Assembly: GCA_016213925.1 (NCBI GenBank)
Contig: JACQZH010000041.1
Coordinates: 73,352-137,351 of the forward strand
Origin: Candidatus Omnitrophota bacterium
GTDB taxonomy: Bacteria > Omnitrophota > Gorgyraeia > B26-G9
Direction: 5' to 3'
DNA length: 64,000 nt
Below the pieces are notes generated by a model. It saw nothing but the letters and a program-made list of their open reading frames with translations. It made no database searches and was not told where the DNA came from. Positions 1 to 64,000 of this stretch are shown here, piece after piece (within the stretch, counting starts at the first letter, position 1; the number at the start of each line of letters is the position of its first letter). The position numbers were made by a program, and so were the translations under genes.

Positions 1-1
1 T

Positions 2-817
2 GAAGGGCTATGGCAAGTTAATGAAACACAGGATGTGTTATCAATAACCATTGATTGGAAAAAAATACCTCTGCGCCAGATCTGGCAAATTAGAAGGATA
101 GAAAACGGATTTAACTGGCTTGTTTATTCGGACGTTAAAGCGCCGCTGAAAATAGAAAAGATAATCGGCGGGATCATGCTTGCTCCGGAATATGAGGAGT
201 GGTTTAATACCGTAGAACAAGGCAGATTCCCGCAATTTAATGAATCGTGGGAGAGTATTTTTTTGCAGGATACTAAAAGTAAAATTATAGGGGTAAAAGC
301 CAATGGGATACTGCCGGCGCTTATTGTAGAGAATTTGCAGCATGGAGAGATATTACTGCAAAATGCTCCGCAGAGCTGCTTAAGCAGGGCTTTACGCGTT
401 GAACTTAAAACACATAATGAGTTATTTGCAGCTAATCGATATAAATCTTTTAACTTGAATTTATACCTGATTTTCGGAGCAAAGAAATGCGAAAATTTTG
501 TTAAGCAGAAAAGCAATCAGCTGCTTAAGTCAAAAGAGCTTGGCGAAGGCAGTTTGCGGCTTAAATTATCCGATTCTTCCGTGCATCTTTTTTGGAATGA
601 TCTGCAGCTAAGCGTAAATCAGGGGCTGCATTCAGCATTGTTGGTCAATAACGAATGGTTTGACTCAAGTAAATGCGATTGGAAAATTGAAAGAATTAAT
701 GATCAATGCATTTATATTGATATTGACTGGAGGCCTCTGCCCGTGAAGCAATCATGGCAGTTAAATATTATCGATGAAAATTCTTTCTCCTGGAAAGTAA
801 AAACGTATTTTAAATAG
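2..817 (+). CDS. Trp-rich repeat-domain protein, 5'-truncated by the window edge; ends at TAG 815-817 but is in frame with the next ORF (probably the same gene)
   Basis: The frame is open from position 2 (EGLWQVNETQDVLSITIDW...). It contains two or more copies of a roughly 110-aa repeat (motifs G-L-W-Y/F-D-S-S...W; IDW..P..Q.W; KAGI.L...Y..WF....G.FP) that recurs in ORFs 839..3409 and 5669..9433. Confidence 0.5.
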   Translation, partial: EGLWQVNETQDVLSITIDWKKIPLRQIWQIRRIENGFNWLVYSDVKAPLKIEKIIGGIMLAPEYEEWFNTVEQGRFPQFNESWESIFLQDTKSKIIGVKANGILPALIVENLQHGEILLQNAPQSCLSRALRVELKTHNELFAANRYKSFNLNLYLIFGAKKCENFVKQKSNQLLKSKELGEGSLRLKLSDSSVHLFWNDLQLSVNQGLHSALLVNNEWFDSSKCDWKIERINDQCIYIDIDWRPLPVKQSWQLNIIDENSFSWKVKTYFK

Positions 818-838
818 GGGAAAACTGATTTAATTAAA

Positions 839-3409
839 ATGCGCTCGCTTGGACTGATTCTAAATCCGCAATATGATAGATGGTTCGGCGGGTACGAATC
901 CGGATTTTTCCCGGCGGAGTTTAGCGGCTGGCGTGAGATGATAGAAGATAAGGAAAACGGCTCGGCTGTAGGAGTTGTCGGTAATGAAAACCTTCCGGCA
1001 GTATTTTTTAAAAATACCGCTGATAATCAGTCAGTGCTTATTGTTCAGAACTCGGATGAAAAGTCAAAAGCCCGGTTTATACAGTCGGTGCTTACAAATG
1101 GAGGAGATATTTCGGGAAAATCTAATAATGAGGCGGATTTTTCCATAGAAATCAGCATTGTTGAGGACAATAGCCGAGTTGCGCAATATCTGGCAAAAAG
1201 GATAGACGAAGAAATTATCAAGAATGGGATTAGTAAGGGAAGTTTGAAATTAATAGCAGACTCCGGGAAAATGCGCACTTTCTGGCAGGGCAGGGAGATA
1301 ACTGCGGATATCGGTTTGCATACGGCAATATGTTCAAGCGGGTATTGGTATGATTCCGGGAAAATGAAGTGGCAATTGGATAAAGTATCGACGGACAAGC
1401 TGCTGATAAAGGTTGATTTTAATCCATTCCCGGCTATACAGACCTGGGAATTATTTCTTGAAGACGAAAAAACTATTTATTGGAATGTTACGATGGAAAT
1501 TTCAAAGCAGGTAGAGATAAGCGAACGCAAAGCAGGGATTATCCTAAATGGCGAGTATAAAGAGTGGTTTAATTCTTTCGAGCAGGGGGAGTTTCCTGAA
1601 CGCTTTACTTTTTGGCATGACATAATCCGCAATCGGGATGGAGAGACTTTCGGGGTTTATCCCGAAAGCGGGCTGCCTGGCGTTATGTTTAGCATAGATG
1701 ATAATCACTTATCGCTAATCCAGAATACGGATGAAAATATTAAAGGGCGTGTTTTTCAAGGGCAGGTAGTGGAAATTGAGCAGACAAAGAAATATTTACC
1801 GCAAAAGTCGCTGGATTATTTTAAAGGGAAAATAAGGCTTGTTGCTGATAAAAAGGAGATAATAGAGCATAAAAAAATTGCGCAGCCGCTTTCTTATAGG
1901 ACAGAGTCAATCTATTTGTATGGAGATTCGAAGGTCTTGCATAACCGTATTGCCAGGTGCGATGAATTCGATGCTAAAATTAAAAAAATCAAAGATTTTA
2001 TTGATCAGGGCATGCCTGTGTCTGTAGTTGTAGGCATTAGCCGTTATAACTTTTTTAAAATTCATGAGATTCTGCAGTTTTTGGCAAATCATCTGGGTAA
2101 AAATGCTGATTTTCGTTCATTTAAGTTATCGGTTTTTCCGCTTAATAAATTACGCAGGAATTTCATTGAGTATCTGGAAGAGCTGAAAAAAATTGCCAAA
2201 AATATCCTTGGCGTGGAATTTGCTTTAGTTGATGAGGAGTTGTTTAATATTATTATTTCGATTGGTTCTCAAGCAGACCAGGGTAATGAACGCCAGCTGT
2301 TAAGGCTTTTGGGAATAATCTCTGAACATGCTTTTATCGGGCCTCAAATCGTCGTTATTGATCCTTACCATAGATGTAATGCCAATTGTATACACTGCTG
2401 GGTGCATACGCCCGGGGTGCATCATTCTAAAGAATATTATGATACAAAGCTTGATTTGAAAAAATTTAAAAGCATCGCGGATGATTTAGCAGAACTAATG
2501 ACTGATCTGATTATTTTCCAGGGCGACGGAGAACCATTGATGAATGATGAATTTTTTGACATGGTTCGTTATGCCAGAGGAAAAGGGATTAAAGCATCTT
2601 TCTTCACAAACGGTATTTTGCTTAATAAAGATATCGCTAAAGAAGTTATTGAGATGGGAGTTGATGAAATCTTTTGCAGTTTGCCGGCAGGTACTGCTGA
2701 TACGTTTGCTAAAATAAATACAAAACAAAAACCTGAAATATTCTTGAAAGTGCTTGATAATCTAAAATATCTTTGCCAATTGAAAAAGAAAATGCCGGTG
2801 AATAAGCCGCGGCTGATTATGACACATGTCATACACAACATGAACGCGCATGAGCTGATTGAGATGGCAAAGAATGATATTGCTATAGGTGCTGATATAA
2901 TGAGGTTTTACCTTATCAGGCTTGATGAGAATATTGAATTTTTAAGATTAAACGCGGAAAACGTTAAAGATGTGAAGCGTTCTTTGCCGCAAATAAAAGA
3001 GATGGCCAAGGGCAAAAGCATTCAACTGCTGGATACAACGGAATTTCAGCTTAGTAATTTTGAGGAAAATACCGGCGCGTGGTCAAAGGATGTCTTCCTG
3101 AATAATGGCTGCACCTTGGGCTGGAATTTTTCTTTAATTCCCGCTTCCGGAGAGGTGAGTTTCTGCTGTCATTTACGTACAGTTGGTTATCTTGAAAAAA
3201 TGTCATTTAAGCAGATTTGGGATTCTCAAGAGTACAGGCAGTTCCGTTATCAGGCAAAATTTTTGAAGAAAAATGCCAAGACTAAATTCTTAAATGGGAC
3301 AACGATGTTTGACGATTACTGCCAGCATTGCGATACGCACCAGGTTATCCGTGATGTCTGGGATCAGTTTAAATTATACAAACTGGAAAAATTTTTCAAT
3401 GAAACATAA
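839..3409 (+). CDS. repeat-domain / radical SAM-SPASM fusion protein (continuation of the preceding ORF, same frame)
   Basis: N-terminus carries about 3 copies of the Trp-rich repeat (GYWYDSGKMKWQL...FPAIQTWELF...KAGIILNGEYKEWF). Radical SAM cluster motif CNANCIHC (CxxxCxxC) and GDGEP glycine-rich motif. C-terminal Cys-rich SPASM/twitch-like region (GCTLGW...SFCCHL...CQHCD). Confidence 0.7.
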   Translation: MRSLGLILNPQYDRWFGGYESGFFPAEFSGWREMIEDKENGSAVGVVGNENLPAVFFKNTADNQSVLIVQNSDEKSKARFIQSVLTNGGDISGKSNNEADFSIEISIVEDNSRVAQYLAKRIDEEIIKNGISKGSLKLIADSGKMRTFWQGREITADIGLHTAICSSGYWYDSGKMKWQLDKVSTDKLLIKVDFNPFPAIQTWELFLEDEKTIYWNVTMEISKQVEISERKAGIILNGEYKEWFNSFEQGEFPERFTFWHDIIRNRDGETFGVYPESGLPGVMFSIDDNHLSLIQNTDENIKGRVFQGQVVEIEQTKKYLPQKSLDYFKGKIRLVADKKEIIEHKKIAQPLSYRTESIYLYGDSKVLHNRIARCDEFDAKIKKIKDFIDQGMPVSVVVGISRYNFFKIHEILQFLANHLGKNADFRSFKLSVFPLNKLRRNFIEYLEELKKIAKNILGVEFALVDEELFNIIISIGSQADQGNERQLLRLLGIISEHAFIGPQIVVIDPYHRCNANCIHCWVHTPGVHHSKEYYDTKLDLKKFKSIADDLAELMTDLIIFQGDGEPLMNDEFFDMVRYARGKGIKASFFTNGILLNKDIAKEVIEMGVDEIFCSLPAGTADTFAKINTKQKPEIFLKVLDNLKYLCQLKKKMPVNKPRLIMTHVIHNMNAHELIEMAKNDIAIGADIMRFYLIRLDENIEFLRLNAENVKDVKRSLPQIKEMAKGKSIQLLDTTEFQLSNFEENTGAWSKDVFLNNGCTLGWNFSLIPASGEVSFCCHLRTVGYLEKMSFKQIWDSQEYRQFRYQAKFLKKNAKTKFLNGTTMFDDYCQHCDTHQVIRDVWDQFKLYKLEKFFNET

Positions 3410-4376
3410 GAACATTACTTTTTTATTCCAAGGAAGAAGGTTTTCTTTAAGCTTGGGCGGAAAACTTTGTTTGCTTGTGATAAGTATTTGTTTTGCGTTA
3501 ATGATTGCTGAGCTTGCAGTACGGGTATTTGTTAAGGTTCCATTGAAGAAAGAGTATATGAGGTTTGCTAGTTTGAATTACGCTTTTATCCCTGAAGCAA
3601 TGCGGGATAAAGAACTGCTTTGGCTGCCGCGCAAGTATATTAGACAGACAAAATATCAAAAAGATAATAATAGTAGGATAATTTGCATAGGGGATTCTAA
3701 TACTGAAGGCCATAGCAGCCTAAGGATAGAGCAAACTTATCCTTATGCATTGGAGAAAATTTTTAAACAAGAAGGGCATAACAAAACGGTTGAAATTATA
3801 AATGCCGGTTCTTCAGGATATAGTTCTTTTCAGGGGCTGGCGTATTTACGCAAAGAAATTTATAAATATGAGCCTGATTTAGTGATTAGCTGGTTTGGAG
3901 TGCAGGATAGTTCCTGCGCCTGGTTTTATGAAGATAAAGCGCAGGATGCCTTAGAATATCCGGATGATAATAATAGTTTAATGAATTCCAGCAGGTTCTA
4001 TTTATTTATAAAAAATTTTTTCTTTTTAAGTGAAACCTTAAGGAAAAAAATTCCGCGTGTTTTGCCGCAAGATTACATGGCTAATTGCCGCGAAATGCTG
4101 AAGATTTCCAAAGAAAAAGGATTTAAAATGGCATTCATTGTGCCGTTTCACTTAGATTTAAAAAAAAATAAGGTTTTTTATTATGAAGAATATAAAGAAT
4201 TATTGTTGTCACTTGAAAAAGAAACAGATTGTTTGATTATAGATGTTGTCCCCTATTTGTTTGGAAAGAATATAAAAGAGTTATTTTTGGATAGTTGCCA
4301 TCCTAGCGGTAAAGGCAATGATTTTATTGCCGGTATTGTATTTAACGATTTGAAACATAAACAGTTGTTTAACTGA
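3399..4376 (+). CDS. membrane-anchored SGNH/GDSL family hydrolase
   Basis: N-terminal TM helix. Block I ICIGDSNTEG (GDS), block III NAGSSGYSS, block V DSCHPSGKGN (DxxH). Start trimmed to ATG 3399, in frame and overlapping the upstream stop by 11 nt. Confidence 0.65.
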   Translation: MKHKNITFLFQGRRFSLSLGGKLCLLVISICFALMIAELAVRVFVKVPLKKEYMRFASLNYAFIPEAMRDKELLWLPRKYIRQTKYQKDNNSRIICIGDSNTEGHSSLRIEQTYPYALEKIFKQEGHNKTVEIINAGSSGYSSFQGLAYLRKEIYKYEPDLVISWFGVQDSSCAWFYEDKAQDALEYPDDNNSLMNSSRFYLFIKNFFFLSETLRKKIPRVLPQDYMANCREMLKISKEKGFKMAFIVPFHLDLKKNKVFYYEEYKELLLSLEKETDCLIIDVVPYLFGKNIKELFLDSCHPSGKGNDFIAGIVFNDLKHKQLFN

Positions 4377-4406
4377 AAATAAGCGTTGAAAAATTAAAAA
4401 TTTCCG

Positions 4407-5396
4407 ATGAGATTGAGATTTGCTTTTGGCAGGCATAAATATAGAGTCAAAAAAATAACACTGGTTTTTTTGTTTGGCACAGCTTTATTAGCAGCGTTAT
4501 TTTTAAGCGAGATCTTGGTCAGGTGTTTGTTTTCTTTTCCCGAAAGGGGATTTTATTTTAAATTCCGCCATATTAAAAATTTTTATATACCGCAAAGATT
4601 ACTGGATGGGGAATTATTTTGGAAGCCAAAACCTGAATTCCTAGGCTTAAAGTACGCGGAAAAAAAAGGCGATGGCGTTTTTCGGATTATTTGTATCGGA
4701 GATTCGGTAACGCAAAGTTATGATATTTCAGGCAGGCCTCAACCGCTAAAACAGACTTATCCCTATCAGTTGCAGTCTTTGCTTGAACGAATTATCGGTA
4801 AAGGCAGGGTTGAGGTTTTAAATGCCGGGATTGGAGGGTACAGTTCTCTTCAGGGACTTAGGTATTTACAGCGCAGTTTATGGAAATATAATCCGGATTT
4901 AGTGATAAGCTGGTTTGGTGTAAATGACCATAGTTTGGCTTTATTCTATCCGGATAAGGAGCAGCGGCTGTTTGTGAGTGCTGATATTAGGAAAAAAAAA
5001 TTACTTGAAAACAGTGCGTTATTTCTTTTTTTGAGGAATGAATTTTTTATAAAAAAAAAGCAGCGCGTGTCACCTGCTGAATATTTTGCTAATTGCGAGC
5101 AAATGGTGTTATTGGGAAAGGAAAAAAAATTTAAAATAATTTTTATCGCGCCATTTGAATATGAAAAAAAAATAAAGCGGGCAAATTATTATGACGAGTA
5201 TAAGCATGTATTGGAACTTTTGGCGGTAAAATATAATATAAGGGCCTTCGATATTTTACCGGCAGTTTGCATGTCTACGGATGCGGGCAATGTTTTTATA
5301 GATAATTGCCATTTTAATCCGGATGGCAATGCTATTGTTGCCAAGGCGATTTTTAATTTTTTGAAAGATGAGGAGTTTATACAAAGGTTAAAATAG
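4407..5396 (+). CDS. membrane-anchored SGNH/GDSL family hydrolase (tandem paralog of 3399..4376)
   Basis: ICIGDSVTQS, NAGIGGYSS, DNCHFNPDGN; N-terminal TM helix. Contains three A9 homopolymer tracts. Confidence 0.65.
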   Translation: MRLRFAFGRHKYRVKKITLVFLFGTALLAALFLSEILVRCLFSFPERGFYFKFRHIKNFYIPQRLLDGELFWKPKPEFLGLKYAEKKGDGVFRIICIGDSVTQSYDISGRPQPLKQTYPYQLQSLLERIIGKGRVEVLNAGIGGYSSLQGLRYLQRSLWKYNPDLVISWFGVNDHSLALFYPDKEQRLFVSADIRKKKLLENSALFLFLRNEFFIKKKQRVSPAEYFANCEQMVLLGKEKKFKIIFIAPFEYEKKIKRANYYDEYKHVLELLAVKYNIRAFDILPAVCMSTDAGNVFIDNCHFNPDGNAIVAKAIFNFLKDEEFIQRLK

Positions 5397-5684
5397 ATGA
5401 AAATTTTACTTGTTAATTTACCTTGGAAAAATGCTGATAGATGGGGAGTGCGTGCCGGATCGCGCTGGCCGCATATAAAGGACGCGACCGAAGAAAATTA
5501 TCTGGCTTTTCCGTTTTATCTTGCGTATGCCGCGGCGCTATTAAGAAAAAATGGTTTTGATGCAGTGATTATTGACGCGATAGCGCAACGGCTTTCCTAT
5601 GGTGATTTTTTAAAAAAAACTGAAGAACTAAAGCCTGATTTGCTGGTTGCGGAGACGTCTACAGTACCTTGCTTGAGCTTGTAA
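5397..5684 (+). CDS. N-terminal half of a B12-binding domain; fragment of the disrupted fusion gene that continues in another frame at 5669
   Basis: MKILLVNLPW...LAYAAALLRKNGFDAVIIDA...KPDLLVAETST matches the start of B12-binding radical SAM proteins. It stops at TAA, and the downstream ORF continues the same family alignment in frame +2. Confidence 0.4.
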   Translation: MKILLVNLPWKNADRWGVRAGSRWPHIKDATEENYLAFPFYLAYAAALLRKNGFDAVIIDAIAQRLSYGDFLKKTEELKPDLLVAETSTVPCLSL

Positions 5685-8600
5685 AAGCGCTTGAAAATAA
5701 TAACCCGCTGGGAACAGTGCAAGGGCTTATTTACCGTAATAAATCAGATGTGGTAAAAAACTCGCCGCGTACTTTAATTGCCGATTTGGATCAATTGCCC
5801 TGGCCGCTTCGCGAAGGATTGCCGGTTAAGCGTTACAATGATGCTCCGGGGGATATTCCTATCCCTTGCGCTTCAATGTGGGCAAGCCGTGGATGCCCGT
5901 TTGGCTGTTCGTTCTGTCTTTGGCCGCAGGTAATGTACGGGGGTAATTCTTACCGCGTGCGCAGCGTAAAAAACGTAGTTGATGAAATGGAGTATCTTAT
6001 AAAAGAGTTGGGATTTAAATCCGTATATTTTGATGATGATACCTGGAATATCGGTTCTGAAAGGATTATTGCTTTTTGTGATGAACTGGAGCAAAGAAAA
6101 TTGAATGTGCCGTGGGCAATTATGGCAAGAGCAGAATTGATGAATGAGTATTTACTCGAAAGGATGCGCAAGGCAGGATTGTATGCGGTAAAATACGGGA
6201 TTGAATCATCTTCGCAAAAGATCGTTAATGATACCGGAAAGAGGCTTAATCTTGAAAAAGCGGAGGAGATGATAAGGTATACGAAGTATCTGGGGATAAA
6301 GACTCATTTAACGTTTACTTTTGGATTGCCCGGAGAAACGCAGCAAACAATTAATGAAACAATAGAATATGCTTGCAGGCTTAATCCTACTTCAGTGCAG
6401 TTTTCTCTGGCAACGCCTTTTCCCGGGACAAGATTTTACGATGAAATGGAGAAAAAAGGATATATAGTCTCAAAAGATTTAGAAAAGCTTGATGGTAATC
6501 ACAGCAGCGTGATCAGAACGCAAAGCCTTAGCGCCCGCGAACTGCAGCAAGCGAAGAAAAAAGCTTATATAACTTGGAATAGGCATTGCCGGTTTAAACG
6601 GCAAAGGCTAAAATTTCCTCAAAAAACTATAAAGGAAAAATTTGACGCTTCATTGCTGGAATACGGGTTATTTTATACAACAATGAAAATTTTGCGTTAT
6701 ATTTTGAGGCGTTTGCTGATTATCCCGTGGAAAATCCGCAGCTTTTTTAATGCAAATCTCTGGATTATAGAAGAAATTATAACTGCCGGGAATATTTCGA
6801 TTAAGTTCGGCGAAGGGCAAGTGCGCGTATACTATAATAATATAGAAATTTCAAAAGGGATCGGGATTACGGCTTCATTTTATTACGGAGAACGTTGGTT
6901 TGATTCTTCTCGGGCTAACTGGAAGCTTGAGAAAGATTCAGAGAAAAGCATAAGAGTTAAATTGACCTGGGATGATATCCCCATACGGCAATCATGGACA
7001 ATTTTGATTGGTGAAGAAGGGAAAATAAGCTGGAATAGCAAGCTTCAAGTACAAACTGCAGTACAGCTGCTTGAGTATAAGGCTGGAATCATGCTTCAGG
7101 AGCAATATACTAGATGGAAAGATGAACTTGGTGTTGGAAATTTCCCGAAAATAACTCAATGGGAAGAAATTGAATTATATAACGCTAATTCCCGCAGGCT
7201 TTTTGTTTTTAAAGAGGCTGCGGAAAGTAATAGCCAGATGCCGGAAGTCGAATTAGCGCTGAAAACAGCAAACAGGCCAAACATATATCCGCAGATACAA
7301 AATACTGATATAAAAACGAATGCTCGGATTATTCAGATGCGCAGTTTGCGAATTGAGCAGTTTGTCCCGGGAGAATATGCATATTTTGATCTGGAAATAT
7401 TTTTGCATAAAAAAAACTTGATAGCGCAGAATGTATCTGCGCTTAAGAAAAGAACTCCTTTAGGAATAATTAAGGCGCAGATTGCTCAAAATGGGGCTTC
7501 TACGGTGCTGCGTAAAATTATTAAAAACCTGCATCCGGTAAAACTTTCGGATTATTATACGGATATTGTCGGAGTTATGGACGGTTCCTATGCGTATAAG
7601 GGGCCTTATTGCGTGCAAATCGATCTGACCAACGATTGTAATAACGATTGTGTCGGCTGCTGGTGTAATTCACCGCTTTTGAAAGAGCGAAAAATCAGCA
7701 AGGAGATAAAGCAGCAGGCATTACCTTTGGATGTAGTGAAAAAAACAATTGATGATTTGGCGCTAATGGGAACTAAAGAGATATATTTTGCCGGAGGCGG
7801 AGAGCCGTTTATGCATGCGCATATTATGGAGATACTTGAATATGTCAAAGCTAAAGGATTAAAGTGTTATATAAATACAAACTTTACGTTGGTAACCGAA
7901 AATATGGTTAAACGGCTTGTGGAGATTGGAGTTGATCATTTGGTTGTAAGTGTATGGGCAGGAACTGCACAGACATATAAGCTTACGCATCCCAATAAGT
8001 CAGAAGAGATGTTTTATCAGATAAAAGGGATGTTAAAGCTGCTTAATTCTTTAAAGGACAATGTGCCGCAGGTTAATGTGTATAACATTATTTTTAACCG
8101 GAACTTTAAAGAATTGCCGCAGATGGTTGATTTCGCGCTTGAAGCCGGAGCCGATTCACTTGAATTTACGGTTATTGACACGATCCCTGAAGCGACGGAT
8201 ACACTGATTTTGGACGAAGGACAACGTTTACAGGTTTGCGGTGATTGTGAGAATATTCAAAAACGTTTGGAAGGTGAGCTTAAGGGAAAGATAAAAATTC
8301 TTCAGTTTGAGCAATTCTTGCGCCGCGTGAATAATAACGCCGCGCAAAAAGCTGAATATGATGATAATATTCTCGCGGAAATACCGTGTTATATCGGTTG
8401 GATTTTTGCCCGGATACTTGCTGACGGAAATGTTAACTTTTGCCTGAAAGCGCATCGTATTCCGGTGGGGAATATTTACGCGCATTCTTTTTCGCAAATC
8501 TGGAATAACCGCAAGCAACAGGAATTCCGTATAAGAGCACTGTGCCAGGAAAAAACCGATCCATTTTTTTCGTTTATTGGGAATGATCCGAATGTTCAGG

Positions 8601-9433
8601 TAGGTTGTTTTAAGGGCTGTGATGACCTTGCGAGGAATATCCGTATGCATGAAAAAATTCAATCGTTAACACGACCGGAATTTATTTTTTTGCGCATTGT
8701 GCTTATTTTAAAGAAAATGCTGCGTTTATATCGGACAAAAGCGCTTTCCAGCACGTTTAAAAAACGGTTACAAACAACTAAAAGGAAGCCTATACTTTCT
8801 TCCGGTAAACTTAGTATTGATTGCTGTGAAGACGGGATTAAACTTTACTGGGATGGTAAAGAGTTGACAGAAAGCGTGGGATTAAATACTTCAGTGTGCG
8901 TATATGGTTTATGGTATGACTCTTCAAGAGCTGAATGGGAAATAATGGGAAATTCTCATGCAAGATGCGTAATCCGTAATACTTGGAAAAATATTCCGGT
9001 TTCACAGCTATGGACGATTACAACGGATAATGATAATCTTATAAAATGGGATGTAAAGATGATTGTAGATACAAGAATTGATATAGAAGAAAGTAAAGCA
9101 AGCATAATCCTCAATTCCCGATATAAAAAGTGGATTGCCGGAGATGATCTTGGGTTCTTTCCCCGGGAAATGTCTTGGAATGAAGTTCAGATCCCCGGGA
9201 AAGCGGTTAAGAACATAGGAGTTCAATCAGTAAAAGATAAAGACTGGAAATTTCCTTCTGTGCAGATTATCTTTTTGGAAAAACAGGAAGGTGTTAAACC
9301 TCAATTGCAAAATGCCGGTAAAAAGATAAATGCGCGGTTATTGTCCGTACGCAAAGCTTCTGAAGATGGAGAAACAATATATCTGCCGGGAGAACATGAT
9401 ATCTTTTCACTGCAAATTAAAGTGATGGAATAA
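5669..9433 (+). CDS. giant multidomain fusion: (B12-)radical SAM + Trp-rich repeat + second radical SAM-SPASM + Trp-rich repeat
   Basis: First radical SAM: RGCPFGCSFC. Repeat: YYGERWFDSSRANWKLE...IPIRQSWTIL...KAGIMLQEQYTRW. Second radical SAM: CNNDCVGC, GGGEPF, then Cys-rich SPASM-like tail (NFCLKAH...CQEK...GCFKGCDD). C-terminal repeat: GLWYDSSRAEWEI...IPVSQLWTI...KASIILNSRYKKWI. The ORF-track start is TTG; the true start is uncertain. Confidence 0.7.
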   Translation: MLELVKALENNNPLGTVQGLIYRNKSDVVKNSPRTLIADLDQLPWPLREGLPVKRYNDAPGDIPIPCASMWASRGCPFGCSFCLWPQVMYGGNSYRVRSVKNVVDEMEYLIKELGFKSVYFDDDTWNIGSERIIAFCDELEQRKLNVPWAIMARAELMNEYLLERMRKAGLYAVKYGIESSSQKIVNDTGKRLNLEKAEEMIRYTKYLGIKTHLTFTFGLPGETQQTINETIEYACRLNPTSVQFSLATPFPGTRFYDEMEKKGYIVSKDLEKLDGNHSSVIRTQSLSARELQQAKKKAYITWNRHCRFKRQRLKFPQKTIKEKFDASLLEYGLFYTTMKILRYILRRLLIIPWKIRSFFNANLWIIEEIITAGNISIKFGEGQVRVYYNNIEISKGIGITASFYYGERWFDSSRANWKLEKDSEKSIRVKLTWDDIPIRQSWTILIGEEGKISWNSKLQVQTAVQLLEYKAGIMLQEQYTRWKDELGVGNFPKITQWEEIELYNANSRRLFVFKEAAESNSQMPEVELALKTANRPNIYPQIQNTDIKTNARIIQMRSLRIEQFVPGEYAYFDLEIFLHKKNLIAQNVSALKKRTPLGIIKAQIAQNGASTVLRKIIKNLHPVKLSDYYTDIVGVMDGSYAYKGPYCVQIDLTNDCNNDCVGCWCNSPLLKERKISKEIKQQALPLDVVKKTIDDLALMGTKEIYFAGGGEPFMHAHIMEILEYVKAKGLKCYINTNFTLVTENMVKRLVEIGVDHLVVSVWAGTAQTYKLTHPNKSEEMFYQIKGMLKLLNSLKDNVPQVNVYNIIFNRNFKELPQMVDFALEAGADSLEFTVIDTIPEATDTLILDEGQRLQVCGDCENIQKRLEGELKGKIKILQFEQFLRRVNNNAAQKAEYDDNILAEIPCYIGWIFARILADGNVNFCLKAHRIPVGNIYAHSFSQIWNNRKQQEFRIRALCQEKTDPFFSFIGNDPNVQVGCFKGCDDLARNIRMHEKIQSLTRPEFIFLRIVLILKKMLRLYRTKALSSTFKKRLQTTKRKPILSSGKLSIDCCEDGIKLYWDGKELTESVGLNTSVCVYGLWYDSSRAEWEIMGNSHARCVIRNTWKNIPVSQLWTITTDNDNLIKWDVKMIVDTRIDIEESKASIILNSRYKKWIAGDDLGFFPREMSWNEVQIPGKAVKNIGVQSVKDKDWKFPSVQIIFLEKQEGVKPQLQNAGKKINARLLSVRKASEDGETIYLPGEHDIFSLQIKVME

Positions 9434-9434
9434 A

Positions 9435-11084
9435 ATGCAAAAGATTATATTAGTTAACACTCCTCCATGGGGAACGGCAATGCCTCCATTAGGAGTGGCT
9501 TATTTAGCTACTTATTTAAAGTCAAAGGGAATAGATATTGATACTTTTGATTTGAACCTTGAATTATTTTTAAATTCCGGGGATAAGGAAAAAGTTTTTT
9601 GGGGGCTTGACGCAATAAATAAAATTCCGGTACAAACGATTGCAAATAATATATTTTCAAGTTTTATGCCGTATTTAGAAAAATTTTTTTCTTTTACGGC
9701 AAAATATGATCTTATCGGTTTTTCGGCAAATAATCTTATTAGCACGACTTTTGCCGGAATTCTGGCTGAACATATAAGAAAACGCTATCCTGAAAAAATA
9801 ATTATTCTTGGCGGGCCGGGATGTTTTCATAGTTGGGATAGGAGCGTAGTGCCACAGGGAAGCGTTGATTTTTTTGTTATAGGCGAAGGAGAAGAGACCT
9901 TGCATCAGCTTATTTGCGTTTTACGTTCCGGTATTGATAAAAATGGGGGTTCAGAACCTATTCCCGGAGTAATTGATAATAGAACAGGAAAAAAGCAGCG
10001 GTTTATTCCGCGAAGAGAGATTAGAGACATTAATAGTATCCCCCATCCGACATTTGAGGAATTTTCATTTACAAAGTACGAAAGTTTTCCTGGATATCAT
10101 CCTTTGCCTATGCTTATGAGCCGTGGCTGTATAAATGAGTGCAGTTTTTGTATTGACTGTTATATGAGTTCGCCGTTTCGTATGCGTGCTGCCGGCAATA
10201 TCGTTGAAGAAATAAAATATCATAAAAACCGTTATGGAATAACTCATGTGGAGTTTAATGACCTGCTTTGTAACGGCAACATATATCAATTGGAACAGTT
10301 TTGTGATTTGATGATCAGGGAATCTTTGGATATCCGCTGGATAAGTTATGCGGCAGTGCGCAAAAACATGAGTGAAGATTTACTTAAGAAGATGAGACAG
10401 GCTGGTTGTACTTCTTTATGCTACGGGCTTGAAAGCGGATCGGATAATGTGTTGAAAAAGATGAATAAACATTATGGCGCATCTGATGCGGCAGAACTGA
10501 TTAAAAAAACAGCAGCGGCGGGAATAGAAGTTAGAATTAATATTATAGTTGGTTTTCCCGGGGAAACTGAACGGGATTTTGCCCAGACACTTACTTTTAT
10601 CAGGGAAAATAAAGATTATATCAGGCAGGTGACCAATGTTTCTTCTTTTGTTTTAATGCCGTCAGCTCAGTTGGCAATTACTCCGCATCGTTATGGGATT
10701 AGTTATTTAGATTCGGATGATTTAGGCAAGTGGACAGACGATAACCGGCTAACGCAGGATGAACGCAATAACCGCGTAAAAAAAACATGCCGGTTACTAG
10801 CCGAATTGCAAATAGATAACCTTATTATTAATTTACAGGAACCTGTCTGCAAGGATGGTGATCGTGGCGTTTTGCACGCGGCAGGTGAAAAAAATAATAT
10901 TAGGGAAGAAACAAAAGAGAATATTTGCGCTAAAGCAGTGTTTAAGGAAAAAAAATACCGGCGGGAAAATAAACTTTTTAAATTTTTAGTATTAGCAGGC
11001 TTATTGCTTTTTAGTGTTATTGCTGACCTGTATTTATTCATCATAAAAAAAATTAGAGGGTCAATAATTTTTCCTGGAAGCTGA
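9435..11084 (+). CDS. B12-binding radical SAM protein with C-terminal TM helix
   Basis: N-terminal B12-binding-like domain (IILGGPGCF...FFVIGEGEETL); radical SAM SRGCINECSFC; C-terminal hydrophobic helix. Confidence 0.7.
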   Translation: MQKIILVNTPPWGTAMPPLGVAYLATYLKSKGIDIDTFDLNLELFLNSGDKEKVFWGLDAINKIPVQTIANNIFSSFMPYLEKFFSFTAKYDLIGFSANNLISTTFAGILAEHIRKRYPEKIIILGGPGCFHSWDRSVVPQGSVDFFVIGEGEETLHQLICVLRSGIDKNGGSEPIPGVIDNRTGKKQRFIPRREIRDINSIPHPTFEEFSFTKYESFPGYHPLPMLMSRGCINECSFCIDCYMSSPFRMRAAGNIVEEIKYHKNRYGITHVEFNDLLCNGNIYQLEQFCDLMIRESLDIRWISYAAVRKNMSEDLLKKMRQAGCTSLCYGLESGSDNVLKKMNKHYGASDAAELIKKTAAAGIEVRINIIVGFPGETERDFAQTLTFIRENKDYIRQVTNVSSFVLMPSAQLAITPHRYGISYLDSDDLGKWTDDNRLTQDERNNRVKKTCRLLAELQIDNLIINLQEPVCKDGDRGVLHAAGEKNNIREETKENICAKAVFKEKKYRRENKLFKFLVLAGLLLFSVIADLYLFIIKKIRGSIIFPGS

Positions 11085-11140
11085 AACAGCGTTTAGAGAT
11101 TAGCGGGCAGCGATTAGATAAAAACAAAAAGGATGTAAAA

Positions 11141-12316
11141 GTGAAGATATTGATGGTTCATCCGCATGATTTATTTTCTAAAAAAGAGCCGTGGACAACA
11201 CGTATAAGAAATATCGCGCTTGAGTTTAAGAAAAAAGGGCATGATGTTAAAGTTGTTTATTTTCCTTTGGAGTATAAGGGGTTCGAGAAAAGGTTCTTTT
11301 TGAATGATATTGAGTTTATCCCTTTGAGCCGCCGAGTTGGAATAATGCCGTTAGCGCAAAATATCCGTTTTCTTTTTAAAGAATCAAAATGGGCAGATGT
11401 AATCCATTTTCAAAAATGTTTTTACTATGCGGCGTTGCCGGCGCTTATTGGCGCGTTTTGCAGTGAAAAACCAGTGCATTACGACTGGGATGACTGGGAA
11501 ATAAAAATATTTCATTATAGCGCGAAGCAGCCATGGCTTATCGGGATTTTTTTAGCAGCATTGGAACGCTGGATTCCTTGCCTTTGTGATACGGTTTCTG
11601 TCTCCAGCATTCGTTTGAGGGAAGAATGTCTGCGTTATGGAATATCAGCCGAATCTATTGTCATGGCTCCGGTTGGTGCGGACCTTGATTTATTTAATCC
11701 GGCGGTTTCCGGAGTGCGTATCAGGGAAAGATTTAATATTAAAGGCCAGTTAGTAAGCTATCTTGGGCAATTGCATGGGGGCCAGTATGTGGAACAATTT
11801 ATTAGGGCTGCAAAAATAATACTTAATAAAATGCCCCAAACAATATTTATGATTATTGGCGGGGGATACCAGCTTGATGCTTTAAAGAAAATGGCGGATA
11901 GCTTGCAATTGAGTGAAAAATTAATATTTACTGATGCTGTTCCCCATAGGGAAACTGCTCAATATATCGCTGCTGCTGACGTAACAGTTGCTTGCTTTGA
12001 AGATAATGATATAACCCGTTGCAAGAGCCCGCTTAAGATTGCTGAATATCTTGCCAGCGGTAAACCGATTGTAGCTAGTGATGTCGGAGAGGTTAAACGG
12101 ATGCTTGCCGGCGCAGGGATTGTAACAGCTCCGGCAGACCCTGAAGATTTGGCTGCTGGAATTATAAAAATTCTGGAAGATGAGCCGTTAAGAAAAAAGA
12201 TTGCTTTGCATGCGCGAAAAAGAGCAGAGGACATTTATAATTGGAAGAATACTGCGGATAATCTGCTTTTCGCATATCAAAAGGTGTTTCAGTATAAAAA
12301 AGGTAAAGAGGAATAA
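11141..12316 (+). CDS. glycosyltransferase family 4 (GT-B)
   Basis: C-terminal EX7E-type motif KSPLKIAEYLASGKPIVASDVGE; GT4-like length and layout. GTG start per ORF track. Confidence 0.65.
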   Translation: MKILMVHPHDLFSKKEPWTTRIRNIALEFKKKGHDVKVVYFPLEYKGFEKRFFLNDIEFIPLSRRVGIMPLAQNIRFLFKESKWADVIHFQKCFYYAALPALIGAFCSEKPVHYDWDDWEIKIFHYSAKQPWLIGIFLAALERWIPCLCDTVSVSSIRLREECLRYGISAESIVMAPVGADLDLFNPAVSGVRIRERFNIKGQLVSYLGQLHGGQYVEQFIRAAKIILNKMPQTIFMIIGGGYQLDALKKMADSLQLSEKLIFTDAVPHRETAQYIAAADVTVACFEDNDITRCKSPLKIAEYLASGKPIVASDVGEVKRMLAGAGIVTAPADPEDLAAGIIKILEDEPLRKKIALHARKRAEDIYNWKNTADNLLFAYQKVFQYKKGKEE

Positions 12317-12350
12317 TCGGTTTTTTAGTTTAAAGAAAAAAAGGAGTAAA

Positions 12351-13301
12351 ATGATGAGTAGTTTATCAGTAATATTACCGGTTTATAATGAAGAAAAAAA
12401 CTTACCGATTATATTTCAAAAGTTAAAAGAGGTATTGGAGCAATTAGAAATCGATTGGGAAGTAATTTTTGTTAATGACGGCAGTAATGATGCCAGCGGA
12501 AAAGAATTGGAAAAAATCCTGCAGGATGATAATAAGGTGAAAGTGGTTAATTTAGCGAGAAATTACGGCCAGACGCAAGCGCTGGCTGCCGGTATAGATA
12601 ACGCGAAAGGAGAAATAATTGTTACTATTGATGCTGATTTGCAAAATGACCCTCAAGATATCCCGCGGCTGATTAAAAAACTTGATGAGGGTTATGACCT
12701 GGTAAGCGGTTGGCGCTTTGATCGTCAGGATGACCTTTTGTTAAAAAAAATCCCTTCTTTTATTGCCAATAGAATAAGCAGGGCTATTACCAAGATTGAT
12801 TTGCACGATTTAGGATGTTCTCTTAAGGCATACCGCAGGGAGGTTTTTGATAGTATAGAGTTTCATGGAGAAATACACCGGTTTTTACCTATTTGGGCGA
12901 TGATTAACGGAGCAAAGATATCAGAGATAAAAGTTAAACATTATAAGCGTAAATTTGGCAAATCAAAGTATGGTTTATCCCGGGTGGTTAATGTAGTATT
13001 GGATATGTTTGTGCTGATATTTATGTGGAAATTCATAAATAAGCCGATTTATGTTTTTGGCGGCGCTGGAATTGCCTTGTTGGGCGGTTCGGGCATGGTT
13101 GGAGGGTTTATAATTATCAGGAAGTTATTTTTCAATGGGGTATGGGTTAGCCCGCTTTTATTTATATTTGTTATTCTTAGCACAATGGGAATTCAGTTTA
13201 TTCTTATGGGGATTTTGGCTGACCTTATTATCAGGCTTTACTATGGGGCTAAGGCAAAAAAAAGATACTGTATTAAAACAGTTTTGAAAAAAAAAGATTA
13301 G
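12351..13301 (+). CDS. GT2 polyprenyl-phosphate sugar synthase (GtrB/ArnC/Dpm1-like) with C-terminal TM helices
   Basis: VILPVYNEE, VNDGSND, TIDADLQNDP (DxD) and two C-terminal hydrophobic helices. Start moved to ATG 12351, which is preceded by AAGGAG. Confidence 0.7.
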   Translation: MMSSLSVILPVYNEEKNLPIIFQKLKEVLEQLEIDWEVIFVNDGSNDASGKELEKILQDDNKVKVVNLARNYGQTQALAAGIDNAKGEIIVTIDADLQNDPQDIPRLIKKLDEGYDLVSGWRFDRQDDLLLKKIPSFIANRISRAITKIDLHDLGCSLKAYRREVFDSIEFHGEIHRFLPIWAMINGAKISEIKVKHYKRKFGKSKYGLSRVVNVVLDMFVLIFMWKFINKPIYVFGGAGIALLGGSGMVGGFIIIRKLFFNGVWVSPLLFIFVILSTMGIQFILMGILADLIIRLYYGAKAKKRYCIKTVLKKKD

Positions 13302-13493
13302 AATTGAATATTAATTAAATGTTAATAAATGATAAAAGTGCTATTGAATTATCGCAGTAATCGGTAAGTGTGATTATTTTAAGCAATTTTAATCTGTCTG
13401 TGCCGAAGTTTCAGCGGACGAGTTTTTCTGAATTGCCTATAGGCTTGTGGTGGAAAAAGTTCTACTATTCGAATTATTTGATTGAGGGTTGAA

Positions 13494-15182
13494 ATGAATA
13501 TATTAGGGATTTGCGACAGTCAGGATGCAGGCGCAGTATTGTTTGATACTGTTAATAATAGTTTTACTGCAGTGAACGAAGAAAGGCTTTGCCGGATAAA
13601 ACTTAAAGGCGGATTTCCTAAAGAATCAATTAGGGAAGTTCTTAAGTTAAAGAATCTAGAGGCCTCTGATATCGACGTAGTTGCGATAGCTTCTTATATG
13701 ACGCCGTCTTGTGTTTTTAGAGCAATTCCGGAAATTCATGAGAATCTTAGAAAAGGGAGAAAACAGTTTAGTCTCTTATTATCAATATATATCTTATACC
13801 AAGTTTTTGCGCACAAGACGAAAATTGCCGAATATTTGGAATCCTGGTTGTCAAAAATTATCATCAGATGGAAATTGAAAAAGATCGGGATAAAATCAAA
13901 GGTTGTTATTATCGAGCATCATAGCGCGCATGCGTATGCCGCGTATGCTACTTCAGGAACAAATAAAGCTCTAATTTTCACAATTGACGGGTTAGGTGAT
14001 GGGGTAGCTTTCACGGTTAATATCGGCGAAGGCGGAAAAGTTAAACGAATATATGAGCAGAGCGCTTTTTGTGGTATTACATTATATTATTCCAGATTAA
14101 CAGAATTTTTGGGATTCTTGCCTATTCAGGATGAGGGGAAAGTGATGGGTTTGGCTGGTTACAGCAGCGAATATCCTGTTTTAGCGCAAGCACGAAAGCT
14201 GCTTGGAATTACGGCAAAAGGGTTTAAATATAGAAATATATTTTTTAATTTTTCAAAGGATAAGAAGGTTTTTAACGGGCTTAAGAACAGGAAGAAAGAA
14301 GAAATCGCTGCTTCGTTCCAATTTTATCTTGAGCAGAAATTAGGCGAGATAGTGCGATATTGGGCGAGAAAGACGCAAATTTATGATGTAGTGCTTGGCG
14401 GCGGATTTTTCGCGAATATTAAAGTAAATCAAAAAATAGCTGAATTAGAAGAGGTTAAGAGTGTGTATGTGTATCCGCATATGGGAGACGGAGGGCTGGC
14501 GTTAGGTGCTGCGTGCGCTTTAAAAAAAATAAAGCCGTTTTTTTTAAAAAGTATTTTTTGGGGCCCGTCTTTTACAAATGAATATATCGGCAGTCTTTTG
14601 AAAAAATCCGCTTTTAAATACGAGTTTATAGAAGATATCGAAGCTCATACTGCTCTACTTTTGAGCAGAGGCTATATTGTTGGACGTTTATGCGGGGCTA
14701 TGGAGTATGGCCCCCGTGCTTTGGGGAACCGTTCGATTCTTTGTCAGGCGACAAATACTAAAATTCATGGATTACTTAATAATAAGCTTAAAAGAGATAC
14801 ATTCATGCCGTTTGCTCCGGCAATATTAGCTGAATTCGCACCGCTTTGCTGCGAAGGCGCAGAGAAAGCGGAATATTCTGCGAAGTTTATGAATATGAGC
14901 TTTAAATGCACGGAGTATTTTAAAAAAATTTGCCCCGCGGCTATTCATGTAGATGGGACAACTCGGCCGCAGTTTGTTTGTGAGGATAGCGGCAGTTTTT
15001 ACAAAATTCTTAGCGAATATAAAAAAATAACCGGCATTCCGGCATTAATTAATACTAGTTTTAATATCCATGAAGAACCGATTGTTTGCCGGCCTGAAGA
15101 GGCAATAAAAACATTTATCGAAGGTAATTTGGATTATCTGGTGTTAGAAAATTTTTTAATAAAAGGAGGAAATAATGAATAA
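13494..15182 (+). CDS. carbamoyltransferase (NodU/CmcH family)
   Basis: N-terminus MNILGICDSQDAGAVLFD...NEERLCRIK, HHSAHAYAAY and overall length are typical of O-carbamoyltransferases. ATG 13494 follows a GAGGG RBS. Confidence 0.65.
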   Translation: MNILGICDSQDAGAVLFDTVNNSFTAVNEERLCRIKLKGGFPKESIREVLKLKNLEASDIDVVAIASYMTPSCVFRAIPEIHENLRKGRKQFSLLLSIYILYQVFAHKTKIAEYLESWLSKIIIRWKLKKIGIKSKVVIIEHHSAHAYAAYATSGTNKALIFTIDGLGDGVAFTVNIGEGGKVKRIYEQSAFCGITLYYSRLTEFLGFLPIQDEGKVMGLAGYSSEYPVLAQARKLLGITAKGFKYRNIFFNFSKDKKVFNGLKNRKKEEIAASFQFYLEQKLGEIVRYWARKTQIYDVVLGGGFFANIKVNQKIAELEEVKSVYVYPHMGDGGLALGAACALKKIKPFFLKSIFWGPSFTNEYIGSLLKKSAFKYEFIEDIEAHTALLLSRGYIVGRLCGAMEYGPRALGNRSILCQATNTKIHGLLNNKLKRDTFMPFAPAILAEFAPLCCEGAEKAEYSAKFMNMSFKCTEYFKKICPAAIHVDGTTRPQFVCEDSGSFYKILSEYKKITGIPALINTSFNIHEEPIVCRPEEAIKTFIEGNLDYLVLENFLIKGGNNE

Positions 15183-15957
15183 AGAGCAAAAGCAAAGAAA
15201 ACGTAATTTTTTAGAATGGCTTTTTGAAGAGGTGGATGAAGATGAAAAAGATTCGGATAAAGAAGGTGAATATGAAATAGAGATATCTCTAGGGCAGATT
15301 ATCGCAATAATTGTTATTACTTTGCTCTTTGTTTTCTGGATTATTTTTAGTTACACGAAGAATCCTGGAGTTGGATGGGGAAAGATTTCATTTAGCCCTC
15401 AAGGGTATATAGAGCAAAAGATTGAAAAAAATTATTTTCAAGATGAGACGTGTTTAATAAACAGCAATTTTAGCGATGGATTAAAACACTGGGCTACTTC
15501 GGACGGAGGCAGTGTGTTTCCTGACTCAAAGAGTAAGGCAATTCTTGAGAAAAAAGATTTTTATTCTGCTCCATACGCTTTGAAGATTAAAACTATTGCT
15601 CCTGCTAACCGGTATTTTTATATAAAAAAAGATAAATCAGATGTTATAAATAATCCTTATAACTATCTAGAAACTGACCATTGGCTGGGAATTCTGCCTG
15701 GGGTAAAAGTAAGGGGAAGTTTCTGGTATAAGGGAGATATCGTGATGCTTGCGCTAGAAGGACTAACTCATGACGGAAATTGGCAACAAATAAAGGCATT
15801 TACAGGCCCAAAAACAGATGTTTGGAGTAAATTGGAAATTAAAACAGAGATACCTGAAATATGCAGAGCTGTGGCATTGAGTATAACGATAAACCAAGCA
15901 AAGGACATGCCGCTGCCTGAAGTTTTGATAGATGATGTAGAGCTATTTATTGAATGA
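15175..15957 (+). CDS. hypothetical membrane-anchored protein (acidic N-terminus, one TM helix, extracytoplasmic beta-rich domain)
   Basis: AAAGGAGG RBS upstream. Single TM helix (IIAIIVITLLFVFWIIF). I recognise no family. Confidence 0.4.
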   Translation: MNKEQKQRKRNFLEWLFEEVDEDEKDSDKEGEYEIEISLGQIIAIIVITLLFVFWIIFSYTKNPGVGWGKISFSPQGYIEQKIEKNYFQDETCLINSNFSDGLKHWATSDGGSVFPDSKSKAILEKKDFYSAPYALKIKTIAPANRYFYIKKDKSDVINNPYNYLETDHWLGILPGVKVRGSFWYKGDIVMLALEGLTHDGNWQQIKAFTGPKTDVWSKLEIKTEIPEICRAVALSITINQAKDMPLPEVLIDDVELFIE

Positions 15958-15975
15958 AAAAGGTAAATAAGCATA

Positions 15976-17655
15976 ATGAAGTTAATAAGTAAAAAAAATA
16001 TTTTATTTTGGCTTTTATTTCTTTTGATATGTTTTCATTTTTTTAACAATATTGCTTGGCTGATCAAGGATCCTTTAGCGACAGGAAAAGACAGTTACGC
16101 GCATTTGACATCTTTTTTGAATTTTAAGCAGATTATCAGTGACGGGAAAACACACCCTTTTTATGACCAAAATAAAAGTTTGTTTTATAACCTGGTTTTT
16201 GGCGTGATTGATTATCCGCCGTTTTTTAATTTTTTTGTTTTTTTGCTGGATTTTCTTTTTGGGCATTTTTACGCAAATGCCGCAATATTTACTTCAACAC
16301 TTGCGTTTTTGATGCTGATTTTTTTGGTTTATAAAATCGGCGAAGTTATTGAGCCAAAAACGGGATTGCTGGCAGCGTTTATCTGTTCTTTTTATCCGAT
16401 GATGTATTATATTTCCCGGCATTTTAATATTGAAATGACTTTGGCTGCGGTAGTTTGTGCGGCAGTTTTATGCTTATTAAAAACTGAATTTTTTGAAAAA
16501 CGCGGTTTTTCAATAGGCTTAGGCGTGATGTTTGGAATAGGCATGCTTACAAAAGAAACATTTATTGTTTATTTGGTCGGGCCATTATGCGTTACTATAT
16601 ACTTTTCTTTTAATAAAGCAGAGCGTTTATTTTGGAAAAAAAGGAGTGTTAATTTATTGCTGGCTTTTTTATGCGCTTTTTTTATCAGCCTGATTTTTTA
16701 TTACAATAAAGGAGTATATGCTAATTTATTTAACAGGTCGCAATTCATAGGCGCAGTGAATAATAGCAATGTTTTTAGTTTTGAACAATTAATTTATTAT
16801 CCAAGTTCATTTAGATTTACTGTAGGAGTATTCTTATCCTGTGTTTTTTGTTATGCTTTAATATTTTTGTCTAAAATTGATAGGTATATTAGAGGTTGTT
16901 TATTATCCTGGATAATTTTTCCGATATTGTTTTTGTCTTTATTTGTCCTTAAATATGCAGAATATATGATTGCTCTTTTGCCAGCGTTAGCTTTGGTAAC
17001 GGCTTTCGGATTGCTGAAATTAAAGAATAAAAAAAATCGCGCTTTAGCAATAATCGGGATGATTATAATAAGCTTTTTGAATTATTATAATTACGGGCGT
17101 CCGAGGTTTTTTTATGATGTGCGCCATTGCGACGAATATAGCTTATACTCATTTGATGGAAAAAAAGACAAAAGTAAATTTGATTCTAACTTATTTGTGA
17201 TTATTGAAAGCCTGGGCAGGCAGGCTGGGACTGTAGGAGTTTTTTACAACCATAGGAATCAATCTTTTAATCATTTTTTTCTGAAAAGGTTATTTGCTTA
17301 TAGCGATAAGAAGGCAAAATTGGTTGATGCATTGCCTTATCCGGTTATTTTCTTTAAGAATCTTGATGTATTTGATAAGTTAATTTTTGTTTCTGATAGC
17401 GAAAAACCATGGTTGGATGAGCAAGGCATTTTAGAATATAAGCAGCAGGTCAATCGTTGTAATTACACAAAATTTAAGATAATAAGCGCAAAGCCAGGGA
17501 AATTGCCTTATGGCGATATTAATACCAGTTGTATTCCGGAAAAATTAGTCAAAAAATTATTTGATTTAAAAGAAAAATATCAATTAGAGCATGTTCTTGA
17601 ATTTCTTGATTTAGGAAAAAGCTGGTATGCTTATTTTTACCGGAGGATTTATTGA
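15976..17655 (+). CDS. polytopic membrane protein, putative GT-C glycosyltransferase (PMT_2/ArnT-like)
   Basis: More than 10 predicted TM helices. The first loop has ...KDSYAHL...HPFYDQNKSLFYNL, resembling GT39/GT83 loop motifs. Weak assignment. Confidence 0.4.
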   Translation: MKLISKKNILFWLLFLLICFHFFNNIAWLIKDPLATGKDSYAHLTSFLNFKQIISDGKTHPFYDQNKSLFYNLVFGVIDYPPFFNFFVFLLDFLFGHFYANAAIFTSTLAFLMLIFLVYKIGEVIEPKTGLLAAFICSFYPMMYYISRHFNIEMTLAAVVCAAVLCLLKTEFFEKRGFSIGLGVMFGIGMLTKETFIVYLVGPLCVTIYFSFNKAERLFWKKRSVNLLLAFLCAFFISLIFYYNKGVYANLFNRSQFIGAVNNSNVFSFEQLIYYPSSFRFTVGVFLSCVFCYALIFLSKIDRYIRGCLLSWIIFPILFLSLFVLKYAEYMIALLPALALVTAFGLLKLKNKKNRALAIIGMIIISFLNYYNYGRPRFFYDVRHCDEYSLYSFDGKKDKSKFDSNLFVIIESLGRQAGTVGVFYNHRNQSFNHFFLKRLFAYSDKKAKLVDALPYPVIFFKNLDVFDKLIFVSDSEKPWLDEQGILEYKQQVNRCNYTKFKIISAKPGKLPYGDINTSCIPEKLVKKLFDLKEKYQLEHVLEFLDLGKSWYAYFYRRIY

Positions 17656-18716
17656 TGTGGACTGGGTTTTGTTCGCAGTTGAATAATTTTTTTGTTTTTA
17701 GAGATTTGTTCTCTTTTAGTCAAATACTGCAGGGTGGAAGGGATTTTCCGCTTACAATAAATTTTTTAATTACTTGCCGCTGTAATTTGCAATGCAATTT
17801 TTGCACGGCAAAAGAAATGGATGATGGTTCGCAGGAACTTTCGACTGCGGAGATCAATCATTTTTTGGGAAAAATAAAAAAATATAAACCGGCTTTATTT
17901 TTAGGCGGAGGTGAACCGTTTATTCGCAACGATATTTTTGATATTCTTGCAGCCATTAGGGATAACGGCTTAAAATACGGAATTGTTACAAACGGTACGC
18001 TTTTGAATAAGGAAAAAATTGAGGTTTTAATGCGATTTGCTCCGGAAATTCTTATATTTTCTGTTTATGGCGATAAATATTTATGTAAATCTAATGGAGC
18101 TAATACGCAAGGGATTGAGAAAGTAGGAGGAACAGTAAAAGATATTTTAAAGAAAAGAAAGAAGACCAGAGTTATTCTTAATTCGGTTATTAATGAGAAT
18201 AATTATGATAAGCTTGAGCAAACTATCCTTTTGGCTAAAGATTGGGGTGTTGACCGTATGCGGTTTGAACATCTTATCTTTATGACTTTGCAAGAAAGAG
18301 CAATGCATAACAGTTTTTGTAAAAGCTTTCCCGCGGGAGATAGTTTTAAAATGACGACAAATATACAGGAAGCGCCAAAGGAAGATGTCGGCAGAAATTT
18401 GCAATGTTTGATTCCGCGGATTAAAAAAAAATACGGGCGTTTTGTTTTGTTTAAACCATATCTTATGGATAAAGAAATCGCCGGTTGGTATAAAAATGAT
18501 TTTAAATTTAGCAGAAAATGTTTTTTTATAAATCATTCGTTATTTATTAAACATAATGGTGATATTGTTCCCTGTCAGTTTTTTTTGAATTATGTACTTG
18601 GAAATGCTAAAAAGGATAATTTGGAAGTAATTTGGCGTTCTCGGAAGCAAAAAATATTTAGAGAAGTGCTTAAGAAAGGATTACTGCCCGGATGTAAGCG
18701 GTGCTGTAAATTATGA
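17655..18716 (+). CDS. radical SAM protein with SPASM/twitch-like C-terminal Cys cluster
   Basis: CRCNLQCNFC (CxxxCxxC) near the N-terminus, GGGEPF; C-terminus VPCQFF...GCKRCC. ATG overlaps the upstream TGA. Confidence 0.65.
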   Translation: MWTGFCSQLNNFFVFRDLFSFSQILQGGRDFPLTINFLITCRCNLQCNFCTAKEMDDGSQELSTAEINHFLGKIKKYKPALFLGGGEPFIRNDIFDILAAIRDNGLKYGIVTNGTLLNKEKIEVLMRFAPEILIFSVYGDKYLCKSNGANTQGIEKVGGTVKDILKKRKKTRVILNSVINENNYDKLEQTILLAKDWGVDRMRFEHLIFMTLQERAMHNSFCKSFPAGDSFKMTTNIQEAPKEDVGRNLQCLIPRIKKKYGRFVLFKPYLMDKEIAGWYKNDFKFSRKCFFINHSLFIKHNGDIVPCQFFLNYVLGNAKKDNLEVIWRSRKQKIFREVLKKGLLPGCKRCCKL

Positions 18717-19261
18717 ATAATTTACTTAAAAAAAGTTATGAGCGGATTAGCAAAGTATTTTTGGAGAATATTAAGATTGGCGAAAATGCCAAAGTCCTTG
18801 ATATAGGCTGCGGATTAAAAGGAAATTTCATTAAAATACCGGGTGCTAATTATGTGGGCATCGATTTAAATAAATATATGATTGAGAATAACAGCTGTAA
18901 AGGTGACGGCTATTATATGGTTATGGATGCAAAACATATGGCTTTTAAGGATAACTCATTTGATTATATTATTTCCACCAGTTTTTTTCATCATTTTAAT
19001 GACGAGGAATGCGTAGCTATTTTAAGAGAGACAAACAGAATTCTCAAGAAAAAGGGAAAATTGATTGTTGCAGACGGAGTGTTCCCTTCCTCTTTATTTA
19101 ATTTTTTTGGCTGGGCTATCCGTATTTTTGACAGGGGCAGGTATGTGCGAAGTATTCAGGGGCTGCTAAAAATTTTTAATAAAACTTTTAGCATTATAAA
19201 AAAAGATTATTTTGCGGATAATATATTTACGTACGGGGTTTTTGTAATGGAGAAAGAATAA
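18713..19261 (+). CDS. class I SAM-dependent methyltransferase
   Basis: Motif I VLDIGCGLKGN; small Rossmann-like methyltransferase architecture. ATGA overlap with the upstream gene. Confidence 0.5.
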   Translation: MNNLLKKSYERISKVFLENIKIGENAKVLDIGCGLKGNFIKIPGANYVGIDLNKYMIENNSCKGDGYYMVMDAKHMAFKDNSFDYIISTSFFHHFNDEECVAILRETNRILKKKGKLIVADGVFPSSLFNFFGWAIRIFDRGRYVRSIQGLLKIFNKTFSIIKKDYFADNIFTYGVFVMEKE

Positions 19262-19268
19262 AGGTATT

Positions 19269-20687
19269 ATGCAAGCTTTAACCCATAAGAGCAAAGATGC
19301 TAATAAGATAGTGTTTATGATTATTCTCGGCTGCGCGGTTTTCATAAGGATTATCGCGTTTTTGAACTCGGACAATTACCATGGGATAGCGGCGGGTAAG
19401 GTTGTCGAGGCTATGCGGCTTGTAAAGCATCCTGATGTTCTGGGTGCATGGATAGATACGGCACATGGCCCGATACATATGTATTTAATTGCTTTGGCAA
19501 TAAAATTATTCGGCAATCATGTTTTAGTTTCCCAGCTGATGAGCTTTTTTATGGGAATAGCATTTTTTATTCCGTATTTTAGCTTCTTAAAATTATGGAT
19601 AGGAAAAGAGAAAGCGCTTATCAGCAGTTTTATTGTTGCTTTTTTTTCACCGCATATTTTATATAGTATTTTATCTACGGCAGAAAGTTCGTTTTTGTTT
19701 TTTTTATTTTGCGGGATATTTTTTTACCATAAATATCACATATATTTTAAAAACAAAGAATTAATATGGTCGGCACTGTTCATGGGCTTTGCGACAATGT
19801 GCCGTTTTGAAGGAGGGATATTTATTGTGCTGCTTGCAATCCCCTTGTTAAAAAAGATTAGGAGTTTTGTTTTGTTTTTATCTGTTGCTTCAATTTTGCC
19901 AGTATTTTGGATGTATGGTAATTATATGGTTAGCGGAAATTTTATGCAATTTCTTTTCGGCAGCAACACAGTTGTTAAGATAGAGTTTCAAATAATAATA
20001 AAAATGCTTGGGGTAAAGTATACTTTTTGGGACAAGTTAATTTATTGGCCGATGCAGTTAAGAAATTTTTTTGGCTGGCCGTTATTTATATTCGGGATAA
20101 TTGGAATTTTGAAATATGGATTCCAAAGGAACTTTAGATATATCACCTTTTTATTTTTGTCGGCACTTTCGTTTTTTGTTTATAAAACTTCTTGCGAAGA
20201 ATTGGCAATGCAGGAGCGGTATGGAATGAGTTTAGGGTTGTTGTTTCTTCCCTATTCGGTGTTGTTTTTTTGTTATTTAAAAGAAAAATTGAATAAAAGA
20301 TTAAAAGAATTACTTGTTCTAATACTGCTTATGTTTTCTATGGTAAGAGGATCTTATTTAACTTTGGTTTGCTTGCCGCATACTCCTTATTGGGCTAAAC
20401 AGGCGGCACTGTTTTTAAAAGAAAATGTAAAAATAGGTGAACTTGTATATATCGAAAGCGTTGACGATAATGATAAAGATCCGTTGAAGCTTTTAAGCGG
20501 CTTGGATTTGGATTGCTTTATTGATTATGTGCCTTGGTTTCAAAAAACAACTGTAATGTCTCCTGAAGATATAGGCAATCTAAGATTTTTCGTTTATGTT
20601 TCTAAAAACGAGCTTAAAAACTTAAATGAGGTTTACAGAATTAGAGATTGTAAAATATATAAAATAACAAGGAATAATGCCAGATGA
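19269..20687 (+). CDS. polytopic membrane protein, putative GT-C family glycosyltransferase (paralog 1 of 3)
   Basis: Multi-TM. Shared N-terminal block DNYHGIAAGKVVEAMRL...HGPIHMYL with the next two ORFs. Confidence 0.4.
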   Translation: MQALTHKSKDANKIVFMIILGCAVFIRIIAFLNSDNYHGIAAGKVVEAMRLVKHPDVLGAWIDTAHGPIHMYLIALAIKLFGNHVLVSQLMSFFMGIAFFIPYFSFLKLWIGKEKALISSFIVAFFSPHILYSILSTAESSFLFFLFCGIFFYHKYHIYFKNKELIWSALFMGFATMCRFEGGIFIVLLAIPLLKKIRSFVLFLSVASILPVFWMYGNYMVSGNFMQFLFGSNTVVKIEFQIIIKMLGVKYTFWDKLIYWPMQLRNFFGWPLFIFGIIGILKYGFQRNFRYITFLFLSALSFFVYKTSCEELAMQERYGMSLGLLFLPYSVLFFCYLKEKLNKRLKELLVLILLMFSMVRGSYLTLVCLPHTPYWAKQAALFLKENVKIGELVYIESVDDNDKDPLKLLSGLDLDCFIDYVPWFQKTTVMSPEDIGNLRFFVYVSKNELKNLNEVYRIRDCKIYKITRNNAR

Positions 20688-22192
20688 AGCCTGATAGTTT
20701 TCGCGTGTTTAAGAAATATAAGGAAAAATTTTTAATTTTTTTAATTATCTGTTTTGCTTTGGGAATAAGGTTTTATTTACTTATTAATACAGTTGATTTT
20801 CATGGAATTTCGGCAGGGAAAATAATGGCAGCGGAATTGATACTTAGGAACAAGCTTCAGAATGGAGCATGGTTTTTTCCGGTTCATCCGCCGGCACATT
20901 TATTGATGCTGATTGTAGGCCTGAAAATTTTTAATAATCCGGCTGTTACTCCAAGATTGATTAGTTTATTCTTTGGAACTATAACTTTGTTGCCGTTACT
21001 TTATTATACTAAAGAATTTTTTGGCAGAGCGGTCGCGTTGCTTACTTTGGCAGCAGCTGCTTTGTATTCTGAACATATTATATATAGCGTTATCGCTACA
21101 AGTGAGGCATCGTATCTTTTTTTTGTTTTTCTTGGACTCTTGATTTTTTCTCATTTTGGGAAGCAAAATAGCCATAAGTTAATTTGTTTTAGCGCAGTAT
21201 TGTTTAGCCTTGCCAGTTTGTGCCGCTATGAAGGGATGATCTTTATCCCAATATTAGCATTCGTTCTGTTATTAAAGCGGAAAATGGCTCAAGTATTTTT
21301 ATTTTTAGGGATATCTCTGGTGTTTCCTTTTGTCTGGATGATGATTAATTTTAGTTTTGGAGGGAATCCGTTACTGTTTTTGACTACTAATAATATTACA
21401 GTGCCGCTTCAATTTGAATGGATCAGGTCGCAGGGATTAATAATAGATAGTGTTTTTAAAATCTTATTTTGGCCAAAAGTTTTAATTGATTCGCTTGGTT
21501 GTCCTGTTTTTAGTTTTGGAATTATCGGGGTGCTTTGGTGCATAGTTAAAAAGGAAAAAATATTTCCAGCAATAATTTTTGTGTTTTTATTTTTGCTTTT
21601 TATAATTGGGACATTTAGAGAACAGCTTTATTTGCAATCCCGTTACTCGATTATACTGGGGCTTATGTTGATACCTTTTAGCATATTCGCTTTTTTAAAA
21701 TTAATTCAAAGAATATTTCAAAAAATACCTAAATGGATTGGGTTATGCCTGGTATGGTCGATGATTCCGCCAATTGGAACGCAGGTTTTAAACGCGCCTT
21801 TGTATGCTCCGTATTTTGCTAGGCAAACCGCAAAGTATTTGCAAAAAAACGTAAATCCTGAAGATAATATTATAATGGATCACTGCGGAGATGAAAAATA
21901 TAGGGAGCCAATTAAAGTTTTGAGCGCATTTAATCCAGCCCAGTTTATTTTAAGGCCTTATCTGGTGGTGAAAGATAATCGGTGGGTCGCGGACAAAGGC
22001 AAATTTTTTGAGGTTTTGGAAGTGGAAAAGATATCTGTTTTGGTTTACTCTCCAATGGGGGATTTAGGCCCGGTGCTCGAGCTTGAAAAAAAAGGTTCTC
22101 TGGTAGAAATTTCCGGGTTTTGTTTTAAGCTGCTTGATAAAGAAATGCCGTATATGATTTATCGTGTTGAGAAGAAGAGGTTTGTTATTTAA
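20684..22192 (+). CDS. polytopic membrane protein, putative GT-C family glycosyltransferase (paralog 2 of 3)
   Basis: DFHGISAGKIMAAELIL...HPPAHLLML; same architecture as 19269..20687. ATGA overlap. Confidence 0.4.
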   Translation: MKPDSFRVFKKYKEKFLIFLIICFALGIRFYLLINTVDFHGISAGKIMAAELILRNKLQNGAWFFPVHPPAHLLMLIVGLKIFNNPAVTPRLISLFFGTITLLPLLYYTKEFFGRAVALLTLAAAALYSEHIIYSVIATSEASYLFFVFLGLLIFSHFGKQNSHKLICFSAVLFSLASLCRYEGMIFIPILAFVLLLKRKMAQVFLFLGISLVFPFVWMMINFSFGGNPLLFLTTNNITVPLQFEWIRSQGLIIDSVFKILFWPKVLIDSLGCPVFSFGIIGVLWCIVKKEKIFPAIIFVFLFLLFIIGTFREQLYLQSRYSIILGLMLIPFSIFAFLKLIQRIFQKIPKWIGLCLVWSMIPPIGTQVLNAPLYAPYFARQTAKYLQKNVNPEDNIIMDHCGDEKYREPIKVLSAFNPAQFILRPYLVVKDNRWVADKGKFFEVLEVEKISVLVYSPMGDLGPVLELEKKGSLVEISGFCFKLLDKEMPYMIYRVEKKRFVI

Positions 22193-22216
22193 AAGGATTA
22201 AGTCTGGTGGCTGAAA

Positions 22217-23701
22217 ATGGCTAAAAAAACTATTTTTTTCAGAAAAATTCAATTTAAAAATAATTGGGATCTTTTGAGCGTGCTTTTTTTTGCCGCTTTT
22301 TTTATAAGGCTGGCTTTTTTGGCTGCGTGTGATAATTTACAAGGTGCTGGCCCGATGCTAAATATTATTACGGCACTGCATGTTTTTAAATCGCCTTCTT
22401 TATTGGAAAATATTTATTATGGACTGTTACCGTTATACCTATATTCATTAGCGCTTGCTGTTAATCTTGGGACGGAACAGATTTTATCCGCGCAATTTTT
22501 AAGCTTATTTTTCGGCAGTTTTTCCGCGGTGCCGTTTTATTTGCTTATCCGCCGCTTTAGCGATAAAAAAATTGCGTTTTATGCCGCAATGTTTTTTTGC
22601 TGTTACCCCGCGCATATAAATGCGAGTATTTTGAGTATGCCGGAGGCAGTTACACTATGCCTTCTCTTATGGGCAACATATTATATTCTTAATTATAGTG
22701 CGAGTTTAGCTGCGCTGTTTTTAGCTTTGGCGTGTGGTTTTTCGTATCTTGCTTGGCTATTTATCCCGATTTTTATAACTATTTATTTATCCTGCAGCCA
22801 GAAGGCCGAGTATAAATGGCCCTCGGGAAGGATTCGCACTACAGGCGAAAGGAATTTAATGGCCCGAAGGACTTCATTTGAAAGGCATCATACAATTGCT
22901 TTAAGGATCGAAGAAGCGATACTGATATTTTTTATTTGCACGATTTTCCCGCTGATATGGGTTAAGTTAGTTGCGGCTAAATACAATGGCTGCGGGATTT
23001 TTTACAAAAACTTTTATGAAGCTAGATCATTCCTGGAATTTATTTTTGCTTTTACAGATACTGTGCGAATGTTAATGTCTAAGTTGTTTAATGCGCCTTT
23101 GCCGTTATTTTTTGTATTTGGACTTGCTGGGCTTTATCAGAGCGCACGCTTAAAAAAATTTTATCCCTTTATCTTTATTGTCGGAATGCTTGTTCTTTTA
23201 TCCAGTATTAATATTTTTAGGGAAGATATTTTTTTACTGGATGGAATCATTTTAATTGCGGGCGTGTTTTATATACCTTTTATAATTGAAGGTATAATGT
23301 TCATCATGAAGACATTATTTTTGAAAATTAATTTTTTTAGTAAAACATTGATTTTGTTAAGCGTGTTATTATTGTTAGGCATTGGGATGTACGATAGGCC
23401 TTATTTGCCGAAAAGAGTGAAGGTTCTTAGTTCGTGGATCAAGGATAACATTGGAACGCAGGATATTATTTTTATAAATAAGGACAGCAATGGATATTAT
23501 ACTTCGGTGATTATGCTTAGTGGTTTACCTCAAGGGAATTTTTTTGCACGAGAGAAGGAGCAAAGTTTAGAAATAAAGAGACTTGATTCTACTCGTAGTT
23601 ATTTTGTTATTTTAGATAGGCGGGAAAAAGAAATAAATTTTACTGAAAGTTGGGAAAAGGTTTATTCTCAAGATGCATATGCAATTTATAGGATATTATA
23701 A
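22217..23701 (+). CDS. polytopic membrane protein, putative GT-C family glycosyltransferase (paralog 3 of 3)
   Basis: Same architecture (DNLQGAGPMLNIITALHVF...). Multi-TM. Confidence 0.4.
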   Translation: MAKKTIFFRKIQFKNNWDLLSVLFFAAFFIRLAFLAACDNLQGAGPMLNIITALHVFKSPSLLENIYYGLLPLYLYSLALAVNLGTEQILSAQFLSLFFGSFSAVPFYLLIRRFSDKKIAFYAAMFFCCYPAHINASILSMPEAVTLCLLLWATYYILNYSASLAALFLALACGFSYLAWLFIPIFITIYLSCSQKAEYKWPSGRIRTTGERNLMARRTSFERHHTIALRIEEAILIFFICTIFPLIWVKLVAAKYNGCGIFYKNFYEARSFLEFIFAFTDTVRMLMSKLFNAPLPLFFVFGLAGLYQSARLKKFYPFIFIVGMLVLLSSINIFREDIFLLDGIILIAGVFYIPFIIEGIMFIMKTLFLKINFFSKTLILLSVLLLLGIGMYDRPYLPKRVKVLSSWIKDNIGTQDIIFINKDSNGYYTSVIMLSGLPQGNFFAREKEQSLEIKRLDSTRSYFVILDRREKEINFTESWEKVYSQDAYAIYRIL

Positions 23702-23704
23702 ATT

Positions 23705-24796
23705 ATGAAAGTAATATTTATCAGCCGGGAGAATATTGATATGCCTGCTGTGCGGGTACGCTGTTTTGGTTTTGCGCGTTTTCTGGAAAAAGCAGGAATA
23801 GATACACAGGTATTTTCTTTTGCTCAAAGCGTGGGAGCGAAAAGCGGTAAAGAAGAAGCAAAAATGAATTTTTTTGAAAAGCTCAAATATAATTTTGAGG
23901 CATACTTACGGTTAGCCCCGGAAGATGCAGTCCTTATTCTGCAGCGTTGCAATTATCATTCTCTTGCGCCTTTGCTCTTGAAATTTTTTAAGAAAAAAAA
24001 GCTTGTGCTTGATCTTGATGATTGGGAGGCGCGGGAAAATACGCAGTATTACTTTAATAAATTGCCTAATTCAAAAGCTGAAATTGCAATGCAATTAATT
24101 GCTAAATCAAGTATTTTTTGCATAGGCGCAAGTAAATTTCTGGTTGATTATTTGGCCAATTATAACCGCAAAGTTGTGTATATCTCGACAGCTGTTGATA
24201 CTGATTTTTTTAAACCGGGTAATAACATAGGTAAGCACAACGGCATTACGGTATCATGGCTGGGAACGATATACCGCAAAGATAATATAGAGAATATAAA
24301 TTTTTTAATGGAATGTTTTGAGGAAATCTCGGATTCTTCTAATGATGTTAGCCTTGAGATCGCAGGGGATGGATTATACGTGCAGGATGTGTTAGATTTG
24401 GTAACGAGGAAAAAAAAACGGAATATCCGCTTTAAAAGCTGGATCACTCCGGATGAGGTGCCGGCATATCTTGATGGTATTGACATTGGGGTAATGCCTT
24501 TGATTCAGGATACTAAGTTCAATAAGGCCAAAAGCCCGACACGTTTGTTTGAATATATGGCAATGGGAAAACCGGTTCTTGCCAGCCGCATCGGAGAAGC
24601 GTCTTTAATAATCAATGATTCAGAGAACGGTTTTTTAGCGGGCAGTAAAAAAGAGTTTAAGGACAAGCTGAAAATTTTGATAAAAGAAAAGAAACTTAGA
24701 CATGATTTGGGCGTGTGCGGCCGTAATACTGTATTAGAAAACTATTCGTTAGAAAAAAATGCTAATAAGCTTGTTGAGGCGCTTAAGATGTTATGA
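23705..24796 (+). CDS. glycosyltransferase family 4 (GT-B)
   Basis: KSPTRLFEYMAMGKPVLASRIGE (EX7E-like motif). Confidence 0.65.
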   Translation: MKVIFISRENIDMPAVRVRCFGFARFLEKAGIDTQVFSFAQSVGAKSGKEEAKMNFFEKLKYNFEAYLRLAPEDAVLILQRCNYHSLAPLLLKFFKKKKLVLDLDDWEARENTQYYFNKLPNSKAEIAMQLIAKSSIFCIGASKFLVDYLANYNRKVVYISTAVDTDFFKPGNNIGKHNGITVSWLGTIYRKDNIENINFLMECFEEISDSSNDVSLEIAGDGLYVQDVLDLVTRKKKRNIRFKSWITPDEVPAYLDGIDIGVMPLIQDTKFNKAKSPTRLFEYMAMGKPVLASRIGEASLIINDSENGFLAGSKKEFKDKLKILIKEKKLRHDLGVCGRNTVLENYSLEKNANKLVEALKML

Positions 24797-26259
24797 AAAT
24801 TGTTATAGCTAATTCTATCGGAATCGATAAAAACCGTAATTACATAATCCATTCACCAAGCCGCTGGTCGGAAGGGGTAAGGAATAAGTATCACTGGTTT
24901 GCCTATTATCCTTGGGAATTAGCATATTTGTCCAGCCTGCTTAAAGAACGCATAAAAGCAGATATATGCTTTTTGGATGGGTGTTTAATGCGGCTTGATA
25001 AACAAGCTTATTATAATCTTATATTAAAAGAAAAACCGGAAATTCTAATAATGGAAAGTTCTACAAGGATGATCGATGAGAATACCGAACTCGCTTTGGA
25101 CATAAAAAAAATAATTGGAACAAAGCTGATTTTTGTTGGCCAGCATGCGAGCGCTTTTCCTGATGAGATGCTTGAAAAAGGGATTGACCATCTATGTATC
25201 GGAGAGTATGAATATACGGTTTTAGAACTGATCCAGGGAAAAGCGCTCAAGGATATCTCCGGGTTGTTTCCTAATGCGCGCCGTCCGCTGTTAGATATTA
25301 ATAGCCTGCCTTGGCCGGAAGATACAGATGTGAGCAGGTTTGCTTACGCGATGCCGGGAGAGCCGAGTTCCGAATATCATGAAATCCAGATGTATACGTC
25401 AAGGGGGTGCCCGGGTGGGTGTAATTTTTGTGTTGCCAGGCATATTTATTATGCCCAGCCTAATTGGAGAGCCAGAAATATAAAAAATGTGATCAATGAG
25501 ATTATTTATTTAAAAGATAAATATCCGCGAATGCAGGGAGTATTTTTTGATGAAGAAGCGCATAACGTAAAAAAAGAATTTATTATGGAATTGACGCAGG
25601 CGATAATTGATTCCGGGCTGGATAAGTTAAAGTTTGAAGCTATGTGCGACCTGCGTTTTCTTTCGGAAGAAATGCTTGAAGCAATGAAAAAGGCTGGATA
25701 TTATAAGATCAGAGTTGGTATTGAAACGGCAAGTGAAAAAGTAATGGATGCTGTTGGCAAACGGATAGATATTGAGCTAATGAAGAAAAAACTTCGTTTT
25801 GCTAAAAAGATCGGAATTAAGACTTATGGTACTTTTACATTTGGAGCGGCTGGGTCAGACGAAAAAGAAGACCAGAAAACAATAGATTTGATGCGGAATC
25901 TGCTTAAGGAAAATATTCTGGATAATCTGCAGCTTTCGATTTGTACTCCGCAGCCTGGAACTCCGTTTTACAATTATGTAAAAGAAAATAATTTTTTGCG
26001 CAACGGATTATGTTATAAAGACTTTGACGGCGGAAATATTGCTGCCGTCAGTTATCACGATTATGATTATAAAAAAATAGAATCAATGAAACAAAAGGCA
26101 TTGGTAATACGGGATCACATCTTTTTGGAGTCAAAAATTAAAAATCAGAACTTTATGCGTTGGTGTGTTAGCGTGTTTCGCAAACATGGAATTTTAGGAT
26201 TTATAGCAAAAGCATTTAACAGATTTATTGGAGAACTTAAGTTTCAGTTCAAACGCTGA
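24793..26259 (+). CDS. B12-binding radical SAM protein
   Basis: B12-binding-like N-domain (...IFVGQHAS...HLCIGEYEYTVLEL); radical SAM SRGCPGGCNFC. Confidence 0.7.
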   Translation: MKIVIANSIGIDKNRNYIIHSPSRWSEGVRNKYHWFAYYPWELAYLSSLLKERIKADICFLDGCLMRLDKQAYYNLILKEKPEILIMESSTRMIDENTELALDIKKIIGTKLIFVGQHASAFPDEMLEKGIDHLCIGEYEYTVLELIQGKALKDISGLFPNARRPLLDINSLPWPEDTDVSRFAYAMPGEPSSEYHEIQMYTSRGCPGGCNFCVARHIYYAQPNWRARNIKNVINEIIYLKDKYPRMQGVFFDEEAHNVKKEFIMELTQAIIDSGLDKLKFEAMCDLRFLSEEMLEAMKKAGYYKIRVGIETASEKVMDAVGKRIDIELMKKKLRFAKKIGIKTYGTFTFGAAGSDEKEDQKTIDLMRNLLKENILDNLQLSICTPQPGTPFYNYVKENNFLRNGLCYKDFDGGNIAAVSYHDYDYKKIESMKQKALVIRDHIFLESKIKNQNFMRWCVSVFRKHGILGFIAKAFNRFIGELKFQFKR

Positions 26260-27155
26260 TGGAAGTAAGTATAATAATTGTAACTTGGAATGCTGAAAAG
26301 TTTATTAATAAATGCCTTGATTCGGTTTTTAGTCAGGATTTTAGTTGTTTTGAAGTAATCGTTGTTGATAACAGTTCTACAGATAAGACAATAGGAATTT
26401 TACAGTCGTATGAGCCGCGGATAAAACTGATGCGAAATGATGAAAACAAAGGGTTTTGTTTTGCGAATAACCAGGCTATCGGGAAAGCAAAGGGCAAGTA
26501 TATATTTACTTTAAATAGCGATATTATTTTGGAAAAAAATTATTTATCTGTTTTGGTGCAGTGTTTATCCGAACATCACGAAATAGGGATGGCCCAGGGT
26601 AAATTCTTACGGATGAACGGTAGAATAATAGACGGAACCGGGTTGAAGCTTGGTTTGGCTTTCAGATTTCTGAATTTCAATGAAGGCAAAACTGATAGCA
26701 TGCGGGAATTTTCTCCAAAAATGATATTCGGGCCGTGCGCTGCGGCGGCTGTGTATAAAAGAAAATTGTTTGAAGATATAAAATATGAGAACGAATATTT
26801 TGATAATAGTTTTTTCTTTCTTGTTGATGATTTTGATGTTGCCTGGAGAGCGCACAAGAAAGGGTGGAAAGCAATGTATGTTCCGCAGGCAATATGTTAT
26901 CATTACCGCGCTAGTTCCGCTCATAAAAGCAGTTTTAAACAGTTTTTGACTTTTCGAAACAGATATTTTTTATTACTGAAAAACGCGACATGGAAAGATT
27001 TTTTAAAACTAATGTTTTTTTTTCCGATTTATGATTTACCGCGGTTGATTTTTATGCTGATCTTCAATCCGTATGCAATAAAGGCAATAGCGCAGATAAT
27101 TAAAAACATACCGCTGCTTATGAAAAAAAGAAGGTATTTAGAAAGAAAAATATGA
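26259..27155 (+). CDS. glycosyltransferase family 2
   Basis: SIIIVTWN...VVDNSSTD...DxD region. TGATG overlap with the upstream gene. Confidence 0.6.
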   Translation: MEVSIIIVTWNAEKFINKCLDSVFSQDFSCFEVIVVDNSSTDKTIGILQSYEPRIKLMRNDENKGFCFANNQAIGKAKGKYIFTLNSDIILEKNYLSVLVQCLSEHHEIGMAQGKFLRMNGRIIDGTGLKLGLAFRFLNFNEGKTDSMREFSPKMIFGPCAAAAVYKRKLFEDIKYENEYFDNSFFFLVDDFDVAWRAHKKGWKAMYVPQAICYHYRASSAHKSSFKQFLTFRNRYFLLLKNATWKDFLKLMFFFPIYDLPRLIFMLIFNPYAIKAIAQIIKNIPLLMKKRRYLERKI

Positions 27156-28264
27156 AAAAAGTTTCAAGGAGAGACTTTTTAAAAAGCGGAATTTGTTTTG
27201 GCGCTTCTTTGGTTTGCGCTGACCTTATGGCAGGCAGTGTATTTGCCGAAAAGCCTATGATCGGGCCGAGTCTTATCGGAATCGGAAGAGGCATGGATAT
27301 AAATAAGATCACAAAGGATGCAATAAGCCTTATCGGCGGAATGGAAAAAGTTGTAAAGCCAGGGCAAAAGGTTTTCATTAAACCAAACTATATAGCCGGA
27401 GGTTTTATGGGGCATGACCCTGTAACCAGCGGAGAGATCCCTCATCCTGAAGTAATTCAGGCAGTTGTAAATGAATGTTTAAAGGCCGGAGCAAAAGAAG
27501 TAGTTATTGGAGAATGGTTCGAACGGCCGCTTGATATTTTGTGGCAGGGAAAAGAAGGCAAAGAAGGAGCGCAGATAAAAGAGCGTGTAGATTTACTCAA
27601 TAAAAAATTTGGGCAAAGGGTGTTTTTAGTTAATCTTCGTAATCATACAAAACATTTCAAATATATTCCTTCGCTTACTAAACTTGGTAAACTTGCTATC
27701 CCAAATCTTGTTGCTGAAGCTGATGCGGTGATTTCTATTGCTGTTTTAAAAACACATCACCGGCCGATTTCCGTAACCTTGGGGATGAAAAATTTTATCG
27801 GAATAATGCCGTCTGTTTTGTATGGAGAGCCGAGAATGAAGCTGCATGAAGCAGGGATTAATCAGGTAATCATAGATATTAATAAGGCAATAAGGCCTAA
27901 ATTGACTGTTATTAGCGGTGTTTACGGCATGGAAGGTGAGGGTGTAGTAACTTCTTTTGGCGGAATTTCTGTTGATGTAAGTAAAAAAATAGGCAGTTAT
28001 CTGGTGATTGCTGGCATGGATTCTTTGGCTACTGATGCGACTGCTGCGCGTATTATTACTGATAATTGGCAGCCGCAGCCGTTTAATAATAACCTGGGCG
28101 TGCCTTGGTATATCGAACATCTTCGCTGCGGTTTTCAGCAGGGGCTTGGACAGATAGAAAAATCAAAGATTATTGTTAAGGGTTGTAATTTAACTGATAT
28201 CTCAATGTCATGGGAAATGCCTAAGCAAAAAGTATATCCGGAGCTGCCGAATCATGTTAAGTAA
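27152..28264 (+). CDS. Tat-signal exported DUF362-like protein
   Basis: Twin-arginine motif SRRDFLKSG followed by a hydrophobic h-region. VFIKPN and ISIAVLKTHH blocks resemble DUF362. Confidence 0.5.
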   Translation: MKKVSRRDFLKSGICFGASLVCADLMAGSVFAEKPMIGPSLIGIGRGMDINKITKDAISLIGGMEKVVKPGQKVFIKPNYIAGGFMGHDPVTSGEIPHPEVIQAVVNECLKAGAKEVVIGEWFERPLDILWQGKEGKEGAQIKERVDLLNKKFGQRVFLVNLRNHTKHFKYIPSLTKLGKLAIPNLVAEADAVISIAVLKTHHRPISVTLGMKNFIGIMPSVLYGEPRMKLHEAGINQVIIDINKAIRPKLTVISGVYGMEGEGVVTSFGGISVDVSKKIGSYLVIAGMDSLATDATAARIITDNWQPQPFNNNLGVPWYIEHLRCGFQQGLGQIEKSKIIVKGCNLTDISMSWEMPKQKVYPELPNHVK

Positions 28265-28814
28265 GTTAAAGTATATTAGTTTAGTTTTTATTGCTGGATT
28301 GGTCTTTAATAATTGTATTGTTTATGCCCAAGAGACAAATTTTAGATTCCCGGCCAATGTTGCTACGGGGAGCTGGCAGGTGTCTGAAATAGAAGGGAAA
28401 GAAGTTATTACTACAGCGGAATCAGATGCTTTTGAACAAATTAATATAATGGTACCGAAGGAGGGGAATTATCAGCTGTATGTAAGTTTATATCATCGCT
28501 GGATAGAGTTCGCTCCTTTTTTATATGCAAGAATAGTAGACAGCAAGGGAAAGGTTCATCATAGCTATGTATTTTCAGAGCCGCGCTGGTATTTAGAAAA
28601 AGGCCAGGGCCGCTGGGAATACCGCTGTTTTAGCGCTGAACCGTATTGGCATTTGCCAAAAGGCAGGTTAAAAATTAAATTTTGGGTAAAAGCAAAAAGA
28701 TCGAGCTGGAAACAAGATGATGTGCCTATGCCGGCGGATATTTCAATAGGTGATTTTGTGCTTGTGCCGGTTAATGAACAAACTAATGAACAGTTGAATT
28801 TGACATTACCGTAA
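28254..28814 (+). CDS. secreted hypothetical protein
   Basis: Sec-type signal peptide (ISLVFIAGLVFNNCIVYAQE). Confidence 0.4.
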   Translation: MLSKLKYISLVFIAGLVFNNCIVYAQETNFRFPANVATGSWQVSEIEGKEVITTAESDAFEQINIMVPKEGNYQLYVSLYHRWIEFAPFLYARIVDSKGKVHHSYVFSEPRWYLEKGQGRWEYRCFSAEPYWHLPKGRLKIKFWVKAKRSSWKQDDVPMPADISIGDFVLVPVNEQTNEQLNLTLP

Positions 28815-28829
28815 AATTCTAAGGATGAA

Positions 28830-29831
28830 ATGACAATTTCTTATAAAATTGCTACTGCTTTGCAGTTTGCGAAAGCGAAATTATTGAAGCGGAAAATTCC
28901 TTTGATTGTCAGCTGGGCGATTACTTATCGGTGTAATCAGGCCTGCCTATATTGCCAATGGCCAAAAGTTAATTCCTTGGAAGTTTCTACGAAAGAAGCA
29001 TGCTTAATTATTGATAAGCTTGGTTTCTTGGGAACAAAAAGGATTAATTTTACCGGAGGAGAACCGCTTTTACGGAAAGATATTTCGGAATTGGTAGATT
29101 ACATAAAAAACCGCAAGATGTTTGTGTGTATAAACTCTAATGGGGTTTTAATCCCAACTAAAATTACCCGCTTAAAACGGCTTGATCTGCTTAATTTGAG
29201 TTTGGAAGGTCCTGTAGAAATTCATGACTGTATTAGAGGTGCCGGAGGATATGCTGCGGTTATGGCGGCGGCAGAATCAGCGCGCTTAGCTGGTGTGAAC
29301 GTAAAACTTACAGCAACAATAAACAATTTAAATGCTTGTGTCCTAGAGTATATCATAAAAATAGCCTGGAAATTGAACCTGGAAGTTACTTTTCAAGTGG
29401 TGGATGATTATAAACTCGGTTGTTTGTCGGAAAACCCGCTTAAGTTAAAATCAGGAGAATTGCAAAAAGCACTTAGCTTAATTATCGCGTACAAGAAACA
29501 ATCTAAGTATAAGGCGGTCATCGGTAATTCTTTGGCGTTACTGGAATATCTTTTGCAGTGGCCTAATCTGGTACCGCTTAAATGTGCGTCCGGAAATATT
29601 GTTTTCCGGATTACCCCTGACGCAAAACTTTTTACCTGTGCTGCGGCTACATTTAAGGAGTTGGCGGTTAGTAATAATTGGATTGATCTTAAAGATAATA
29701 ATGTTAAGGAGATAAAAGCAGTACTTAAGGGTTTTGATTTTTTAAATATTAAATGTGTTTGTTCCTGCAGCAACAGATTGGCAGTTAGTTTGCTCTGGGA
29801 CATGAGTTTGCGGCTAAAAAAAAAGTTTTGA
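28830..29831 (+). CDS. radical SAM-SPASM/twitch protein (paralog of 33596..34606)
   Basis: SWAITYRCNQACLYC, TGGEPLLRKD, C-terminal Cys cluster (LKCASG...FTCAAA...CVCSC). Confidence 0.65.
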   Translation: MTISYKIATALQFAKAKLLKRKIPLIVSWAITYRCNQACLYCQWPKVNSLEVSTKEACLIIDKLGFLGTKRINFTGGEPLLRKDISELVDYIKNRKMFVCINSNGVLIPTKITRLKRLDLLNLSLEGPVEIHDCIRGAGGYAAVMAAAESARLAGVNVKLTATINNLNACVLEYIIKIAWKLNLEVTFQVVDDYKLGCLSENPLKLKSGELQKALSLIIAYKKQSKYKAVIGNSLALLEYLLQWPNLVPLKCASGNIVFRITPDAKLFTCAAATFKELAVSNNWIDLKDNNVKEIKAVLKGFDFLNIKCVCSCSNRLAVSLLWDMSLRLKKKF

Positions 29832-29847
29832 AAATATACGAGGTCGG

Positions 29848-31434
29848 ATGGGAATAAAAAAAATCGACAAACAGGTATGGCTTTTAGCGGTTATCCTTTT
29901 GGGGCTGCTAGTACGGCTTTTTAATCTAGGATCCCAAAGTCTATGGATTACAGAAGCAAGGATTGTATGTTTCTCCCAAAAACCAATTAATGAACTTTTT
30001 GATTTTAGCGGCGCATATAGACCGTTGTATTTGATTCTGGCAAAACTCTGGATAACCTTGTTTGGGACAAGCGAGGTATCAGTGCGTTTTTTACCGGTGA
30101 TTTTCGGGGTAATATCTTTATTTTTTATTTATAAAACAGGGGAGCTATTGTTTAATAAGCGAACCGGATTGTTGAGTGCTTTTATTCTTTCTCTTTCACC
30201 GTTTCATGTATATTTTTCTCGGCAAGGCAAAGGAGTTTATTCTTTGCTTGTTTTGTTGACATTGCTTTCTTTTTTGACCATGCTTAAAATTATACGGGAA
30301 AATAAGTGGAAATATTATATTATGAATATATTATTACATATATTGATATTGCTGACTCATCCCTTGAGTTTATTTTGGCTTTTTACACAGAATGCGTGCT
30401 ATTTTTTTTCCGGTAGCGCCAAGAATACAAGGCGTTGGTTGGTATCAATGTTAATCATAGTATTTATTTTAATCCCGTGGTATTTTTTTATTATTGCTTA
30501 TAAACCAGATCGGTATGCAGCTAATTTTTTTAGGCCTGGTCTGGATATTTTTCCGCAAATTATCGAAATTTTCAGCTGCGGAGGGTCAAGGATTACAGGA
30601 GCTGGAGAAGGGTATTATGTTTCTTTTGCTAATATGATTTCCCCCTGGATACTGACCGGAGTTTATGTTTTTATATTTTTATCTGCAGTATTCATCAAGA
30701 GCGGACAAGTGCCATCCCAAAATGATCAGCAAAAAACTAAAGGTATAGTAAGATATAAACTTGTACTTATGATTTGGTTACTATTACCTTTAATTCTGAT
30801 ATATTTATATTCAATAATTGTCCGGCCGGTTTATTGGCCGCGTTATGTAATTTATTCTGCGCCGGCTTATTATTTGCTTTTAGGGTATTTTATATCCAAA
30901 CAGAGCATCAAACAACGGACAATTATCTTGAGTTTGATCGTGATTTTATCGGTATTTTCATTAAGGAATATTTATGTGCCGGGTAGAACTGGAGACTACA
31001 GGCAGGCGATTAATTTTTTGAAAGAGAATTTAGGTGATAACGACACTTTTATAATTTCGCCTGGAGAAATGATGGAAGTGTTATGGTACTATCTGGAGTA
31101 TGATCACCACAAGATTTTAGGTTGTATTGATGATCAGCGTGGAATGAAAATCAATGATAATTGGGAAAACGACTTTGAATATAATGGGCATAGGGTCATA
31201 AGTTTGCGCTTTGACCAGATATCGCAGTTTTCCGAACAATTCAATTTTGAAAGGTTTAATCTAGGAGAAAATAAGATTTGGTTTTTTTATAGTCCGTGGT
31301 GGGCGCTTAACTCTAATTCTAAATTTCTGGATAACTTTTTAAACAAAAAATATTATTTAAAGTTTGAAAAACTTTTTGCGCACGATGGGTTTTATATAAA
31401 ATGCTTTGTACCGCGCAATAAAAATACAGAATAG
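29848..31434 (+). CDS. ArnT/PMT-like GT-C glycosyltransferase (GT39/GT83 family)
   Basis: SLWITEARIV (compare the ArnT LWxDEA motif) and YRPLYLILAKLWITLFG; more than 10 TM helices. Confidence 0.5.
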   Translation: MGIKKIDKQVWLLAVILLGLLVRLFNLGSQSLWITEARIVCFSQKPINELFDFSGAYRPLYLILAKLWITLFGTSEVSVRFLPVIFGVISLFFIYKTGELLFNKRTGLLSAFILSLSPFHVYFSRQGKGVYSLLVLLTLLSFLTMLKIIRENKWKYYIMNILLHILILLTHPLSLFWLFTQNACYFFSGSAKNTRRWLVSMLIIVFILIPWYFFIIAYKPDRYAANFFRPGLDIFPQIIEIFSCGGSRITGAGEGYYVSFANMISPWILTGVYVFIFLSAVFIKSGQVPSQNDQQKTKGIVRYKLVLMIWLLLPLILIYLYSIIVRPVYWPRYVIYSAPAYYLLLGYFISKQSIKQRTIILSLIVILSVFSLRNIYVPGRTGDYRQAINFLKENLGDNDTFIISPGEMMEVLWYYLEYDHHKILGCIDDQRGMKINDNWENDFEYNGHRVISLRFDQISQFSEQFNFERFNLGENKIWFFYSPWWALNSNSKFLDNFLNKKYYLKFEKLFAHDGFYIKCFVPRNKNTE

Positions 31435-31452
31435 CATAAATAGGTAAAATAA

Positions 31453-33357
31453 ATGTCAGGGATTTGCGGCCAATATTTTTTTCAGTCAGGTAAGCGGGTA
31501 AGCAAGGAGTTAATCGCAAAAATGAGTGCACGCTTGTATGGCTGTGCACTTGATGAAGCTAGGGGGTGGGTTCAAGATAATATCGGGTTAGGCATTGAAA
31601 TGTGGCATATCAAAGATTATGAGAACGCTCGTCAGCCGTTTTGTAATGAGGACGGAAGTATTTTTGTGTCTTTTAACGGAAAAATATATAACTATTATGA
31701 AATTAAAGCATTTCTAATTAAAAAAGGACACACCCTGATTAATCATTGCGATGCGGAAATTATCAGCCATATGTATGAAGAATTCGGTTTGGAATTTGCG
31801 GAACGCATAAACGGGATGTTTACCATTGCCCTCTTTGATAAAAAAAAGAGTTTTTTTTTATTGGTACGGGACAGGCTTGGCATTAAACCTCTTTATTACA
31901 GCATGGGTGAAGGTGGGATAACATTTTCCTCTACGCTTCGTTCACTTTTGCAAGCGAAGCATGTTCCGGATGCTTTAGATGAAATGGGAATTAATTTTTA
32001 TTTTACGTTTAATTATTTCCCTTGCGAGTATACTCCGTTTAAAAAAATAAATAAACTTTTGCCTGGGCATTATTTGATTGCCGAAGAGGAAAAGATAGAA
32101 ATTAGAAGCTATTGGCAGTTTAATTTTCAGCGGCAAAAGCATAGAAGCGAACATGATTATATCGATGAATTTAAATCGATATTTAATGATGCCGTAACTA
32201 GGCAATCTGTACCAGATGCACCGGTAGGAATTTTCCTAAGCGGAGGAATTGATTCTGCTGGACTGGCGTATTATGCGAATATAGGCAATCCTAGTCTCAA
32301 GACTTTTAGTGTTGGATTCCGAGAGAAAACTTTTGATGAGCGTCCGTATTCCCGCTATTTGAAACGCTTTCTTAAAACACAGCATTATGAAATGGAATTG
32401 CCGGAAGATCTAGGTTCATTAATGAACGTGATTTCTACTTCTCTTGATATGCCTGTGGGAGAGGGCTCTTATGTCCCGCTTTTTGTATTATCGGACTTTG
32501 CTAAAAGGCATGTAGGGGTAGTTCTTTCTGGGGAAGGTGCAGACGCATTATTTGGCGGATGCCAGACGTATATCGCCGATATCGCGGCAAAGTATTGTTT
32601 TTGGCTCCCCTGCTTGATTAGAATACATTTATCAAAAATATTGTTGCATATGCTGCCAAGACAAGAGACATGGATGAATATTCGTTTTATGCTGGAATTG
32701 TTTTTAAAAGGGATAAAAGACAAGCGGTTTATTCCGCATTATTTTTGGAGAGAAATATTTACGGAAGAAGAAAAAGAATTATTATATGCTCCTGATTTTC
32801 TTAAGATAAATAATAAAAATCAATTTATGGGGCAGGCATATTCATTGTTTGAAAAAAACTTTTTTGCGGCAAAGTCAGACAATTTTTTGGAACAGGCACT
32901 ATTTTTCGATACTGCCGTTTGCTTGCCGGATGGGATGCTGCAGCGGGTTGATATGGCAAGTATGCATAGTTCTTTAGAAGTAAGAGTTCCTTTTTTAGAT
33001 AACAACCTAGTTGATTTTGCCTCAGGCCTGCCGTTGCATCAGAAGATAAGGTTTCTGGAAGGAAAGCACCTAATGCATAAGGCACTCAAGGGGGTTTTAC
33101 CAGAAAAAATAATATCTCGGAGCAAACATGGTATGAGTGCCCCAGTGAGCAAATGGCTTCGGTCAGACCTAAAAGTATTCGCACATGAAAGATTCCGGTA
33201 TGCCGCTAAAGATCTAGAAAAGATTATAAACAGGGAATATCTTCTAAAGCTTTTTAACCGGCATTGCGAAGGCAAATTCGATTATGGAAGAAAACTTTGG
33301 AATATGTTAATTTTTTTTCTTTGGGCGGATGATATCAAGAGGGAAAACGTTGAATGA
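31453..33357 (+). CDS. asparagine synthetase-like amidotransferase (AsnB family)
   Basis: Class II glutamine-amidotransferase-like N-domain plus PP-loop SGGIDS. The N-terminus reads MSGICG, so the usual Cys2 nucleophile is displaced. Confidence 0.7.
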   Translation: MSGICGQYFFQSGKRVSKELIAKMSARLYGCALDEARGWVQDNIGLGIEMWHIKDYENARQPFCNEDGSIFVSFNGKIYNYYEIKAFLIKKGHTLINHCDAEIISHMYEEFGLEFAERINGMFTIALFDKKKSFFLLVRDRLGIKPLYYSMGEGGITFSSTLRSLLQAKHVPDALDEMGINFYFTFNYFPCEYTPFKKINKLLPGHYLIAEEEKIEIRSYWQFNFQRQKHRSEHDYIDEFKSIFNDAVTRQSVPDAPVGIFLSGGIDSAGLAYYANIGNPSLKTFSVGFREKTFDERPYSRYLKRFLKTQHYEMELPEDLGSLMNVISTSLDMPVGEGSYVPLFVLSDFAKRHVGVVLSGEGADALFGGCQTYIADIAAKYCFWLPCLIRIHLSKILLHMLPRQETWMNIRFMLELFLKGIKDKRFIPHYFWREIFTEEEKELLYAPDFLKINNKNQFMGQAYSLFEKNFFAAKSDNFLEQALFFDTAVCLPDGMLQRVDMASMHSSLEVRVPFLDNNLVDFASGLPLHQKIRFLEGKHLMHKALKGVLPEKIISRSKHGMSAPVSKWLRSDLKVFAHERFRYAAKDLEKIINREYLLKLFNRHCEGKFDYGRKLWNMLIFFLWADDIKRENVE

Positions 33358-33367
33358 AATCGCGATT

Positions 33368-33586
33368 ATGCAGCCTGGCTACCTGCCATGACTGGGATTT
33401 TTAAAGCTTATGAGCAAGTCGGATTTATTGGTATTCCTTGATGATGAAGGAATACCAATAGAATTTCATGATTATAAACATCCGGAATATATGCAGGTTT
33501 ATAAGCCGTTTATTCCGTATGTGTCAGCTTTAGATTTGTGGTTTAATTGTGGTAAAGATAGTTTGAGGATTATTAATGGAGAATAG
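33368..33586 (+). pseudogene. WbqC-like protein remnant (internal deletion plus in-frame TGA)
   Basis: MQPGYLP*LGFLKLMSKSDLLVFLDDE ... YMQVYKPFIPYVSALDLWFNCG matches the N- and C-terminal ends of the WbqC-like family. Only 72 codons remain, with TGA at 33389-33391 where the family has a conserved aromatic residue. Confidence 0.4.
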
Positions 33587-33595
33587 AATGATGTT

Positions 33596-34606
33596 ATGAA
33601 TGTAAAACAGGTACAAATGTTTGCCCGGTTTATGATGGCTAGGATTACAAAAAAGAGTATTCCGTTATTTATCAGCTGGGCGTTGACTAATCGCTGTAAT
33701 TGCCGATGTTATTATTGCTGGGGATTGGAAAGGGAAGAAGCGGAACTGGGAACGGAGCAGATATTTGCGTTTATCGATGCTTTAAAAGACTTAGGGACAA
33801 TGCGAATCCATTTTACAGGAGGAGAACCTTTGCTTCGGGATGATTTTAGCCGCATTGTCGCACATGCAAATTTCAGAGGGGTTTCCGTTGGTCTTGCGAC
33901 TAACGGTATCTTGTTGCCGCAAAAATTAGATTTGCTTAAAAAAAATATTGATCGAGTAGCCATAAGTTTTGATGGCCCAAAAGAGGTTCATGAAAGAGTA
34001 AAAGGTAAGGGTGCGTACGCTAATGTTTTAGCAGCTTTAGAAAAGCTCAAGGATACGGATATTGAGGTGATATTGATGATGACGTTACATAGAGATAATA
34101 CAACTATTTCCTGCGTGAAATATGCTTTAGAGACAGCGCATAAATATAGTGCCAGAATAGTATTTCAGCCTGCGGTTGATTATGAGCATTTAGATGAAGG
34201 CTCGGCTTTTTTTTCACCGGCAACGGCTGATTATCAGCAGGTAATGGACTATATTATCAAAAGAAAAGTATCGGATAAAGGAAATATTATATTCAACAGC
34301 CCGAAAGTATTGTATTTTTTGAAAAGTTGGCCACAAGGGGAAATGATAAAGGACTGTCCTTGCGGTAAAATATATTGGAGAATAAGGGCAGATGGTTTAA
34401 TTTGTCCCTGTGGATGGAGAAGAGCAGATATAATAGAACGGAAAAATACAAATGAGCCGATTTTAAAGGATGAATTTCAGGAGTTAAAGAAACTAAATAG
34501 TAGGAGTTGTCATAAGTGTTGGTGTGCGCCGAGACTAGAATTGACATATATCTGGAATCTTGACCTACGGACTATTATTAATGCTTGTTGTGGTAGTAAA
34601 CGATAA
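33596..34606 (+). CDS. radical SAM-SPASM/twitch protein
   Basis: SWALTNRCNCRCYYC, TGGEPLLRDD, C-terminus CPCG...CPCGW...CHKCWC. Confidence 0.65.
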   Translation: MNVKQVQMFARFMMARITKKSIPLFISWALTNRCNCRCYYCWGLEREEAELGTEQIFAFIDALKDLGTMRIHFTGGEPLLRDDFSRIVAHANFRGVSVGLATNGILLPQKLDLLKKNIDRVAISFDGPKEVHERVKGKGAYANVLAALEKLKDTDIEVILMMTLHRDNTTISCVKYALETAHKYSARIVFQPAVDYEHLDEGSAFFSPATADYQQVMDYIIKRKVSDKGNIIFNSPKVLYFLKSWPQGEMIKDCPCGKIYWRIRADGLICPCGWRRADIIERKNTNEPILKDEFQELKKLNSRSCHKCWCAPRLELTYIWNLDLRTIINACCGSKR

Positions 34607-34649
34607 ATTTTCATGCTTCAATTATTGTAATTATGGGATATAAAGAGTA

Positions 34650-35519
34650 ATGTGGGACAAATTAATCACTAATTTTTTTATAAAGTTGTTTACTTTTTTA
34701 ATCTATCTTTTGTGTATTTTTTCAACGGATGTATTTGCTGTTGAAGAAGGTTGTTTTAAGCTTTGTCCGTGGAAGGTTGGACAATTTGTTGAATATCAGA
34801 TAATTAGTTTCGAGAATGTGGGAAAGGAACATAGATATTTAATCTCCATAATAGGTAAGGAGAATATTGATGATAGGGATTATTTTTGGATCAGGCTTGA
34901 TATTTATGAACAGGAAAGACAGATTTCCTTTGAAGCGCTGGTTGAGCCTTTTAATGAGGTCTATTTTTCTGAAGAGCCTGAAATCTATATATCGAAAGGC
35001 ATAATGTTTTTGTTTAAAAATGCACATAGGTTTTTTATCGAGTTGCCGGACAATTCTCGTTATGGGATTCATCTCCGTGATATTTCTAATCCGCCGGATA
35101 TCCTAAACGGTACATTTTATAAGGAAGTTCCTGATGAAAAAAATCGAGTGGACTATTCAAAGCTTAATTTTACGCAAGAAAAAGATAAAGTTTCCGTTCC
35201 GGCGGGGAAGTTTGATTGTTACCGTTTTTGGGTTGATACCAAGGAAGACGATGATTATACGGATGAAGGATTTATAATGTGGAGAAGTCCTGATGTCCCA
35301 TTTTTGGGGGTGGTAAAAATGGAATTTTCTATAACTGAATTTAGCAAAAAGCTTAACTACAGATATCGCAGACAAATAGCGCATGGAAACTGGTTCGTAC
35401 GCCTATATGCATGGTTTTTAGTAAGAACAGTTCCAGAGCAAGAGCGAAAGGATAATTGTGCAGTTAAACTTTTGTCATATGGGTATAAAGAAAACATTAG
35501 CAGGGAGGATCTTTTTTGA
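34650..35519 (+). CDS. secreted hypothetical protein (distant paralog of 44270..44974)
   Basis: Signal peptide. Shares the block VSVPAGKFDCY with VTTPAGNYKDC in 44270..44974. Confidence 0.4.
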   Translation: MWDKLITNFFIKLFTFLIYLLCIFSTDVFAVEEGCFKLCPWKVGQFVEYQIISFENVGKEHRYLISIIGKENIDDRDYFWIRLDIYEQERQISFEALVEPFNEVYFSEEPEIYISKGIMFLFKNAHRFFIELPDNSRYGIHLRDISNPPDILNGTFYKEVPDEKNRVDYSKLNFTQEKDKVSVPAGKFDCYRFWVDTKEDDDYTDEGFIMWRSPDVPFLGVVKMEFSITEFSKKLNYRYRRQIAHGNWFVRLYAWFLVRTVPEQERKDNCAVKLLSYGYKENISREDLF

Positions 35520-37327
35520 TAAATAATTTTAAAACAAAAAAGAATGATTTATTCGCAGTGCTTACCGTGATTAGCGCTGTTTTTTTGTATACTTTACCGT
35601 TATTGTTGCGTTTAGGTAAGGCAGCGACATTAACCCATAAAAATTGTATTACTGCCTGGTATCGCGCTTATTTTTTTGGACTTTATCCTTATGTTAGTAT
35701 GTTTTTAGAACGGCAATTCCCTTTATGGTGTCCTTTTCGCGAAGGAGGATTTCCTTGGATTGTATTTCCAGTAGAATTATCATGCAATTTATTCTCATTG
35801 TTTATGCTGCCGATGGGAGTAGTGCGCGGCCTTAATTTTGGCTGGTATATTCTATATTTTGTTGGTGCTCTATCGATGTTTTATTTAACAAGAAAAGTTT
35901 TAAAATATAATGTTTATGGAGCTACTTATTCTTCTATCGTTTTTTCAATGTGCGGATTTTTTTCTTTTATGCAGACGTTGAGGCTTAATACCAGAGAAAC
36001 ACTGTTATTGCCGCTTTTGGTTGTATTTTTGTTAAAGTCAAAACAAGATAATAGATTTATCATATTTACATCTCTAGTATTAAGCTTATTCGTAAATTCC
36101 TTATTTTTTTTCCCGGTAGTTGTTTTGTTCCTCTTTCTGGTTGCTGTTTTAAATACATTTAAGAAAGATAATTTTTTGTTAATTATAGAAAAAAGATATC
36201 TGGTCATATTTACGGTCAGTTTAATAGTAGCCCTATTTTTATCGGCATACAAATTACTGCCTATAATGGAACTCTTAAAAGTAGATAGAAGAGTTTATGA
36301 GTTAGCATACAATAAGGCTATTGTAGGAGCAAATACGTTTTCTTTGCTGGCTAGGCATATGTTTATTCCAGAAAATTCAAATGTCGGGACAATGTATCTA
36401 GGATTTTTACCGGTATTGTTGTGTCTATTTTCTGTTATATTGTACTTCAAACATGTAAAAAAATGGTTCATTATTCTAGTTATTTTTATTATTATTACTT
36501 TTGGGCCGAACTCTTTTTTTGACTTGAATTATTTGCTTTGGCATTTACCGATTTTAAAATCAATCCGCGAAATTTCAAAATACTATTCGCTTATAACAGT
36601 ATTTCTTATAAGCTTGATTTGTGGTAGATTTTTCCCTGTTATCTCAAGGTTGAAAAAAGGAAAGTCCCGGAGCGTTTTGCCAGTGATTATAATCCTCATT
36701 ACGTTTATCGATCTTTTGTCATCCAATATCGGGTATTTTAATATTTATAATACTGATCTAATATTGCGAAAACCTAGAAATTATGTTGCTCATGTTAAAG
36801 CAATTAATGTGCATAAAGGGGACGAAGGCGGGATCGAACCATTACGTCTTTCATTATACTTAAATGGTTTTGGTTTGATCAATGCGCAGTATCATAACAG
36901 CATAAAATATTTTAAGGACACCTTTGTTACTCCTAAATATTTTGTTATGCCAGAGTATGTGTTTATTGCGCCCAGCACAAAAGTATTTGTGCTTTTAAAT
37001 CCAGCTTACAGAGCGGAGGCTTACTTTTTTAATGAGAAAAACCGGGTGGATTATTTTTCGATTACACCCGGATCTATTGATATAAAAGCAAATATTTCCG
37101 AGCCGGACACGATAATTATAAATCAAAAATATTCAAAAGGCTGGAAATCAGAATATGGGGAAACGTTCAATTCCAACGGACTTTTGGCAGTGAAAATGGC
37201 AAAAATAGGAGAGCAGAGCATTCGTTTGAAATATATACCGGGATTCTTTTATAGGGGGATAGTGATCTCCGTGTTAACATTATTGGCTATTTGCTGCGCA
37301 TTTTTTTATCTGGTAAAGAGGATTTGA
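35516..37327 (+). CDS. polytopic membrane protein (unknown family)
   Basis: More than 10 hydrophobic helices; TTG start per ORF track; no motif recognised. Confidence 0.4.
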   Translation: MINNFKTKKNDLFAVLTVISAVFLYTLPLLLRLGKAATLTHKNCITAWYRAYFFGLYPYVSMFLERQFPLWCPFREGGFPWIVFPVELSCNLFSLFMLPMGVVRGLNFGWYILYFVGALSMFYLTRKVLKYNVYGATYSSIVFSMCGFFSFMQTLRLNTRETLLLPLLVVFLLKSKQDNRFIIFTSLVLSLFVNSLFFFPVVVLFLFLVAVLNTFKKDNFLLIIEKRYLVIFTVSLIVALFLSAYKLLPIMELLKVDRRVYELAYNKAIVGANTFSLLARHMFIPENSNVGTMYLGFLPVLLCLFSVILYFKHVKKWFIILVIFIIITFGPNSFFDLNYLLWHLPILKSIREISKYYSLITVFLISLICGRFFPVISRLKKGKSRSVLPVIIILITFIDLLSSNIGYFNIYNTDLILRKPRNYVAHVKAINVHKGDEGGIEPLRLSLYLNGFGLINAQYHNSIKYFKDTFVTPKYFVMPEYVFIAPSTKVFVLLNPAYRAEAYFFNEKNRVDYFSITPGSIDIKANISEPDTIIINQKYSKGWKSEYGETFNSNGLLAVKMAKIGEQSIRLKYIPGFFYRGIVISVLTLLAICCAFFYLVKRI

Positions 37328-37417
37328 TATTTAATAATAATTTTCCGGAAAAGGGTTGTAGATTTATAAATTTTCTCTGTTAGGAAAATTATAAATTAGT
37401 AGAATAAGGGCATAAGC

Positions 37418-39007
37418 ATGGACTTTTTAACTTCGGGTAATTGGAAGAAAAACAAGAGGATATATTTTTTATTATTATGGTGTTGTATAATTGTAGGGTT
37501 CATTCTTAGTGTGCTGTTATTAACGAAAGATTATTTTATTTATAATGATGGAGCCTGTTATGCTATTTCGGGAAAGAACTTATTTAGTGGGAATGGGTAT
37601 GAATGTTTTGGCAAGCCGCAACTATGGTTTCCGCCGTTATACCCGATACTTATTGGGGTGGCTGATTTAATAGTAAAGGACTTAGAGTTTGCGGTTCATT
37701 TGGTGTCGATTATGGCATTTTTAATATCGATACCTTTATTTTTTATGGCAGCGGAATTGATGTTTAATGCTCGGGTTGCATGTTTTGCAAGTGTAATTTT
37801 TGTTGTCAATAAGTTGATGTTAGAAATTTCTTATAGTGGGTTTCCCCATGCGCTAGATGTTTTGCTTGCAATTATAATTATTTATTATGGAGTGCATATA
37901 CTCAAAAATACTATTTTAGATATTAAAAAATTTTTTATTCTTGGCTGTTTGTTTGGCTTTTCGATGCTGAACCGAGCAGAAAATATTATCACGTTTTTTT
38001 CTGTGTCCATGGTGCTTGCTATATATAAAAAAGGATGGCAGTTTAAGAGGCTGAAATATTTTATGATAACGTTACTTGTTGCGGCATCGATAATAGCACC
38101 ATATGTAAAGTTTTTACATGTTTATACGGGTAAGTGGACTCTTACTACTAAGTTAATAAATTTAAAGTATTATGAGTATGTGACATCAAATGATGACTTG
38201 GCGCGGGAAAAGAATTCAATGGCAAATTATCATTTCTTGAACATAGGCAAGGGGGATTTTGATATTCTTGAATATGTAAGAAAGAATAAAACAGCGTTAA
38301 TTAAAAGATATGTCCAGGGGGTGATAAAATTGATTAGCCAATTAAATAATATTTTATATGGTTCTGTGTTTGTATGGCTAATTGTATTACTTAGCTTATT
38401 TGGTAAAAATAGAATTGAAAATAGAATAAAAGCTTTGCTTTTTTCAATGCTTGCGATATTTTTAATAATACCTTTTGGTAATGTCCTTAGCAGATATTTT
38501 GCTGCCGGATTGCCAGTATTTTTTTTATTTATGGCTAAAGGGTTGGATAATATGTTTAAAGTTCGGATACGGCTTTTTAGTAGCAAAGCAAATGCTTTAC
38601 TGCGCATTATGATAATAATTGTATTCTTGCTGCCAATGTTTATGGGGGCTTCTGATGTTATGCTAAAAAATAAGGATATACCGATAGAACATAAAAGACT
38701 GGGCATTTGGATGAAGAATAACATACCAGACATATTTGGAAAAAAAATAATAGCTCAGAAAATTTGGAGCACTTTTTATGCAGGAGCTCAATTTTCAGGC
38801 AAAGTGCCTTACCTTGATGATATTGATGAAATTATGCAATTTCTAAAGGAAAGCGAGGCGGATTTTTTAATAGTCGATGAAAGAAGCGTAAAAAAACAGT
38901 TGCATGTACTTGAGCCGCTACTGGATAATGGCGGATATGTTAGTTTAAGCATGATCCATAGTATTAAGAATCCGAAGAGGATTGTACTGTATGAAATCAA
39001 CAGATGA
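37418..39007 (+). CDS. ArnT/PMT_2-like GT-C glycosyltransferase
   Basis: NDGACYAISGKNLFSGNGYE...WFPPLYPILIG is typical of the PMT_2 first-loop region; multi-TM. Confidence 0.45.
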   Translation: MDFLTSGNWKKNKRIYFLLLWCCIIVGFILSVLLLTKDYFIYNDGACYAISGKNLFSGNGYECFGKPQLWFPPLYPILIGVADLIVKDLEFAVHLVSIMAFLISIPLFFMAAELMFNARVACFASVIFVVNKLMLEISYSGFPHALDVLLAIIIIYYGVHILKNTILDIKKFFILGCLFGFSMLNRAENIITFFSVSMVLAIYKKGWQFKRLKYFMITLLVAASIIAPYVKFLHVYTGKWTLTTKLINLKYYEYVTSNDDLAREKNSMANYHFLNIGKGDFDILEYVRKNKTALIKRYVQGVIKLISQLNNILYGSVFVWLIVLLSLFGKNRIENRIKALLFSMLAIFLIIPFGNVLSRYFAAGLPVFFLFMAKGLDNMFKVRIRLFSSKANALLRIMIIIVFLLPMFMGASDVMLKNKDIPIEHKRLGIWMKNNIPDIFGKKIIAQKIWSTFYAGAQFSGKVPYLDDIDEIMQFLKESEADFLIVDERSVKKQLHVLEPLLDNGGYVSLSMIHSIKNPKRIVLYEINR

Positions 39008-39846
39008 TTTTGAAGTTTAATTTTAGATATACATGGGAAATAGATTTTTTGCTTATGAATAATATATTAACAATTGATTTAGAGGATTGGTATCAGACCC
39101 AGGCTTTGCGGTCAAGAATAAAAGTAACAGACTGGGATAAGAAAGATGATAGATTACCATTGCTTACCTTAGAGATTTTGCGTGTTTTAAGAAGCGCTCA
39201 GGTAAAAGCAACTTTTTTTGTCGTTGCATATAATGCTAAACGTAATCTCTCGTTGCTTAAAATGATTTTAAAAGATGGCCATGAATTAGGGTTGCACGGA
39301 TATTACCATACGTTAGTTTACAAACAGACACCGGAAGAATTTAGAAAGGAAATGAAATATTCAAAGGAATTAATTGAGGATGCTTGCCAAACAAGAGTGA
39401 TCGGATTTAGGGCGCCTAATTGGTCTATAAATAGGAATAATTTATGGGCATTGGAAATCTTGTCTGAACTTGGATTTTTATATGATTCTAGTTTGATGGT
39501 AAAGTTGCTGACTAAGCATATAAGAAATATACCAATTGATATGCTGGAGATCCCTAGGTCGACATTTAGCTTGTTAAATTTTGAAATTCCTTTTGGTGGA
39601 GGAGTTTTTTTTAGGGCATATCCTTATTTTATAACAAAGCGCTTTATATCTGATGCGAATAGAAATGGCAAGAAGGTTATGGTATATATTCATCCATGGG
39701 AATTTGATTTAGATCAACATTCGGATTATTCTTTTGGTATTAGAAAAGTGATAAATAATTTTAATCGTTCTAAAATGGATTTAAGGTTTAAGTCTTTGTT
39801 GGCAGATTTTAAATTTAGCTCAGTTAGAGATATTTTTTTTGATTAG
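39004..39846 (+). CDS. polysaccharide deacetylase (CE4; resembles the PEP-CTERM-locus subfamily)
   Basis: ILTIDLEDWYQ N-terminal motif and HGYYH metal-binding block. The true start may be the internal ATG near 39058. Confidence 0.6.
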   Translation: MILKFNFRYTWEIDFLLMNNILTIDLEDWYQTQALRSRIKVTDWDKKDDRLPLLTLEILRVLRSAQVKATFFVVAYNAKRNLSLLKMILKDGHELGLHGYYHTLVYKQTPEEFRKEMKYSKELIEDACQTRVIGFRAPNWSINRNNLWALEILSELGFLYDSSLMVKLLTKHIRNIPIDMLEIPRSTFSLLNFEIPFGGGVFFRAYPYFITKRFISDANRNGKKVMVYIHPWEFDLDQHSDYSFGIRKVINNFNRSKMDLRFKSLLADFKFSSVRDIFFD

Positions 39847-39861
39847 GAAGGTAAGACTAAA

Positions 39862-40563
39862 ATGAAAGCTGACATAGCAATAATAATACCGGTTTTTAAC
39901 GAGGTAGAAACAATAAGGGAAGTTGTTTTAGATATAATAAAGAATTATAAAGGCGTAGAAATAATTGTTGTTAATGATGGGTCTACTGATGGTTCTCTCG
40001 ATAGAATTAAAGATATTGATGTTAAAGTGCTGAACAGTAAAAAAAATAGAGGGTATGGTGCAGCCTTAAAAACAGGGATCAGTTATACAGATAAAGAGCT
40101 TATTGTAACTATTGATGCTGACGGAGAACATTCAGTTAAGCATATAGAACGGCTAATATCCGAAGCTGATTGCTGCGATATGGTAGTTGGGGCTAGGGCT
40201 GCTGAATCAGTATCCACTTTTCCTTTATTGCAGAAAATAGCTAAAGGAATAGTGTATGCTTTATTTTTGTCGATTTTGAAGGTGAAAATTTTAGATGTTA
40301 ATTCTGGGTTAAGGTTAATTAAAAAAACTATTATAGAAAAATATTTCGATTTACTTCCTGATGGGTTTTCATTTACTTCAACTCTTACTTTAACTATGGT
40401 TTTAGAAAAAAAGAAAGTGAAGTATGTCCCGGTAACTGATTTTAAAAGAAGACGCGGTTCAAAGGTGCATATATTTTCTTACACAATGAATTTCATTAAG
40501 TCTTATTGCAAGGTTTTGTTTTACTTTAAACTAAAAAAAGGAGTTTTTAGCAAAATAGCTTAA
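39862..40563 (+). CDS. GT2 Dpm1-like polyprenyl-phosphate sugar synthase
   Basis: IIIPVFNEVETI, VNDGSTDGS, TIDADGEH; short, soluble Dpm1-like length. Confidence 0.65.
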   Translation: MKADIAIIIPVFNEVETIREVVLDIIKNYKGVEIIVVNDGSTDGSLDRIKDIDVKVLNSKKNRGYGAALKTGISYTDKELIVTIDADGEHSVKHIERLISEADCCDMVVGARAAESVSTFPLLQKIAKGIVYALFLSILKVKILDVNSGLRLIKKTIIEKYFDLLPDGFSFTSTLTLTMVLEKKKVKYVPVTDFKRRRGSKVHIFSYTMNFIKSYCKVLFYFKLKKGVFSKIA

Positions 40564-40588
40564 TTTATTTAAGAAAAGGGAAGATTAA

Positions 40589-41488
40589 ATGAGTTTTTTA
40601 TTGTTCGGGTTAAAAAGAAAAAAAATTCGTTCTTTAGCTAAAAAGTTAATACGTTCCAGTATAGGGACAATAGATGGCAAAGCAGGCAATTATAAGGTAA
40701 TAGAGCTATTGCATAGAGGTTTAATTTTGTCTAACGCATATAAAAAAGATGACCTATTCTCTAGCATACAAATACAAACAAAAACCGGATGTAATTATAG
40801 CTGTAGATTTTGTCCGGCTAATAAAGATTTAGTAAACTTATATGGTGGGGAGTCTAATTATGCAAAGATGTCGATTGAGCTTTTTGAGGATATTATTTGC
40901 CAGTTATCTAAAATGAAATTTTCGGGGAGGATTTCTCCGTATCTTATGAACGAGCCTTTACTTGATGGGCGACTTCCAAGATTTGTCGCAATTACAAAAA
41001 ATAAGTGCCCGAATGCATTTATATTTATCCAGACAAATGGAAAATTACTTAATAAAAAGATGTTAGTGGAATTAGTTGATGCGGGCATTGATGAGATATA
41101 TGTAAACGATTATACGGAAAATGGTATTATTTTAAAACTTCTTATAAATATGGATATCCCAAGAAGGTATAGAGAAAGACTTACCCTGGAAAAAAGGTCA
41201 TTAGATGAGAAATTGACAAATCGAGCGGGTAATATTTTTGTTAGTAATAAAATATATAATGTTCCTTGTCTTAAACCTTTTAAACAAATGTTTATAACCT
41301 TCAATGGGATTGCAGTGCTTTGTTGTCAGGATTGGCAATTTTTACAACAAATGGGAGATGTTAAGAAAGGCTCTTTAATGAGTATTTGGAACAATCATGC
41401 CTATAAGATGATTAGAAATAATTTGGGAAAATCACAAAGGGCTTTTAATGTTCTTTGTAGCAGATGCGATAGCAGTGGATTGTGGTAA
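40589..41488 (+). CDS. radical SAM protein with C-terminal Cys-rich (SPASM/twitch-like) region
   Basis: TGCNYSCRFC; C-terminus AVLCCQDW...LCSRCDSSG. Confidence 0.6.
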   Translation: MSFLLFGLKRKKIRSLAKKLIRSSIGTIDGKAGNYKVIELLHRGLILSNAYKKDDLFSSIQIQTKTGCNYSCRFCPANKDLVNLYGGESNYAKMSIELFEDIICQLSKMKFSGRISPYLMNEPLLDGRLPRFVAITKNKCPNAFIFIQTNGKLLNKKMLVELVDAGIDEIYVNDYTENGIILKLLINMDIPRRYRERLTLEKRSLDEKLTNRAGNIFVSNKIYNVPCLKPFKQMFITFNGIAVLCCQDWQFLQQMGDVKKGSLMSIWNNHAYKMIRNNLGKSQRAFNVLCSRCDSSGLW

Positions 41489-41623
41489 AGAGCAGGTTTA
41501 TTCCGCAGTCATGTTTAATTTGGTGTCCTTTAATTTTTGTGGTAAAATAAGCAATAGGTTGAGTTAATGCTGCTATCGTGAGCAGAAATAGCATAAAGAA
41601 AATATCTTAATTTAATTATTTTA

Positions 41624-44098
41624 ATGGATAAAAATTACTTAGAAATTGATGATAGCCATTCCAACCTCAATGGCTTACCAGAGATAGCAATTATCGGACT
41701 TGGCAGGTGGGGTGGAGGGCCATTGTTAAACACATTAAAACAATTTCCTGTCACCATACATGCCGTAGCAAAGTCTAATTATAAAAACTGGAAGGAGAAA
41801 AAAGATACAAAAGAACTTCCTGAAAATATTTTGGTTTATAGCTCTGAAAAATACGACGAAGAAATTTTGAAAAACAAGAATATTAGGGCAGTAGTTATCT
41901 CCACTCAATTTAGTACTCATTTTGAATTATCTAAGCAGGCACTTTTATCAGGGAAAGATGTTTTTGTAGAAAAACCATTCACAAGGACATTTCGACAAGC
42001 GAAAGAATTGCTGGAGATTGCGGAAAAGAACGGTTGTATATTAACAATAGGTTATGAGTATAGGTATTCTTCTAATATAAGATGGCTTGGAGAGGTGATT
42101 AGACGGGATGAGTTGGGTAAAATTACCGAGATTGAACTCAACATGTTAAATCCGCTTGACAACAGGAAGTTGGATATGAGTTCTAATGTTTGCGAAGATT
42201 TAGCTTCGCATATGTTAAGCTTGCTACATTCACTGTTCGGGGAGCGAGATATATCTGAACTTAGAGTGGATACAGATATCCCCTGTGATATGGCAAAAAT
42301 TTCTTTTAAATATTGTAAGGGATATAACCAGGATATAAAAGTATGTATTAATGTAGATCGTAACTATAAGGGGAATAATAGAAATAGGACGATTATTTTA
42401 AAGACAACTAAGTTAGTTTTAATCTTGGACTATCAAAAAAGCGAGGTTGAAGTTCTCGATATAAATGGGAGTATTATAAGTGATCTAGCTAACGGTCTTT
42501 CCAGAGAATTATTGCAGGAAGTTGAAGATAAAAGTAACTTGGAATTAGAATTTGAAGATTTTTTACAAGCTGTAAAATCACGTCAAGCTGGTATAAATTC
42601 TGCTCAATCGCTTTTGTGTATATCTGAAACTATAGAGTGGATAAATGAATTAATGGTGTCTTGTCAGAATGGGTGGCAAGACAAAGAATTAAAGTGGATA
42701 TTAAGACATCGTCCGAATATAGTAGAAGAAGTATATCATAAACTTTTATATGAACCATGGTTATCTTTTTCCGTTATAGCTAGCCAACTTAACCTGAGTC
42801 TTAGTTCATTGCAAAAAATTTTGGAAAAGATATTAGAGGATCCTTTGTGGTGTGAAAAGGGAAAAGAAGAAATCAGGAACGGGAGATTCGCTACAGCGTC
42901 TTATTTTAGTAATACTGAAAGATTTGCCGATGTTGAAAGAATTTATAAGGTTATTAGAGGGGAAAAATATCTTTATCCCAAAAAGGTTGAATTCCATGTA
43001 GGTGTAGAATGTCCTGCTAATTGCGTTTTTTGCTATAGGAATATTAATGGGCAGAGACAGGCATATGAATTGGAGATTAAAGATGGTTTTAGTAAATTAA
43101 CTCCGGATGATTATGTGAGGTTACTCAAAGAGCTCGCTGATAATGGCACTTCGGAGATCTATGTTTCCGGAGGTTTGGAGCCATTGACTGATTTTGATAG
43201 CACAGGTACGATTATTAATTATGCGATTTCAAGAGGTTTGTTTGTTTTTTTATATTCAAATGCGATTCCTGATACATGGGATAAAGCTGTTCCGTTGATT
43301 TTAAAAACTAGCCAGGCTAGAATCAGTTTAGGCGCGGCAAACCATGAAACATATCACAAAGTTTATCGTGTTAGTAATGATCCTGCTCGGTCGAAAATGA
43401 TATTTTACAAAGTATTAGGCAGAGTGAAAAATTTAGTTAAGGAAAAGAGAAAACTTGGTTCTAAAACCCAAATAGGGATTCAAATCCTGCTTACTTTAAC
43501 TAATTTTCAAGAAATAATTCAGTTAGCAAAACTTTCAGATAGTATCGGAGTTGATTTTTTAGATATCCGTTCAGATTATATGGGTATTGTTCGTTTCAGC
43601 CATGAAGAGAAGGCAGAGCTTGCAAGACTTCTTTATTTAACAAAAGAAAAACAGGAAAAGGGAGAGTTTGGTAGTCTTAGGATATCCGTTCCGGATAATT
43701 TTAAACTAATCGGGGATAACGGTATTATAGGAACTTCAATATATGTTTTTCCTGAGGAGAATTATTCTAAACGCGGAATTTTCTTTTTTGAATTAACGAT
43801 AGATCCTTTTGGGATTGTATTCGGTACAACTACTTCAGCAAACCCAGGTATACGCAGAGATTGGGGGAAAAAACAAATTTTGGGAAAACTTGGACCGGGG
43901 GTGAATATTAGAAATATATTGGAGACGGCTATGGAAAGAGAATTTAAATTAGCTGCAAATACAACCAATGTATTTACTAAACAGATATTGCTTGAAATAA
44001 AACGAGTTGAGGACAATATTGCTTTAGCTATTCCGTTAGATTTAATTAAAAATCCGTTTGCTTCAAGTAAAACTGTAAGCAGGCTCATTAAACGTTAA
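41624..44098 (+). CDS. Gfo/Idh/MocA-family oxidoreductase fused to a radical SAM domain
   Basis: N-terminus IAIIGLGRWGGGPLL...GKDVFVEKPFT (Rossmann NAD(P) plus EKP motif). C-terminal half ECPANCVFC (CxxxCxxC) and YVSGGLEPL. No further Cys cluster. Confidence 0.65.
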   Translation: MDKNYLEIDDSHSNLNGLPEIAIIGLGRWGGGPLLNTLKQFPVTIHAVAKSNYKNWKEKKDTKELPENILVYSSEKYDEEILKNKNIRAVVISTQFSTHFELSKQALLSGKDVFVEKPFTRTFRQAKELLEIAEKNGCILTIGYEYRYSSNIRWLGEVIRRDELGKITEIELNMLNPLDNRKLDMSSNVCEDLASHMLSLLHSLFGERDISELRVDTDIPCDMAKISFKYCKGYNQDIKVCINVDRNYKGNNRNRTIILKTTKLVLILDYQKSEVEVLDINGSIISDLANGLSRELLQEVEDKSNLELEFEDFLQAVKSRQAGINSAQSLLCISETIEWINELMVSCQNGWQDKELKWILRHRPNIVEEVYHKLLYEPWLSFSVIASQLNLSLSSLQKILEKILEDPLWCEKGKEEIRNGRFATASYFSNTERFADVERIYKVIRGEKYLYPKKVEFHVGVECPANCVFCYRNINGQRQAYELEIKDGFSKLTPDDYVRLLKELADNGTSEIYVSGGLEPLTDFDSTGTIINYAISRGLFVFLYSNAIPDTWDKAVPLILKTSQARISLGAANHETYHKVYRVSNDPARSKMIFYKVLGRVKNLVKEKRKLGSKTQIGIQILLTLTNFQEIIQLAKLSDSIGVDFLDIRSDYMGIVRFSHEEKAELARLLYLTKEKQEKGEFGSLRISVPDNFKLIGDNGIIGTSIYVFPEENYSKRGIFFFELTIDPFGIVFGTTTSANPGIRRDWGKKQILGKLGPGVNIRNILETAMEREFKLAANTTNVFTKQILLEIKRVEDNIALAIPLDLIKNPFASSKTVSRLIKR

Positions 44099-44191
44099 GA
44101 TTTATGAGTTTCACAGAGTTCTGAAAAGATATGCGATTAACGTGACATCTTATGCAATAAAGTTCGCTTTGTAGCATTCGCCCTATTTCAA

Positions 44192-44220
44192 TTGACAAAG
44201 TTAAGTTAATTTGATAGTAT
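44192..44220 (+). promoter_or_regulatory. sigma70-like promoter (TTGACA - 17 nt - TAGTAT) for 44270..44974
   Basis: TTGACA at 44192-44197 and TAGTAT at 44215-44220 with a 17-nt spacer, in the 171-bp gap after 44098. AAGGAGG at 44257-44263, then ATG 44270. Confidence 0.4.
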
Positions 44221-44269
44221 TCAAAAAAAGAAACATTATAGTAGCTTGCTATAAAAAAGGAGGATATAG

Positions 44270-44974
44270 ATGCAAAAAATGAAAGCTTTGTTAGTTTTTC
44301 CAGGGATATTATTTTTAGGATTGATTCTAAATGTACAATTGCCGGTTCTTTCTTTTGCCGAGGATTTAAATTACGATATGTATGAGTATAGACCGTTGAC
44401 TGTTGGTACTAGTTGGAATTATACTGCGAAAGGATTGATGTCTTTTGATGAAGTATTTGCTGAAAAGGTGGTGCGGGAAGAAGATTATAGTGGAGTGAAA
44501 GTTGTATTAGTTAGACATGGTTCAGGGTGGATTGATTATTTAGAAAAGACTGACGAGGGAATAAAAAGGTATAAACATGTTGGTCCAGATAGTGAGAGTT
44601 ATGGAGTTTATTATCCGCCGGCCATACAATATCCCAGATATATAAAAATTAATGATATCTATAGTAGAGAGAATATATTAAAGGATTTTTCGATTAAAGA
44701 TGATTCTTTAATTGGTGAAGTTAAGGAAGTTTTTACTTTTCAGCTTTTAGGAATAGAAGATGTTACAACCCCTGCAGGAAATTATAAAGATTGTTTAAAA
44801 ACACTATCTAAATGGAAGATTTATAATCAAAATGGAGAGCAAGTTAGAGATAAGGTATTGCTTACTTGGAGTGCAAAGGGTATCGGAAATGTAAAGGCAA
44901 TTTATTCTAAACACAGAAATGGCGAACTTGTTGACTTCTCCGAGGGGTATTTAACCAATTTTGATATTAAGTAA
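44270..44974 (+). CDS. secreted hypothetical protein with its own strong promoter and RBS
   Basis: Signal peptide LLVFPGILFLGLILNVQLPVLSFA; beta-rich composition; paralogous block shared with 34650..35519. Confidence 0.5.
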   Translation: MQKMKALLVFPGILFLGLILNVQLPVLSFAEDLNYDMYEYRPLTVGTSWNYTAKGLMSFDEVFAEKVVREEDYSGVKVVLVRHGSGWIDYLEKTDEGIKRYKHVGPDSESYGVYYPPAIQYPRYIKINDIYSRENILKDFSIKDDSLIGEVKEVFTFQLLGIEDVTTPAGNYKDCLKTLSKWKIYNQNGEQVRDKVLLTWSAKGIGNVKAIYSKHRNGELVDFSEGYLTNFDIK

Positions 44975-45063
44975 AATGAATGTAGATTTATAATTTTGCT
45001 GTAATATATAAATGCTTCGGCAATAAATAAAAAAATATAGTATTTCAGTTTTAGAAGGGTAAT

Positions 45064-46023
45064 GTGTGGAATTTCTATAAAAACCAGCATGGAAATTTCA
45101 AGCTTCGGATGATGGTTGTAGTGTATATAATTTTTCTTTTATTTTTAGAGTTAGGGTTGCGTCGCAGTGTTCCTTATAAAAATAGCCTTCCGGATATTAT
45201 TCAAGCTAGTGATGTTTCTGGGATGGAGTATGAATTGAAGCCTAACACAACCAGCATATTTGAAGGATGTGGTTTCCGTCTCAAACCGACACAAGTAGTG
45301 ATTAATTCCTATGGTATCCGTAATGATGAATTTAACCTGCGTAAACAAGCTAATAAATTTCGTATTTTAGCTGTTGGAGATTCGGTAGTATTTGGCTGGG
45401 GAGTTGAGAAAAAAGAAAGTTTTGTATATCTCCTGGAACAAATGTTAAATAATCGTTCTTCCTTGCATCGTTTTGAAGTGCTTAATTTTGGGGTTCCGGG
45501 TTATAATTTAACACAAGAAGTTGAATTAGTCGGTGCTAAGGGTATCATCTTGGAACCGGATTTAATAATTTTTTATATTACTGATAATGACTTGCGGGAA
45601 GCGATTGATTATAATAATATAAATCCAATACATCGATATTTACCAACTATAATAAAATCAACAGCGATTTACAATTTTTTATATACAAGATTAATTAGGA
45701 TAGTAGAGTTGTTTGCAAGAGATAAAAGCCATTCCGAAGGGGTGTTTAGTCAGGCAAAAGAGAAATTGCTTAGTTTGCCACAAAGTATCCGTGATAGGAT
45801 TATTTTTTTTGCTGAAAATGAAGGAATATTATCAGGCATGATAAGAGAAAACGGTTTTTTTATAACTGTGGCAGAAATAAACTTGTATAAAAATGATTTA
45901 GTTTTTAAGAATGATTGGCATCCGAATCAGGATGGCCATAGAGCTATTACATGTGAATTGTATGATACTGTAATGCATTTTTTTGAAGAAAATAAATTAG
46001 AAAATGCATATAATTTTTATTGA
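45064..46023 (+). CDS. membrane-anchored SGNH/GDSL family hydrolase
   Basis: ILAVGDSVVFGWG, NFGVPGYN, DWHPNQDGH; N-terminal TM. GTG start per ORF track; start uncertain. Confidence 0.6.
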   Translation: MWNFYKNQHGNFKLRMMVVVYIIFLLFLELGLRRSVPYKNSLPDIIQASDVSGMEYELKPNTTSIFEGCGFRLKPTQVVINSYGIRNDEFNLRKQANKFRILAVGDSVVFGWGVEKKESFVYLLEQMLNNRSSLHRFEVLNFGVPGYNLTQEVELVGAKGIILEPDLIIFYITDNDLREAIDYNNINPIHRYLPTIIKSTAIYNFLYTRLIRIVELFARDKSHSEGVFSQAKEKLLSLPQSIRDRIIFFAENEGILSGMIRENGFFITVAEINLYKNDLVFKNDWHPNQDGHRAITCELYDTVMHFFEENKLENAYNFY

Positions 46024-47446
46024 AGACTTATTTAGTGAAGATCAGCTTCGCGGTGAACCGCTGAATATACTTCAGCTTTCAGCAATTTTAAAACAGGCCG
46101 GACATGTAGTAAGTCTTTTTGACTTACGTGAAGCTGCGCGTATAAGAGATGCAATAAAAAAAAGCGATAGAGTTATTCTCGCTTATTCATTGCGCACGGG
46201 ATTTCATGTTAGCAAAATTAGTTTTAATGCACGGATAAAGAAAGAATTTCCCTTTGTATTTTCTGTTGTGGGAGGTCACCATGCGACTTTTTCTCCGGAA
46301 TGCATTAATGAAGAGGGAATTGATGCCGTTTGTCTTGGTGAAGCAGACGAAGCCCTGTTGGAGTTATGTGATAAATATGAGACGCGACAGGATGTATTCA
46401 ACACACAGAATTTTTGGCTAAAAAAAAATGAACAAATAATTAAAAACAAGTTGAGGCCGCCAGTAGAAAATTTAGACATACTGCCGCTTTTTGATAGAGA
46501 ACTATTATATCAATATGGAATAAAGAAAGACCAGCCAATAAAAACCCATATTACTTCCCGGGGGTGCCCATTTAGCTGTACATACTGTTATGCGCCAGCT
46601 TGGAAAGCATTATATCCTGGTAATTTTAATTTCTTTCGTCAACAATCGCCACAGCGGGTTATTCAAGAGATCGAACATATTAAAAAACAAGCAGTCTTAA
46701 AATTTTTGATTTTTGAGGATGATATATTTACATACTCAAAAAAATGGTTGCGTGTATTTGGCGAACTATATAAAAAGCATGTAAAAATCCCATATTGGGT
46801 ATATACGCATGTTAAAGTAATTGATGCTGAAGTAGCAGATATATTGGCAGAAAGTAATTGCCGAATCGTAGGGATGGGGATAGAATCCGCATCTTTTCAT
46901 ATCAGGTCAAAAATTTTAAATCGGGATATGAGTAATGATGAGATTATCCAAGCATGTAATTTGCTAAAAAAGAAAAAAATAAAGATTTGTCTCGGCAATA
47001 TCATGGGTATCCCAGGAACACAATTATCCGATGATATCAATACATTACGTTTTAATATAATAATTAATCCTGATTTGCCAGTGGCCTCAATTCTTTATCC
47101 GTTCCCGGGGATGGATATCTTAAAATTAGTTAAGAAAAATGGGATTGGTTTAACAGATTTTAATCAGTATTCTTCCATGAGATATCCGAAAATGATTTTA
47201 AAATGCAAACAACATAAGAAAATTGAACGGCTTGTTAGCCTTTTTTATATTATTGTTAAAGTTCCTTTGCTGATGCCGTTTGTAGAACTGTTGTTGTTAG
47301 TTCCGAATAAATTTATTGGATATTTTATATCTAAAATACTAAAAGCTATAACGTTACAGAGGGTATTCAATTTTAAGTTTTCTGTAAAAGATTATTTTTG
47401 TTTTATTAGGCTGTTTATTCTTTTTCTAAAGAGGAAGGAAGTATGA
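46004..47446 (+). CDS. B12-binding radical SAM protein
   Basis: N-terminal B12-binding-like region (VVGGHHATFSPE...AVCLGEADEALLEL); radical SAM SRGCPFSCTYC. Confidence 0.65.
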   Translation: MHIIFIEDLFSEDQLRGEPLNILQLSAILKQAGHVVSLFDLREAARIRDAIKKSDRVILAYSLRTGFHVSKISFNARIKKEFPFVFSVVGGHHATFSPECINEEGIDAVCLGEADEALLELCDKYETRQDVFNTQNFWLKKNEQIIKNKLRPPVENLDILPLFDRELLYQYGIKKDQPIKTHITSRGCPFSCTYCYAPAWKALYPGNFNFFRQQSPQRVIQEIEHIKKQAVLKFLIFEDDIFTYSKKWLRVFGELYKKHVKIPYWVYTHVKVIDAEVADILAESNCRIVGMGIESASFHIRSKILNRDMSNDEIIQACNLLKKKKIKICLGNIMGIPGTQLSDDINTLRFNIIINPDLPVASILYPFPGMDILKLVKKNGIGLTDFNQYSSMRYPKMILKCKQHKKIERLVSLFYIIVKVPLLMPFVELLLLVPNKFIGYFISKILKAITLQRVFNFKFSVKDYFCFIRLFILFLKRKEV

Positions 47447-49059
47447 CGCTAAAAATAAAAAATAAAATACAGCTTAAAAAGCCTTTGCCTGTAATTCTGT
47501 GGGTGCTAGCAATTAATTTTTTCGTACATAGATTTGAATTGTTAAATCAGTATTGCGTATATCCAGATGTCTGGCCTCACTTTATAATTTACGGATTAAA
47601 AGATAAAACATTATTCGCACAAGATGTTATTATGCAAAGTATCAGAGCTAATATTAATATAAGCGAAGCAATATTTCCTGTGAATAAACTTTTTCTCCCA
47701 GGGGCTCTTTTCTTTAGTTCTTATTTCAATTTAAATGCGATTTTAACTTTGCATTCAATTATATATTCATTGGTATTTGCTGTTTTTATCTATTACATTG
47801 GCTGTATATGGTTTCAAAATGGAAAAGCTCAGTTGTTTTCTCTATCAATAATGTTGTATTCTCTAACGATGGATACCTTTTTTGGCGGAGGGATTCGGGG
47901 AATAGGCATGCTTATTAGCGCGGGTATTTTACTGGCAATGCTAAAAGAGCAGTGGATAATGGTATGTATCTTGATGCCGGCCACGTATTTTTTTTATTTG
48001 CCGTTACTGCCTTTCATTTGCTGCTGTGCTTTTATTAATATTTTTGTTGAAATAAAAGCCGGGAAACCTTTTTATAAAGAAAAAATGAGCACTTTTTTTT
48101 TAATTGCAGGAATAATGGGGATAATACTTGCGAATAATAACCGAGTATTATTTACAAACTTACCGGAGGTATTTGTTTGGAAATCAAAAATTGGGCAAGC
48201 AGATCACAACCCGATTTTTTTATTTATAATGAATTATTTGCTTAATGCTCATGAGCATAGTAGGTTGTATGGGCCGATCACTTTATTTATCATAGCAGGT
48301 GTGGTAGGGTTATTTATCGCAAAAAAATTATGTTATAAGGACATATTGTTTGCTGAAAAGCAGTTTTTTTATGCGATGGTACTTTCTTTTTTATTTTGCA
48401 ATTTTATCGATGTTGGCGCGGCGTCGCGCCAGCTTATTTTTACGGTACCGGTAATTATTTCTGTTATTTTTTGCCGGTATTTGCTAACCAAACAGGTTGG
48501 TGCGTTTATCCTTCAGTATTTTTGCGTCTTTTTTTTGGTGATCAATCTTGTGCGTCCTGATATAACAAACGATTTGGTTAATGAAAAATCGAATAAGCTA
48601 TTATACGAACGTATATCCGGTTTGGATAGAAATGTATTAATATTATCTCATCCTCAGTACGCTTTACCGATTAGTTTTTTTACAAAACGCACTGTTTTCA
48701 ATAATTGGCGTCTTTTGAGATCAGGATGCATACGACCTTTTATTGAAAAACGTTTCTTTGAAGAGACTAAAAGAAGGATGGAACTCTCATTGCAGACGTT
48801 ATATGCAAATTCCGAAGACGCGATTAAGCAGTCTATACGAGAAAACGGCATAACTCATATAATGGTAGATACCTACTATTATTCTAATAATTACTTGGGA
48901 TTAGAAGCAGGCGGGGATGACCGCTTTAAAAAACATATAAATAATATACTAAAGCAGAAGAATCCGCAACATGTGTTTATGTTAGAGAAAATGGCCGTTA
49001 CACACGGGCAGGAGGTGTTGCCTGGTAAATATCTTATTGAAGCCAAGAGTTTATATTGA
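47443..49059 (+). CDS. polytopic membrane protein (unknown family)
   Basis: More than 10 TM helices; ATGA overlap upstream. Confidence 0.4.
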   Translation: MTLKIKNKIQLKKPLPVILWVLAINFFVHRFELLNQYCVYPDVWPHFIIYGLKDKTLFAQDVIMQSIRANINISEAIFPVNKLFLPGALFFSSYFNLNAILTLHSIIYSLVFAVFIYYIGCIWFQNGKAQLFSLSIMLYSLTMDTFFGGGIRGIGMLISAGILLAMLKEQWIMVCILMPATYFFYLPLLPFICCCAFINIFVEIKAGKPFYKEKMSTFFLIAGIMGIILANNNRVLFTNLPEVFVWKSKIGQADHNPIFLFIMNYLLNAHEHSRLYGPITLFIIAGVVGLFIAKKLCYKDILFAEKQFFYAMVLSFLFCNFIDVGAASRQLIFTVPVIISVIFCRYLLTKQVGAFILQYFCVFFLVINLVRPDITNDLVNEKSNKLLYERISGLDRNVLILSHPQYALPISFFTKRTVFNNWRLLRSGCIRPFIEKRFFEETKRRMELSLQTLYANSEDAIKQSIRENGITHIMVDTYYYSNNYLGLEAGGDDRFKKHINNILKQKNPQHVFMLEKMAVTHGQEVLPGKYLIEAKSLY

Positions 49060-50075
49060 TGATGAGAATTGAAACGAGATTAGTAATTAAGCGGTTTATG
49101 TTAGCTGTTTTTTTTGCGCTGCGTTATGGTGGATTGAGGAAACTTATTAACCTTATCTATAATGAATACGAGCGTAGAAGAATGGTTCCCAGCTTAAAAA
49201 GCAGGCCATATTTTATAAAGCTGCAGGTATCAAATTATTGTGAAGCAGGCTGTAAGTATTGCATTCGTAATTATGCTCAAGCACCTTTTCAAATGCTTTC
49301 TTATGAGAAAGCTATGGCAATTATTGATCAGGTTTGTGAAAATACTTATCTGATGGCTTTTCATTATTCGGGAGAGTCTCTTATGAATAAAGATATTTTT
49401 AAGATTGTGCAATATGCGCATAACTGCAATATTGCTACATATTTAAGTACTAATTTATTGCACCTTTCTGATTTTAAAATTTCCGAAATTTTTGAAAGTG
49501 GACTGGATCTACTGACAATTTCAATAGATGGGATTTCGCAGGAAACATATGGAGTATATCGTGAGCAAAAAAATATAAAACTTATTTTAAATAACATGCA
49601 GAAAATTATAGCAGAAAAGAAGCGAATGAGGCGTAGATTTCCTCTTGTAAATTTACAATACCTGGTTATGAATCATAATGTATATGAGATTGAACTAGTA
49701 AAAAAGCTTGGTCGTGAATATGGAGTTGACATGATTGACTTTAAGCCTATTGGGACAAAAGATAAAGCTTTTTTGCCGAAAAACAAAGAATATGTGCGTG
49801 CATCTATTGTTGGCTTAGTAAAAAAACGGATGCCATGTTGGTGGCTTTGGGGGGCGGCAGTCGTGTTAAATAGTGGGAGTATTGTCCCTTGTTGTATGGC
49901 TACGGTCAGAGAAGATGATTATTTGGCAGATTCAAAAGAATTACTTTATATCCAGTATAATAATGAACAGATGCGGAAATTAAGAGAAAAACATTCTCAA
50001 AATAATTTACATAATATAAAATATTGCGTGGATTGTCCAATTCCTTATGGGGCAATGTTAAACCAGACCATTTAA
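49059..50075 (+). CDS. radical SAM-SPASM/twitch protein
   Basis: YCEAGCKYC; C-terminus MPCWW...VPCCMA...CVDCP. Start set to the ATG overlapping the upstream TGA (TGATG). Confidence 0.6.
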   Translation: MMRIETRLVIKRFMLAVFFALRYGGLRKLINLIYNEYERRRMVPSLKSRPYFIKLQVSNYCEAGCKYCIRNYAQAPFQMLSYEKAMAIIDQVCENTYLMAFHYSGESLMNKDIFKIVQYAHNCNIATYLSTNLLHLSDFKISEIFESGLDLLTISIDGISQETYGVYREQKNIKLILNNMQKIIAEKKRMRRRFPLVNLQYLVMNHNVYEIELVKKLGREYGVDMIDFKPIGTKDKAFLPKNKEYVRASIVGLVKKRMPCWWLWGAAVVLNSGSIVPCCMATVREDDYLADSKELLYIQYNNEQMRKLREKHSQNNLHNIKYCVDCPIPYGAMLNQTI

Positions 50076-50079
50076 AAAA

Positions 50080-51123
50080 ATGAAGAAAAATATACTTATT
50101 ATTGGAAGTGCCGGTTTTTTAGGCGAAGCATTATTGAGGCATCTCTCACAAAAGGATTATAAACTAACAGGTTTTGATAGAACTAATCCGTTCCCGTTGA
50201 CGTTAAATGCTGAATATATAAAGGGGGATATCCTTGATTATCAATCAGTGCATAAAGCGATAAAAGCAAAAGATGTGGTGATTAATTGTTCTGGAGTTAT
50301 GCCGAATGCTTCAAAAAAGGAAATGTTTTCTTTACACTCTAATGGCATGGAAAATATTTTAAAAAGTGCGCTAGAAAATACGGTTGATAGAATAATTCAT
50401 ATTTCATCTCCTGCGGTGTATGGTTCTAATGATACGATCCCTTGGGGTGAAGATGCTCCATTGAGAGGGGCTAATGTGCATGCGCAGGCAAAAATTATAG
50501 CCGAACAGGTTTGTCAGAAATACAGGATTAAAGGATTATCAGTAACAATTTTAAGGCCAATGCCTCTTACGGGGCATGGAAGATTAGGAGTTTTTTACTT
50601 GTTTTATCAATTAATTGAAAAAGGAATTACTATCCCATTGCTGGGGGATGGGAAGAATATAATTCAATTGCTTGATATCGGAGATTTGTGCAATGTAATC
50701 ACTTTACTTATTCAGCAAGATAAATCACTAATTAATGATGTGTTTAATGTTGGAGCAGAACGATTTTCTACTTTACGTGAAGATATCCAGAACTTGATCA
50801 ATACTGTTAACAGTAAATCACGATTATGTTTGTTCCCAGCTTTTCCCATAAAGATCATACTTAATATACTTACGAAAATTGGGATATCGGACATTTATTA
50901 CCCAATGATTGCTATTTTAGATAAGTCAATTATACTTTCAAACGAAAAAATTAAAAAACTTGGTTGGAAAGCAGTCAAGAGTAATACAGAGTCATTAATA
51001 ACAGGCTACTATTGGTATTTAAAAAATAAAGAGAATATTATTGAAACAAAAACTAATCGCGGAAAATCTTCAAATAAAGCGTCTCGTTTATTAAATATCC
51101 TTTTTAAAAAGGCTTCGAAGTAA
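50080..51123 (+). CDS. NAD-dependent epimerase/dehydratase (extended SDR)
   Basis: ILIIGSAGFLGEAL glycine-rich NAD motif; length typical of the family. Confidence 0.55.
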   Translation: MKKNILIIGSAGFLGEALLRHLSQKDYKLTGFDRTNPFPLTLNAEYIKGDILDYQSVHKAIKAKDVVINCSGVMPNASKKEMFSLHSNGMENILKSALENTVDRIIHISSPAVYGSNDTIPWGEDAPLRGANVHAQAKIIAEQVCQKYRIKGLSVTILRPMPLTGHGRLGVFYLFYQLIEKGITIPLLGDGKNIIQLLDIGDLCNVITLLIQQDKSLINDVFNVGAERFSTLREDIQNLINTVNSKSRLCLFPAFPIKIILNILTKIGISDIYYPMIAILDKSIILSNEKIKKLGWKAVKSNTESLITGYYWYLKNKENIIETKTNRGKSSNKASRLLNILFKKASK

Positions 51124-52548
51124 TAGCAGAAGCCAAAGTCTTACGGTATTAAATTGGCGTAATATAATGAGAATAGTAAAGTTGCAAAAAATCATGCGTC
51201 GTAAATATGAAGCAGATGCATAAAAAGCAAGGTATGCTTTGCTTGCCCATGCATTTAAATCCTTTCTGCTTAATATTACGTCAGGATTTTCCCATAATCG
51301 TGTTTCTATCGTGTTGTTTAGATAAGATTCAAGCCAGGGGTCTTTATTGAATTTTTTTAATATTTTATTATAGATATCTGTGTAAGGCAATGGTACAGTA
51401 ACTATAAACTGCGCAAAATGTAATGGCAATTTTTTTGCAAACTGAATGGTGTCAGAAATGCTATTTATTGTATCACCGCTATTCCCAATCATAAAAAAGC
51501 CTAAAGTTATAAAATTACGTTTTACGGTTGCAGCTATAATGTGTTCTATATTGTTTAGAGACGTTGGACGTTTCAGTGTCTTTAGTATATCGCTACTTCC
51601 TGATTCAATCCCATAATGAATGCTAATGCATCCAGCTTTTTTCAGCTCATCTAATAAATCAGGGTCCATGTAATCAGTACGGGTACGGATTGCCCATTTT
51701 ATATCTATTTTATGTTTTCGCAGTTGGCTGCAAAATGATATTGTCCTTTCGCGATCTATGGTAAAAGTCGAATCCAAGAAAGTGATTTCTCTGATTCCGA
51801 ATCGATAACGGCATTCTTCGATTTCTTCTATAGTTTTTGATAGTGTTCTTTTTTGGTACGGGATCTGTCTGTCGGTGCAATAGGTACATTTGAAAGGACA
51901 TCCGATACTGGTTATCATTGTTGTAAATTTACTATGGATGGAAAGAGCTGAACCATATAGGCCGTTATTAATAAGTTCCCGAGCTGGAAAAGGGAGTTCA
52001 TCAAGCACATAGGCATCTTCTGGAGGATTTTGAATGATTTTATTATCCTCTTGATAAACGATGCCATTAATGTGCTTAAAACTTTTTTTGCGTGCTATTG
52101 TTTCGATAATAGATGGCAGGGAGGAGAACCCTTTACCAGAGAGAACGATATCTATTTGCTTGTTTTTAGCGACTATTTCAGGATAAAGCTGGGGGAAATG
52201 TCCTCGAGCAATAATTACAGCGGATGATATTTTTCTGATCAACTTTAAACAATCGATTTCATAACGGGGATTGAAAATGTTGATGGATGAACAGACAATA
52301 TCCGGCTGGTTATTTTTTATATATAAAATAATGTCTTGTAGTGAAAAATAGTCTAATTCACAATCAAAAATTTTTATGTTATGCCCATTTTTTTTAAGTA
52401 ATGCTGCTGAATAAAGCAGCCCCAAGGGGGGATAACGGACAAGCCATTTGCAATACAGCGTTGAAGAAAGACACCCTCCGGGATTAATGATACTCGATGC
52501 TGAGGAAGTCCCGGCTTTAAGAGGGAAACGAATAAATAGGATATTCAT
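51091..52548 (-). CDS. B12-binding radical SAM protein (only minus-strand gene in the window)
   Basis: N-terminal B12-binding-like domain and SIGCPFKCTYC. Convergent 33-nt overlap with 50080..51123. Confidence 0.7.
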   Translation of the reverse strand: MNILFIRFPLKAGTSSASSIINPGGCLSSTLYCKWLVRYPPLGLLYSAALLKKNGHNIKIFDCELDYFSLQDIILYIKNNQPDIVCSSINIFNPRYEIDCLKLIRKISSAVIIARGHFPQLYPEIVAKNKQIDIVLSGKGFSSLPSIIETIARKKSFKHINGIVYQEDNKIIQNPPEDAYVLDELPFPARELINNGLYGSALSIHSKFTTMITSIGCPFKCTYCTDRQIPYQKRTLSKTIEEIEECRYRFGIREITFLDSTFTIDRERTISFCSQLRKHKIDIKWAIRTRTDYMDPDLLDELKKAGCISIHYGIESGSSDILKTLKRPTSLNNIEHIIAATVKRNFITLGFFMIGNSGDTINSISDTIQFAKKLPLHFAQFIVTVPLPYTDIYNKILKKFNKDPWLESYLNNTIETRLWENPDVILSRKDLNAWASKAYLAFYASASYLRRMIFCNFTILIILRQFNTVRLWLLLLLRSLFKKDI

Positions 52549-52944
52549 AAACGAATAATTTTAGTTGCAAATAATTTATATAGAATAATCACGTCAATTA
52601 GAGTTATCAACCTAATTTCACTTTACAAAACATATTTAATATGTTACATTAAAGTTAAATAAAATCAAGGTTATTAATTACATTTATCATAAAAAAAGGA
52701 AAATATGATTTATTGGAGACCTGTTCCCAGGGGAAAACCACGTCCCCAAAAATAACTGTTCTTAAAGTATAGAGTATATAGAGAGTATTGGTAATATTAA
52801 GTAAAATGCTAATATTGTGCTATATAAAAATTCTGGGTTTATGCTAAGCGTAGTTGATATTTTCCCCGGATTATAATGTCTTCGGTTTATTTCTTAAGCT
52901 TATAGACATATAACATATTGTTTTAATAGGAAAAGCTTTTTAAT

Positions 52945-54468
52945 GTGAAAATTTTGCTTTTATCCCCTCCCAGACAGTATTGGCCATTCATAGGTGAATA
53001 TGATAATTTTATTCTGCCGCAGCATTTGGCTTGTTTAGCAAGTGTATTAGAAAAAGATGGTTTTGAGGTTAATGTATTGGATTGCATGGCTAGTAAATGC
53101 GGCTGGAAAACTCTTGCTGAATATATAAAAAAGAATCAGCCAGAAGTTGTTGCCTGCGGAGAGAATCATGCGTTGTATAGCCATGAGGTTGTTAAAGTAT
53201 TTTCTCTAGTAAAAACTATTAATTCAGCTATAATTACGATTGCTGGGGGAACTCATTTTTCTGTTTTAGCTGATGATTATGCAAAAAATCGGGATATCGA
53301 TTTTATTGTGATTGGTGAAGGAGAAATTACATTGCTTGAATTAATGCGTGAATTACGCTCAGGCAGGAGTAATTTTAAAAAAATACCAGGTATCGCGTAT
53401 TTTTTTGATAATGAAATTGTTTACACTCCACACCGTAGATTAATTGAAAATCTTGATGAATTGCCTCATCCGGCATACCATTTAATGCCGATGGATGCTT
53501 ATGGGAAATCGCGTTTTTTATTTTCTCCGGGGGGGATAACAATTCATCACAGCAGGGGGTGTACTGGTAGTTGTAAATTCTGTGCTTGGTGGCTACAAAT
53601 GGCAGATCGTAGAGAAAAAGACGGAAAAATTGAGCTTAGACCGCGTTGGCGTACAAAAGGAGTTGCTAAAACAATAGAAGAAATAAAAATTTTATACCAT
53701 GAATACGGAAAAAAATGCTTTATTTTCGTCGATGAATCCTGGAATATAGACAGTTTATGGAATAATGATTTTGCTGAACAAGTATTGAAGGAAAAATTAA
53801 AAATAAATTATTTTGCTTTTATGCGCGCTGATTGTATTATTCGGGACCAGAAAAAGGGGATATTCAGAAAATTGGTCAGTTCAGGTCTTGCGCATATTTG
53901 TGTTGGTATTGAACGCTGCGAATCGGATATCAATGCGCGGTTTAATAAGAGTTTTGGCACCAGTGAAATAACCAGGGAGTGTTTTTCAATATTAGAACAG
54001 TATCCGCAAGTTTTTCGCCAAGGAACTTTTATTGTCGGGCTCGAGAATGACTCGAAAGAAAGCATGATGCGGCAGGTAAAGTTTGCACGGGAATTAAAAG
54101 CGGATTACCCCGCTTTTCATCCGATAACTGTTTTGCCCGGGACCGCGTTGTGGAATGAAATGAAAGAAAAAGGCAAGTTGGAACATGTGAATTTTGGCAA
54201 ATACGATTGGGCTACGCCGCATTTTTCGACAAAATATTTATCAATTGAAGAAGTTGATTTTTTGATCTATGAGATGAATAAGGCATTTGCCACTTTGTCG
54301 TGGCTATTGCGGGGATTATTCTCGCCATACCGGTATAAACGGGATTTATATATTTGGTGGCTACTTGTTAGCGTTAAAATTGCGCTGGAATCATTGGCGG
54401 CCTTTATTAATCCTTTTCGGAGAAATGTCTTTTCAGCTTTAGTAACGCCAAAATGGTACGATAATTAG
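52945..54468 (+). CDS. B12-binding radical SAM protein
   Basis: IAGGTHFS...FIVIGEGEITLLEL; SRGCTGSCKFC. GTG start. Confidence 0.65.
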   Translation: MKILLLSPPRQYWPFIGEYDNFILPQHLACLASVLEKDGFEVNVLDCMASKCGWKTLAEYIKKNQPEVVACGENHALYSHEVVKVFSLVKTINSAIITIAGGTHFSVLADDYAKNRDIDFIVIGEGEITLLELMRELRSGRSNFKKIPGIAYFFDNEIVYTPHRRLIENLDELPHPAYHLMPMDAYGKSRFLFSPGGITIHHSRGCTGSCKFCAWWLQMADRREKDGKIELRPRWRTKGVAKTIEEIKILYHEYGKKCFIFVDESWNIDSLWNNDFAEQVLKEKLKINYFAFMRADCIIRDQKKGIFRKLVSSGLAHICVGIERCESDINARFNKSFGTSEITRECFSILEQYPQVFRQGTFIVGLENDSKESMMRQVKFARELKADYPAFHPITVLPGTALWNEMKEKGKLEHVNFGKYDWATPHFSTKYLSIEEVDFLIYEMNKAFATLSWLLRGLFSPYRYKRDLYIWWLLVSVKIALESLAAFINPFRRNVFSALVTPKWYDN

Positions 54469-54469
54469 T

Positions 54470-55543
54470 ATGAAAAAAATAATTTGCAAAGGAAAACAAT
54501 TTTTATTGGCATTGAATATTTCATATCGTACTTTTTCATTTTTAAACGGAGTCCAAATCGTGAAATTTATTTTTAAAAGGTTTGTTTTAAGACAACATGT
54601 TCCTATGCTTGGAATTTTTTCTGTTACGTACCGTTGCCAATGTTCCTGCGTACACTGTGGAGTCTCGGAGTATATCAATAAAAAAATGACAAAAGAATGT
54701 ACAGAAGAAACAAAAAGGGTTATTGATGTATTTGTTAGGTATGGAATGCTTAAAGTTAATTTTTTTGGTGGAGAACCCTTATTACGTAATGATATCGTGT
54801 TGCTGGTAGCATATGCAGTTCGGAAGGGGTTGCGTACTTCTCTATCCACTAATGGGATTTTATTGACTGAACCGCGTATTTTAGAATTGAAAAAGGCAGG
54901 GATTGGGAATATAACGGTCAGCATTGATAGCGCTGAGCATAAAACGCATGATCGGTTGAGGGGCTATGAAGGGTGTTTTAATGCTGCAGTTAATGCATTA
55001 CGCTTATGTGTGAAGCACAAAATTCCTGCGGCGATATCATGCTATGCATCAAAACAATCAATAGCGGACAATAATTTATCTAAAATCATTTCCCTCGGAG
55101 AGAAAATAGGTGTTGATGCGGTTAAAATACGTATGCCGATTCTTGCGGGTAAATTGAAAAATTCGCAGGAACAGCGATTAAACGAACATGAAATAGAATA
55201 TCTTAAGGGGCTGTTGAAGGATCATTCCCGGGTCTACATAGAAGAAGCTTTTTATTATGTGGCATTTAAGGAAAAATGTTGTTCTGCGTTGAAAAAACAG
55301 CTGATTTATGTTTCTCCTAATGGAGAAGTTCAGCCATGCCCGGCTATTGCCGTATCATTAGGAAATATTTTATCTGAAGGTAAATTGGGAAGAATTTTTA
55401 ATAAACCGATAGTGAAACAGTTTTATAGTAAATACTCTGGTATAGATTCATGTTTGGTGAATACTGAGCAATTTCGCAGGAGTTATTATCCGATTAACGA
55501 TGAAGCGGTATTGCCTTTAGCAATAGAAGAACTCCTTCCGTAA
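54470..55543 (+). CDS. radical SAM-SPASM/twitch protein
   Basis: VTYRCQCSCVHC, FGGEPLLRND; C-terminal Cys pairs (KCCSAL...QPCPA). Confidence 0.65.
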   Translation: MKKIICKGKQFLLALNISYRTFSFLNGVQIVKFIFKRFVLRQHVPMLGIFSVTYRCQCSCVHCGVSEYINKKMTKECTEETKRVIDVFVRYGMLKVNFFGGEPLLRNDIVLLVAYAVRKGLRTSLSTNGILLTEPRILELKKAGIGNITVSIDSAEHKTHDRLRGYEGCFNAAVNALRLCVKHKIPAAISCYASKQSIADNNLSKIISLGEKIGVDAVKIRMPILAGKLKNSQEQRLNEHEIEYLKGLLKDHSRVYIEEAFYYVAFKEKCCSALKKQLIYVSPNGEVQPCPAIAVSLGNILSEGKLGRIFNKPIVKQFYSKYSGIDSCLVNTEQFRRSYYPINDEAVLPLAIEELLP

Positions 55544-55619
55544 TTTTTTTTCTCCAAGCGAATAGCAGATATCGCTGGAGACGCGGTTAAAAATAAGCAG
55601 GGCCAAGGACCAATATTAT

Positions 55620-57068
55620 ATGCGAATACTTCTTATTAATCCGAATAATCCGCTTAATTGTAATGATGCAATGATAAATATTTTTGTCGGGGTGGCTGCG
55701 CCGATGGGGCTTTTGAAGATCGCTGCGGTGCTTTTGCAAAAAAAACATGAAGTTAAATTTTTTGATCAATATGTAGAATATAAAAGTAAGAATCAAATAT
55801 TTGAGTTTATGCGTAATGAGCATCCGGATGTTGTGGGCATATCAGTCATTGCGCCCACGTTTTCGTGGGTTAAAGAATTGTGTTATTTTATAAGAAAGGA
55901 ATTACTGCAAACGAAAATTGTCCTAGGGAACAGTTTTGCTTCATTATACGCTCAAGAGATACTGCGTGACGAAGTGGCGGACGTTGTAGTTTTCGGTGAA
56001 GGTGAATATAGTATGCCGGAGGTTGTCGAGTCGCTTCAAGAAAACAGGCCATTAACATGGATAGCCGGGATTGCTTTTAGACAGGGAGAAGAGGTTGTTA
56101 TCACAAAACAGCGTGCTCCAATATCCGACTTGGATGCGCTTCCATATCCGGCGTGGAATTTGATTAATATCAATAACTATAATCGGGTGCCCATGCTGGG
56201 ACTATACGGACCATCTGCGATGATTCAAGGGTCGCGAGGATGCGCATATCATTGTTTTTATTGTTCGCAGGATGCAACATTTCGAAAATTCCGGAAACGA
56301 TCCATTGTATCGATTGTGGATGAAATGGAATATTTATATGAACACTATCATGTGCCCAATATTATTTTTCTTGATGCGTATTTTCCGTTTTCTATACAGT
56401 CAGGTTTTGAGTTTTGTGATGAGGTTATCCGGCGCGGATTACATGAGAAGGTGAGATGGGTTACCGAGACAAAGGTTGATCAAGTAAACGAAGCGCTTTT
56501 GAAGAGAATGAAGGAAGCGGGGTTGTATTTGATTATGTATGGCTTTGAAACAGGCAGTGAGCGCATCCTTGCCATGATTAATAAAAATACTTGCCTTGAG
56601 CAGGCACACGAAGCCATGAAATATACGAAGAAATACGCTATAAAAACACTCGGCTTGTTTATGATTGGTTTCCCGGAAGAAACAGAAGAGGAGGTTAAGA
56701 AAACAATCAGATTCTCTCAGGAACTTGATTGTGATCTGGTAAAATATAATTTACTGATACCGTATCCTGGCACCGGACTGTACGAGCGCTATTTTAGCGA
56801 TCGGCTTTTTGCGTATAAAAATCCGGATTTGTTTAACAGCTGGTATGATATGGTAATCCAAAAGCATGATGTGTTTAATTGCAGTGTGATATCCGTCCGG
56901 CGGTTACGGCAACTACGTATTTTTGCAATTTTGAGTTATTATTTACGTCTACGTGTTCTTTTGCGGCTTTTTATAAAAAGAACGTTGCGCGTAGGTATGT
57001 GTTATAAAGTGGTTTGTTTTTTGCTTTATATTTCTTTACGAGGGAAGAAACAAAGAAAAATATTATAA
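55620..57068 (+). CDS. B12-binding radical SAM protein
   Basis: HPDVVGISVIAP...VVFGEGEYSMPEV; SRGCAYHCFYC. Confidence 0.7.
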   Translation: MRILLINPNNPLNCNDAMINIFVGVAAPMGLLKIAAVLLQKKHEVKFFDQYVEYKSKNQIFEFMRNEHPDVVGISVIAPTFSWVKELCYFIRKELLQTKIVLGNSFASLYAQEILRDEVADVVVFGEGEYSMPEVVESLQENRPLTWIAGIAFRQGEEVVITKQRAPISDLDALPYPAWNLININNYNRVPMLGLYGPSAMIQGSRGCAYHCFYCSQDATFRKFRKRSIVSIVDEMEYLYEHYHVPNIIFLDAYFPFSIQSGFEFCDEVIRRGLHEKVRWVTETKVDQVNEALLKRMKEAGLYLIMYGFETGSERILAMINKNTCLEQAHEAMKYTKKYAIKTLGLFMIGFPEETEEEVKKTIRFSQELDCDLVKYNLLIPYPGTGLYERYFSDRLFAYKNPDLFNSWYDMVIQKHDVFNCSVISVRRLRQLRIFAILSYYLRLRVLLRLFIKRTLRVGMCYKVVCFLLYISLRGKKQRKIL

Positions 57069-57098
57069 TGGTAAGCATGGGAACAAGAGGAGTATAGG

Positions 57099-58157
57099 AT
57101 GAAGTCATTACATAAAAGCAATATTGACGCGATGTTCAATATCTGGAATGACATGTATTCTCTTATCGAGTTTCGACGCTGCACGCGTTGCCTTCTGCCT
57201 GAAACAATGCCGGGTATTGTTTTTGATACTCAGGGAGTATGTAATTATTGTAATTTATATAAGAAACGAGTAATGCCAGAAGATATCTTGTTGGATGAAA
57301 TTTTAGCTCCGTATCGGAAAAAAGGTACTGATCCGGATTGTATTGTTGCCTTAAGTGGGGGAAGGGATAGTTCTTTTGGGTTGCACTATGTTAAAAAAGT
57401 TCTTGGGTTAAAACCGGTTGCGTATACCCATGACTGGGGATTAATCCCGGACATAGCAAAACGAAATCAAAAAAAAATGTGTGATTCTTTAGGTGTTAAG
57501 CATGTTATTACCTATGAAAATGCGAAAAAAATCCGAAAAAATCTTTTGAAGAATATCAAGGCATGGCTTAAAAAGCCTGCGTTGGGAATGCTTCCGTTGC
57601 TGATTTCTGCAGATAAAAAACCGTATTATTATGCGCATAAGATTAAGAAGAGTACAGGGATAAAATTAATGGTTGCTTGTTTGGGGCATAATTATGAGGT
57701 GCCGGCTCTTAAAATGGGGTTTTGCAATATTTTCAACAAATATCCGAGGCTGACTCATGAAATCTCGTCGCCTGATAAATTAAGGCTTGGGTTATATTAT
57801 TTTAAACAGTGTTTAGCGAATCCCTTATATATCAATAGTTCGTTATTAGATACTTTGCATGGATATGCGTCTATGTTTTTCTTACCGATTCAAACGAATG
57901 GCGATGTTTTATTGTTTAAGTATATAAAGTGGGATGAGCAGGAGATTACAAAAACATTAATTAATAATTATGGGTGGGAATGCCCTTCTAATACTAAGCT
58001 CATCTGGAGGATGAGTGATGTGGCTTCATTTTTTCATAGTTATATTTATTTAGCTGTTGCCGGATTTACCGAAAATGATACTTTTCGCAGTGCTCAAGTC
58101 CGCGATGGCGTTATGGATAGGGAAGAAGATCGGAAGAGCGTCTGTAGGGAAAGATAA
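57099..58157 (+). CDS. N-acetyl sugar amidotransferase (WbuX/PseA-like PP-loop ATPase)
   Basis: N-terminal zinc-ribbon-like CTRC...CNYC followed by PP-loop IVALSGGRDSSF. AGAGGA RBS upstream. Confidence 0.6.
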   Translation: MKSLHKSNIDAMFNIWNDMYSLIEFRRCTRCLLPETMPGIVFDTQGVCNYCNLYKKRVMPEDILLDEILAPYRKKGTDPDCIVALSGGRDSSFGLHYVKKVLGLKPVAYTHDWGLIPDIAKRNQKKMCDSLGVKHVITYENAKKIRKNLLKNIKAWLKKPALGMLPLLISADKKPYYYAHKIKKSTGIKLMVACLGHNYEVPALKMGFCNIFNKYPRLTHEISSPDKLRLGLYYFKQCLANPLYINSSLLDTLHGYASMFFLPIQTNGDVLLFKYIKWDEQEITKTLINNYGWECPSNTKLIWRMSDVASFFHSYIYLAVAGFTENDTFRSAQVRDGVMDREEDRKSVCRER

Positions 58158-58167
58158 TAGGTGATTT

Positions 58168-59595
58168 ATGAAGGTTGTATTTGTTCAGGCTCCTGCAACA
58201 CGGATACGTTATAATGTGGGGGGGGCTTTTTCTATTCTTCCTCTAGGTATTGCCTATCTGGCAAGACAGTTGAAAAATAATAATATTGATTTTGAGTTTT
58301 TTTATCCGCGAAGACAGGGGGATTTTTTTTCTGAATTCCAAAAATACATGAACGGGTTTTCCGGGCAACAGATCCTTGTGGGAATTTATACAACATTATT
58401 TAGTGCCCGAGAAGCTTTTTGTTTGGCACAGGTCGCTAAGAATAGTAATAAAAAAAACGTTACCCTGTTAGGCGGTCCTGTAACTTCCTTTTCTCCGGAT
58501 TCGATTTTCAGATTTTCCGATTGGATTGACTTTATTATATCAGGAGACGCTGAAGATACGCTTATGCCGCTTATTTTTTCATTACCGCAGAGCAAATTTG
58601 ATTCTGTCTCAAATATTTCTTACAGGCATAATGGCAGGGTTATCTCTAATAACTGTAAGGAGATTGGGGATTTAGACGCCCTTGGTTTTGCCATGAGAGA
58701 AGCATTTCCGATGCATTTGCATAAATTATATCCGCCAATGGGCAGGTACGCTCCAGCGTATCTGGTAGAAACAATGCGAGGATGCGGTTTTTCTTGTGGA
58801 TTTTGCTCTTTACCTAAGATAGCAAGAGTTCGTTCTGTAGATATTGTTATTAATGAATTGAACTTGCTTAAAAAGGAGTTTAAGGCCAGGGAGGGACATT
58901 TTATTGACCCTACTTTTACTTTTCGAAAAGAAAGAACTATGGAATTATGCCAGAGAATTGTCGAAAGAAAGATAGATATAGCTTGGTCATGTAAAACGAG
59001 GGTGGATTGTTTAGATGAGGAGTTGATTCAACAAATGAAGAAAGCAGGGTGTTATATGATTCATTTCGGGGTAGAGTCTCCAAATGAACATATTCTTAGT
59101 AAAATTAATAAAGGACATTCCAGGGATCAGATTTGCGCCGCATTTCTAATGTGTAATAAATACAAGATCAAAACTGGAGCTTTTATGATTATGGGAGCGA
59201 CTCGATTTGAGAATAAAAAAACAGTAAATGAGGCGATAAGTTTTATTAGAAAAATTAAACCCACATTTGTTTTGTATGACCAGATAAGGCCGATTCCTGG
59301 TAGCGCCTTAACTGTTAATGCCCAAAGAGACGGGATAATAACCCAGAATGATATAGAACAGTTTTATCTTGGAGATAAAACTCAAAGTAAGTTGCATAAG
59401 ATTACGGTAACGGGTATTACTAAAACACAAGTAGAGCAATGGGTATCCAGGGCTTCAAGGGCTTTTTATTTATCTGGGCAATTGTTATGGCGTATGCTCT
59501 GTAGCCTTAAAACCGTGAATGACTGGATAAATGCTTTTAGGGCAGGAATATTTTATTTTTCTGATATGACATGGGGTGGAAATGCAAAAGTTTGA
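58168..59595 (+). CDS. B12-binding radical SAM protein
   Basis: LLGGPVTSFSPD...FIISGDAEDTLMPL; MRGCGFSCGFC. Confidence 0.7.
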   Translation: MKVVFVQAPATRIRYNVGGAFSILPLGIAYLARQLKNNNIDFEFFYPRRQGDFFSEFQKYMNGFSGQQILVGIYTTLFSAREAFCLAQVAKNSNKKNVTLLGGPVTSFSPDSIFRFSDWIDFIISGDAEDTLMPLIFSLPQSKFDSVSNISYRHNGRVISNNCKEIGDLDALGFAMREAFPMHLHKLYPPMGRYAPAYLVETMRGCGFSCGFCSLPKIARVRSVDIVINELNLLKKEFKAREGHFIDPTFTFRKERTMELCQRIVERKIDIAWSCKTRVDCLDEELIQQMKKAGCYMIHFGVESPNEHILSKINKGHSRDQICAAFLMCNKYKIKTGAFMIMGATRFENKKTVNEAISFIRKIKPTFVLYDQIRPIPGSALTVNAQRDGIITQNDIEQFYLGDKTQSKLHKITVTGITKTQVEQWVSRASRAFYLSGQLLWRMLCSLKTVNDWINAFRAGIFYFSDMTWGGNAKV

Positions 59596-61132
59596 TGTTG
59601 TGCTTATTCATCAACCATTAGAAACGTATAAGGGGATTACGTATAATATGCAACCAATCGGGTTGTTCAGTATCGCTGACTTTCTTGAACGTCATGGCAT
59701 TAGAGTAAGAATTATTAATATTGGAGTTGAAAAAAGATTGAATCAAAGTTTTTCCATCATTGATTATATTTTATCTACAGAGGCTAAGATCGTAGGAATA
59801 AGTATTCATTGGTATGTAACATTATATAATGCTCTTGTTATTGCTAAGGAAATTAAAATAAAAAGCAATGTGAAAATTGTTTTGGGTGGGTATACTGCTT
59901 CAATTTTTGCTAAAGAAATTATAAAGAAGTATGATTTTATTGATGCGGTTATTAATGGGGAGGGGGAAACTCCTTTTTTGATATACTCACAGTCAGTATT
60001 AGGCCAAGGGCCTTCTTTTAGCCAAATTCCCAATCTTGTTTTTCGTAATCATAATAGAGAGGCGCAAAGCAATTGTTGTTATTATGCAACGGCATTAGAA
60101 CTGGATAGTTTTGATTTTTCCAACATACAGCTTTTAAATAATTATGATACCTATTTTCACATGGCTTCTTTGAGTCCGATTGCTACCAGTCATCCAATGT
60201 CATTGAAAGTAACTTCTGATGTTTTGTTATGTGTGGGGAGAGGATGTGATAATACTTGTTATAATTGTGGGGCAAGTAGAACAGCGCTTAAAAAAACAAA
60301 TTTTTCATCAAAGGTGCGTTATCGTAATCATTCAATTGTAATTAAAGAAATAAAAAAATTCCTTGAATTGGGATATGATAACTTTTCTATCGTGTATAAT
60401 CCGGATGATGATTTTAGCTACTATTTAGGTTTATTCCAATTAATGCGAGATGAAAATATTAAAATAGGAATGAGTTTTGACTGTTGGTTTTTTCCACCGC
60501 AAAAGTTTATTGATGCATTTGCGGAAACATTCGATTTAGATCGAAGTAAACTGGGGATAACTATTGAAAGCGGATTGGAACGTACCCGCAAGAAGTATAC
60601 TAAGGTGCAAGCATCAAACGCCCAAATCATGCAGTTATTAGATTTTATTAGGGGCAAAGGGATATATGTACATACTTTTTTTACTGTTTGCATACCTGGT
60701 GAAACCGAAAATGATATAAAGGAAATGGTCTCTTTTATGCAGAGAGTTATAGATAAAAGTGATTGGTTTACTATTAATGCAATACCTATAGAACCGGCAG
60801 CAGAAATTGAACAAAATGCGCAACAATATGGAGTAAAAGTATATAGGAAGACATTAGAAGATTATTTAAGCTTTGCAAATGAGATGGCTGATTGTAAATA
60901 TCCGCTACATCCTCTGGGATATGCTACTAATGATATGACGGAAGAGGGATTGGAAAAGATTAAACTAAAACTATTTTTCTACTGTTATACGAATTGGCGC
61001 TATATCAGCAAGTTCTGTTGCGCTAACGCAAAAAATAGACGGCTGATAGCAACTAGTTTGGCTTGGTTGGGGTTGCTTTTTAATTCGCCTCGGATGTTTC
61101 ATCGTTATGCTCCTCCGGCCTTAGGCGCGTAA
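59582..61132 (+). CDS. B12-binding radical SAM protein
   Basis: VLGGYTASIF...AVINGEGETPFLI; GRGCDNTCYNC. Start set to the ATG 6 nt inside the ORF-track GTG. Confidence 0.6.
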   Translation: MQKFDVVLIHQPLETYKGITYNMQPIGLFSIADFLERHGIRVRIINIGVEKRLNQSFSIIDYILSTEAKIVGISIHWYVTLYNALVIAKEIKIKSNVKIVLGGYTASIFAKEIIKKYDFIDAVINGEGETPFLIYSQSVLGQGPSFSQIPNLVFRNHNREAQSNCCYYATALELDSFDFSNIQLLNNYDTYFHMASLSPIATSHPMSLKVTSDVLLCVGRGCDNTCYNCGASRTALKKTNFSSKVRYRNHSIVIKEIKKFLELGYDNFSIVYNPDDDFSYYLGLFQLMRDENIKIGMSFDCWFFPPQKFIDAFAETFDLDRSKLGITIESGLERTRKKYTKVQASNAQIMQLLDFIRGKGIYVHTFFTVCIPGETENDIKEMVSFMQRVIDKSDWFTINAIPIEPAAEIEQNAQQYGVKVYRKTLEDYLSFANEMADCKYPLHPLGYATNDMTEEGLEKIKLKLFFYCYTNWRYISKFCCANAKNRRLIATSLAWLGLLFNSPRMFHRYAPPALGA

Positions 61133-61222
61133 CATGGTAATTAAGGCAAATAGTATAAAATCCTTGCTAGTTGACGCGTAAAATAATATATGGCTTTATT
61201 GTTCGATGTTAAGATTTAAATT

Positions 61223-61909
61223 ATGAAATTATCAATTATAATTCCCGTTTATAATGAAGAGAAAACACTTGAGGTGTTATTATCGAAGCTAAATAAATTA
61301 CAACTCAATGGAGTTGAGAAAGAAACCATTATTGTTGATGATGGCTCTATAGATAAGACAAAAGAGATTATAAAGAAGTTTACCCAGGGAAAGATAGTAA
61401 AGTTGTGCCACGAAAATAATCTAGGGAAAGGTTCAGCTGTACGGACAGGGTTAAAGCGTGCGACTGGTGATTATGTTATAATTCAGGACGCTGATCTAGA
61501 GTATAATTCTGATGATTACGAGAAACTTGTTGAGCTTGCAAGGGAAAAAAATGCTGATGCAGTTTATGGATCGCGGTTTATTTTAAAGAATAATTATTTC
61601 GATCCATTATATTACCTGGCTAATAAATTGCTTACTGTTTTGACAAATATTCTTTATAACAGCAATTTAACAGATATGGAAACTTGCTATAAACTTTTTA
61701 AGCGTGATGTGTTTATAAGCTTGAGCTTGGAATCAAACGGTTTTGAGTTTGAGCCTGAAGTGACCGCAAAAGTTTTACTAAAAAGTATAAAAATACATGA
61801 AGTACCGATCACCTATCGTGCGCGGGAAGTGAATTCGGGGAAAAAAGTTAAGTTTATGGATGGAGTGAAGGCTGTTTATGTGCTTATAAAGTATAGATTT
61901 TTTTATTAA
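61223..61909 (+). CDS. GT2 Dpm1-like polyprenyl-phosphate sugar synthase
   Basis: LSIIIPVYNEEKTLE, VDDGSIDKT, IQDADLEY. Confidence 0.65.
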   Translation: MKLSIIIPVYNEEKTLEVLLSKLNKLQLNGVEKETIIVDDGSIDKTKEIIKKFTQGKIVKLCHENNLGKGSAVRTGLKRATGDYVIIQDADLEYNSDDYEKLVELAREKNADAVYGSRFILKNNYFDPLYYLANKLLTVLTNILYNSNLTDMETCYKLFKRDVFISLSLESNGFEFEPEVTAKVLLKSIKIHEVPITYRAREVNSGKKVKFMDGVKAVYVLIKYRFFY

Positions 61910-61974
61910 AAAAGCGGATATGTAGGTATTGCTTTTTTATTATGATAATGGCTGTTGATTCTATTAGGAGAAAA

Positions 61975-63441
61975 ATGAAAGTCGCTTTTGTAAATAATGG
62001 AACTGAGAGTTTAGGAGTAGGGTATTTAGCCGCATTTTTAAAGAAACAAGGGCATACAGTTAAAGTTTTTAACGATCCGCAATTATTCAGCGATGAATAT
62101 ATTAATAATAAGCATCTAAATAGAATTTTTAGTTTTCAAAAACAATTAATAAATGATGTAATTAATTTTTCTCCGGATTTAATTGGGTTCTCTGTTCTTA
62201 CGGATTACTATGAATGGGCTTGTTATTTAGCAGCGGAATTAAAAAAAAGATTGGCCAGGCCGATTATATTTGGGGGGATTCATCCGACATCTGTACCGGA
62301 AGAAGTATTGAAGAATAATTTTGTAGATATGGTTTGCATCGGAGAAGGGGAATTGGCGCTTTTGGATGTTGTGGAAAAATTGGAAAAAAGTTCTTGGCCG
62401 TATAATGTGTTAAACATTTGGACGAAAGATGGGCAGAAGATAATAAAAAATAAAATCAGGCCGTTGATAGACGACTTGGGTAAATTACCTTATCCGGACA
62501 AAACAGTATTTTATGAGGTTAGTCCATACTTCAAAACAGCATATTTTACAATAGCAAGCCGAGGATGCTTATATAAGTGTTCTTATTGTTGCCATTCTTA
62601 TTTGCGAGAAATATATCCAGAAACATGTTATTATCGTATTAGAAGTGTTGAAAATTTAATTGGTGAATTAGAGTGTTATCGGGTTAAAGATAAATATAAA
62701 GTTATTCGTTTTGTTGATGACATATTCCCTTCCGATAAAAAATGGTTAAGTGAATTTTCTAAGGTGTATTCAAAACGCATAGGAGTGCCTTTTATTTGTT
62801 ATATTCATCCCAGCGTTGCCAGGGAGGAACAAATATTATTATTAAAAAAAAGCGGGGCTTGTGAGATCGTGATCGGCGTGCAGACTTTATTTGAGAATAC
62901 CCAGAAAGAAGTATTAAACAGGCAAATTAATATTGATAATTGGGAGAGGACAATTTTATGTTTAAAGGAACATAAAATTTTTGTTACCGCAGAGAATATG
63001 ATAGGTATTCCGGGACAATGCATAGACGAGATAAAAGAGTTAGTGAAATTTTATTGTCGGAATAAGGTTGGCCGGATACATGTTAATTGGTTGCGTTATT
63101 ATCCAAAAACAAAGATAACCGATAAGTTTGGCCAAGGTATGCAGGGAATTAGGAAAAGAGATATAAAACCATTTACTCTTGGGGGTGATGTTTTTAATGA
63201 AGAACTAAATAAAATGAGGGTTATTTTTGCGCTCATAAATTTTTTGCCTAACAAACTGATATGTTTTATATTGCGAAGTAATGTTTATAAATATCTGCCT
63301 TCTTTCCCCTTGGTTTTTATTAATATTTTTTCTAATCTTAAAAGTGGCGCTGCTTCTAATAAAATTACGCGGAAAAGGGAATTTCTTAGATATTATACAT
63401 ATATAAAAAAGAAGAAGATTATTGACTCGGTTCTTTTTTGA
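61975..63441 (+). CDS. B12-binding radical SAM protein
   Basis: IFGGIHPTSVPEE...MVCIGEGELALLDV; SRGCLYKCSYC. Start set to ATG 61975, which follows AGGAGA. Confidence 0.65.
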   Translation: MKVAFVNNGTESLGVGYLAAFLKKQGHTVKVFNDPQLFSDEYINNKHLNRIFSFQKQLINDVINFSPDLIGFSVLTDYYEWACYLAAELKKRLARPIIFGGIHPTSVPEEVLKNNFVDMVCIGEGELALLDVVEKLEKSSWPYNVLNIWTKDGQKIIKNKIRPLIDDLGKLPYPDKTVFYEVSPYFKTAYFTIASRGCLYKCSYCCHSYLREIYPETCYYRIRSVENLIGELECYRVKDKYKVIRFVDDIFPSDKKWLSEFSKVYSKRIGVPFICYIHPSVAREEQILLLKKSGACEIVIGVQTLFENTQKEVLNRQINIDNWERTILCLKEHKIFVTAENMIGIPGQCIDEIKELVKFYCRNKVGRIHVNWLRYYPKTKITDKFGQGMQGIRKRDIKPFTLGGDVFNEELNKMRVIFALINFLPNKLICFILRSNVYKYLPSFPLVFINIFSNLKSGAASNKITRKREFLRYYTYIKKKKIIDSVLF

Positions 63442-63466
63442 ATTCTTATTGGGGGAAAGAATTTGC

Positions 63467-63634
63467 ATGATTAAAACTGAAAGAAATAATAAAAGTAAAT
63501 ATGTCCTGAAAGTATATCTTGAGAAATTTAAAGACAAGCGATATCCCAAATGGGAAAAAGTATTTATTTTCTTAATGCTTCTACTTGTTTTTTATTGTGA
63601 AATATTCTTTCGCATGACAATACCAAAATTTTAG
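63467..63634 (+). CDS. possible small single-pass membrane protein (55 aa)
   Basis: GGGGGAAAG RBS-like run 8 nt upstream; basic N-terminus then a hydrophobic helix FIFLMLLLVFYCEIFF. Could be spurious. Confidence 0.25.
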   Translation: MIKTERNNKSKYVLKVYLEKFKDKRYPKWEKVFIFLMLLLVFYCEIFFRMTIPKF

Positions 63635-63705
63635 GTTATGTTTTAAATAAGCATCGTTAGGTGTAGTAAAAGGATTGAATTTTAACAAAATATTTTTGTG
63701 AGCAA

Positions 63706-64000
63706 ATGGGTATTATTTCGTTTAAAATAAGTCAAACTAGAATTGAGTTTTCATTTAAAGCTTTAGCAGTTTTTCTAAAAGCTTTTTATAGTGATAAAAA
63801 AAAGAAAAAAAATTTAATCGAAGAGTTTGAAAAAGCTTTTGCCAAATATGTTGGAGTGAAAAATAGTATTTCTGTTTCTTCCGGGAAAATTGCTTTATGG
63901 TTAAGCCTGCGCGGTTTAAATGCTATAAAAGGCGATGAGATAATAGTTCCGGCTTACACAGTGCCGGAAGTTATTGAAGTGATTTTATTATGCGGACTGC
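63706..64000 (+). CDS. DegT/DnrJ/EryC1-family sugar aminotransferase (3' end beyond the window)
   Basis: LIEEFEKAFAKYVGVKNSISVSSGKIALWLSL...GDEIIVPAYT matches the N-terminal region of PLP-dependent sugar aminotransferases. Confidence 0.55.
   Translation, partial: MGIISFKISQTRIEFSFKALAVFLKAFYSDKKKKKNLIEEFEKAFAKYVGVKNSISVSSGKIALWLSLRGLNAIKGDEIIVPAYTVPEVIEVILLCGL

Follow-up and report, generated by a model that had tools for sequence, protein, structure and literature searches.

A radical SAM-rich gene array in Omnitrophota, probably part of a cell-envelope glycopolymer locus

The target of the radical SAM enzyme HpnJ is the sugar of a glycolipid. Most curated SPASM families consist of peptide maturases, and protein O-mannosyltransferases belong to the PMT_2 family. 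In Elusimicrobia, up to 13 radical SAM genes are located near nif paralogs (10.1101/765248). According to a genome-mining study, Omnitrophota contain 'ladderane' clusters (PMC9902471). Literature searches yielded no description of the locus type presented here. They were also the sole check on the view of the initial annotation that known glycan loci have at most one or two radical SAM enzymes, and revealed nothing comparable.

The window, i.e. the whole 64,000-nucleotide stretch that was analyzed, belongs to a MAG of an uncultured Candidatus Omnitrophota bacterium and contains 47 ORFs of at least 150 amino acids (Table 1). Eighteen of them together contain 19 copies of the motif CxxxCxxC, while chance would give fewer than 0.1 occurrences in the ~21,600 residues (Cys ~1.7%). 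All 18 ORFs matched Pfam Radical_SAM (PF04055), 17 of them above the gathering score. ORF 52945 remained below the cutoff (26.7 vs. 29.5 bits), yet showed a strong B12-binding match. ORF 5669 harbors two Radical_SAM stretches. The initial annotation had read 19 domains in 18 genes from the letters alone, and motif count and profile search agree with it; the failure to match radical SAM models that would have refuted it was not observed. Four of its gene starts were slightly corrected: 17652 (not 17655), 49056 (not 49059), 59576 (not 59582) and 61942 (not 61975). None of the window radical SAM proteins reached an NCBIfam equivalog cutoff, so that no reaction can be assigned. The nearest solved or curated relatives of several enzymes are sugar-acting (DesII, AprD4, BlsE, HpnJ). 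Paralogs within the window share only 21-33% identity.

Ten genes had been named as B12-type, and all ten are. PF02310 scored above cutoff in 9435, 46004, 52945, 55620, 59576 and 61942. It was sub-threshold in 24793, 51091 and 58168, all of which align end to end with NCBIfam profiles of B12-type radical SAM proteins. The tenth gene is split into an N-terminal B12 fragment, ORF 5397-5684 (PF02310, 18.5 bits), and ORF 5669-9433, which aligns to the HpnJ profile from profile position 134. Alignment to the ortholog shows that ~50 amino acids are missing from the window copy and that its reading frame changes; orthologs of this large double gene comprise 1399-1443 amino acids.

SPASM/twitch-like C-terminal cysteine clusters, proposed earlier for eight genes, were confirmed in each. 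PF13186 was above cutoff in 839, 5669, 17652, 40589, 49056 and 54470; the other two, 28830 and 33596, lack a SPASM match and carry 6-9 downstream cysteines. The canonical CX2CX5CX3C motif was found in none of the eight. In most of them, CX9-15GX4C precedes a CxxC pair further along, a twitch-like arrangement. The fusion of a Gfo/Idh/MocA oxidoreductase with a radical SAM domain at 41624 was recovered by Pfam. The product of 839..3409 is 100% identical to MBI4846194.1, and relatives of the gene spanning 2..3409 are uninterrupted (1176-1206 amino acids). Two radical SAM genes bearing the domain DUF-X are interrupted in this MAG, one by an in-frame TAG and one by a deletion and frameshift.

Radical SAM genes alternate with genes of GT2, GT4, GT-C, GDSL, AsnB, WbuX and DegT type. 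Profile matches support every glycan gene class listed in the initial annotation, as well as its interleaved, operon-like arrangement. Intergenic gaps are mostly 0-30 bp or 4-bp overlaps (33 of 46 are at most 30 bp), and several pairs of radical SAM and glycosyltransferase genes overlap by 4 bp. Terminator-like sites in the window were not above chance. Related loci, whose search had been suggested, were found: positions 1-34.6 kb are collinear with other Omnitrophota loci at 27-70% amino acid identity, namely JBDRPX010000003.1 (70.8-119.4 kb) and two JGI contigs, and the alternating gene order is kept there. The comparison covers the first half only; the second half, with ten radical SAM genes, lies outside it. 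Orthologs of 24793 (60-66% identity) share contigs with the 839 family. The hallmark gene of the locus occurs in ~30 species-level genomes, and full 23-kb loci of these genomes contain 7-11 radical SAM ORFs, vs. a median of 1 in unrelated control loci.

At their upstream start, the loci of the relatives hold Wzm and a Wzt-like ATPase (together an ABC exporter) along with five additional radical SAM genes. This upstream ABC nucleotide-binding domain matched Aquifex Wzt best (E 3e-64), then TarH/TagH and RfbE. The window itself contains no Wzm/Wzt genes; for the genome studied here, they are inferred upstream from synteny. DUF-X, a carbohydrate-binding-type domain, is found not only in the Wzt-like ATPase but also in the large radical SAM enzymes and in GT-C enzymes. 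Wzt-like ATPases (2-8 units each) make up ~88 of the best 150 DUF-X proteins, and ~11 of the 150 carry radical SAM domains. Six further scanned DUF-X proteins are PMT_2 GT-C enzymes with a C-terminal DUF-X. ABC ATPase, DUF-X and radical SAM domain are also joined in single polypeptides; in L088, Wzm is directly followed by an ABC-DUF-X-DUF-X-rSAM-SPASM fusion. These domain architectures link the radical SAM enzymes with a glycan exported by Wzm/Wzt. Sugar binding by DUF-X is a prediction, and the supersandwich fold of this domain is also present in the YidC P1 domain, which does not bind sugars.

Table 1. Genes and gene fragments of the window.
Position	Strand	Feature	Evidence
2..817	+	N-terminal part of DUF-X(x3)-rSAM-twitch gene; starts before window, stops at in-frame TAG (815-817) inside DUF-X unit 2	DUF-X HMM, junction sequence
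839..3409	+	Rest of this gene: remainder of DUF-X unit 2, unit 3 (aa 137-338), linker, Radical_SAM aa 509-676 (CNANCIHC at 513), twitch-like SPASM aa 758-811	motif, Pfam, DUF-X HMM
3294..4376	+	GDSL/SGNH hydrolase, N-terminal membrane anchor	Pfam, TM scan
4407..5396	+	GDSL/SGNH hydrolase, N-terminal membrane anchor	Pfam, TM scan
5397..5684	+	N-terminal B12-binding fragment of large double-rSAM gene; deletion and frameshift before rest	PF02310, ortholog comparison
5669..9433	+	Double-rSAM gene body: B12-type rSAM core (CPFGCSFC at 76), DUF-X aa 377-583, rSAM-twitch (CNNDCVGC at 657; SPASM 907-959), second DUF-X aa 1050-1254	motif, Pfam, NCBIfam, DUF-X HMM
9435..11084	+	B12-binding radical SAM enzyme	Pfam, NCBIfam
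11141..12316	+	GT4 glycosyltransferase	Pfam
12201..13301	+	ArnC-like GT2 (polyprenyl-phosphate sugar synthase), C-terminal TM helices	Pfam, TM scan
13482..15182	+	NodU-type carbamoyltransferase	Pfam
15175..15957	+	Unknown 260-aa protein, one N-terminal TM helix	TM scan
15976..17655	+	GT-C glycosyltransferase (PMT_2), ~9 TM helices	Pfam, TM scan
17652..18716	+	Radical SAM enzyme, twitch-like SPASM; 4-bp overlaps with both neighbors	Pfam, NCBIfam, Cys pattern
18713..19261	+	Class I SAM methyltransferase	Pfam
19269..20687	+	GT-C (PMT_2)	Pfam, TM scan
20684..22192	+	GT-C (PMT_2)	Pfam, TM scan
22217..23701	+	GT-C-like 9-TM protein, weak PMT_2 match; paralog of 19269 and 20684	Pfam, TM scan, paralog comparison
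23705..24796	+	GT4 glycosyltransferase	Pfam
24793..26259	+	B12-type radical SAM enzyme; top NCBIfam match HpnJ, below cutoff	Pfam, NCBIfam
26259..27155	+	GT2 glycosyltransferase	Pfam
27152..28264	+	DUF362 protein	Pfam
28254..28814	+	Unknown 186-aa protein, N-terminal TM helix	TM scan
28830..29831	+	Radical SAM enzyme, 333 aa, Cys-rich C-terminus	Pfam, NCBIfam, Cys pattern
29848..31434	+	GT-C (PMT_2)	Pfam, TM scan
31453..33357	+	AsnB-type glutamine amidotransferase, resembles XrtA-system amidotransferase	Pfam, profile match
33410..33586	+	WbqC-family remnant; only last ~45 residues of family profile left	gap scan, profile match
33596..34606	+	Radical SAM enzyme, 336 aa, twitch-like C-terminus	Pfam, NCBIfam, Cys pattern
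34650..35519	+	Unknown protein, N-terminal TM helix, weak DUF3108 match	TM scan, profile match
35516..37327	+	YfhO-family GT-C glycosyltransferase	Pfam, TM scan
37418..39007	+	GT-C (PMT_2)	Pfam, TM scan
39004..39846	+	Polysaccharide deacetylase, resembles XrtA-system type	Pfam, profile match
39862..40563	+	PpgS/DPM1-like GT2 (polyprenyl-phosphate sugar synthase)	Pfam, profile match
40589..41488	+	Radical SAM enzyme, twitch-like SPASM	Pfam, NCBIfam, Cys pattern
41624..44098	+	Gfo/Idh/MocA NAD oxidoreductase fused to DesII-like radical SAM domain without auxiliary Cys	Pfam, NCBIfam, Cys pattern
44270..44974	+	Unknown protein, N-terminal TM helix, weak DUF3108-like match	Pfam, TM scan
45064..46023	+	GDSL-like hydrolase (sub-threshold Pfam), N-terminal anchor	Pfam, TM scan
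46004..47446	+	B12-binding radical SAM enzyme	Pfam, NCBIfam
47443..49059	+	Unknown 9-TM membrane protein, 538 aa; possibly GT-C, polymerase or ligase-like	TM scan
49056..50075	+	Radical SAM enzyme, twitch-like SPASM	Pfam, NCBIfam, Cys pattern
50080..51123	+	NAD-dependent sugar epimerase/dehydratase	Pfam, profile match
51091..52548	-	B12-type radical SAM enzyme; sole minus-strand gene	Pfam, NCBIfam
52945..54468	+	B12-binding radical SAM enzyme; Radical_SAM score just under Pfam cutoff	Pfam, NCBIfam
54470..55543	+	Radical SAM enzyme, twitch-like SPASM	Pfam, NCBIfam, Cys pattern
55620..57068	+	B12-binding radical SAM enzyme; nearest solved structure AprD4	Pfam, NCBIfam, structure-database match
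57099..58157	+	WbuX-like N-acetyl-sugar amidotransferase	NCBIfam
58168..59595	+	B12-type radical SAM enzyme	Pfam, NCBIfam
59576..61132	+	B12-binding radical SAM enzyme (Ta0216-like)	Pfam, NCBIfam
61223..61909	+	AglJ/ArnC-like GT2 (polyprenyl-phosphate sugar synthase)	Pfam, profile match
61942..63441	+	B12-binding radical SAM enzyme	Pfam, NCBIfam
63706..64000	+	DegT-type sugar aminotransferase, N-terminal 98 aa; continues past window end	profile match

A lipid, rather than the sugars, might be the main target of the radical SAM enzymes, with the glycan genes supplying a head group. Candidates would be the polyprenol carrier, a membrane lipid or, in a glycolipid, the portion next to the lipid; the chemistry would resemble that of hopanoid side chains, GDGT or ladderanes. 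For several B12-type enzymes, HpnJ, HpnR and a 'lipid biosynthesis B12-binding/radical SAM protein' are the top NCBIfam matches, and Tes (a tetraether lipid synthase) and GDGT-MAS matched weakly. Six of the B12-type enzymes contain a hydrophobic stretch close to the C-terminus, and 'ladderane' clusters are reported for the phylum, as mentioned above. These matches, however, are far under the curated cutoffs (e.g. 225 vs. 578 bits for HpnJ), and HpnJ itself targets the sugar part of its glycolipid. Pfam searches of the window revealed no fatty-acid, isoprenoid or squalene-cyclase genes, and both the supersandwich fold of DUF-X and the exporter of Wzt type suggest a polymeric glycan; a lipid target is considered unlikely. 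A secreted oligosaccharide or aminoglycoside-like natural product instead of a structural envelope polymer would fit the antibiotic-pathway relatives AprD4, DesII and BlsE, the NodU-type carbamoyltransferase, the DegT aminotransferase and the many tailoring enzymes. It is quite improbable in view of a core conserved and collinear across ~30 species of one phylum, and of the Wzm/Wzt polymer exporter, eight polytopic GT-C proteins and three polyprenyl-phosphate sugar synthases, which are typical of envelope glycans; resistance, regulator and aminocyclitol synthase genes were not found in Pfam searches of the window.

Modification of a protein or peptide (an S-layer or pilin glycoprotein, or a RiPP) and its subsequent glycosylation by PMT-like GT-C enzymes appears very improbable. 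The peptide maturases among SPASM families, the protein O-mannosyltransferases within PMT_2 and several weak NCBIfam or PDB matches (SkfB, CteB, PqqE, StsB) point this way, but the complete SPASM motif for two clusters is missing, and a polysaccharide-type ABC ATPase also carries DUF-X. The intergenic gaps of the window contain no precursor-like ORF, and among its ORFs no Pfam domains for RRE/PqqD, peptidases, peptide exporters or lipid synthesis were found. CxxxCxxC is located 34-68 amino acids from the N-terminus, too near for an RRE domain to precede it. Nor do the radical SAM genes form a cluster apart from the glycan genes, e.g. for a RiPP, which would have contradicted the initial annotation: they alternate with the glycan genes, and this order is conserved in other Omnitrophota. 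A role in cofactor or tetrapyrrole maturation, which has been suggested for radical SAM suites beside nitrogenase paralogs in groundwater Elusimicrobia (10.1101/765248), is hardly tenable here. Tungsten-cofactor maturase, AhbD, NirJ and MoaA are top NCBIfam matches of twitch-type enzymes, but scores are 3-10 fold under the cutoffs, and nif-like, tetrapyrrole and molybdopterin genes are absent from the window and the syntenic loci.

The window is best explained, with a probability of roughly 70%, as the middle and distal portion of a cell-envelope glycopolymer locus that is conserved in Omnitrophota and uses the ABC-transporter-dependent (Wzm/Wzt-type) route. Expression or chemical data are not available. 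In the proposed mechanism, nucleotide sugars would be tailored by the aminotransferase, epimerase, amidotransferases, carbamoyltransferase, deacetylase and the Gfo-DesII-like fusion, before cytoplasmic GT4 and GT2 enzymes form a polyprenol-linked glycan from them. The ~18 radical SAM enzymes of the window (at least 23 in the whole island) may modify sugars in the cytoplasm, the B12-type mostly by C-methylation or rearrangement, the twitch-type, with one auxiliary cluster, by oxidation, epimerization, dehydration or decarboxylation. Some may act on nucleotide sugars, and the large ones are predicted to modify the lipid-linked polymer, gripping it via their DUF-X supersandwich modules. The Wzt-like ATPase would recognize the finished polymer via the same modules and export it. 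Outside the cytoplasm, eight GT-C enzymes may add branches from polyprenyl-phosphate sugars provided by three ArnC/PpgS-like GT2s, and membrane-anchored GDSL enzymes may edit acyl groups. The glycan-locus interpretation of the initial annotation is supported; its C-methylation, cross-linking and deoxygenation are inference only. Part of the layout recurs in ~30 Omnitrophota species, and it suggests a surface glycan in which modifications by radical chemistry are far more numerous than in any glycan described to date.

The window holds 47 ORFs of at least 150 aa, 46 of them on the plus strand, at a coding density of about 96%. The motif CxxxCxxC occurs 19 times in 18 ORFs, with fewer than 0.1 occurrences expected by chance. 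Pfam Radical_SAM (PF04055) matches 18 of these 18 ORFs, 17 above the gathering score and one at 26.7 versus 29.5 bits. The initial annotation, which had placed 18 radical SAM (rSAM) genes among glycan genes, is borne out by these counts; the other gene classes are also as described there. The rSAM genes represent about 40% of the locus genes and belong to deeply diverged subfamilies, none assignable to a characterised family. They comprise ten B12-type genes, eight domains with C-terminal Cys clusters, and one fusion to a Gfo/Idh/MocA domain (ORF 41624; ORFs are named by their start positions in the window).

Two GT4 and four GT2 glycosyltransferases are encoded. Three of the GT2 proteins resemble the polyprenyl-phosphate sugar synthases ArnC, PpgS or AglJ, as best matches below the equivalog cutoffs. 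The GT-C set consists of six PMT_2 proteins, one YfhO protein and another one or two polytopic proteins that resemble GT-C enzymes; 8-12 TM helices are predicted for these proteins. As PMT_2 (six), YfhO and GT2 all score above the Pfam cutoffs, the combination of polyprenyl-phosphate sugar synthases with GT-C proteins is present. Three membrane-anchored GDSL proteins accompany them, as do a polysaccharide deacetylase, an NAD-dependent epimerase/dehydratase and a DUF362 protein; a DegT aminotransferase gene is truncated at the window end. Tailoring genes encode a NodU-type carbamoyltransferase, a class I methyltransferase, and AsnB-type and WbuX-like amidotransferases. Two unknown proteins, each with an N-terminal TM helix and a weak DUF3108-like match, may be paralogous extracytoplasmic components of the pathway (positions in the table).

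The genes are tightly packed. Intergenic gaps measure 30 bp or less in 33 of 46 cases, and several rSAM genes share 4-bp overlaps with GT or GT-C genes. The sole minus-strand gene, a B12-type rSAM gene, is followed by a gap of 396 bp, larger than any other in the window and suggestive of a divergent internal promoter region. Consensus matches in this gap, however, did not rise above chance, and a promoter and terminator scan of 33.1-53 kb did not exceed the shuffled expectation. No Rfam family, including cobalamin and SAM riboswitches, and no tRNA was found in the window. Regions 1-16 kb and 54-58 kb have a GC content of 37-40%, compared to 32-34% in 16-22, 36-54 and 60-64 kb; the GC skew is about +0.2 over the whole window. 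The lower-GC second half coincides with the part lacking any syntenic relative found.

Two genes are interrupted, both encoding DUF-X, a repeated unit of about 200 aa. An in-frame TAG splits the second DUF-X unit of the first gene, which is intact (1176-1206 aa) in about 20 relatives. Recoding of TAG was rejected, because the codon ends 6 of the 47 window genes and hence is an ordinary stop. The stop codon either marks a pseudogene, reflects strain heterogeneity or results from an assembly error. In the second gene, 5397/5669, about 50 residues of the B12-binding core are missing in comparison to the ortholog of locus L001 and the reading frame changes. The B12 domain is thus disrupted in this assembly. 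Both interruptions may be assembly errors or real decay.

Ten genes encode B12-type enzymes. The B12-binding domain PF02310 scores above the cutoff in six and below the threshold in three, and is split by the frameshift in one. All ten align over the full length to NCBIfam profiles of B12-rSAM proteins, and the architecture is that of class B rSAM enzymes, an N-terminal B12-binding domain followed by the rSAM core. A DxHxxG motif is absent from the B12-type enzymes of the window. Class B enzymes usually lack it, so the absence is uninformative. None of the named B12-rSAM equivalogs (HpnJ, BchE, HpnR, PhpK, AprD4 family, ladderane-type, Ta0216) was identified at its curated NCBIfam cutoff; the best case was ORF 5669 with 224.8 versus 577.6 bits for HpnJ, all others being lower. 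By a Kyte-Doolittle scan, 9435, 46004, 51091, 52945, 55620 and 61942 each contain a hydrophobic stretch of 19 residues, located about 30-70 aa before the C-terminus. These segments may indicate membrane association, which would fit lipid-linked substrates.

The SPASM model PF13186 scores above its cutoff in six of the eight Cys-cluster proteins. The canonical SPASM motif CX2CX5CX3C occurs in none of the eight; they therefore fall outside the SPASM group with two auxiliary clusters, which requires a seven-Cys motif that includes it. Seven proteins contain the twitch hairpin motif CX9-15GX4C. A C-x2-C pair can be seen downstream in 839, 17652, 33596, 40589 and 49056; 5669 (C-x3-C) and 54470 (a single later Cys) fit the pattern less clearly. 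In ORF 28830, six Cys lie downstream, without a hairpin match. The auxiliary layout, CX17C with a later CxxC pair, is the twitch pattern with one cluster, as known from BtrN and MoaA, and differs from the SPASM pattern of peptide maturases, which has two; the cluster content itself is only predicted from the Cys spacing.

None of the rSAM proteins of the window reached a curated NCBIfam cutoff. The best NCBIfam match or closest solved structure per protein is listed in the table. HpnJ, AprD4, DesII and BlsE all act on sugars. Substrates, reactions, cobalamin binding, and methyl transfer or other B12 chemistry of the window enzymes are inferred without biochemistry.

Positions and closest matches of selected features of the window
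Position	Feature	Best NCBIfam match or closest solved structure; for non-rSAM ORFs, family match
815-817	In-frame TAG, DUF-X unit 2 of first gene	
5397-5684 / 5669-9433	Frameshift-split B12-type gene	HpnJ (N-terminal core of 5669)
5397-5710	B12-binding core residues missing, frame change	
24793	B12-type gene	HpnJ
33410-33586	58-aa ORF	Last ~45 positions only of WbqC family (PF08889, 45 bits)
33596	Cys-cluster rSAM gene	SkfB, CteB, BlsE
34650-35519	Unknown protein	DUF3108-like (weak)
41624-44098	Fusion gene, N-terminal half	Sugar 3-dehydrogenases
41624-44098	Fusion gene, rSAM half	DesII only (E 2e-8)
44270-44974	Unknown protein	DUF3108-like (weak)
46004	B12-type gene	HpnJ
51091-52944	B12-type gene, minus strand, and the gap after it	BchE
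52945	B12-type gene	BchE
55620	B12-type gene	BchE; AprD4 (E 7e-21), then OxsB, TokK
58168	B12-type gene	HpnJ

The fusion protein 41624 reached 62.4 bits with the DesII family TIGR04426, for which the curated cutoff is 450, and is not a member. DesII is the sole solved structure matched by its rSAM half, where the auxiliary Cys are absent. A word-indexed search of 5.8 billion sequences recovered the Gfo/Idh/MocA-rSAM architecture in four proteins only, and a scan of genome contigs with the fusion yielded no matches. One homolog adjoins a PMT_2 gene and an epimerase gene (locus L086). The 824-aa product clusters with MBI4846226.1 of equal length. It also shares 96% identity with MBI4651996.1, whose contig of 8.3 kb is labelled Candidatus Desantisbacteria; this reflects either a conflict in taxon label or binning, or else a very recent transfer.

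The products of 839 and 24793 are 100% identical to MBI4846194.1 and MBI4846211.1, respectively. These two proteins and MBI4846226.1 are encoded on a single 143,880-bp contig of a Candidatus Omnitrophota MAG. The 839 family, in which three DUF-X units precede an rSAM-twitch part, has about 20 homologs of 1176-1206 aa with 51-68% identity, and all those with a taxon name belong to Omnitrophota. A profile-seeded scan of GTDB species representatives detected full-length relatives of this hallmark gene in about 30 genomes, all Omnitrophota, a few of them auto-labelled Planctomycetia. Gene by gene, 1-34.6 kb of the window is collinear with JBDRPX010000003.1 (70.8-119.4 kb, loci L001 and L004) and with L003 and L005 on two JGI contigs, at 27-70% amino acid identity. 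No retrieved locus spans 34.6-64 kb, which contains ten rSAM genes. Only tailoring genes were gained or lost among the collinear loci. A GT2 and the carbamoyltransferase are present in L010, L013 and L014 as in the window and absent in L001, while L004 has an additional DegT, B12-rSAM and small rSAM gene.

In the relatives, the locus starts about 10 kb upstream of the first gene of the window, with an ABC2_membrane permease, an ABC ATPase of 1337-1359 aa and five small rSAM genes. Given these five genes, the whole island probably comprises at least 23 rSAM genes. Recent tandem duplication was rejected as origin of this number: paralogs within the window are only 21-33% identical, orthologs 50-68%. 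The multiplicity is hence ancient, and each paralog represents a distinct lineage. Local HMMs, which recover 18 of 18 rSAM ORFs in the window, counted 7-11 in Omnitrophota loci with full 23-kb coverage. Loci of other phyla, fetched only via a distant rSAM match, contained a median of one.

Two archaeal contigs also carry dense rSAM loci. CAZYIM010000012.1 (1-18136), from a MAG named 'uncultured Methanosarcinales archaeon', is Omnitrophota-like, with GDSL and PMT_2 genes and nine rSAM ORFs, one a B12-rSAM protein 41% identical to 61942. Mis-binning of a contig from an epibiont, or transfer between Omnitrophota and their methanogen hosts, may account for it. A metagenome scan with 61942 yielded 24%-identity matches only. 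JAFCCU010000016.1 (1-16472) of the DPANN archaeon Candidatus Woesearchaeota harbors eight rSAM ORFs in 16 kb, so rSAM-dense loci are not confined to Omnitrophota.

DUF-X is common to the 839 protein, the ORF ending at 817 and the 5669 protein. It has no match in Pfam, including Wzt_C, even at E up to 1, and no sequence match in the PDB. Structural matches to aldose 1-epimerases and to N-domains of GH and PL enzymes identify a galactose-mutarotase-like supersandwich; nearly all of the top 60 matches are carbohydrate-active proteins. Aromatic or polar residues (W, W, Y, F, N, R) occupy most of the near-invariant positions, as is typical of a sugar-binding face. DUF-X is a new candidate carbohydrate-binding module, sugar binding being inferred. 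The rSAM-twitch proteins of 1180 aa contain three copies, the 5397/5669 protein has one behind each rSAM domain, and Wzt-like ABC ATPases carry two to eight behind the nucleotide-binding domain. Only 679 members emerged when 1.84 billion representative proteins were searched with a profile; those with a taxon name are Omnitrophota and one Hydrogenedentes. Among the best 150, about 88 are ABC ATPases with DUF-X repeats, about 11 have rSAM domains, and 50 show DUF-X units only by local HMMs. Five of these 50 were scanned against Pfam, giving four PMT_2 GT-C proteins with C-terminal DUF-X and one without a match. Two further scanned members of the best 150 bring the PMT_2-DUF-X proteins to six.

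The ATPase domain of the L001 protein matches Wzt of Aquifex aeolicus at E 3e-64, then TarH/TagH and mycobacterial RfbE. Its extension has no Wzt_C-type domain and no Pfam match, but DUF-X units instead. The Wzm/Wzt-type permease and ATPase are located at the head of L001, L003 and L088; they lie outside the window, which starts downstream, and their presence in this genome is inferred from synteny alone. Of the 30 Omnitrophota loci taken from genomes (L006-L035), 16 are matched by a local HMM of the nucleotide-binding domain. Three proteins (P0032, P0034 and P0035) combine ABC ATPase, two DUF-X units and rSAM-SPASM in one chain, with Walker A, signature and Walker B intact and CxxxCxxC kept. 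In L088, a Wzm-like permease gene is followed directly by such a fusion and three more rSAM genes. The fusions provide Rosetta-stone evidence that the rSAM step and export act on the same molecule.

These observations may be read as a direct coupling of rSAM chemistry to polysaccharide export in Omnitrophota. DUF-X would serve in turn the rSAM tailoring enzymes, the Wzt-like ATPase and the periplasmic GT-C proteins, all holding one polymer. In lineages with an rSAM domain on the exporter ATPase, the radical modification would be a chain-terminating or export-licensing mark, with the function that the WbdD cap has in E. coli O9a. Such a pathway would yield a surface glycan bearing about twenty distinct radical-installed modifications, such as C-methyl, deoxy, epimerised, keto or cross-linked sugars. 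As a whole this remains a tentative proposal, to which we assign a probability of roughly 0.3.

The rSAM genes could instead form a separate adjacent cluster for ribosomally synthesized peptides (RiPPs), an outcome that would have refuted the initial annotation. It was not found: the rSAM genes are interleaved and syntenic with the glycan genes, and no gap contains a precursor-like small ORF. The 58-aa ORF at 33410 is the remnant of a glycan gene and not a precursor peptide. RRE and PqqD domains have no Pfam match, and protease or leader-processing domains are missing. In the six small enzymes CxxxCxxC is located 34-68 residues from the N-terminus, leaving no room for an RRE domain. Motif position, gap ORFs and the lack of the peptide-maturase Cys pattern thus contradict a RiPP cluster. 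A cofactor or tetrapyrrole pathway was rejected, as no such genes are present. Lipid tailoring by some rSAM enzymes cannot be excluded. It is supported by HpnJ and ladderane-type best matches and by the C-terminal hydrophobic segments of six B12-type enzymes, while lipid-synthesis genes are missing from the window. A secreted natural product is less likely than a surface glycan in view of the phylum-wide conservation, the polymer exporter and the eight GT-C proteins.

If the coupling is real, the glycan made would involve radical chemistry without described precedent. To our knowledge, carbohydrate-acting rSAM enzymes have been described only singly, in antibiotic pathways. The phylum Omnitrophota is widespread and consists of very small and partly host-dependent bacteria; their surface sugars would, if the inference holds, derive from chemistry not catalogued by glycobiology. 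The locus is a source of about 20 candidate new sugar-modifying radical enzymes, a candidate carbohydrate-binding module and natural exporter-enzyme fusions, testable by heterologous expression without culture of the organism. Loci of this kind may be misclassified by genome-mining rules based on B12-rSAM genes, such as those that call 'ladderane' or RiPP clusters.

In full-text literature searches, neither this type of locus nor DUF-X was found described. The closest pathway logic is that of Wzm/Wzt O-antigen export, in which Wzt recognizes a terminal cap through its C-terminal carbohydrate-binding domain. As in E. coli O9a and Aquifex aeolicus, a permease and a Wzt-matching ATPase head the syntenic loci, the ATPase has a C-terminal extension of carbohydrate-binding-type fold, and cytoplasmic GT4/GT2 genes come after. 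However, the extension consists of 2-8 DUF-X supersandwich copies in place of the Wzt_C jelly roll, DUF-X also occurs on rSAM and GT-C enzymes, the ATPase itself bears an rSAM domain in some genomes, and no WbdD-type kinase/methyltransferase terminator was seen. The three ArnC/PpgS/AglJ-like GT2 proteins and the GT-C set resemble the decoration systems ArnC/ArnT, GtrB/GtrC and CsbB/YfhO. Eight GT-C-like genes in one locus are unusually many in comparison, no equivalog cutoff was reached, and some Omnitrophota GT-C proteins carry DUF-X.

Among sugar-acting rSAM enzymes of antibiotic pathways (DesII, AprD4, BtrN, BlsE, class B methylases of GenK/Fom3 type) and HpnJ, which tailors hopanoid glycolipids, the nearest solved or curated relatives of 41624, 55620, 33596, and 5669 and 24793 are DesII, AprD4, BlsE and HpnJ, respectively. 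The auxiliary Cys layout is of the one-cluster twitch type, as established for BtrN. In contrast, identities are low, all scores are far below the family cutoffs, and the window enzymes are fused to DUF-X or Gfo/Idh/MocA domains. Known sugar-rSAM pathways employ one to three such enzymes, compared to 18 in the window and a probable total of at least 23 in the island. Groundwater Elusimicrobia harbor up to 13 rSAM genes near nitrogenase paralogs, some with B12-binding domains (10.1101/765248). These suites, from a sibling phylum and the same kind of habitat, likewise assemble many rSAM genes in one neighbourhood and are the nearest precedent, in a different context: nifHDK-like genes and a proposed tetrapyrrole or cofactor product there, glycan assembly and export without nif-like genes in the window. 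The type of pathway, an ABC-transporter-dependent glycan with GT-C decoration, is already known; the scale of rSAM tailoring, the shared supersandwich module and the exporter-rSAM fusions appear to be new.

Follow-up and report, generated by a model that had tools for sequence, protein, structure and literature searches.

Two interrupted carrier genes and their cassette

The window (the whole stretch of 64,000 nucleotides from a Candidatus Omnitrophota genome that was analysed, and to which all positions refer) holds 18 radical SAM genes, and at its start lie two long genes in which radical SAM-SPASM cores are joined to copies of a conserved Trp-rich module (Table 1). Both carrier genes are interrupted in this genome, and nine other Omnitrophota genomes have intact orthologues of both. 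The first reading frame (ORF 2..817) makes up the last 271 codons plus stop of a 330-aa NCBI protein, HY810_06960 (P0001), which includes the whole ORF translation and extends 59 residues upstream of the window. Judging from their sequences, ORFs 2..817 and 839..3409 form a single gene that is interrupted by an in-frame TAG, which is either a nonsense mutation or a sequencing error: the site is Glu or Asp in nine orthologues, each a single ORF of 1179-1217 aa. Recoding of the stop codon was considered and rejected on account of those orthologues and because TAG, TGA and TAA all end genes in the window, so that the standard code applies. When P0001, the seven codons 818..838 and ORF 839..3409 are joined, the product aligns over 1180 aa at 54% identity with P0002, an Omnitrophota 'radical SAM protein' that is intact at 1188 aa. 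In ORF 839..3409 Pfam places Radical_SAM at residues 509-676 and SPASM at 758-811; every NCBIfam match of this core falls far under its cutoff, and its nearest solved relative is BlsE, a cytosylglucuronate decarboxylase (E = 3.5e-06).

In the second carrier gene an out-of-frame deletion of about 150 nt (some 50 codons, with a change of frame) removes the core of the B12-binding domain, at a point where eight orthologues are continuous. ORF 5397..5684, with a weak Pfam B12-binding match and 74% identity to residues 1-90 of the orthologue P0012, and ORF 5669..9433, with 56% identity to P0012 residues 141-1398 across 1258 aligned columns, accordingly read as the 5' and 3' parts of one gene. The N-terminal catalytic domain of the larger part finds its best NCBIfam match in HpnJ (TIGR03471), at 224.8 bits against a cutoff of 577.6, which is similarity and not membership. 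HpnJ is a hopanoid-associated B12-binding radical SAM enzyme and acts on a lipid-linked amino sugar. Unlike HpnJ, the domain here is fused to modules and to a second radical SAM-SPASM core, is set within a polysaccharide cluster and has a shortened B12-binding domain. Radical_SAM and SPASM score above the Pfam gathering scores in both carrier genes, CxxxCxxC motifs are seen in the orthologues, and the two radical SAM-SPASM cores are paralogous, as had been proposed from first inspection (30% identity over 329 aa, E = 7e-41).

Table 1. Carrier genes, module copies and neighbouring genes at the start of the window.
Feature	Positions	Strand	Basis or content
5' fragment, first carrier gene	2..817	+	module 1 and N-terminal half of module 2
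Module copy 1	11..496	+	HMM positions 45-211, i-E = 6e-60
Module copy 2	548..1189	+	HMM positions 1-212, i-E = 6e-88; spans TAG 815-817
In-frame TAG dividing first carrier gene	815..817	+	ORFs 2..817 and 839..3409 share frame; module alignment crosses stop
3' fragment, first carrier gene	839..3409	+	module 2 C-terminal half, module 3, linker, radical SAM-SPASM core
Module copy 3	1238..1876	+	six-frame HMM scan; sequence used for first structure model
Radical SAM + SPASM core, first gene	2363..3271	+	Pfam E = 1.7e-17 and 3.2e-09
Two SGNH/GDSL hydrolase genes between carrier genes	3399..5396	+	Pfam; synteny L007-L015
5' remnant, second carrier gene	5397..5684	+	first 90 residues of B12-binding domain
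Junction of out-of-frame ~150-nt deletion	5660..5672	+	orthologue residues 91-140 missing
Main part, second carrier gene	5669..9433	+	HpnJ-like class-B radical SAM, module 4, radical SAM-SPASM core, module 5
HpnJ-like B12-class radical SAM catalytic domain	5684..6571	+	NCBIfam TIGR03471 best match, residues 6-301
Module copy 4	6788..7435	+	HMM positions 1-213, i-E = 1e-85
Radical SAM + SPASM core, second gene	7625..8545	+	Pfam residues 653-822, 907-959
Module copy 5	8804..9430	+	C-terminal end of protein; sequence used for second structure model
B12-binding radical SAM gene	9435..11084	+	Pfam; downstream of second carrier gene in every orthologous locus

A search for related loci, made with module 3 aligned from three orthologues, returned 8. 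L007, L009, L012, L014 and L015 share one gene order, in which a Wzt gene bearing 4-5 modules is followed by four or five small radical SAM genes, then by the three-module orthologue of the first carrier gene, up to two GDSL genes and the two-module orthologue of the second. The downstream portion of this order is syntenic with the window, and the GDSL genes belong to the conserved cassette; the upstream context is that of the syntenic loci in other genomes and not the window's own. All genomic contexts examined are polysaccharide-assembly clusters, and at these loci no precursor peptides, peptidases or RiPP transporters were seen.

The repeat unit, its family and its partners

Recurrence of a conserved Trp-rich module through ORFs 2..817, 839..3409 and 5669..9433 is borne out by copy-against-copy BLASTP (E = 1e-31 to 7e-4, pairwise identity 23-31%), and Trp makes up 3.2-4.3% of module residues versus 1.3% in other ORFs. 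The initial annotation had described a unit of roughly 110 aa in at least seven copies. The actual unit is a single module of about 213 aa, the whole of which is covered by that annotation's own consensus string, and an internal duplication of some 110 aa is rejected, the N- and C-terminal halves being unrelated (hhalign probability 1.1%). A six-frame HMM scan finds five copies in two genes, and none beyond these in the window. The first 44 profile positions of copy 1 fall upstream of the window start, the whole copy occupying residues 20-228 of P0001, and the raw scan end of copy 5 (9439, including the stop codon) is given in Table 1 as 9430. Compared with orthologue copies at the same position, copy 2 is 38-46% identical and copy 4 is 50% identical. 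More generally the copies within one cluster are mutually 11-33% identical, with each position separately conserved across genomes at 38-58%, which agrees better with distinct roles per position than with simple multivalent binding of a single epitope, and is a point against the glycan-recognition reading given below.

The view that the repeat falls in no described domain family has held up at the level of sequence. The module matches nothing in Pfam-A (2025) or NCBIfam (2026), the window modules have no Pfam match at E <= 0.1, no Pfam CBM model matches the window proteins or 15 scanned family members, and a profile search of all PDB sequences finds no solved structure matching by sequence; comparison with known families yields only a known fold, at 4-12% identity. 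An exhaustive HMMER search of 1.84 billion cluster representatives with a profile of the window copies nevertheless collects 617 proteins at E <= 1e-3, of which 506 remain at E <= 1e-10 and 246 at E <= 1e-30, with 1-9 matched module stretches in each. Such a search is what makes the family visible, since in a word-index protein search the window modules retrieve their own protein only and 35 diverse copies retrieve nothing; scanning with the module part of a single Wzt protein likewise gave no relatives. This is a sizeable family, of at least 617 clusters at 50% identity and without a Pfam or NCBIfam model, the carriers of which are now labelled merely "ABC transporter ATP-binding protein", "radical SAM protein", "glycosyltransferase family 39 protein" or "hypothetical". 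Among about a dozen named NCBI entries and the 8 GTDB loci, all named members but one are from Omnitrophota. An apparently stand-alone two-module protein (P0088) is encoded on a 1.8-kb contig.

The domain partners, inspected in the best 150 of the 617 matches, place the module mostly on proteins without a radical SAM domain. In 83 of the 150 a Wzt/TagH-type ABC-exporter ATPase domain is followed by 2-5 C-terminal modules, whereas a radical SAM domain occurs in 17; nine are GT-C (PMT_2) glycosyltransferases, one is a sulfatase-family enzyme and 42 consist of modules only, many of them being fragments. The strict association with radical SAM-SPASM enzymes that had been put forward is thus true inside the window only, and none of the five window copies sits on a Wzt protein. 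The best NCBIfam matches of the carrier ATPase are TagH and Wzt/RfbE (197 and 178 bits, against about 110 for the next family), by which the module-bearing ATPase is assigned to the glycopolymer-export type. Upstream of Wzt in L002-L005, L007 and L016 is an ABC2_membrane (Wzm-type) gene of 258-259 aa, which directly adjoins it in L004, L005, L007 and L016 and is separated from it by one 214-aa gene in L002 and L003, and a WecA-like initiating transferase belongs to the same cluster in L004, L005 and L016.

The predicted fold and the conserved residues

Independent models of copies 3 and 5 (pLDDT 84.5 and 87.2) predict a globular, all-beta module of some 213 residues with the galactose-mutarotase-like supersandwich fold of carbohydrate-active enzymes. 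Its models are similar in three dimensions to solved members of this fold, and the top matches, nearly all carbohydrate-active, include the GH36-like galactosaminidase 9awt, GH38, GH2 domain 5, GH97, polysaccharide lyases (PL4/PL26), the GH94/GH149 phosphorylases and aldose 1-epimerases; OpgG is another protein of this fold group. In contrast to the supersandwich CAZymes the module is not on a glycoside hydrolase or lyase catalytic domain and has no conserved acid/base pair, and it forms tandem arrays, which here are part of biosynthetic and export proteins of the cytoplasm; sequence identity is at the low level given above. The fold does not in any case by itself indicate sugar binding: its role in many glycoside hydrolases is mainly structural, and it is present also in the YidC P1 domain, in PBCV-1 minor capsid proteins and in an NDH subunit.

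The best-conserved residues of the module are T22, W37, S40, W45, Q68, W70, Y107, W110, F119, N166 and R174, mostly aromatic or uncharged polar, and the Y107-F119 motif lies in and beside a long irregular loop where model confidence is lowest. Across 253 full copies the conservation of any His, Glu or Asp does not exceed 70%, and the Glu of column 20 reaches 66%.

A putative glycan-recognition module and its alternatives

In classical Wzt a carbohydrate-binding domain lies C-terminal to the ATPase, recognises the polymer cap and is needed for export (PMC9445017, PMC11231755). The module resembles this Wzt_C domain (as in E. coli O9a, Raoultella terrigena and Aquifex aeolicus Wzt) in following directly on a Wzm/Wzt-type ATPase domain in the 83 carriers among the best 150, in belonging to the same pathway, whose clusters combine Wzm with glycosyltransferases and a WecA-like initiating enzyme, and, as far as its models go, in being an all-beta, non-catalytic domain as the classical one is (PMC9445017, PMC11231755). 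It differs in having no sequence match to Wzt_C or any Pfam model, and hmmscan of P0004, P0017, P0066, P0163, P0005 and P0103 reported ABC_tran and no Wzt_C (the radical SAM fusions P0005 and P0103 also match Radical_SAM and SPASM, and P0004 has sub-threshold matches to unrelated models). Whereas the classical domain is a single jelly-roll with strand-swapped dimerisation, the module is a predicted mutarotase-like supersandwich of about 213 aa in 2-5 tandem copies; it is also carried by radical SAM enzymes, GT-C glycosyltransferases and a sulfatase-family enzyme, and its glycan binding is putative. A literature search for Wzt together with a mutarotase fold found nothing relevant.

On balance, and with moderate confidence, the module is probably a non-catalytic glycan-recognition domain that replaces the classical Wzt carbohydrate-binding domain and docks tailoring enzymes onto the same lipid-linked polymer. 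Its main home is the C-terminus of the Wzt/TagH-type exporter ATPase in a Wzm/Wzt polysaccharide pathway, the place where classical Wzt has the domain recognising the finished polymer, and the same module has been added to other enzymes of such clusters (radical SAM-SPASM, HpnJ-like B12-class radical SAM, GT-C glycosyltransferases and the sulfatase-family enzyme), such that exporter and tailoring enzymes would all be docked on one lipid-linked polysaccharide. The two radical SAM members of the conserved cassette are both present in the window: in the first gene three modules precede the radical SAM-SPASM core, and in the second an HpnJ-like radical SAM domain is followed by module 4, the radical SAM-SPASM core and module 5. 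Among the options of the initial annotation a substrate-recruitment or carbohydrate-binding role fits best with the predicted fold and the polysaccharide clusters; fold and context suggest that the ligand would be a glycan, to which the modules may recruit enzymes. In a crude hydropathy scan the C-terminal modules of the GT-C enzymes come after some 7-13 hydrophobic segments and those of the sulfatase-family protein after a signal anchor, so that modules are probably found on both sides of the membrane, at these C-termini and on the cytoplasmic ATPases and radical SAM enzymes. This placement is counted in favour of a glycan ligand, the one component on both sides.

The same probably extracytoplasmic modules would be unable to contact the cytoplasmic Wzt, and so they weigh against a different account, in which the copies are protein-protein assembly domains that oligomerise the Wzt exporter and tailoring enzymes into a complex, or a rigid spacer or chain-length ruler, without direct sugar binding. 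Much is compatible with that account: in the YidC P1 domain, PBCV-1 P19 and NDH PnsB2 the fold serves for contacts between proteins, classical Wzt carbohydrate-binding domains are themselves dimers (PMC9445017), the exporter and the enzymes of one cluster have the module in common, with single-chain fusions in some lineages, and conservation that is higher at each position than between positions is as expected of fixed structural positions, in proteins where Wzt copy number ranges from 2 to 5. It is nonetheless rated rather unlikely, as in the stretches read of L002-L005 Wzt is the sole module carrier, with no module-bearing partner, and most of the top-conserved residues are aromatic or polar, as is typical of sugar-binding sites.

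Mutarotases depend on a His/Glu catalytic pair. A module that is itself catalytic, related to aldose 1-epimerase and with a mutarotase- or epimerase-like activity on a sugar substrate, is rejected as improbable, there being no such conserved acid/base pair, no Pfam Aldose_epim match and no NCBIfam match; it is also shorter, at about 213 aa, than the matched mutarotase chains (269-384 aa), and catalytic domains do not usually occur in 2-9 tandem copies per protein.

SPASM enzymes often modify peptides, and all five window copies are in genes with a radical SAM-SPASM core, yet a module specific to these enzymes, be it a covalently tethered peptide substrate (as the initial annotation had entertained) or a peptide recognition element like those of RiPP maturases, is scarcely credible and is refuted by the family-wide architecture, in which ABC ATPases outnumber radical SAM carriers among the best 150 matches, by a confidently modelled globular beta-sandwich, unlike either a core peptide (disordered or short) or a winged helix, and by the examined glycan-assembly loci, in which no RiPP genes were seen. 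A looser likeness to the PqqD-like RiPP recognition element is retained, in that a radical SAM-SPASM enzyme would in both cases be guided to a polymeric substrate by a non-catalytic domain on the same chain, although the module is a predicted beta-supersandwich with a presumed glycan ligand rather than a winged helix for a leader peptide, and is not confined to radical SAM enzymes.

If the glycan-recognition reading is right, polymer recognition by Wzt would have a second form, structurally unrelated and multi-copy, and the recognition module would have been reused to bring tailoring enzymes, radical SAM enzymes included, to the polymer. The role of radical SAM enzymes in polysaccharide chemistry is poorly known, and a literature search linking radical SAM/SPASM enzymes with carbohydrate-binding modules found nothing relevant. 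The module may serve as a marker for parts of radical-SAM-tailored surface-glycan pathways in Omnitrophota, almost all of which are uncultured, and flags those enzymes whose substrate is likely to be the polymer and not a nucleotide sugar. A further suggestion, offered tentatively, is that a large set of radical SAM enzymes could tailor an Omnitrophota surface polysaccharide while it is still lipid-linked in the cytoplasm, the shared glycan-binding family, of another fold than the classical Wzt domain, coupling tailoring with export as a quality checkpoint, which would be the polysaccharide counterpart of leader-peptide-guided RiPP maturation. Such coupling would be literal in some lineages, where a single polypeptide combines the Wzt ATPase with modules and a radical SAM-SPASM core: P0005 (1856 aa), encoded directly after Wzm, has five modules, and P0103 (1217 aa) has two.

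The repeated module and its two carrier genes

Region 2..9433 of the window holds three module-bearing plus-strand ORFs (2..817, 839..3409 and 5669..9433) and a short 5' remnant ORF (5397..5684) which belongs with the third. The module is common to several stretches of these proteins (pairwise BLASTP, E = 1e-31 to 7e-4, 23-31% identity), is about 213 aa long when the copies are aligned and is Trp-rich (3.2-4.3% Trp as against 1.3% in other ORFs). Its two halves, N-terminal and C-terminal, show no relationship when their profiles are compared (hhalign probability 1.1%), and so it is a single domain of this size and not the repeat of about 110 aa proposed in the initial annotation, whose consensus string in fact covers the entire unit. 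A profile built from the aligned window copies and run on all six frames of the 64 kb found five copies, where at least seven had been counted, and no sixth anywhere in the window.

Features of the two module-bearing genes, in window positions
Feature	Position (nt)	Strand	Basis or remark
Module copy 1	11-496	+	six-frame profile scan; cut by window start
Module copy 2	548-1189	+	six-frame profile scan
In-frame TAG	815-817	+	within module copy 2
Module copy 3	1238-1876	+	six-frame profile scan
Out-of-frame deletion, ~150 nt	about 5660..5672	+	comparison with orthologues
Module copy 4	6788-7435	+	six-frame profile scan
Module copy 5	8804-9430	+	six-frame profile scan

In the first gene (2..817 with 839..3409) Pfam recognises Radical_SAM and SPASM only, in the second (5397..5684 with 5669..9433) two Radical_SAM stretches and one SPASM, and over the modules of these proteins there is no match to Pfam at E <= 0.1 and none to NCBIfam. 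In the second gene the N-terminal catalytic domain is closest to HpnJ in NCBIfam (224.8 bits, cutoff 577.6), and the SPASM cores match distant NCBIfam families only, with scores far under the cutoffs, their closest solved relative being the sugar-nucleoside decarboxylase BlsE (E = 3.5e-06). As had been proposed, the radical SAM-SPASM cores of the two genes are paralogues (30% identity over 329 aa, E = 7e-41, BLASTP).

In this genome a stop codon damages the first module-bearing gene and a deletion the second, and both genes are intact in nine other genomes. The first two ORFs lie in one frame, parted by the single TAG, and as TAA, TGA and TAG all terminate genes in the window the standard code applies. 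NCBI lists the upstream fragment as HY810_06960, a 330-aa protein of a metagenome-assembled "Candidatus Omnitrophica" genome. With the stop bridged, the first gene would encode about 1194 aa; over 1180 aa this product shares 54% identity with P0002, a "radical SAM protein" of 1188 aa which is intact in another Omnitrophota genome. At the position of the TAG nine orthologues carry Glu or Asp, so that the stop would be accounted for by a single-base change (e.g. GAG to TAG) or by a read error. For the second gene, the remnant ORF matches residues 1-90 of the intact orthologue P0012 (1403 aa) at 74% identity and the longer ORF residues 141-1398 at 56%; the missing residues 91-140 form the core of the B12-binding domain that belongs to the HpnJ-like radical SAM domain, and the frame is shifted. 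The TAG and the deletion are either real lesions or assembly errors.

Partner domains and the export cassette

A word-index protein search with the window modules matched the window's own protein alone. Exhaustive HMMER searching of 1.84 billion representatives gave 617 proteins at E <= 1e-3, 506 at <= 1e-10 and 246 at <= 1e-30, with one to nine matched stretches in each of the 617. Modules and partner domains were located in the best 150, of which 15 were checked with Pfam. Among these 150 the commonest arrangement is an ABC ATPase (about 240 aa) with 2-5 modules (81 proteins), and two proteins have ATPase, modules and radical SAM-SPASM together. Modules occur with radical SAM-SPASM in nine, with an HpnJ-like radical SAM domain in four, with HpnJ-like plus SPASM domains in two, with a GT-C (PMT_2) glycosyltransferase (2-4 modules) in nine and with a sulfatase-family enzyme in one, and 42 contain modules only, many of these being fragments. 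Radical SAM is a minority partner among the best 150, and the impression that the module is always fused to radical SAM-SPASM enzymes was an artefact of a single window.

The ATPase domains of the carriers score highest against TagH and Wzt/RfbE models, and JGI names such members polysaccharide/polyol-phosphate export ATPases. P0005 (RKY36779.1, locus L016 3516..9086) combines a Wzt-type ABC ATPase, five modules and a radical SAM-SPASM core in a single polypeptide of 1856 aa, its gene lying directly 3' of a WecA-like gene, an amine oxidase gene and Wzm; P0103 has the same layout with two modules. All named NCBI members are from Candidatus Omnitrophota or Omnitrophica, and seven of the eight GTDB species-representative loci are labelled Candidatus Omnitrophota, the other "uncultured Planctomycetia". 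Locus L011 (CAYTGV010000010.1), labelled "uncultured Planctomycetia bacterium", carries the complete syntenic cassette, and is either from a mislabelled genome or a sign that the family reaches beyond Omnitrophota.

At loci L004 and L005 a GT4, a WecA-like polyprenyl-phosphate sugar-phosphate transferase, an amine oxidase and Wzm (ABC2_membrane, 259 aa) are followed by Wzt with two modules, a GT2-radical SAM fusion, a radical SAM-SPASM gene, a methyltransferase, a GDSL hydrolase and further radical SAM genes. L002 and L003 have a carbamoyltransferase, Wzm, Wzt with three modules, GT4 and several radical SAM genes. L007 runs from an amine oxidase, Wzm and Wzt with four modules (1144 aa) through five small radical SAM genes to an intact first-gene orthologue (1188 aa, three modules), a GDSL hydrolase, an intact second-gene orthologue (1399 aa, two modules), a B12 radical SAM gene and GT4. 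The same cassette is found again in the eight GTDB loci, with first-gene orthologues intact at 1179-1217 aa and second-gene orthologues of 1326-1405 aa, and in L009, L012, L014 and L015 a Wzt with four to five modules lies upstream of it. Directly upstream of Wzm, three independent module-bearing Wzt loci have an amine-oxidase/FAD-family gene (L004 7933..9228, L007 1..380, L016 1436..2725), apparently as a conserved part of the export cassette.

Predicted fold and putative glycan recognition

AlphaFold2 models of module 3 (all-beta, with the window copies as alignment; pLDDT 84.5, pTM 0.82) and module 5 (pLDDT 87.2, pTM 0.85) predict a galactose-mutarotase-like supersandwich. Few fold matches fall outside carbohydrate-active proteins (the YidC P1 domain, PBCV-1 minor capsid proteins, a chloroplast NDH subunit and a Parabacteroides TPR-domain protein), and the Wzt carbohydrate-binding domain is absent among the top matches. 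Conservation over 253 full copies is highest at T22, G26, W37, S40, W45, Q68, W70, L103, Y107, W110, G117, F119, P148, N166, R174, F196 and I200, the Y107-F119 motif lying in and beside a long irregular loop of lowest model confidence.

Modules at the same tandem position in different genomes share 38-58% identity; between positions, Wzt modules of the same cluster included, identity is 11-33%. In L007 it is 11-23% among the Wzt modules (1923..4568) and between these and the modules on the two radical SAM proteins (10043..12034, 16144..18792). Each position is an old lineage conserved separately from the others, and the arrays are ancient and specific to position, not recently duplicated. By a crude hydropathy scan the GT-C fusions have about 7-13 hydrophobic segments before the modules, the sulfatase-family member a single N-terminal anchor and the Wzt and radical SAM carriers none, and so the module is probably used on both membrane faces.

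In classical Wzt the capped end of the polymer is recognised by a jelly-roll carbohydrate-binding domain at the C-terminus, a domain on which export depends (PMC9445017, PMC11231755). On the Wzt of Omnitrophota the module takes this place, but it has another fold and forms tandem arrays, and tailoring enzymes encoded in the same clusters have acquired it too. The most economical reading, and the one to which we cautiously incline, is of a putative glycan-recognition module, which would hold the Wzt exporter and the tailoring enzymes together on a single lipid-linked polymer. The position-specific conservation and the fusions would fit a protein-protein assembly or spacer domain equally well; however, copies are probably extracytoplasmic in some carriers and there are clusters in which, over the stretches read, Wzt alone carries modules, and this main rival seems distinctly the less probable. 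No His, Glu or Asp is conserved above 70% across the 253 full copies, and a catalytic mutarotase-like role is unlikely. A tethered substrate or peptide recognition, both entertained in the initial annotation, is so improbable as to be rejected; overall, the observation in that account holds in part and its interpretation has partial support.

Neither the fold nor the idea of Wzt carrying a recognition domain is new. What is new is the module sequence family, which has no model in any profile library searched, together with its arrangement in tandem, the way it replaces the classical Wzt domain, and its fusion to radical SAM enzymes, in some lineages to exporter and radical SAM enzyme together.

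The surrounding glycan cluster

Positions 1..64000 form a single long glycan cluster, almost wholly on the plus strand, in which 18 of about 47 genes are radical SAM genes, with 19 radical SAM domains between them (B12-class: nine genes and the HpnJ-like domain; SPASM present in six), a density unusual for a polysaccharide locus. Glycosyltransferases number four GT2, two GT4 and five GT-C/PMT_2, and other genes encode a carbamoyltransferase, an AsnB-like amidotransferase, a deacetylase, three SGNH hydrolases, an epimerase and a YfhO-like protein. Gene order in L006, on the same contig as L013, is that of the window's downstream part up to the PMT_2 genes. Six ORFs of 186-538 aa have no Pfam match (15175..15957, 22217..23701, 28254..28814, 34650..35519, 47443..49059 and 57099..58157). 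The syntenic locus L006 has a no-Pfam protein (616..2232) equal in length to the 538-aa ORF and a 259-aa no-Pfam gene (19799..20578) in the place expected for the 260-aa ORF, both comparisons being of length and position. GC skew is positive throughout the window (+0.12 to +0.30), and the sole sizeable minus-strand gene, 51091..52548, encodes a B12-binding radical SAM enzyme, all other genes lying on the plus strand. At 41624..44098 an 824-aa protein joins a GFO_IDH_MocA NAD-binding oxidoreductase domain to a radical SAM domain.

Follow-up and report, generated by a model that had tools for sequence, protein, structure and literature searches.

Bacterial surface-polysaccharide loci are known to contain pseudogenes in which a nonsense mutation has split a gene into two open reading frames (ORFs). 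In such cases one in-frame stop interrupts a conserved gene of a glycan island that is unbroken in its orthologues, another gene of the pathway close by is lesioned as well, and annotation pipelines report two ORFs instead of one gene. The locus described here, from an Omnitrophota MAG, is alike in these respects. There is no essential difference from the known cases, except that this genome is a MAG and the lesion is putative. An in-frame TAG followed by conserved coding sequence is also seen where TAG encodes pyrrolysine, as in methylamine methyltransferase genes. Here, however, orthologues do not share the codon, its position belongs to a variable loop, TAG serves as an ordinary stop elsewhere in the window (the whole stretch of 64 kb that was analysed), and the window contains neither Pyl machinery nor any Pyl-related Pfam match.

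The enzyme class is also well described. Radical SAM/SPASM enzymes such as BlsE (a cytosylglucuronate decarboxylase), AhbD, PqqE and anSME have a CX3CX2C motif, a PF04055 core and a C-terminal PF13186 domain in common with the protein of this locus, where both Pfam domains score above their gathering thresholds, which places it in the radical SAM superfamily and the SPASM subgroup. Among solved structures, the one nearest in sequence is that of BlsE (7vob, E = 3.5e-6). No NCBIfam family reaches its cut-off for this protein, the best being TIGR04317 with 108 bits against the 380 needed. What sets it apart from the known enzymes is an N-terminal extension of ~830 amino acids, unique to it, that consists of three supersandwich domains and a linker domain. 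An AF2 model of one of these ~205 amino acid repeats (repeat 3, pLDDT 96.1) gave 42 Foldseek matches in the PDB at E <= 1e-3, including mutarotases, and by this structural match the repeat has the galactose-mutarotase-like supersandwich fold. The same fold is found in the N-domains of GH36, GH129, GH2 and GH38 enzymes, in OpgG and in the P1 domain of YidC (Foldseek probability 1.0, query TM <=0.69), but the identity to these domains is only 6-13%, the repeat has no Pfam match, and in this case it occurs in tandem and fused to a radical SAM enzyme. The number of repeats varies between family members from 1 to 9. The supersandwich domains are probably glycan-binding.

One gene in two pieces

The two ORFs that flank the premature TAG are one gene in two pieces, which now carries a nonsense codon. 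An earlier note on this DNA had described them as lying in the same frame with only the TAG and seven sense codons (GKTDLIK) between them, and translation bears this out: the frame that is already open at the window edge (base 2) is also the frame of the ORF that runs from ATG 839 to the TAA ending at 3409 (Table 1). The short stretch between the TAG and the ATG is itself homologous to the KRxDLIx sequence of the orthologues (alignment columns 335-341), and there is homologous coding sequence on both sides of the stop. The N-terminal fragment is 330 codons long, with 59 codons upstream of the window and 271 inside it. The list of ORFs gave only 35..817 for this fragment, since it required a start codon within the window; the real fragment is longer. 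Counting the 177 bases upstream of the window, the whole gene comprises 1194 codons. The C-terminal ORF encodes 856 amino acids and is deposited at NCBI as MBI4846194.1, labelled 'radical SAM protein'.

It had also been claimed that the repeat continues straight through the stop. This is what a profile of the ~205 amino acid repeat finds, as its positions 2-88 match the N-terminal fragment and its positions 94-203 match the C-terminal one. In the AF2 repeat model, the site of the TAG maps to the turn between the strands 79-88 and 96-104, and it is equivalent to E330 of an intact orthologue, in the loop 329-335. The stop is thus placed at the turn of a beta-hairpin, about halfway through supersandwich domain two of three.

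Table 1. Features of the interrupted gene and of the neighbouring genes of its module (positions in the 64-kb window)
Feature	Position	Strand	Evidence or content
End of N-terminal fragment	2..814	+	Translation; identical to 330-aa predicted protein; repeat 1 (partial) and first half of repeat 2
Premature TAG	815..817	+	In-frame; orthologue column E/D/N
GKTDLIK, seven sense codons	818-838	+	Between TAG and ATG 839
C-terminal ORF	839..3409	+	Second half of repeat 2, repeat 3, alpha/beta linker domain, radical SAM core, SPASM
Supersandwich repeat 1, cut by window edge	2..487	+	jackhmmer envelopes
Supersandwich repeat 2 (~205 aa), bisected by TAG at ~position 90	548..1177	+	jackhmmer envelopes, split profile match
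Supersandwich repeat 3, intact, the modelled repeat	1238..1858	+	jackhmmer envelopes, AF2, Foldseek
Radical SAM core	2363..2866	+	Pfam PF04055, 64.5 bits (cut-off 29.5)
CX3CX2C motif (CNANCIHC)	2375-2398	+	Inside radical SAM core
SPASM auxiliary Fe-S cluster domain	3110..3271	+	Pfam PF13186, 37.4 bits (cut-off 21.5)
Two GDSL/SGNH hydrolase genes	3399-4376, 4407-5396	+	Pfam; synteny across L001-L022
B12-binding radical SAM + supersandwich + radical SAM/SPASM + supersandwich gene, broken	5397..9433	+	Comparison with orthologues
B12-binding radical SAM gene, intact, last conserved module member	9435..11084	+	Orthologous loci

Orthologues and the origin of the stop

Orthologues of the gene were drawn from other Omnitrophota MAGs. 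The 19 orthologous proteins are all uninterrupted, with lengths of 1176-1206 amino acids into which the 1194 amino acids of a read-through product would fit, and they align across the stop with 100% of the query covered and E = 0. At the column of the stop they have Glu (ten proteins), Asp (eight) or Asn (one). At the DNA level there are ~13 close orthologous loci. In the 13 loci that match both the N- and the C-terminal fragment, the two matches adjoin each other in the same frame, and in each of the 12 closest the gene is one open frame of 1185-1218 codons. A comparison with orthologues had been proposed in the earlier note as a check for a sense codon, and a sense codon is what it found: 11 of these 12 loci have GAA, GAG or GAT at the position of the stop, and the twelfth has an alignment gap there. 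The claim that this was formerly a single gene is therefore upheld. No stop at the position of the TAG is found among the 19 proteins and the close loci. Orthologues that encode two proteins split at the same place were also looked for, as the observation that would have spoken against a nonsense mutation, and not found. The sister MAG of the closest orthologue does have this gene split, but at another place and by another lesion, a G5->G4 homopolymer change.

The simplest origin of the stop would be a change from GAG to TAG, since the orthologous proteins carry Glu, Asp or Asn and the close loci GAA, GAG or GAT. The ancestral codon is here reconstructed and not observed, because the closest relative found is only 68% identical. 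An independent assembly of the same strain was not found by exact look-ups of the C-terminal fragment, the N-terminal fragment, two intact neighbours and DNA patterns; the exact DNA pattern spanning the TAG, in which the codon itself was left free (NNN), had no match in genome and metagenome contigs.

Both fragments are well preserved. The N-terminal fragment is 55-62% identical to the corresponding parts of close intact orthologues (42-49% in three of the 12) and keeps 36 of 36 invariant residues. The C-terminal fragment keeps 243 of 248, and the five changes are conservative. For both halves this retention is within the range of the intact orthologues. Because nearly all invariant residues are kept and there is no decay on either side of the stop, the lesion appears to be very young.

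Lesions in the surrounding module

The gene is part of a module that is conserved in Omnitrophota and set within a large cell-envelope glycan island. Its partner in the module, the large B12-binding radical SAM gene (Table 1), is broken as well. In this gene a 148-nt deletion at 5666/5667 takes 49 codons and one further nucleotide out of the B12-binding core and shifts the frame, which leaves the pieces 5397-5684 and 5666-9433; intact orthologues have 1394-1443 amino acids. Of its invariant residues, 12 of 365 are changed, compared with 1-19 in the orthologues. The N-terminal half is most similar to HpnJ-type B12-binding radical SAM proteins, with TIGR03471 as the best NCBIfam match. However, the score of 224.8 bits is far below the cut-off of 577.6 bits, that half is joined in one protein to a second radical SAM/SPASM unit and a pair of supersandwich domains, and the B12-binding core is deleted in this copy.

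It is worth noting that lesions of doubtful reality occur in related MAG assemblies: the homopolymer change in the sister MAG is one, and a frameshifted GDSL gene in another orthologous locus (L011) is a second. In the window itself, the domains of the 44 other genes are complete and no further split genes are found, so the assembly does not seem to be generally error-ridden. A scan of positions 1-12000 for promoters and terminators gave the same result as shuffled sequences.

The finding that the partner gene carries a frameshifting 148-nt deletion suggests that the entire module is being inactivated in the strain of this MAG, and it makes an actual decay of the module a better explanation than one erroneous base call. 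We infer that both the TAG and the deletion are real and not artefacts.

Nonsense mutation, artefact or recoding

The TAG at 815-817 is probably a real and recent nonsense mutation in a single radical SAM/SPASM gene, by which the full enzyme has been lost or crippled. The full-length gene encodes three tandem supersandwich domains of ~205 amino acids, an alpha/beta linker domain and the radical SAM/SPASM catalytic core, and a single base change would have occurred in the lineage of this MAG. Translation would then stop at the TAG and give a truncated product of 330 amino acids, with at most some re-initiation 21 nt downstream at ATG 839, yielding a product of 856 amino acids that would begin inside a beta-strand. 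The catalytic part might still be made by such re-initiation; the full enzyme would presumably still be lost or crippled.

It is less probable, and rather unlikely overall, that the TAG is a sequencing, assembly or consensus artefact or comes from a mixture of strains or from a minority allele taken up into the MAG, with a sense codon such as GAG actually present and the gene intact at 1194 amino acids. The full conservation of both halves is as expected for an intact gene, disrupted genes of the module are present in other MAG assemblies too, and no second assembly of the strain was found in which the base could be confirmed. Nevertheless, the remainder of the window is clean, a deletion of 148 nt does not resemble a base-call error, and the clustering of two lesions in the same module, within 9 kb of a 64-kb window, points to a biological link instead of random error. 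That the stop is real but the gene still works, with re-initiation at ATG 839 and an 856 amino acid product that is active alone or together with the 330 amino acid fragment, is quite unlikely. The short distance from the stop to this ATG, the fully conserved catalytic half and the variable repeat number within the family would fit this case. The missing Shine-Dalgarno motif before ATG 839 is no obstacle, as most genes in the window lack one. On the other hand, the cut divides a compact beta-supersandwich near its centre, so that the new N-terminus would begin within a strand, no orthologue is split at this position, and the partner gene in the module is broken too; the conservation is explained equally well by a young lesion. 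If the re-initiation case were true, this would be a gene fission caught as it happens inside a beta-supersandwich domain. Taken together, it is very unlikely that a working enzyme is made here, be it in two pieces by re-initiation or by decoding of the TAG in situ (through a suppressor or pyrrolysine system encoded elsewhere in the MAG, or through leaky readthrough).

Recoding or programmed readthrough at this codon is unlikely, because TAG is an ordinary stop, because neither a tRNA nor an Rfam element is present in the window and the RNA around the stop shows no structure, and because no orthologue has a stop there. In the earlier note a nonsense mutation or an artefact had been ranked above recoding, which holds, and TAG had rightly been cited as an ordinary stop at 5394-5396 and 54466-54468: it terminates five of 46 other genes in the window. 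The same note counted programmed readthrough among the likelier options, and this does not stand. Site-specific decoding of the TAG into the full 1194 amino acid protein, by programmed readthrough, an amber suppressor tRNA or pyrrolysine, is highly improbable. It is true that the stop is a TAG with an open and conserved frame downstream, but in the orthologues this variable loop position is encoded by ordinary codons for Glu, Asp or Asn, and two of the five TAG-terminated genes have a second stop one or two codons further on (at 13307 and 31443). No tRNA genes and no Rfam families are found in the 64-kb window, and the RNA around the stop folds no better than shuffled sequences (z = 0.19). The stop is followed by a G, and in E. 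coli a G after the stop does not make termination leaky. Literature searches found no report of recoding in Omnitrophota, nor of the radical SAM module there. A reassignment of TAG to sense throughout the genome is hardly conceivable, as the 64 kb contain a single gene with a TAG inside it and other TAGs have the back-up stops just mentioned. In its favour, three of six TAG-terminated ORFs continue in frame into the next gene. This pattern was rejected as a sign of recoding, because two TAA stops with short gaps behave alike, and because the flanking genes are complete and separate in their domain architecture and lie in different frames in the orthologous loci.

The main value of these results lies in annotation and quality control. 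The split gene reads as that of a sugar-modifying enzyme, broken by an ordinary and very recent mutation or possibly by an assembly error, and its TAG has no bearing on the genetic code. The ORFs of 330 and 856 amino acids should be regarded as two pieces of one disrupted gene, next to a B12-binding radical SAM gene that is disrupted too. Since both radical SAM genes are affected, the pathway should not be listed among those that this MAG possesses. A more useful by-product is an uncharacterised radical SAM/SPASM family, centred on Omnitrophota, with tandem glycan-binding-like supersandwich domains, whose genes share a conserved module with those for SGNH hydrolases and B12-binding radical SAM enzymes. 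Work on this family should rely on an intact orthologue such as MBU4305245.1.

The interrupted gene and its orthologues

The first gene of the window is broken by a TAG codon, with the layout that the earlier note described: stop, seven sense codons and a second start codon all in one reading frame. The part 5' of the stop is no short ORF, as a protein search found its full product (P0045, 330 aa, ending in ...SFSWKVKTYFK), identical to the window translation and with 59 residues 5' of the window edge. The read-through product is thus 330 + 1 + 7 + 856 = 1194 residues long, and a search with it also returned the window's own 856-aa ORF (P0002, MBI4846194.1), on a 143,880-bp contig. There is no other stop or frameshift in the ∼3.6 kb of the gene.

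Coordinates of the features discussed (window positions unless a locus is named)
Feature	Position	Remark
N-terminal open frame	base 2 (window edge) to TAG 815–817	from translation; same frame as C-terminal ORF
Seven sense codons, GKTDLIK	818–838	between TAG and ATG 839
C-terminal ORF, 856 codons	ATG 839 to TAA 3407–3409	same frame as TAG 815–817
Supersandwich repeat 1, partial	2–487	∼205-aa domain
Supersandwich repeat 2	548–1177	∼205-aa domain
Supersandwich repeat 3	1238–1858	∼205-aa domain; unit modelled
Supersandwich repeats of neighbouring B12-radical SAM/SPASM gene	6788–7423, 8804–9430	∼205-aa domain
Remnants of ∼1400-aa gene	5397–5684, 5669–9433	ORFs of 95 and 1254 codons
Same-frame gene pairs, one stop and short gap	23699–23707, 28812–28832, 39844–39864, 5394–5399	two TAA, two TAG
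Sister-MAG split site	L022:5817–5825	orthologous locus; gene 3237–6812

Nineteen proteins of 1176–1206 aa from Candidatus Omnitrophota MAGs match the read-through translation (45–62% identity by BLASTP, 53–66% in the alignment), each aligned to 100% of the query, the stop position included. The alignment column at the TAG contains Glu (10), Asp (8) or Asn (1), and the seven codons 3' of it are alignable too (GKTDLIK in the window, KRxDLIx in the orthologues). Among 21 orthologous loci that were fetched, the matches to the two fragments are contiguous and in one frame in all 13 where both fragments match. The 12 closest loci each have a single open frame of 1185–1218 codons, with GAA, GAG or GAT at the site in 11 and an alignment gap in L010. 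Judged from these comparisons, the two fragments are one gene that now carries a nonsense codon, as had been proposed. Because close loci carry these codons in uninterrupted frames, the most economical origin of the TAG would be a single G to T change from GAG, the nearest relative being only 68% identical.

Of the positions that never vary among the orthologues, 36 of 36 are retained 5' of the stop and 243 of 248 3' of it. All five changes are conservative (L/F, V/I, L/I, V/I, K/R) and lie within the range of 0–9 seen for intact orthologues in the same leave-one-out test. By a rough estimate, the lesion would be younger than ∼1–2% neutral divergence, or is not real.

At the 3' end of the gene, an ORF listed from 3294 shares 115 nt with it (3294–3409). 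Since homology begins only around residue 38–49, the real GDSL hydrolase start is probably ATG 3399, and its 11-nt overlap with the TAA stop suggests translational coupling.

Repeat fold and enzyme architecture

The gene contains three copies of a ∼205-aa repeat that no Pfam model matches. An AlphaFold (AF2) model of the third copy, with 41 repeat units in the input alignment, is all-beta (pLDDT 96.1), and Foldseek groups it with supersandwich (galactose-mutarotase-like) domains, such as those of GH36, GH129, GH2 and GH38 glycosidases, as well as mutarotases, OpgG and the YidC P1 domain. These matches point to carbohydrate binding by the repeat. The repeat family is rare (610 cluster representatives in 1.84 billion, 1–9 copies per protein), and here tandem copies are joined to radical SAM enzymes. 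In the full-length model (pLDDT 79) of P0001, the nearest intact orthologue among the proteins found, three supersandwich domains with long helices between them are followed by an alpha/beta linker domain, a radical SAM barrel and a SPASM region. The CX3CX2C motif appears as CNANCIHC (2375–2398) in the catalytic part, which matches PF04055 and PF13186 and reached no curated NCBIfam family. Among solved structures, the nearest to it in sequence is that of the sugar-nucleoside enzyme BlsE. The supersandwich–radical SAM family is uncharacterised.

The repeat does continue through the stop, with profile positions 2–88 matching the N-terminal fragment and 94–203 the C-terminal one. In the models the site corresponds to E330 of P0001, in a turn that connects two strands halfway through domain 2, and the Met of ATG 839 aligns within the next strand. 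With the profile match split in mid-repeat and the site in an interstrand turn, the stop cuts a compact domain in two, not a linker.

A second lesion and the status of the stop

The gene is part of a module conserved in Omnitrophota MAGs, which comprises the three-supersandwich radical SAM/SPASM gene, 0–3 GDSL/SGNH hydrolase genes, and genes for a ∼1400-aa protein (B12-binding radical SAM, supersandwich, radical SAM/SPASM, supersandwich) and a ∼550-aa B12-radical SAM protein. The ∼1400-aa gene (5397–9433) is disrupted in the window as well. All ten orthologues read ...ETSTV-TLxHDL...IALCGPD...GEYEA-TLLEL..., while the window version goes from ...ETSTV to (T)LLEL in a different frame; compared with them, 148 nt are missing at 5666/5667 (49 codons of the B12-binding core and one base).

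Probably the nonsense mutation is real and very recent and cuts short a radical SAM/SPASM enzyme directed at glycans, in a module that would be in the course of disappearing from this strain. An artefact of assembly or consensus calling is less likely, if still to be reckoned with, as lesions of uncertain reality occur in other MAG versions of the module. Protein and DNA look-ups retrieved no independent assembly of the strain. In a sister MAG of P0001 the same gene is split into 872 aa (MCG2704149.1) and 320 aa (MCG2704148.1) by G5 to G4 in CCGGGGGTT, the loss of one G directly 3' of the CX3CX2C motif, and the contig is one base shorter (21,767 vs 21,768 bp). In another assembly the GDSL hydrolase gene of the module (L011:13887–14802) is frameshifted, with tblastn matches in frame 3 giving way to frame 1 near 14308–14336. 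However, a 148-nt deletion is not a typical sequencing error, and the presence of two independent lesions, both inactivating, within a single 9-kb module, with no further interruptions in the other 44 genes of the 64-kb window, favours real, linked pathway loss over random base-call error. A split gene still functional through re-initiation is possible but unsupported, and we give it a low probability; the absence of a Shine-Dalgarno motif before ATG 839 is uninformative here, because such motifs are rare throughout the window.

Decoding of the TAG as sense is the least probable reading. TAG is an ordinary stop elsewhere in the window, ending 5 of the 46 other genes (TAA 22, TGA 19); two of these stops (13307, 31443) are backed by a second stop 1–2 codons later, and TAG 815 is the only TAG inside a gene. 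Three of six TAG-terminated ORFs run on in frame into the next gene, as do two TAA stops with short gaps. These same-frame pairs are not further split genes, since the genes concerned each have a complete architecture of their own (GDSL followed by B12-radical SAM, deacetylase followed by GT2) and lie in different frames in orthologous loci. Neither tRNA genes nor Rfam families turned up in scans of the 64 kb, shuffled sequences fold as well as the RNA around the stop (z = 0.19), and a literature search found nothing on recoding in Omnitrophota. On the evidence of this window there is thus little support for recoding, pyrrolysine or programmed readthrough. The window itself rules out genome-wide TAG reassignment, and site-specific decoding seems very improbable. 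The earlier note was right to rank recoding low, but programmed readthrough, which it listed among the likelier options, gains no support here.

The surrounding glycan island

The window is mostly a single-strand glycan island (cell envelope), with 18 radical SAM genes of B12-binding and SPASM types, an unusually high density. It also encodes GT1, GT2 and GT4 glycosyltransferases, five PMT_2/GT-C proteins, a carbamoyltransferase, a deacetylase, an Asn-synthase (AsnB) homologue, an epimerase and YfhO. After the sole minus-strand gene, a B12-radical SAM gene (51094–52548), comes a non-coding gap of ∼400 nt (52549–52944) that may be an operon boundary or divergent promoter region. A recent preprint describes hypervariable regions of Omnitrophota genomes that harbour surface-glycan loci. 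A nonsense mutation is in itself an ordinary phenomenon; of more interest, as by-products of the analysis, are the glycan island with its many radical SAM genes and the family that joins supersandwich domains to radical SAM enzymes.

Follow-up and report, generated by a model that had tools for sequence, protein, structure and literature searches.

A 148-nucleotide deletion splits a giant double radical-SAM gene in a predicted glycan-tailoring cluster of Omnitrophota

Omnitrophota are uncultured and poorly understood bacteria. In a 64-kb stretch of DNA from one of them (hereafter, the window), the region from 5397 to 9433 raises the question of whether an interrupted reading frame records the inactivation of a giant gene, the removal of a domain from an enzyme that still works, or an error of assembly. 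The first-pass annotation, made from the sequence alone, had read this region as a fusion gene whose N-terminal B12-binding domain is broken by a deletion plus a frameshift. We asked what was lost, how and when, and what the gene and its neighbours may do.

The split gene and its missing segment

Translation of the plus strand gives an open reading frame (ORF) of 95 amino acids in frame 0 (5397..5684) and one of 1254 amino acids in frame +2 that starts at a TTG (5669..9433), with the resumption in frame +2 that had been described. Comparison with related proteins shows that one gene has come apart into these two ORFs. In about 20 Omnitrophota orthologs, with 54–61% identity, it encodes a single protein of 1391–1403 amino acids, and synteny is conserved between their loci and this one, which marks them as true orthologs. 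In the window, frame 0 ends with ...KPDLLVAETSTV, followed by PCLSL and a stop, and frame +2 reads ...TLLELVKALENNNPLGTVQGLIYRN...LDQLPWP. Aligned to the orthologs, the window matches as far as ...AETSTV (nt 5666) and picks up again at TLLELV in the other frame. The spacing between ETSTV and TLLEL is exactly 49 residues in 11 full-length orthologs (50 in one) and 0 in the window, and this 49-residue hole is the sole large gap in the entire alignment. Consistent with this, a profile HMM of the orthologs has its positions 1–91 covered in the 95-amino-acid ORF and 141–454 in the 1254-amino-acid ORF. The segment that separates the two anchors in all orthologs reads TLxHD...ALCGPDVHI...FGEYEA. The features discussed below are as follows.

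2..3409, plus strand: upstream giant paralog (three X domains and a radical SAM-SPASM module), broken in frame by a TAG at 815-817; the window begins inside this gene, downstream of its 5' end
5397..5666, plus strand: N-terminal remnant in frame 0, made up of ancestral codons 1-90, which cover the Rossmann-like 'B12-binding' domain from strand 1 through strand 3
5666..5667, plus strand: deletion junction ACAGTA/CCTTG, at which 148 nt (49 codons plus 1 nt) are absent relative to the orthologs
5667..5684, plus strand: out-of-frame tail of the 95-amino-acid ORF (PCLSL, stop TAA 5682-5684), overlapping the start of the 1254-codon ORF
5669..9433, plus strand: 1254-codon ORF in frame +2, the rest of the gene (annotated MBI4846198.1)
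5684..6571, plus strand: first radical-SAM core (AprD4/HpnJ-like, class-B architecture), with CPFGCSFC at 5894-5917
6755..7405, plus strand: domain X, copy 1, about 215 amino acids, predicted all-beta supersandwich
7625..8545, plus strand: second radical-SAM core and SPASM domain, with CNNDCVGC at 7637-7660
8792..9424, plus strand: domain X, copy 2

The frame switches from 0 to +2 at nt 5666/5667 (ACA GTA/CC TTG), inside the interval of 5655-5672 proposed earlier. A single deletion of 148 nt (3x49+1) accounts for both the gap and the frameshift. The deletion and the change of frame that the first-pass annotation had recognized are thus both present, with no need for a separate frameshift event, and its estimate of about 45 missing residues becomes 49 in the ortholog alignment. 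In the orthologs, T-L codons (ACC TTR) follow both breakpoints and form a direct ACCTTG repeat on the two flanks. We considered a repeat-mediated deletion and rejected it, because slippage between these codons would take out 147 nt and keep the frame, one nucleotide short of the 148 that are missing. The N-terminal remnant aligns with residues 1–90 in all orthologs; its match to the Pfam B12-binding family spans positions 14–56 of 121, at 18.5 bits against a cut-off of 32.1. GenBank carries the halves of the gene separately, as a 'hypothetical protein' (HY810_06980, the 95-amino-acid ORF) and a 'radical SAM protein'.

Domain architecture and the B12 label

Pfam and HMM matches bear out the order radical SAM, repeat, radical SAM-SPASM, repeat that had been proposed for the long ORF. 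The first module matches Radical_SAM, and its CPFGCSFC (residues 76–83 of the 1254-amino-acid ORF) is a CX3CX2C [4Fe-4S]/SAM motif, as expected of a radical-SAM core with a partial TIM barrel. The second module matches Radical_SAM (PF04055; 124.4 bits against a cut-off of 29.5) and then SPASM (PF13186; 39.0 against 21.5, residues 907–959), the core followed by a C-terminal Cys-rich domain that defines SPASM radical-SAM proteins. An HMM built from the first copy of the repeat, which we call domain X, finds the second at residues 1042–1252 (E 3.7e-45). The ancestral order is a Rossmann-like N-domain with an AprD4/HpnJ-like radical-SAM core, X, a SPASM radical-SAM module and X. The wider family is modular, with many architectures of the first radical-SAM module, X and the second radical-SAM module.

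To place the missing residues we used an AlphaFold2 (AF2) model of residues 1–455 of an intact ortholog (pLDDT 94.2). Residues 91–139 form helix 3, strand 4, helix 4 and strand 5 of the N-domain and include the near-invariant G112 and the G135/E136/E138 motif. According to this model, the deletion would have taken two of the five strand-helix units of a domain that caps the barrel. The N-domain is complete in 112 of 120 relatives, and the only other late starters are partial proteins at contig ends; no complete protein without the N-terminal domain was found among the 120. The predicted loss of two strand-helix units, together with this absence of complete relatives that dispense with the domain, suggests that the first radical-SAM module has been inactivated.

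The window holds nine other B12-type radical-SAM paralogs, as previously counted. Most intact orthologs have a precomputed match to PF02310, the Rossmann-like cobalamin-binding domain that stands ahead of the core in class B (cobalamin-dependent) radical-SAM enzymes, so the ancestral gene would have belonged to that class by its N-domain; the window copy, with 49 residues deleted, does not reach this match. A model of the intact ortholog superposes on TsrM, OxsB, TokK, CysS and MgmA. The best PDB sequence match of the first module is AprD4 (PDB 6FD2, E 9e-30), the 1,2-diol dehydratase that works by radical-SAM chemistry in the apramycin pathway, and the intact ortholog model aligns with it over 458 columns (TM 0.80/0.80, 24% identity). 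Both are built from two domains, a Rossmann-like one at the N terminus and a radical-SAM barrel with a CX3CX2C motif, and the substrate of AprD4 is a sugar. The window gene scores 105.6 bits against the 500 required of the AprD4 equivalog family (NF033070) and, unlike AprD4, is fused to three more domains and has a broken N-domain. AprD4 has the Rossmann-like domain but binds no cobalamin (PMC12931638). Because this closest solved relative is free of cobalamin, 'B12-binding' is best treated as a homology label only, the B12 dependence of the first module stands unproven, and the homology to AprD4 speaks neither for nor against the use of B12 here.

Among NCBIfam models, the best for the first module is HpnJ (TIGR03471; 224.8 bits over profile positions 134–430), well below the equivalog cut-off of 577.6 bits even allowing for the missing N terminus. 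HpnJ, a class-B radical-SAM enzyme, has been proposed to catalyse ring contraction of the glucosamine in bacteriohopanetetrol glucosamine; it is a B12-type radical-SAM protein that acts on a sugar ring and is not a methylase (PMC9204698). The window gene lies in a cluster rich in glycosyltransferases, and no hopanoid-biosynthesis family is among the Pfam matches of the window ORFs. The second module resembles the carbohydrate SPASM/twitch enzymes BtrN and BlsE and SPASM maturases (PqqE, anSME-type) in joining Radical_SAM to SPASM; among solved proteins, BlsE, BtrN and PqqE are the closest to it by sequence. It reaches no NCBIfam equivalog (best W_rSAM_matur, 120 against 380 bits) and, unlike these relatives, has an X domain on either side, within a protein that runs to about 1,400 amino acids. 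The nearest characterised relatives of the two modules, AprD4, HpnJ, BlsE and BtrN, all act on sugars (PMC9204698).

Domain X has no Pfam match even at E<=10 and no PDB sequence match. Its AF2 model (pLDDT 94.2, pTM 0.90) gives 47 PDB matches at E<=1e-3 in Foldseek, the best being 9ayu (TMq 0.72, E 1.5e-7), and these include galactose mutarotase, GH94, GH174, heparinase and YidC P1. The modelled structure therefore has the galactose-mutarotase-like supersandwich fold, as in domains of glycosidases, phosphorylases and lyases (for example GH36 FpGalNase 9AYU, GH94 and heparinase) and in YidC P1; sequence identity to them is at most 10%, and X does not belong to their sequence family. As modelled, the 'repeat' is an undescribed domain with this fold. 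Its near-invariant residues are mainly Trp and Asp/Ser/Gln/Asn/Tyr, plus Pro, Phe and Gly, and its family is small (646 clusters among 1.84 billion representatives). We know of no described fusion of a galactose-mutarotase-like fold to radical-SAM enzymes. Within the literature on Omnitrophota and radical SAM, the Omnitrophota giant-protein preprint does not describe the family that combines two radical-SAM modules with X.

Age and origin of the lesion

Apart from the one lesion, the gene is without decay. The 1254-codon ORF is 61% identical, over its full length, to ortholog residues 140–1394 and contains no further stop. Residues invariant among the orthologs are retained at 338 of 341 positions (30/30 in the N-terminal remnant and 308/311 elsewhere). 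The N-domain had earlier been called deleted or decayed; only the former applies. As in a pseudogene, the reading frame is disrupted relative to intact orthologs, but the marks of relaxed constraint, namely additional stops or indels and loss of invariant residues, are absent. Such preservation means that the lesion is very young, that it is an assembly artefact or that the remainder is still selected. Stops would arise from 5.2% of the possible substitutions in the 1254-codon ORF, and by our calculation a neutral copy would have a 50% chance of being closed by 0.34% divergence and a 95% chance by 1.5%. We infer that the deletion is a real biological event of very recent date, no older than about 1.5% of neutral divergence.

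The upstream giant gene is also interrupted. It is 64% identical to residues 58–1177 of a 1178-amino-acid ortholog, straight through the TAG at 815-817. A second metagenome-assembled genome (MAG; locus L004) has a TAA nonsense codon in its ortholog of the split gene and a frameshift in the upstream giant. The latter is a 1-nt loss in a run of G. Among 13 assessable loci, both giants are intact in 11 and both are broken in two, with no discordant locus (Fisher p about 0.013, a value that depends on only two broken loci, one of which was inspected because its protein was short). We rejected close kinship of the two MAGs as an explanation, as they are only 59.7% identical in the product of the split gene, no closer than other orthologs. 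No other broken gene was seen among about 46 other long ORFs in the window, those with Pfam matches being covered end to end; the remaining intergenic gaps are five, of 135–396 nt. Given the nonsense TAG upstream, the two adjacent giants seem to have been lost in a coupled fashion, with this lesion as one part of the event. This fits the earlier suggestion that the split gene is the second inactivated member of a repeat/radical-SAM family in the locus.

An assembly or consensus error, in which a real gene of about 1,400 codons is intact and the gap, perhaps also the TAG, comes from mis-joined strain reads or a local error, is in our judgement unlikely. Both flanks are perfectly conserved, as they would be around an artefact, and the absence of decay and the open 1254-codon frame fit equally well with an artefact or with a remainder that is still expressed. 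The source population is represented by one assembly, in which the proteins of the locus sit on one contig and each forms a cluster of its own; the protein clusters of the locus yielded no independent assembly of the same population. In addition, an ortholog locus (L013) has a scaffold gap of Ns within the same gene, so such genes can be hard to assemble. Yet an artefact would have to produce two independent kinds of lesion, a deletion and a point nonsense mutation, in both giants and nowhere else in 64 kb, for which we compute a probability of about 1% by length alone. It would also have to be reconciled with the same pair being broken by two other lesions in an unrelated MAG, with paralogs in the window that are only 25–32% identical at the protein level, too low for mis-joining, and with a junction that has no N run or low-complexity sequence.

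We regard as very unlikely the adaptive loss of the 'B12' domain, with translation of the 1254-codon ORF beginning at TTG 5669 or GTG 5717, perhaps through termination-reinitiation once the 95-codon ORF has been read, to give an enzyme that works without the N-domain or at least supplies the second radical SAM-SPASM module and two X domains. The stub's stop codon at 5682-5684 lies 13 nt past TTG 5669, a geometry that fits translational coupling, and a GGAG lies 14 nt upstream of that TTG, although Shine-Dalgarno sequences at 37 gene starts are weak or absent for many, and this one is unremarkable. An open and fully conserved frame of 1254 codons, the modularity of the family and a closest solved relative that works without cobalamin also favour translation of the remainder. 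Set against it are the absence, among 120 relatives, of any complete one without the N-domain and a deletion that is out of frame and inside a domain, which is not the usual route of fixed domain loss. Moreover, the stub is still conserved, as a recent accident predicts, and the upstream partner carries a plain nonsense codon. Programmed recoding, in which a -1 frameshift joins the ORFs and read-through or reassignment of TAG rescues the upstream gene, is extremely improbable and was rejected on both counts. The ORFs do overlap by 16 nt, and frame +2 equals -1, but no slippery heptamer of the form X XXY YYZ occurs in the open overlap (5639-5684), and joining the frames would not bring back the 49 conserved residues. 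TAG serves as a normal stop here, at the end of 5 of 46 window genes, and the orthologs examined are one uninterrupted ORF each except L004 (nonsense) and L013 (run of N).

We consider it moderately probable, taking the account as a whole, that one ancestral gene of about 1,400 codons, conserved in Omnitrophota, stood at this locus and that a single, real and recent out-of-frame deletion of 148 nt at 5666/5667 cut helix 3, strand 4, helix 4 and strand 5 from its N-domain. The deletion, its exact size, what it removes and the lack of further decay are established here; it leaves a stub of 95 codons and a remainder of 1254. The first radical-SAM module would have been inactivated, and the upstream giant would have been lost with it through its nonsense TAG. 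The lesion looks like ordinary, very recent gene damage, notable mainly because the giant next to it is damaged too and because both members of the pair are broken in another lineage. It resembles young unitary pseudogenes or loss-of-function alleles of bacterial surface-polysaccharide loci in its single lesion in an otherwise intact gene, its linked neighbour that is also hit and the independent lesions in another lineage. It is unlike phase variation in that the lesions lie outside simple repeats, except for the G-run loss in L004.

Cluster context and significance

The window contains about 20 radical-SAM genes and many glycosyltransferases, and its genes include GT1/4, GT2, six PMT_2, carbamoyltransferase, deacetylase, epimerase and SGNH genes. 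By this gene content, we take the locus to be a glycan-tailoring cluster. The abundance of glycosyltransferases, the sugar-acting nearest relatives and the fold of X, which is that of carbohydrate-binding domains of glycosidases, point to a glycan context, and the two giant genes probably act together to tailor, by radical chemistry, a surface glycan or glycolipid that the 64-kb cluster produces.

By itself, the lesion matters little, being a young frameshift deletion of a kind common to many genomes. Caution is warranted where B12 dependence is inferred from module annotations such as these. Joint disruption of the giants in two independent lineages, against joint integrity in 11 loci, is genetic evidence that they act in one pathway. 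A bolder reading, which we think quite unlikely, is that the lesions, instead of being random decay, are recurrent, transient loss-of-function alleles of a two-gene surface-glycan-tailoring module, perhaps with reinitiation on the 1254-codon remainder. If so, certain lineages would silence the two giants jointly, for instance where phages or a host exert pressure on the cell surface, and reinitiation might still supply the second radical SAM-SPASM module. The proteins would then represent a new class of polymer-directed double radical-SAM glycan-modifying enzymes, each with the rare galactose-mutarotase-like domain. The coupling of two different radical-SAM chemistries to a rare supersandwich domain that no family model describes, in a cluster with so many radical-SAM and glycosyltransferase genes, suggests an unusually heavy radical tailoring of a surface glycan in Omnitrophota.

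Reading frames and extent of the lesion

The gene of ~1,400 amino acids lies in two halves in different frames, a stub and a long open reading frame (ORF), and reading the DNA directly located the junction between them:

5397..5684, forward strand, frame 0: stub ORF, 95 codons, ending ...LKPDLLVAETSTVPCLSL and a stop in three-frame translation
5666/5667, forward strand: deletion junction, ACA GTA/CC TTG (5661-5671), within ACAGTACCTTG
5669..9433, forward strand, frame +2: long ORF, 1254 codons

Frame +2 has its nearest preceding stop at TGA 5636-5638 and then reads FAGCGDVYSTLLELVKALENNNPLGTVQGLIYRN...LDQLPWP. The A at 5666 is shared: it closes a Val codon in frame 0 and opens a Thr codon in frame +2. 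Ortholog N termini follow frame 0 as far as AETSTV and pick up frame +2 at TLLELV. The intervening stretch is 49 residues long in all orthologs but one, which has 50 (consensus TLxHDLxxLxxxxxxxxIALCGPDxHIxxxxFLxxxxxIDYVLFGEYEA), and is absent from the window. This block is the sole substantial gap of the window sequence in the full-length ortholog alignment, and the ortholog N-module profile is divided between the stub (positions 1-91) and the long ORF (141-454). The sum of 49 codons and one base is 148 nt, so one deletion of that size is enough to account for the residue loss as well as the shift of frame. The first-pass annotation had described two ORFs in different frames, accurately so according to the ORF calls, the three-frame translation and the paralog alignment; its gap and frameshift also stand, with the loss revised from about 45 residues to exactly 49. 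The lesion is of an ordinary type. Thr-Leu codons follow both breakpoints in orthologs (for example, ACT GTT ACC TTA in ortholog locus L003), and slippage between these repeats was rejected as the cause of the loss because it would be in frame. Programmed frameshifting or recoding was also rejected, as the joined product would still lack the 49 residues and TAG ends five window genes.

The stub matched the Pfam B12-binding family below threshold (positions 14-56 of 121; 18.5 bits, cut-off 32.1), and the long ORF product contains two Radical_SAM regions and one SPASM domain. The stub aligns to the first ~70-100 residues of the window paralogs, with the long ORF beginning at paralog residues 118-163. 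GenBank annotates the stub separately as hypothetical protein HY810_06980, and the long ORF product is identical to MBI4846198.1, which is named ‘radical SAM protein’ and is encoded on a contig of 143,880 bp in a Candidatus Omnitrophica metagenome-assembled genome (MAG). About 20 proteins, each 1391-1403 residues long and nearly all with an Omnitrophota or PVC label, match the query over its full length at 54-61% identity. Within the scanned loci, only MAGs carrying an Omnitrophota, PVC group or uncultured Planctomycetia label gave a match to all four domains. Matches at L029-L083 (in MAGs labelled Desulfobacterota/Deltaproteobacteria, CSSED10-310, Sumerlaeota, Coatesbacteria, Chloroflexota and others) extend only over the first ~450 residues, which form the first radical-SAM module, at 45-54% identity, and are apparently stand-alone. 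At L013 a run of N (8047-8148; scaffold gap or masking) interrupts the ortholog, so the gene is not always cleanly assembled.

The deleted core and the conserved remainder

In an AlphaFold2 model of residues 1-455 of an intact ortholog, P0002 (29-sequence alignment; mean pLDDT 94.2, pTM 0.92), a five-stranded Rossmann-like domain is followed by a hairpin and the radical-SAM barrel.

Secondary structure of the P0002 N-terminal domain in the AlphaFold2 model
Strand 1: residues 2-7
Helix 1: residues 40-51
Strand 2: residues 55-60
Helix 2: residues 68-78
Strand 3: residues 82-86
Helix 3: residues 92-102
Strand 4: residues 108-111
Helix 4: residues 115-125
Strand 5: residues 131-133
Helix 5: residues 137-149

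The deletion covers residues 91-139 and takes out everything from helix 3 through strand 5, strand 4 and helix 4 included, together with the first turn of helix 5. Among the lost residues are G112 (in CGP, which corresponds to GGxH in the paralogs) and the ‘GEYE’ motif (G135/E136/E138), all of which vary little or not at all among the orthologs and the window paralogs. The glycine-rich core is missing, as originally noted. The linker that follows tolerates length change, since the L015 ortholog P0006 (1443 aa) carries a Cys-rich insertion of ~49 residues there (residues about 160-210), beginning about ten residues downstream of the window’s deleted site, after ...LLELAQTLR.

The best solved relative of the first radical-SAM module is AprD4 (sequence E 9e-30; fold TM 0.80 over 458 columns), followed by true cobalamin enzymes, among them TsrM, MgmA, OxsB, CysS and TokK. 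The PDB lists AprD4 under the name radical SAM 1,2-diol dehydratase, in complex with its substrate paromamine, an aminoglycoside pseudodisaccharide. Of the family models, HpnJ fits this module best (224.8 bits, cut-off 577.6); the activity proposed for HpnJ is contraction of a glucosamine ring (PMC9204698). AprD4 has a Rossmann-like domain and nevertheless binds no cobalamin (PMC12931638), so that B12 dependence of the ~1,400-residue family is an annotation rather than a fact, and the suggestion that the enzyme has lost such dependence is unsupported and starts from an unproven premise. The second module is a SPASM radical-SAM module with BlsE, BtrN and PqqE as nearest solved sequences; BlsE and BtrN are listed in the PDB under carbohydrate-type substrates.

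Outside the lesion, 338 of the 341 columns that are invariant in 19 orthologs have the same residue in the window, and both CX3CX2C motifs are intact.

Invariant residues kept in each part of the broken gene
N-terminal stub: 30/30
First radical-SAM core: 118/118
First copy of domain X: 31/32
Second radical-SAM module with SPASM: 123/125
Second copy of domain X: 36/36

In the long ORF, 5.2% of possible point substitutions create stop codons; under neutral drift, the probability that a stop has closed the frame would reach 50% at 0.34% divergence and 95% at 1.5% (indels not counted). That the frame is still open means that the lesion is very young, that it is an artefact or that the remainder is still selected. 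The last case would include a functional truncated enzyme translated by reinitiation, which is conceivable because the stub stop lies 13 nt after TTG 5669; the ribosome-binding evidence for an internal start was uninformative. None of the complete proteins in a set of 120 relatives lacks the N-terminal domain, and we regard a working truncated enzyme as quite improbable.

Paired lesions in two giant genes

The window is strictly syntenic with three ortholog loci (L001/L002 and L003).

Syntenic gene order
ABC protein, four small radical-SAM genes, ~1,180-aa radical-SAM-SPASM gene, two GDSL/SGNH genes, ~1,400-aa gene
then ~547-aa B12-type radical-SAM gene, GT4, GT2, carbamoyltransferase, ~260-aa gene
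then PMT_2, radical-SAM-SPASM gene, methyltransferase, PMT_2

The giant paralog upstream of the broken gene is itself interrupted:

2-3409, forward strand: upstream giant, three X domains and a radical-SAM-SPASM module; orthologs of 1178-1183 aa

Its ORFs 35..817 and 839..3409 share one frame and are jointly 64% identical to residues 58-1177 of a 1178-aa ortholog, straight through the TAG at 815-817; GenBank annotates only the 856-aa part downstream of it as a protein. TAG is a normal terminator in the window (TAA 22, TGA 19, TAG 5). The other syntenic genes have ortholog-like lengths, the other ORFs with a Pfam family are matched end to end (seven had no match at E<=1e-5), and intergenic gaps number only five, of 135-396 nt. 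By length, two random lesions would fall one in each giant gene of this 64-kb window with a probability below 1% by our own calculation.

A 708-residue match, P0083, led us to the same pair in another, unrelated Omnitrophota MAG, GCA_022013175.1 (locus L004). There the ortholog (8001-12197) has an in-frame TAA (PGN-stop-PYFDL against PGxYxYFDL in orthologs) and otherwise aligns over 1-1393, and a frameshift, which looks like the loss of one G from a G-run, splits the upstream giant (1358-4935) into 872 and 320 residues. The in-frame TAG in the window’s upstream giant and the second broken pair support the earlier suggestion of a second inactivated member. L004 is no closer to the window (59.7% identity) than other orthologs are. 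A scan of GTDB species representatives added further loci. Both giants were assessable at 13 loci; both were intact at 11, both broken at two and one alone broken at none (Fisher’s exact test, p about 0.013 by our own calculation, with one locus inspected because its protein was short). The window population has been assembled only once, which leaves room for an assembly artefact, but two unrelated MAGs show four different lesions that all fall within this one gene pair, and we consider an artefact unlikely, if less so than a truncated enzyme. The simplest reading is that the two giants work in one pathway and that loss of one removes selection on the other; general sloppiness of assembly is a less likely source of the paired lesions.

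Domain X and the glycan-type cluster

The domain of ~215 residues that both giants share, domain X, had no match in Pfam and no sequence match in the PDB. The broken gene has two copies and the upstream giant has at least three:

2-1840, forward strand: domain X, upstream giant
6755-7405, forward strand: first copy, broken gene
8792-9424, forward strand: second copy, broken gene

An AlphaFold2 model (43 sequences; pLDDT 94.2, pTM 0.90) confidently predicts an all-beta supersandwich of galactose-mutarotase-like fold. The best PDB fold match was the accessory domain of a GH36-type galactosaminidase (TMq 0.72, E 1.5e-7), with galactose mutarotase, GH94 phosphorylases, GH174 fucanase, heparinase and the YidC P1 domain as further matches. 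Near-invariant residues are mainly Trp, Asp, Ser, Gln, Asn and Tyr, plus Pro, Phe and Gly. With 646 clusters at E<=1e-3 among 1.84 billion representatives, the family is a small one. Its proteins contain between one and nine matched stretches each; apparently single-domain proteins of ~240-300 residues also occur.

The window is a 64-kb glycan-type cluster on one strand, the sole minus-strand ORF of at least 150 residues taken as a gene being 51091-52548. It encodes glycosyltransferases (GT1/GT4, several GT2 and GT4, and six membrane PMT_2 proteins of the GT-C type), a YfhO-like protein, a carbamoyltransferase, a polysaccharide deacetylase, an asparagine-synthase-like (AsnB-like) amidotransferase, an NAD-dependent epimerase/dehydratase, methyltransferases, a DUF362 gene and ~20 radical-SAM genes, nine of them B12-type paralogs. 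Three SGNH/GDSL hydrolase paralogs may handle O-acyl groups of the glycan:

3294-4376, forward strand: SGNH/GDSL hydrolase
4407-5396, forward strand: SGNH/GDSL hydrolase
45064-46023, forward strand: SGNH/GDSL hydrolase

Two such genes lie between the giants in the window, as in L003, and three in L004.

In our working model, each radical-SAM core would be paired with a putative glycan-holding domain, and these pairs may tailor a polymeric surface glycan or glycolipid. The parts worth remembering are the gene family, the undescribed domain X and the coupled loss of the two giants.
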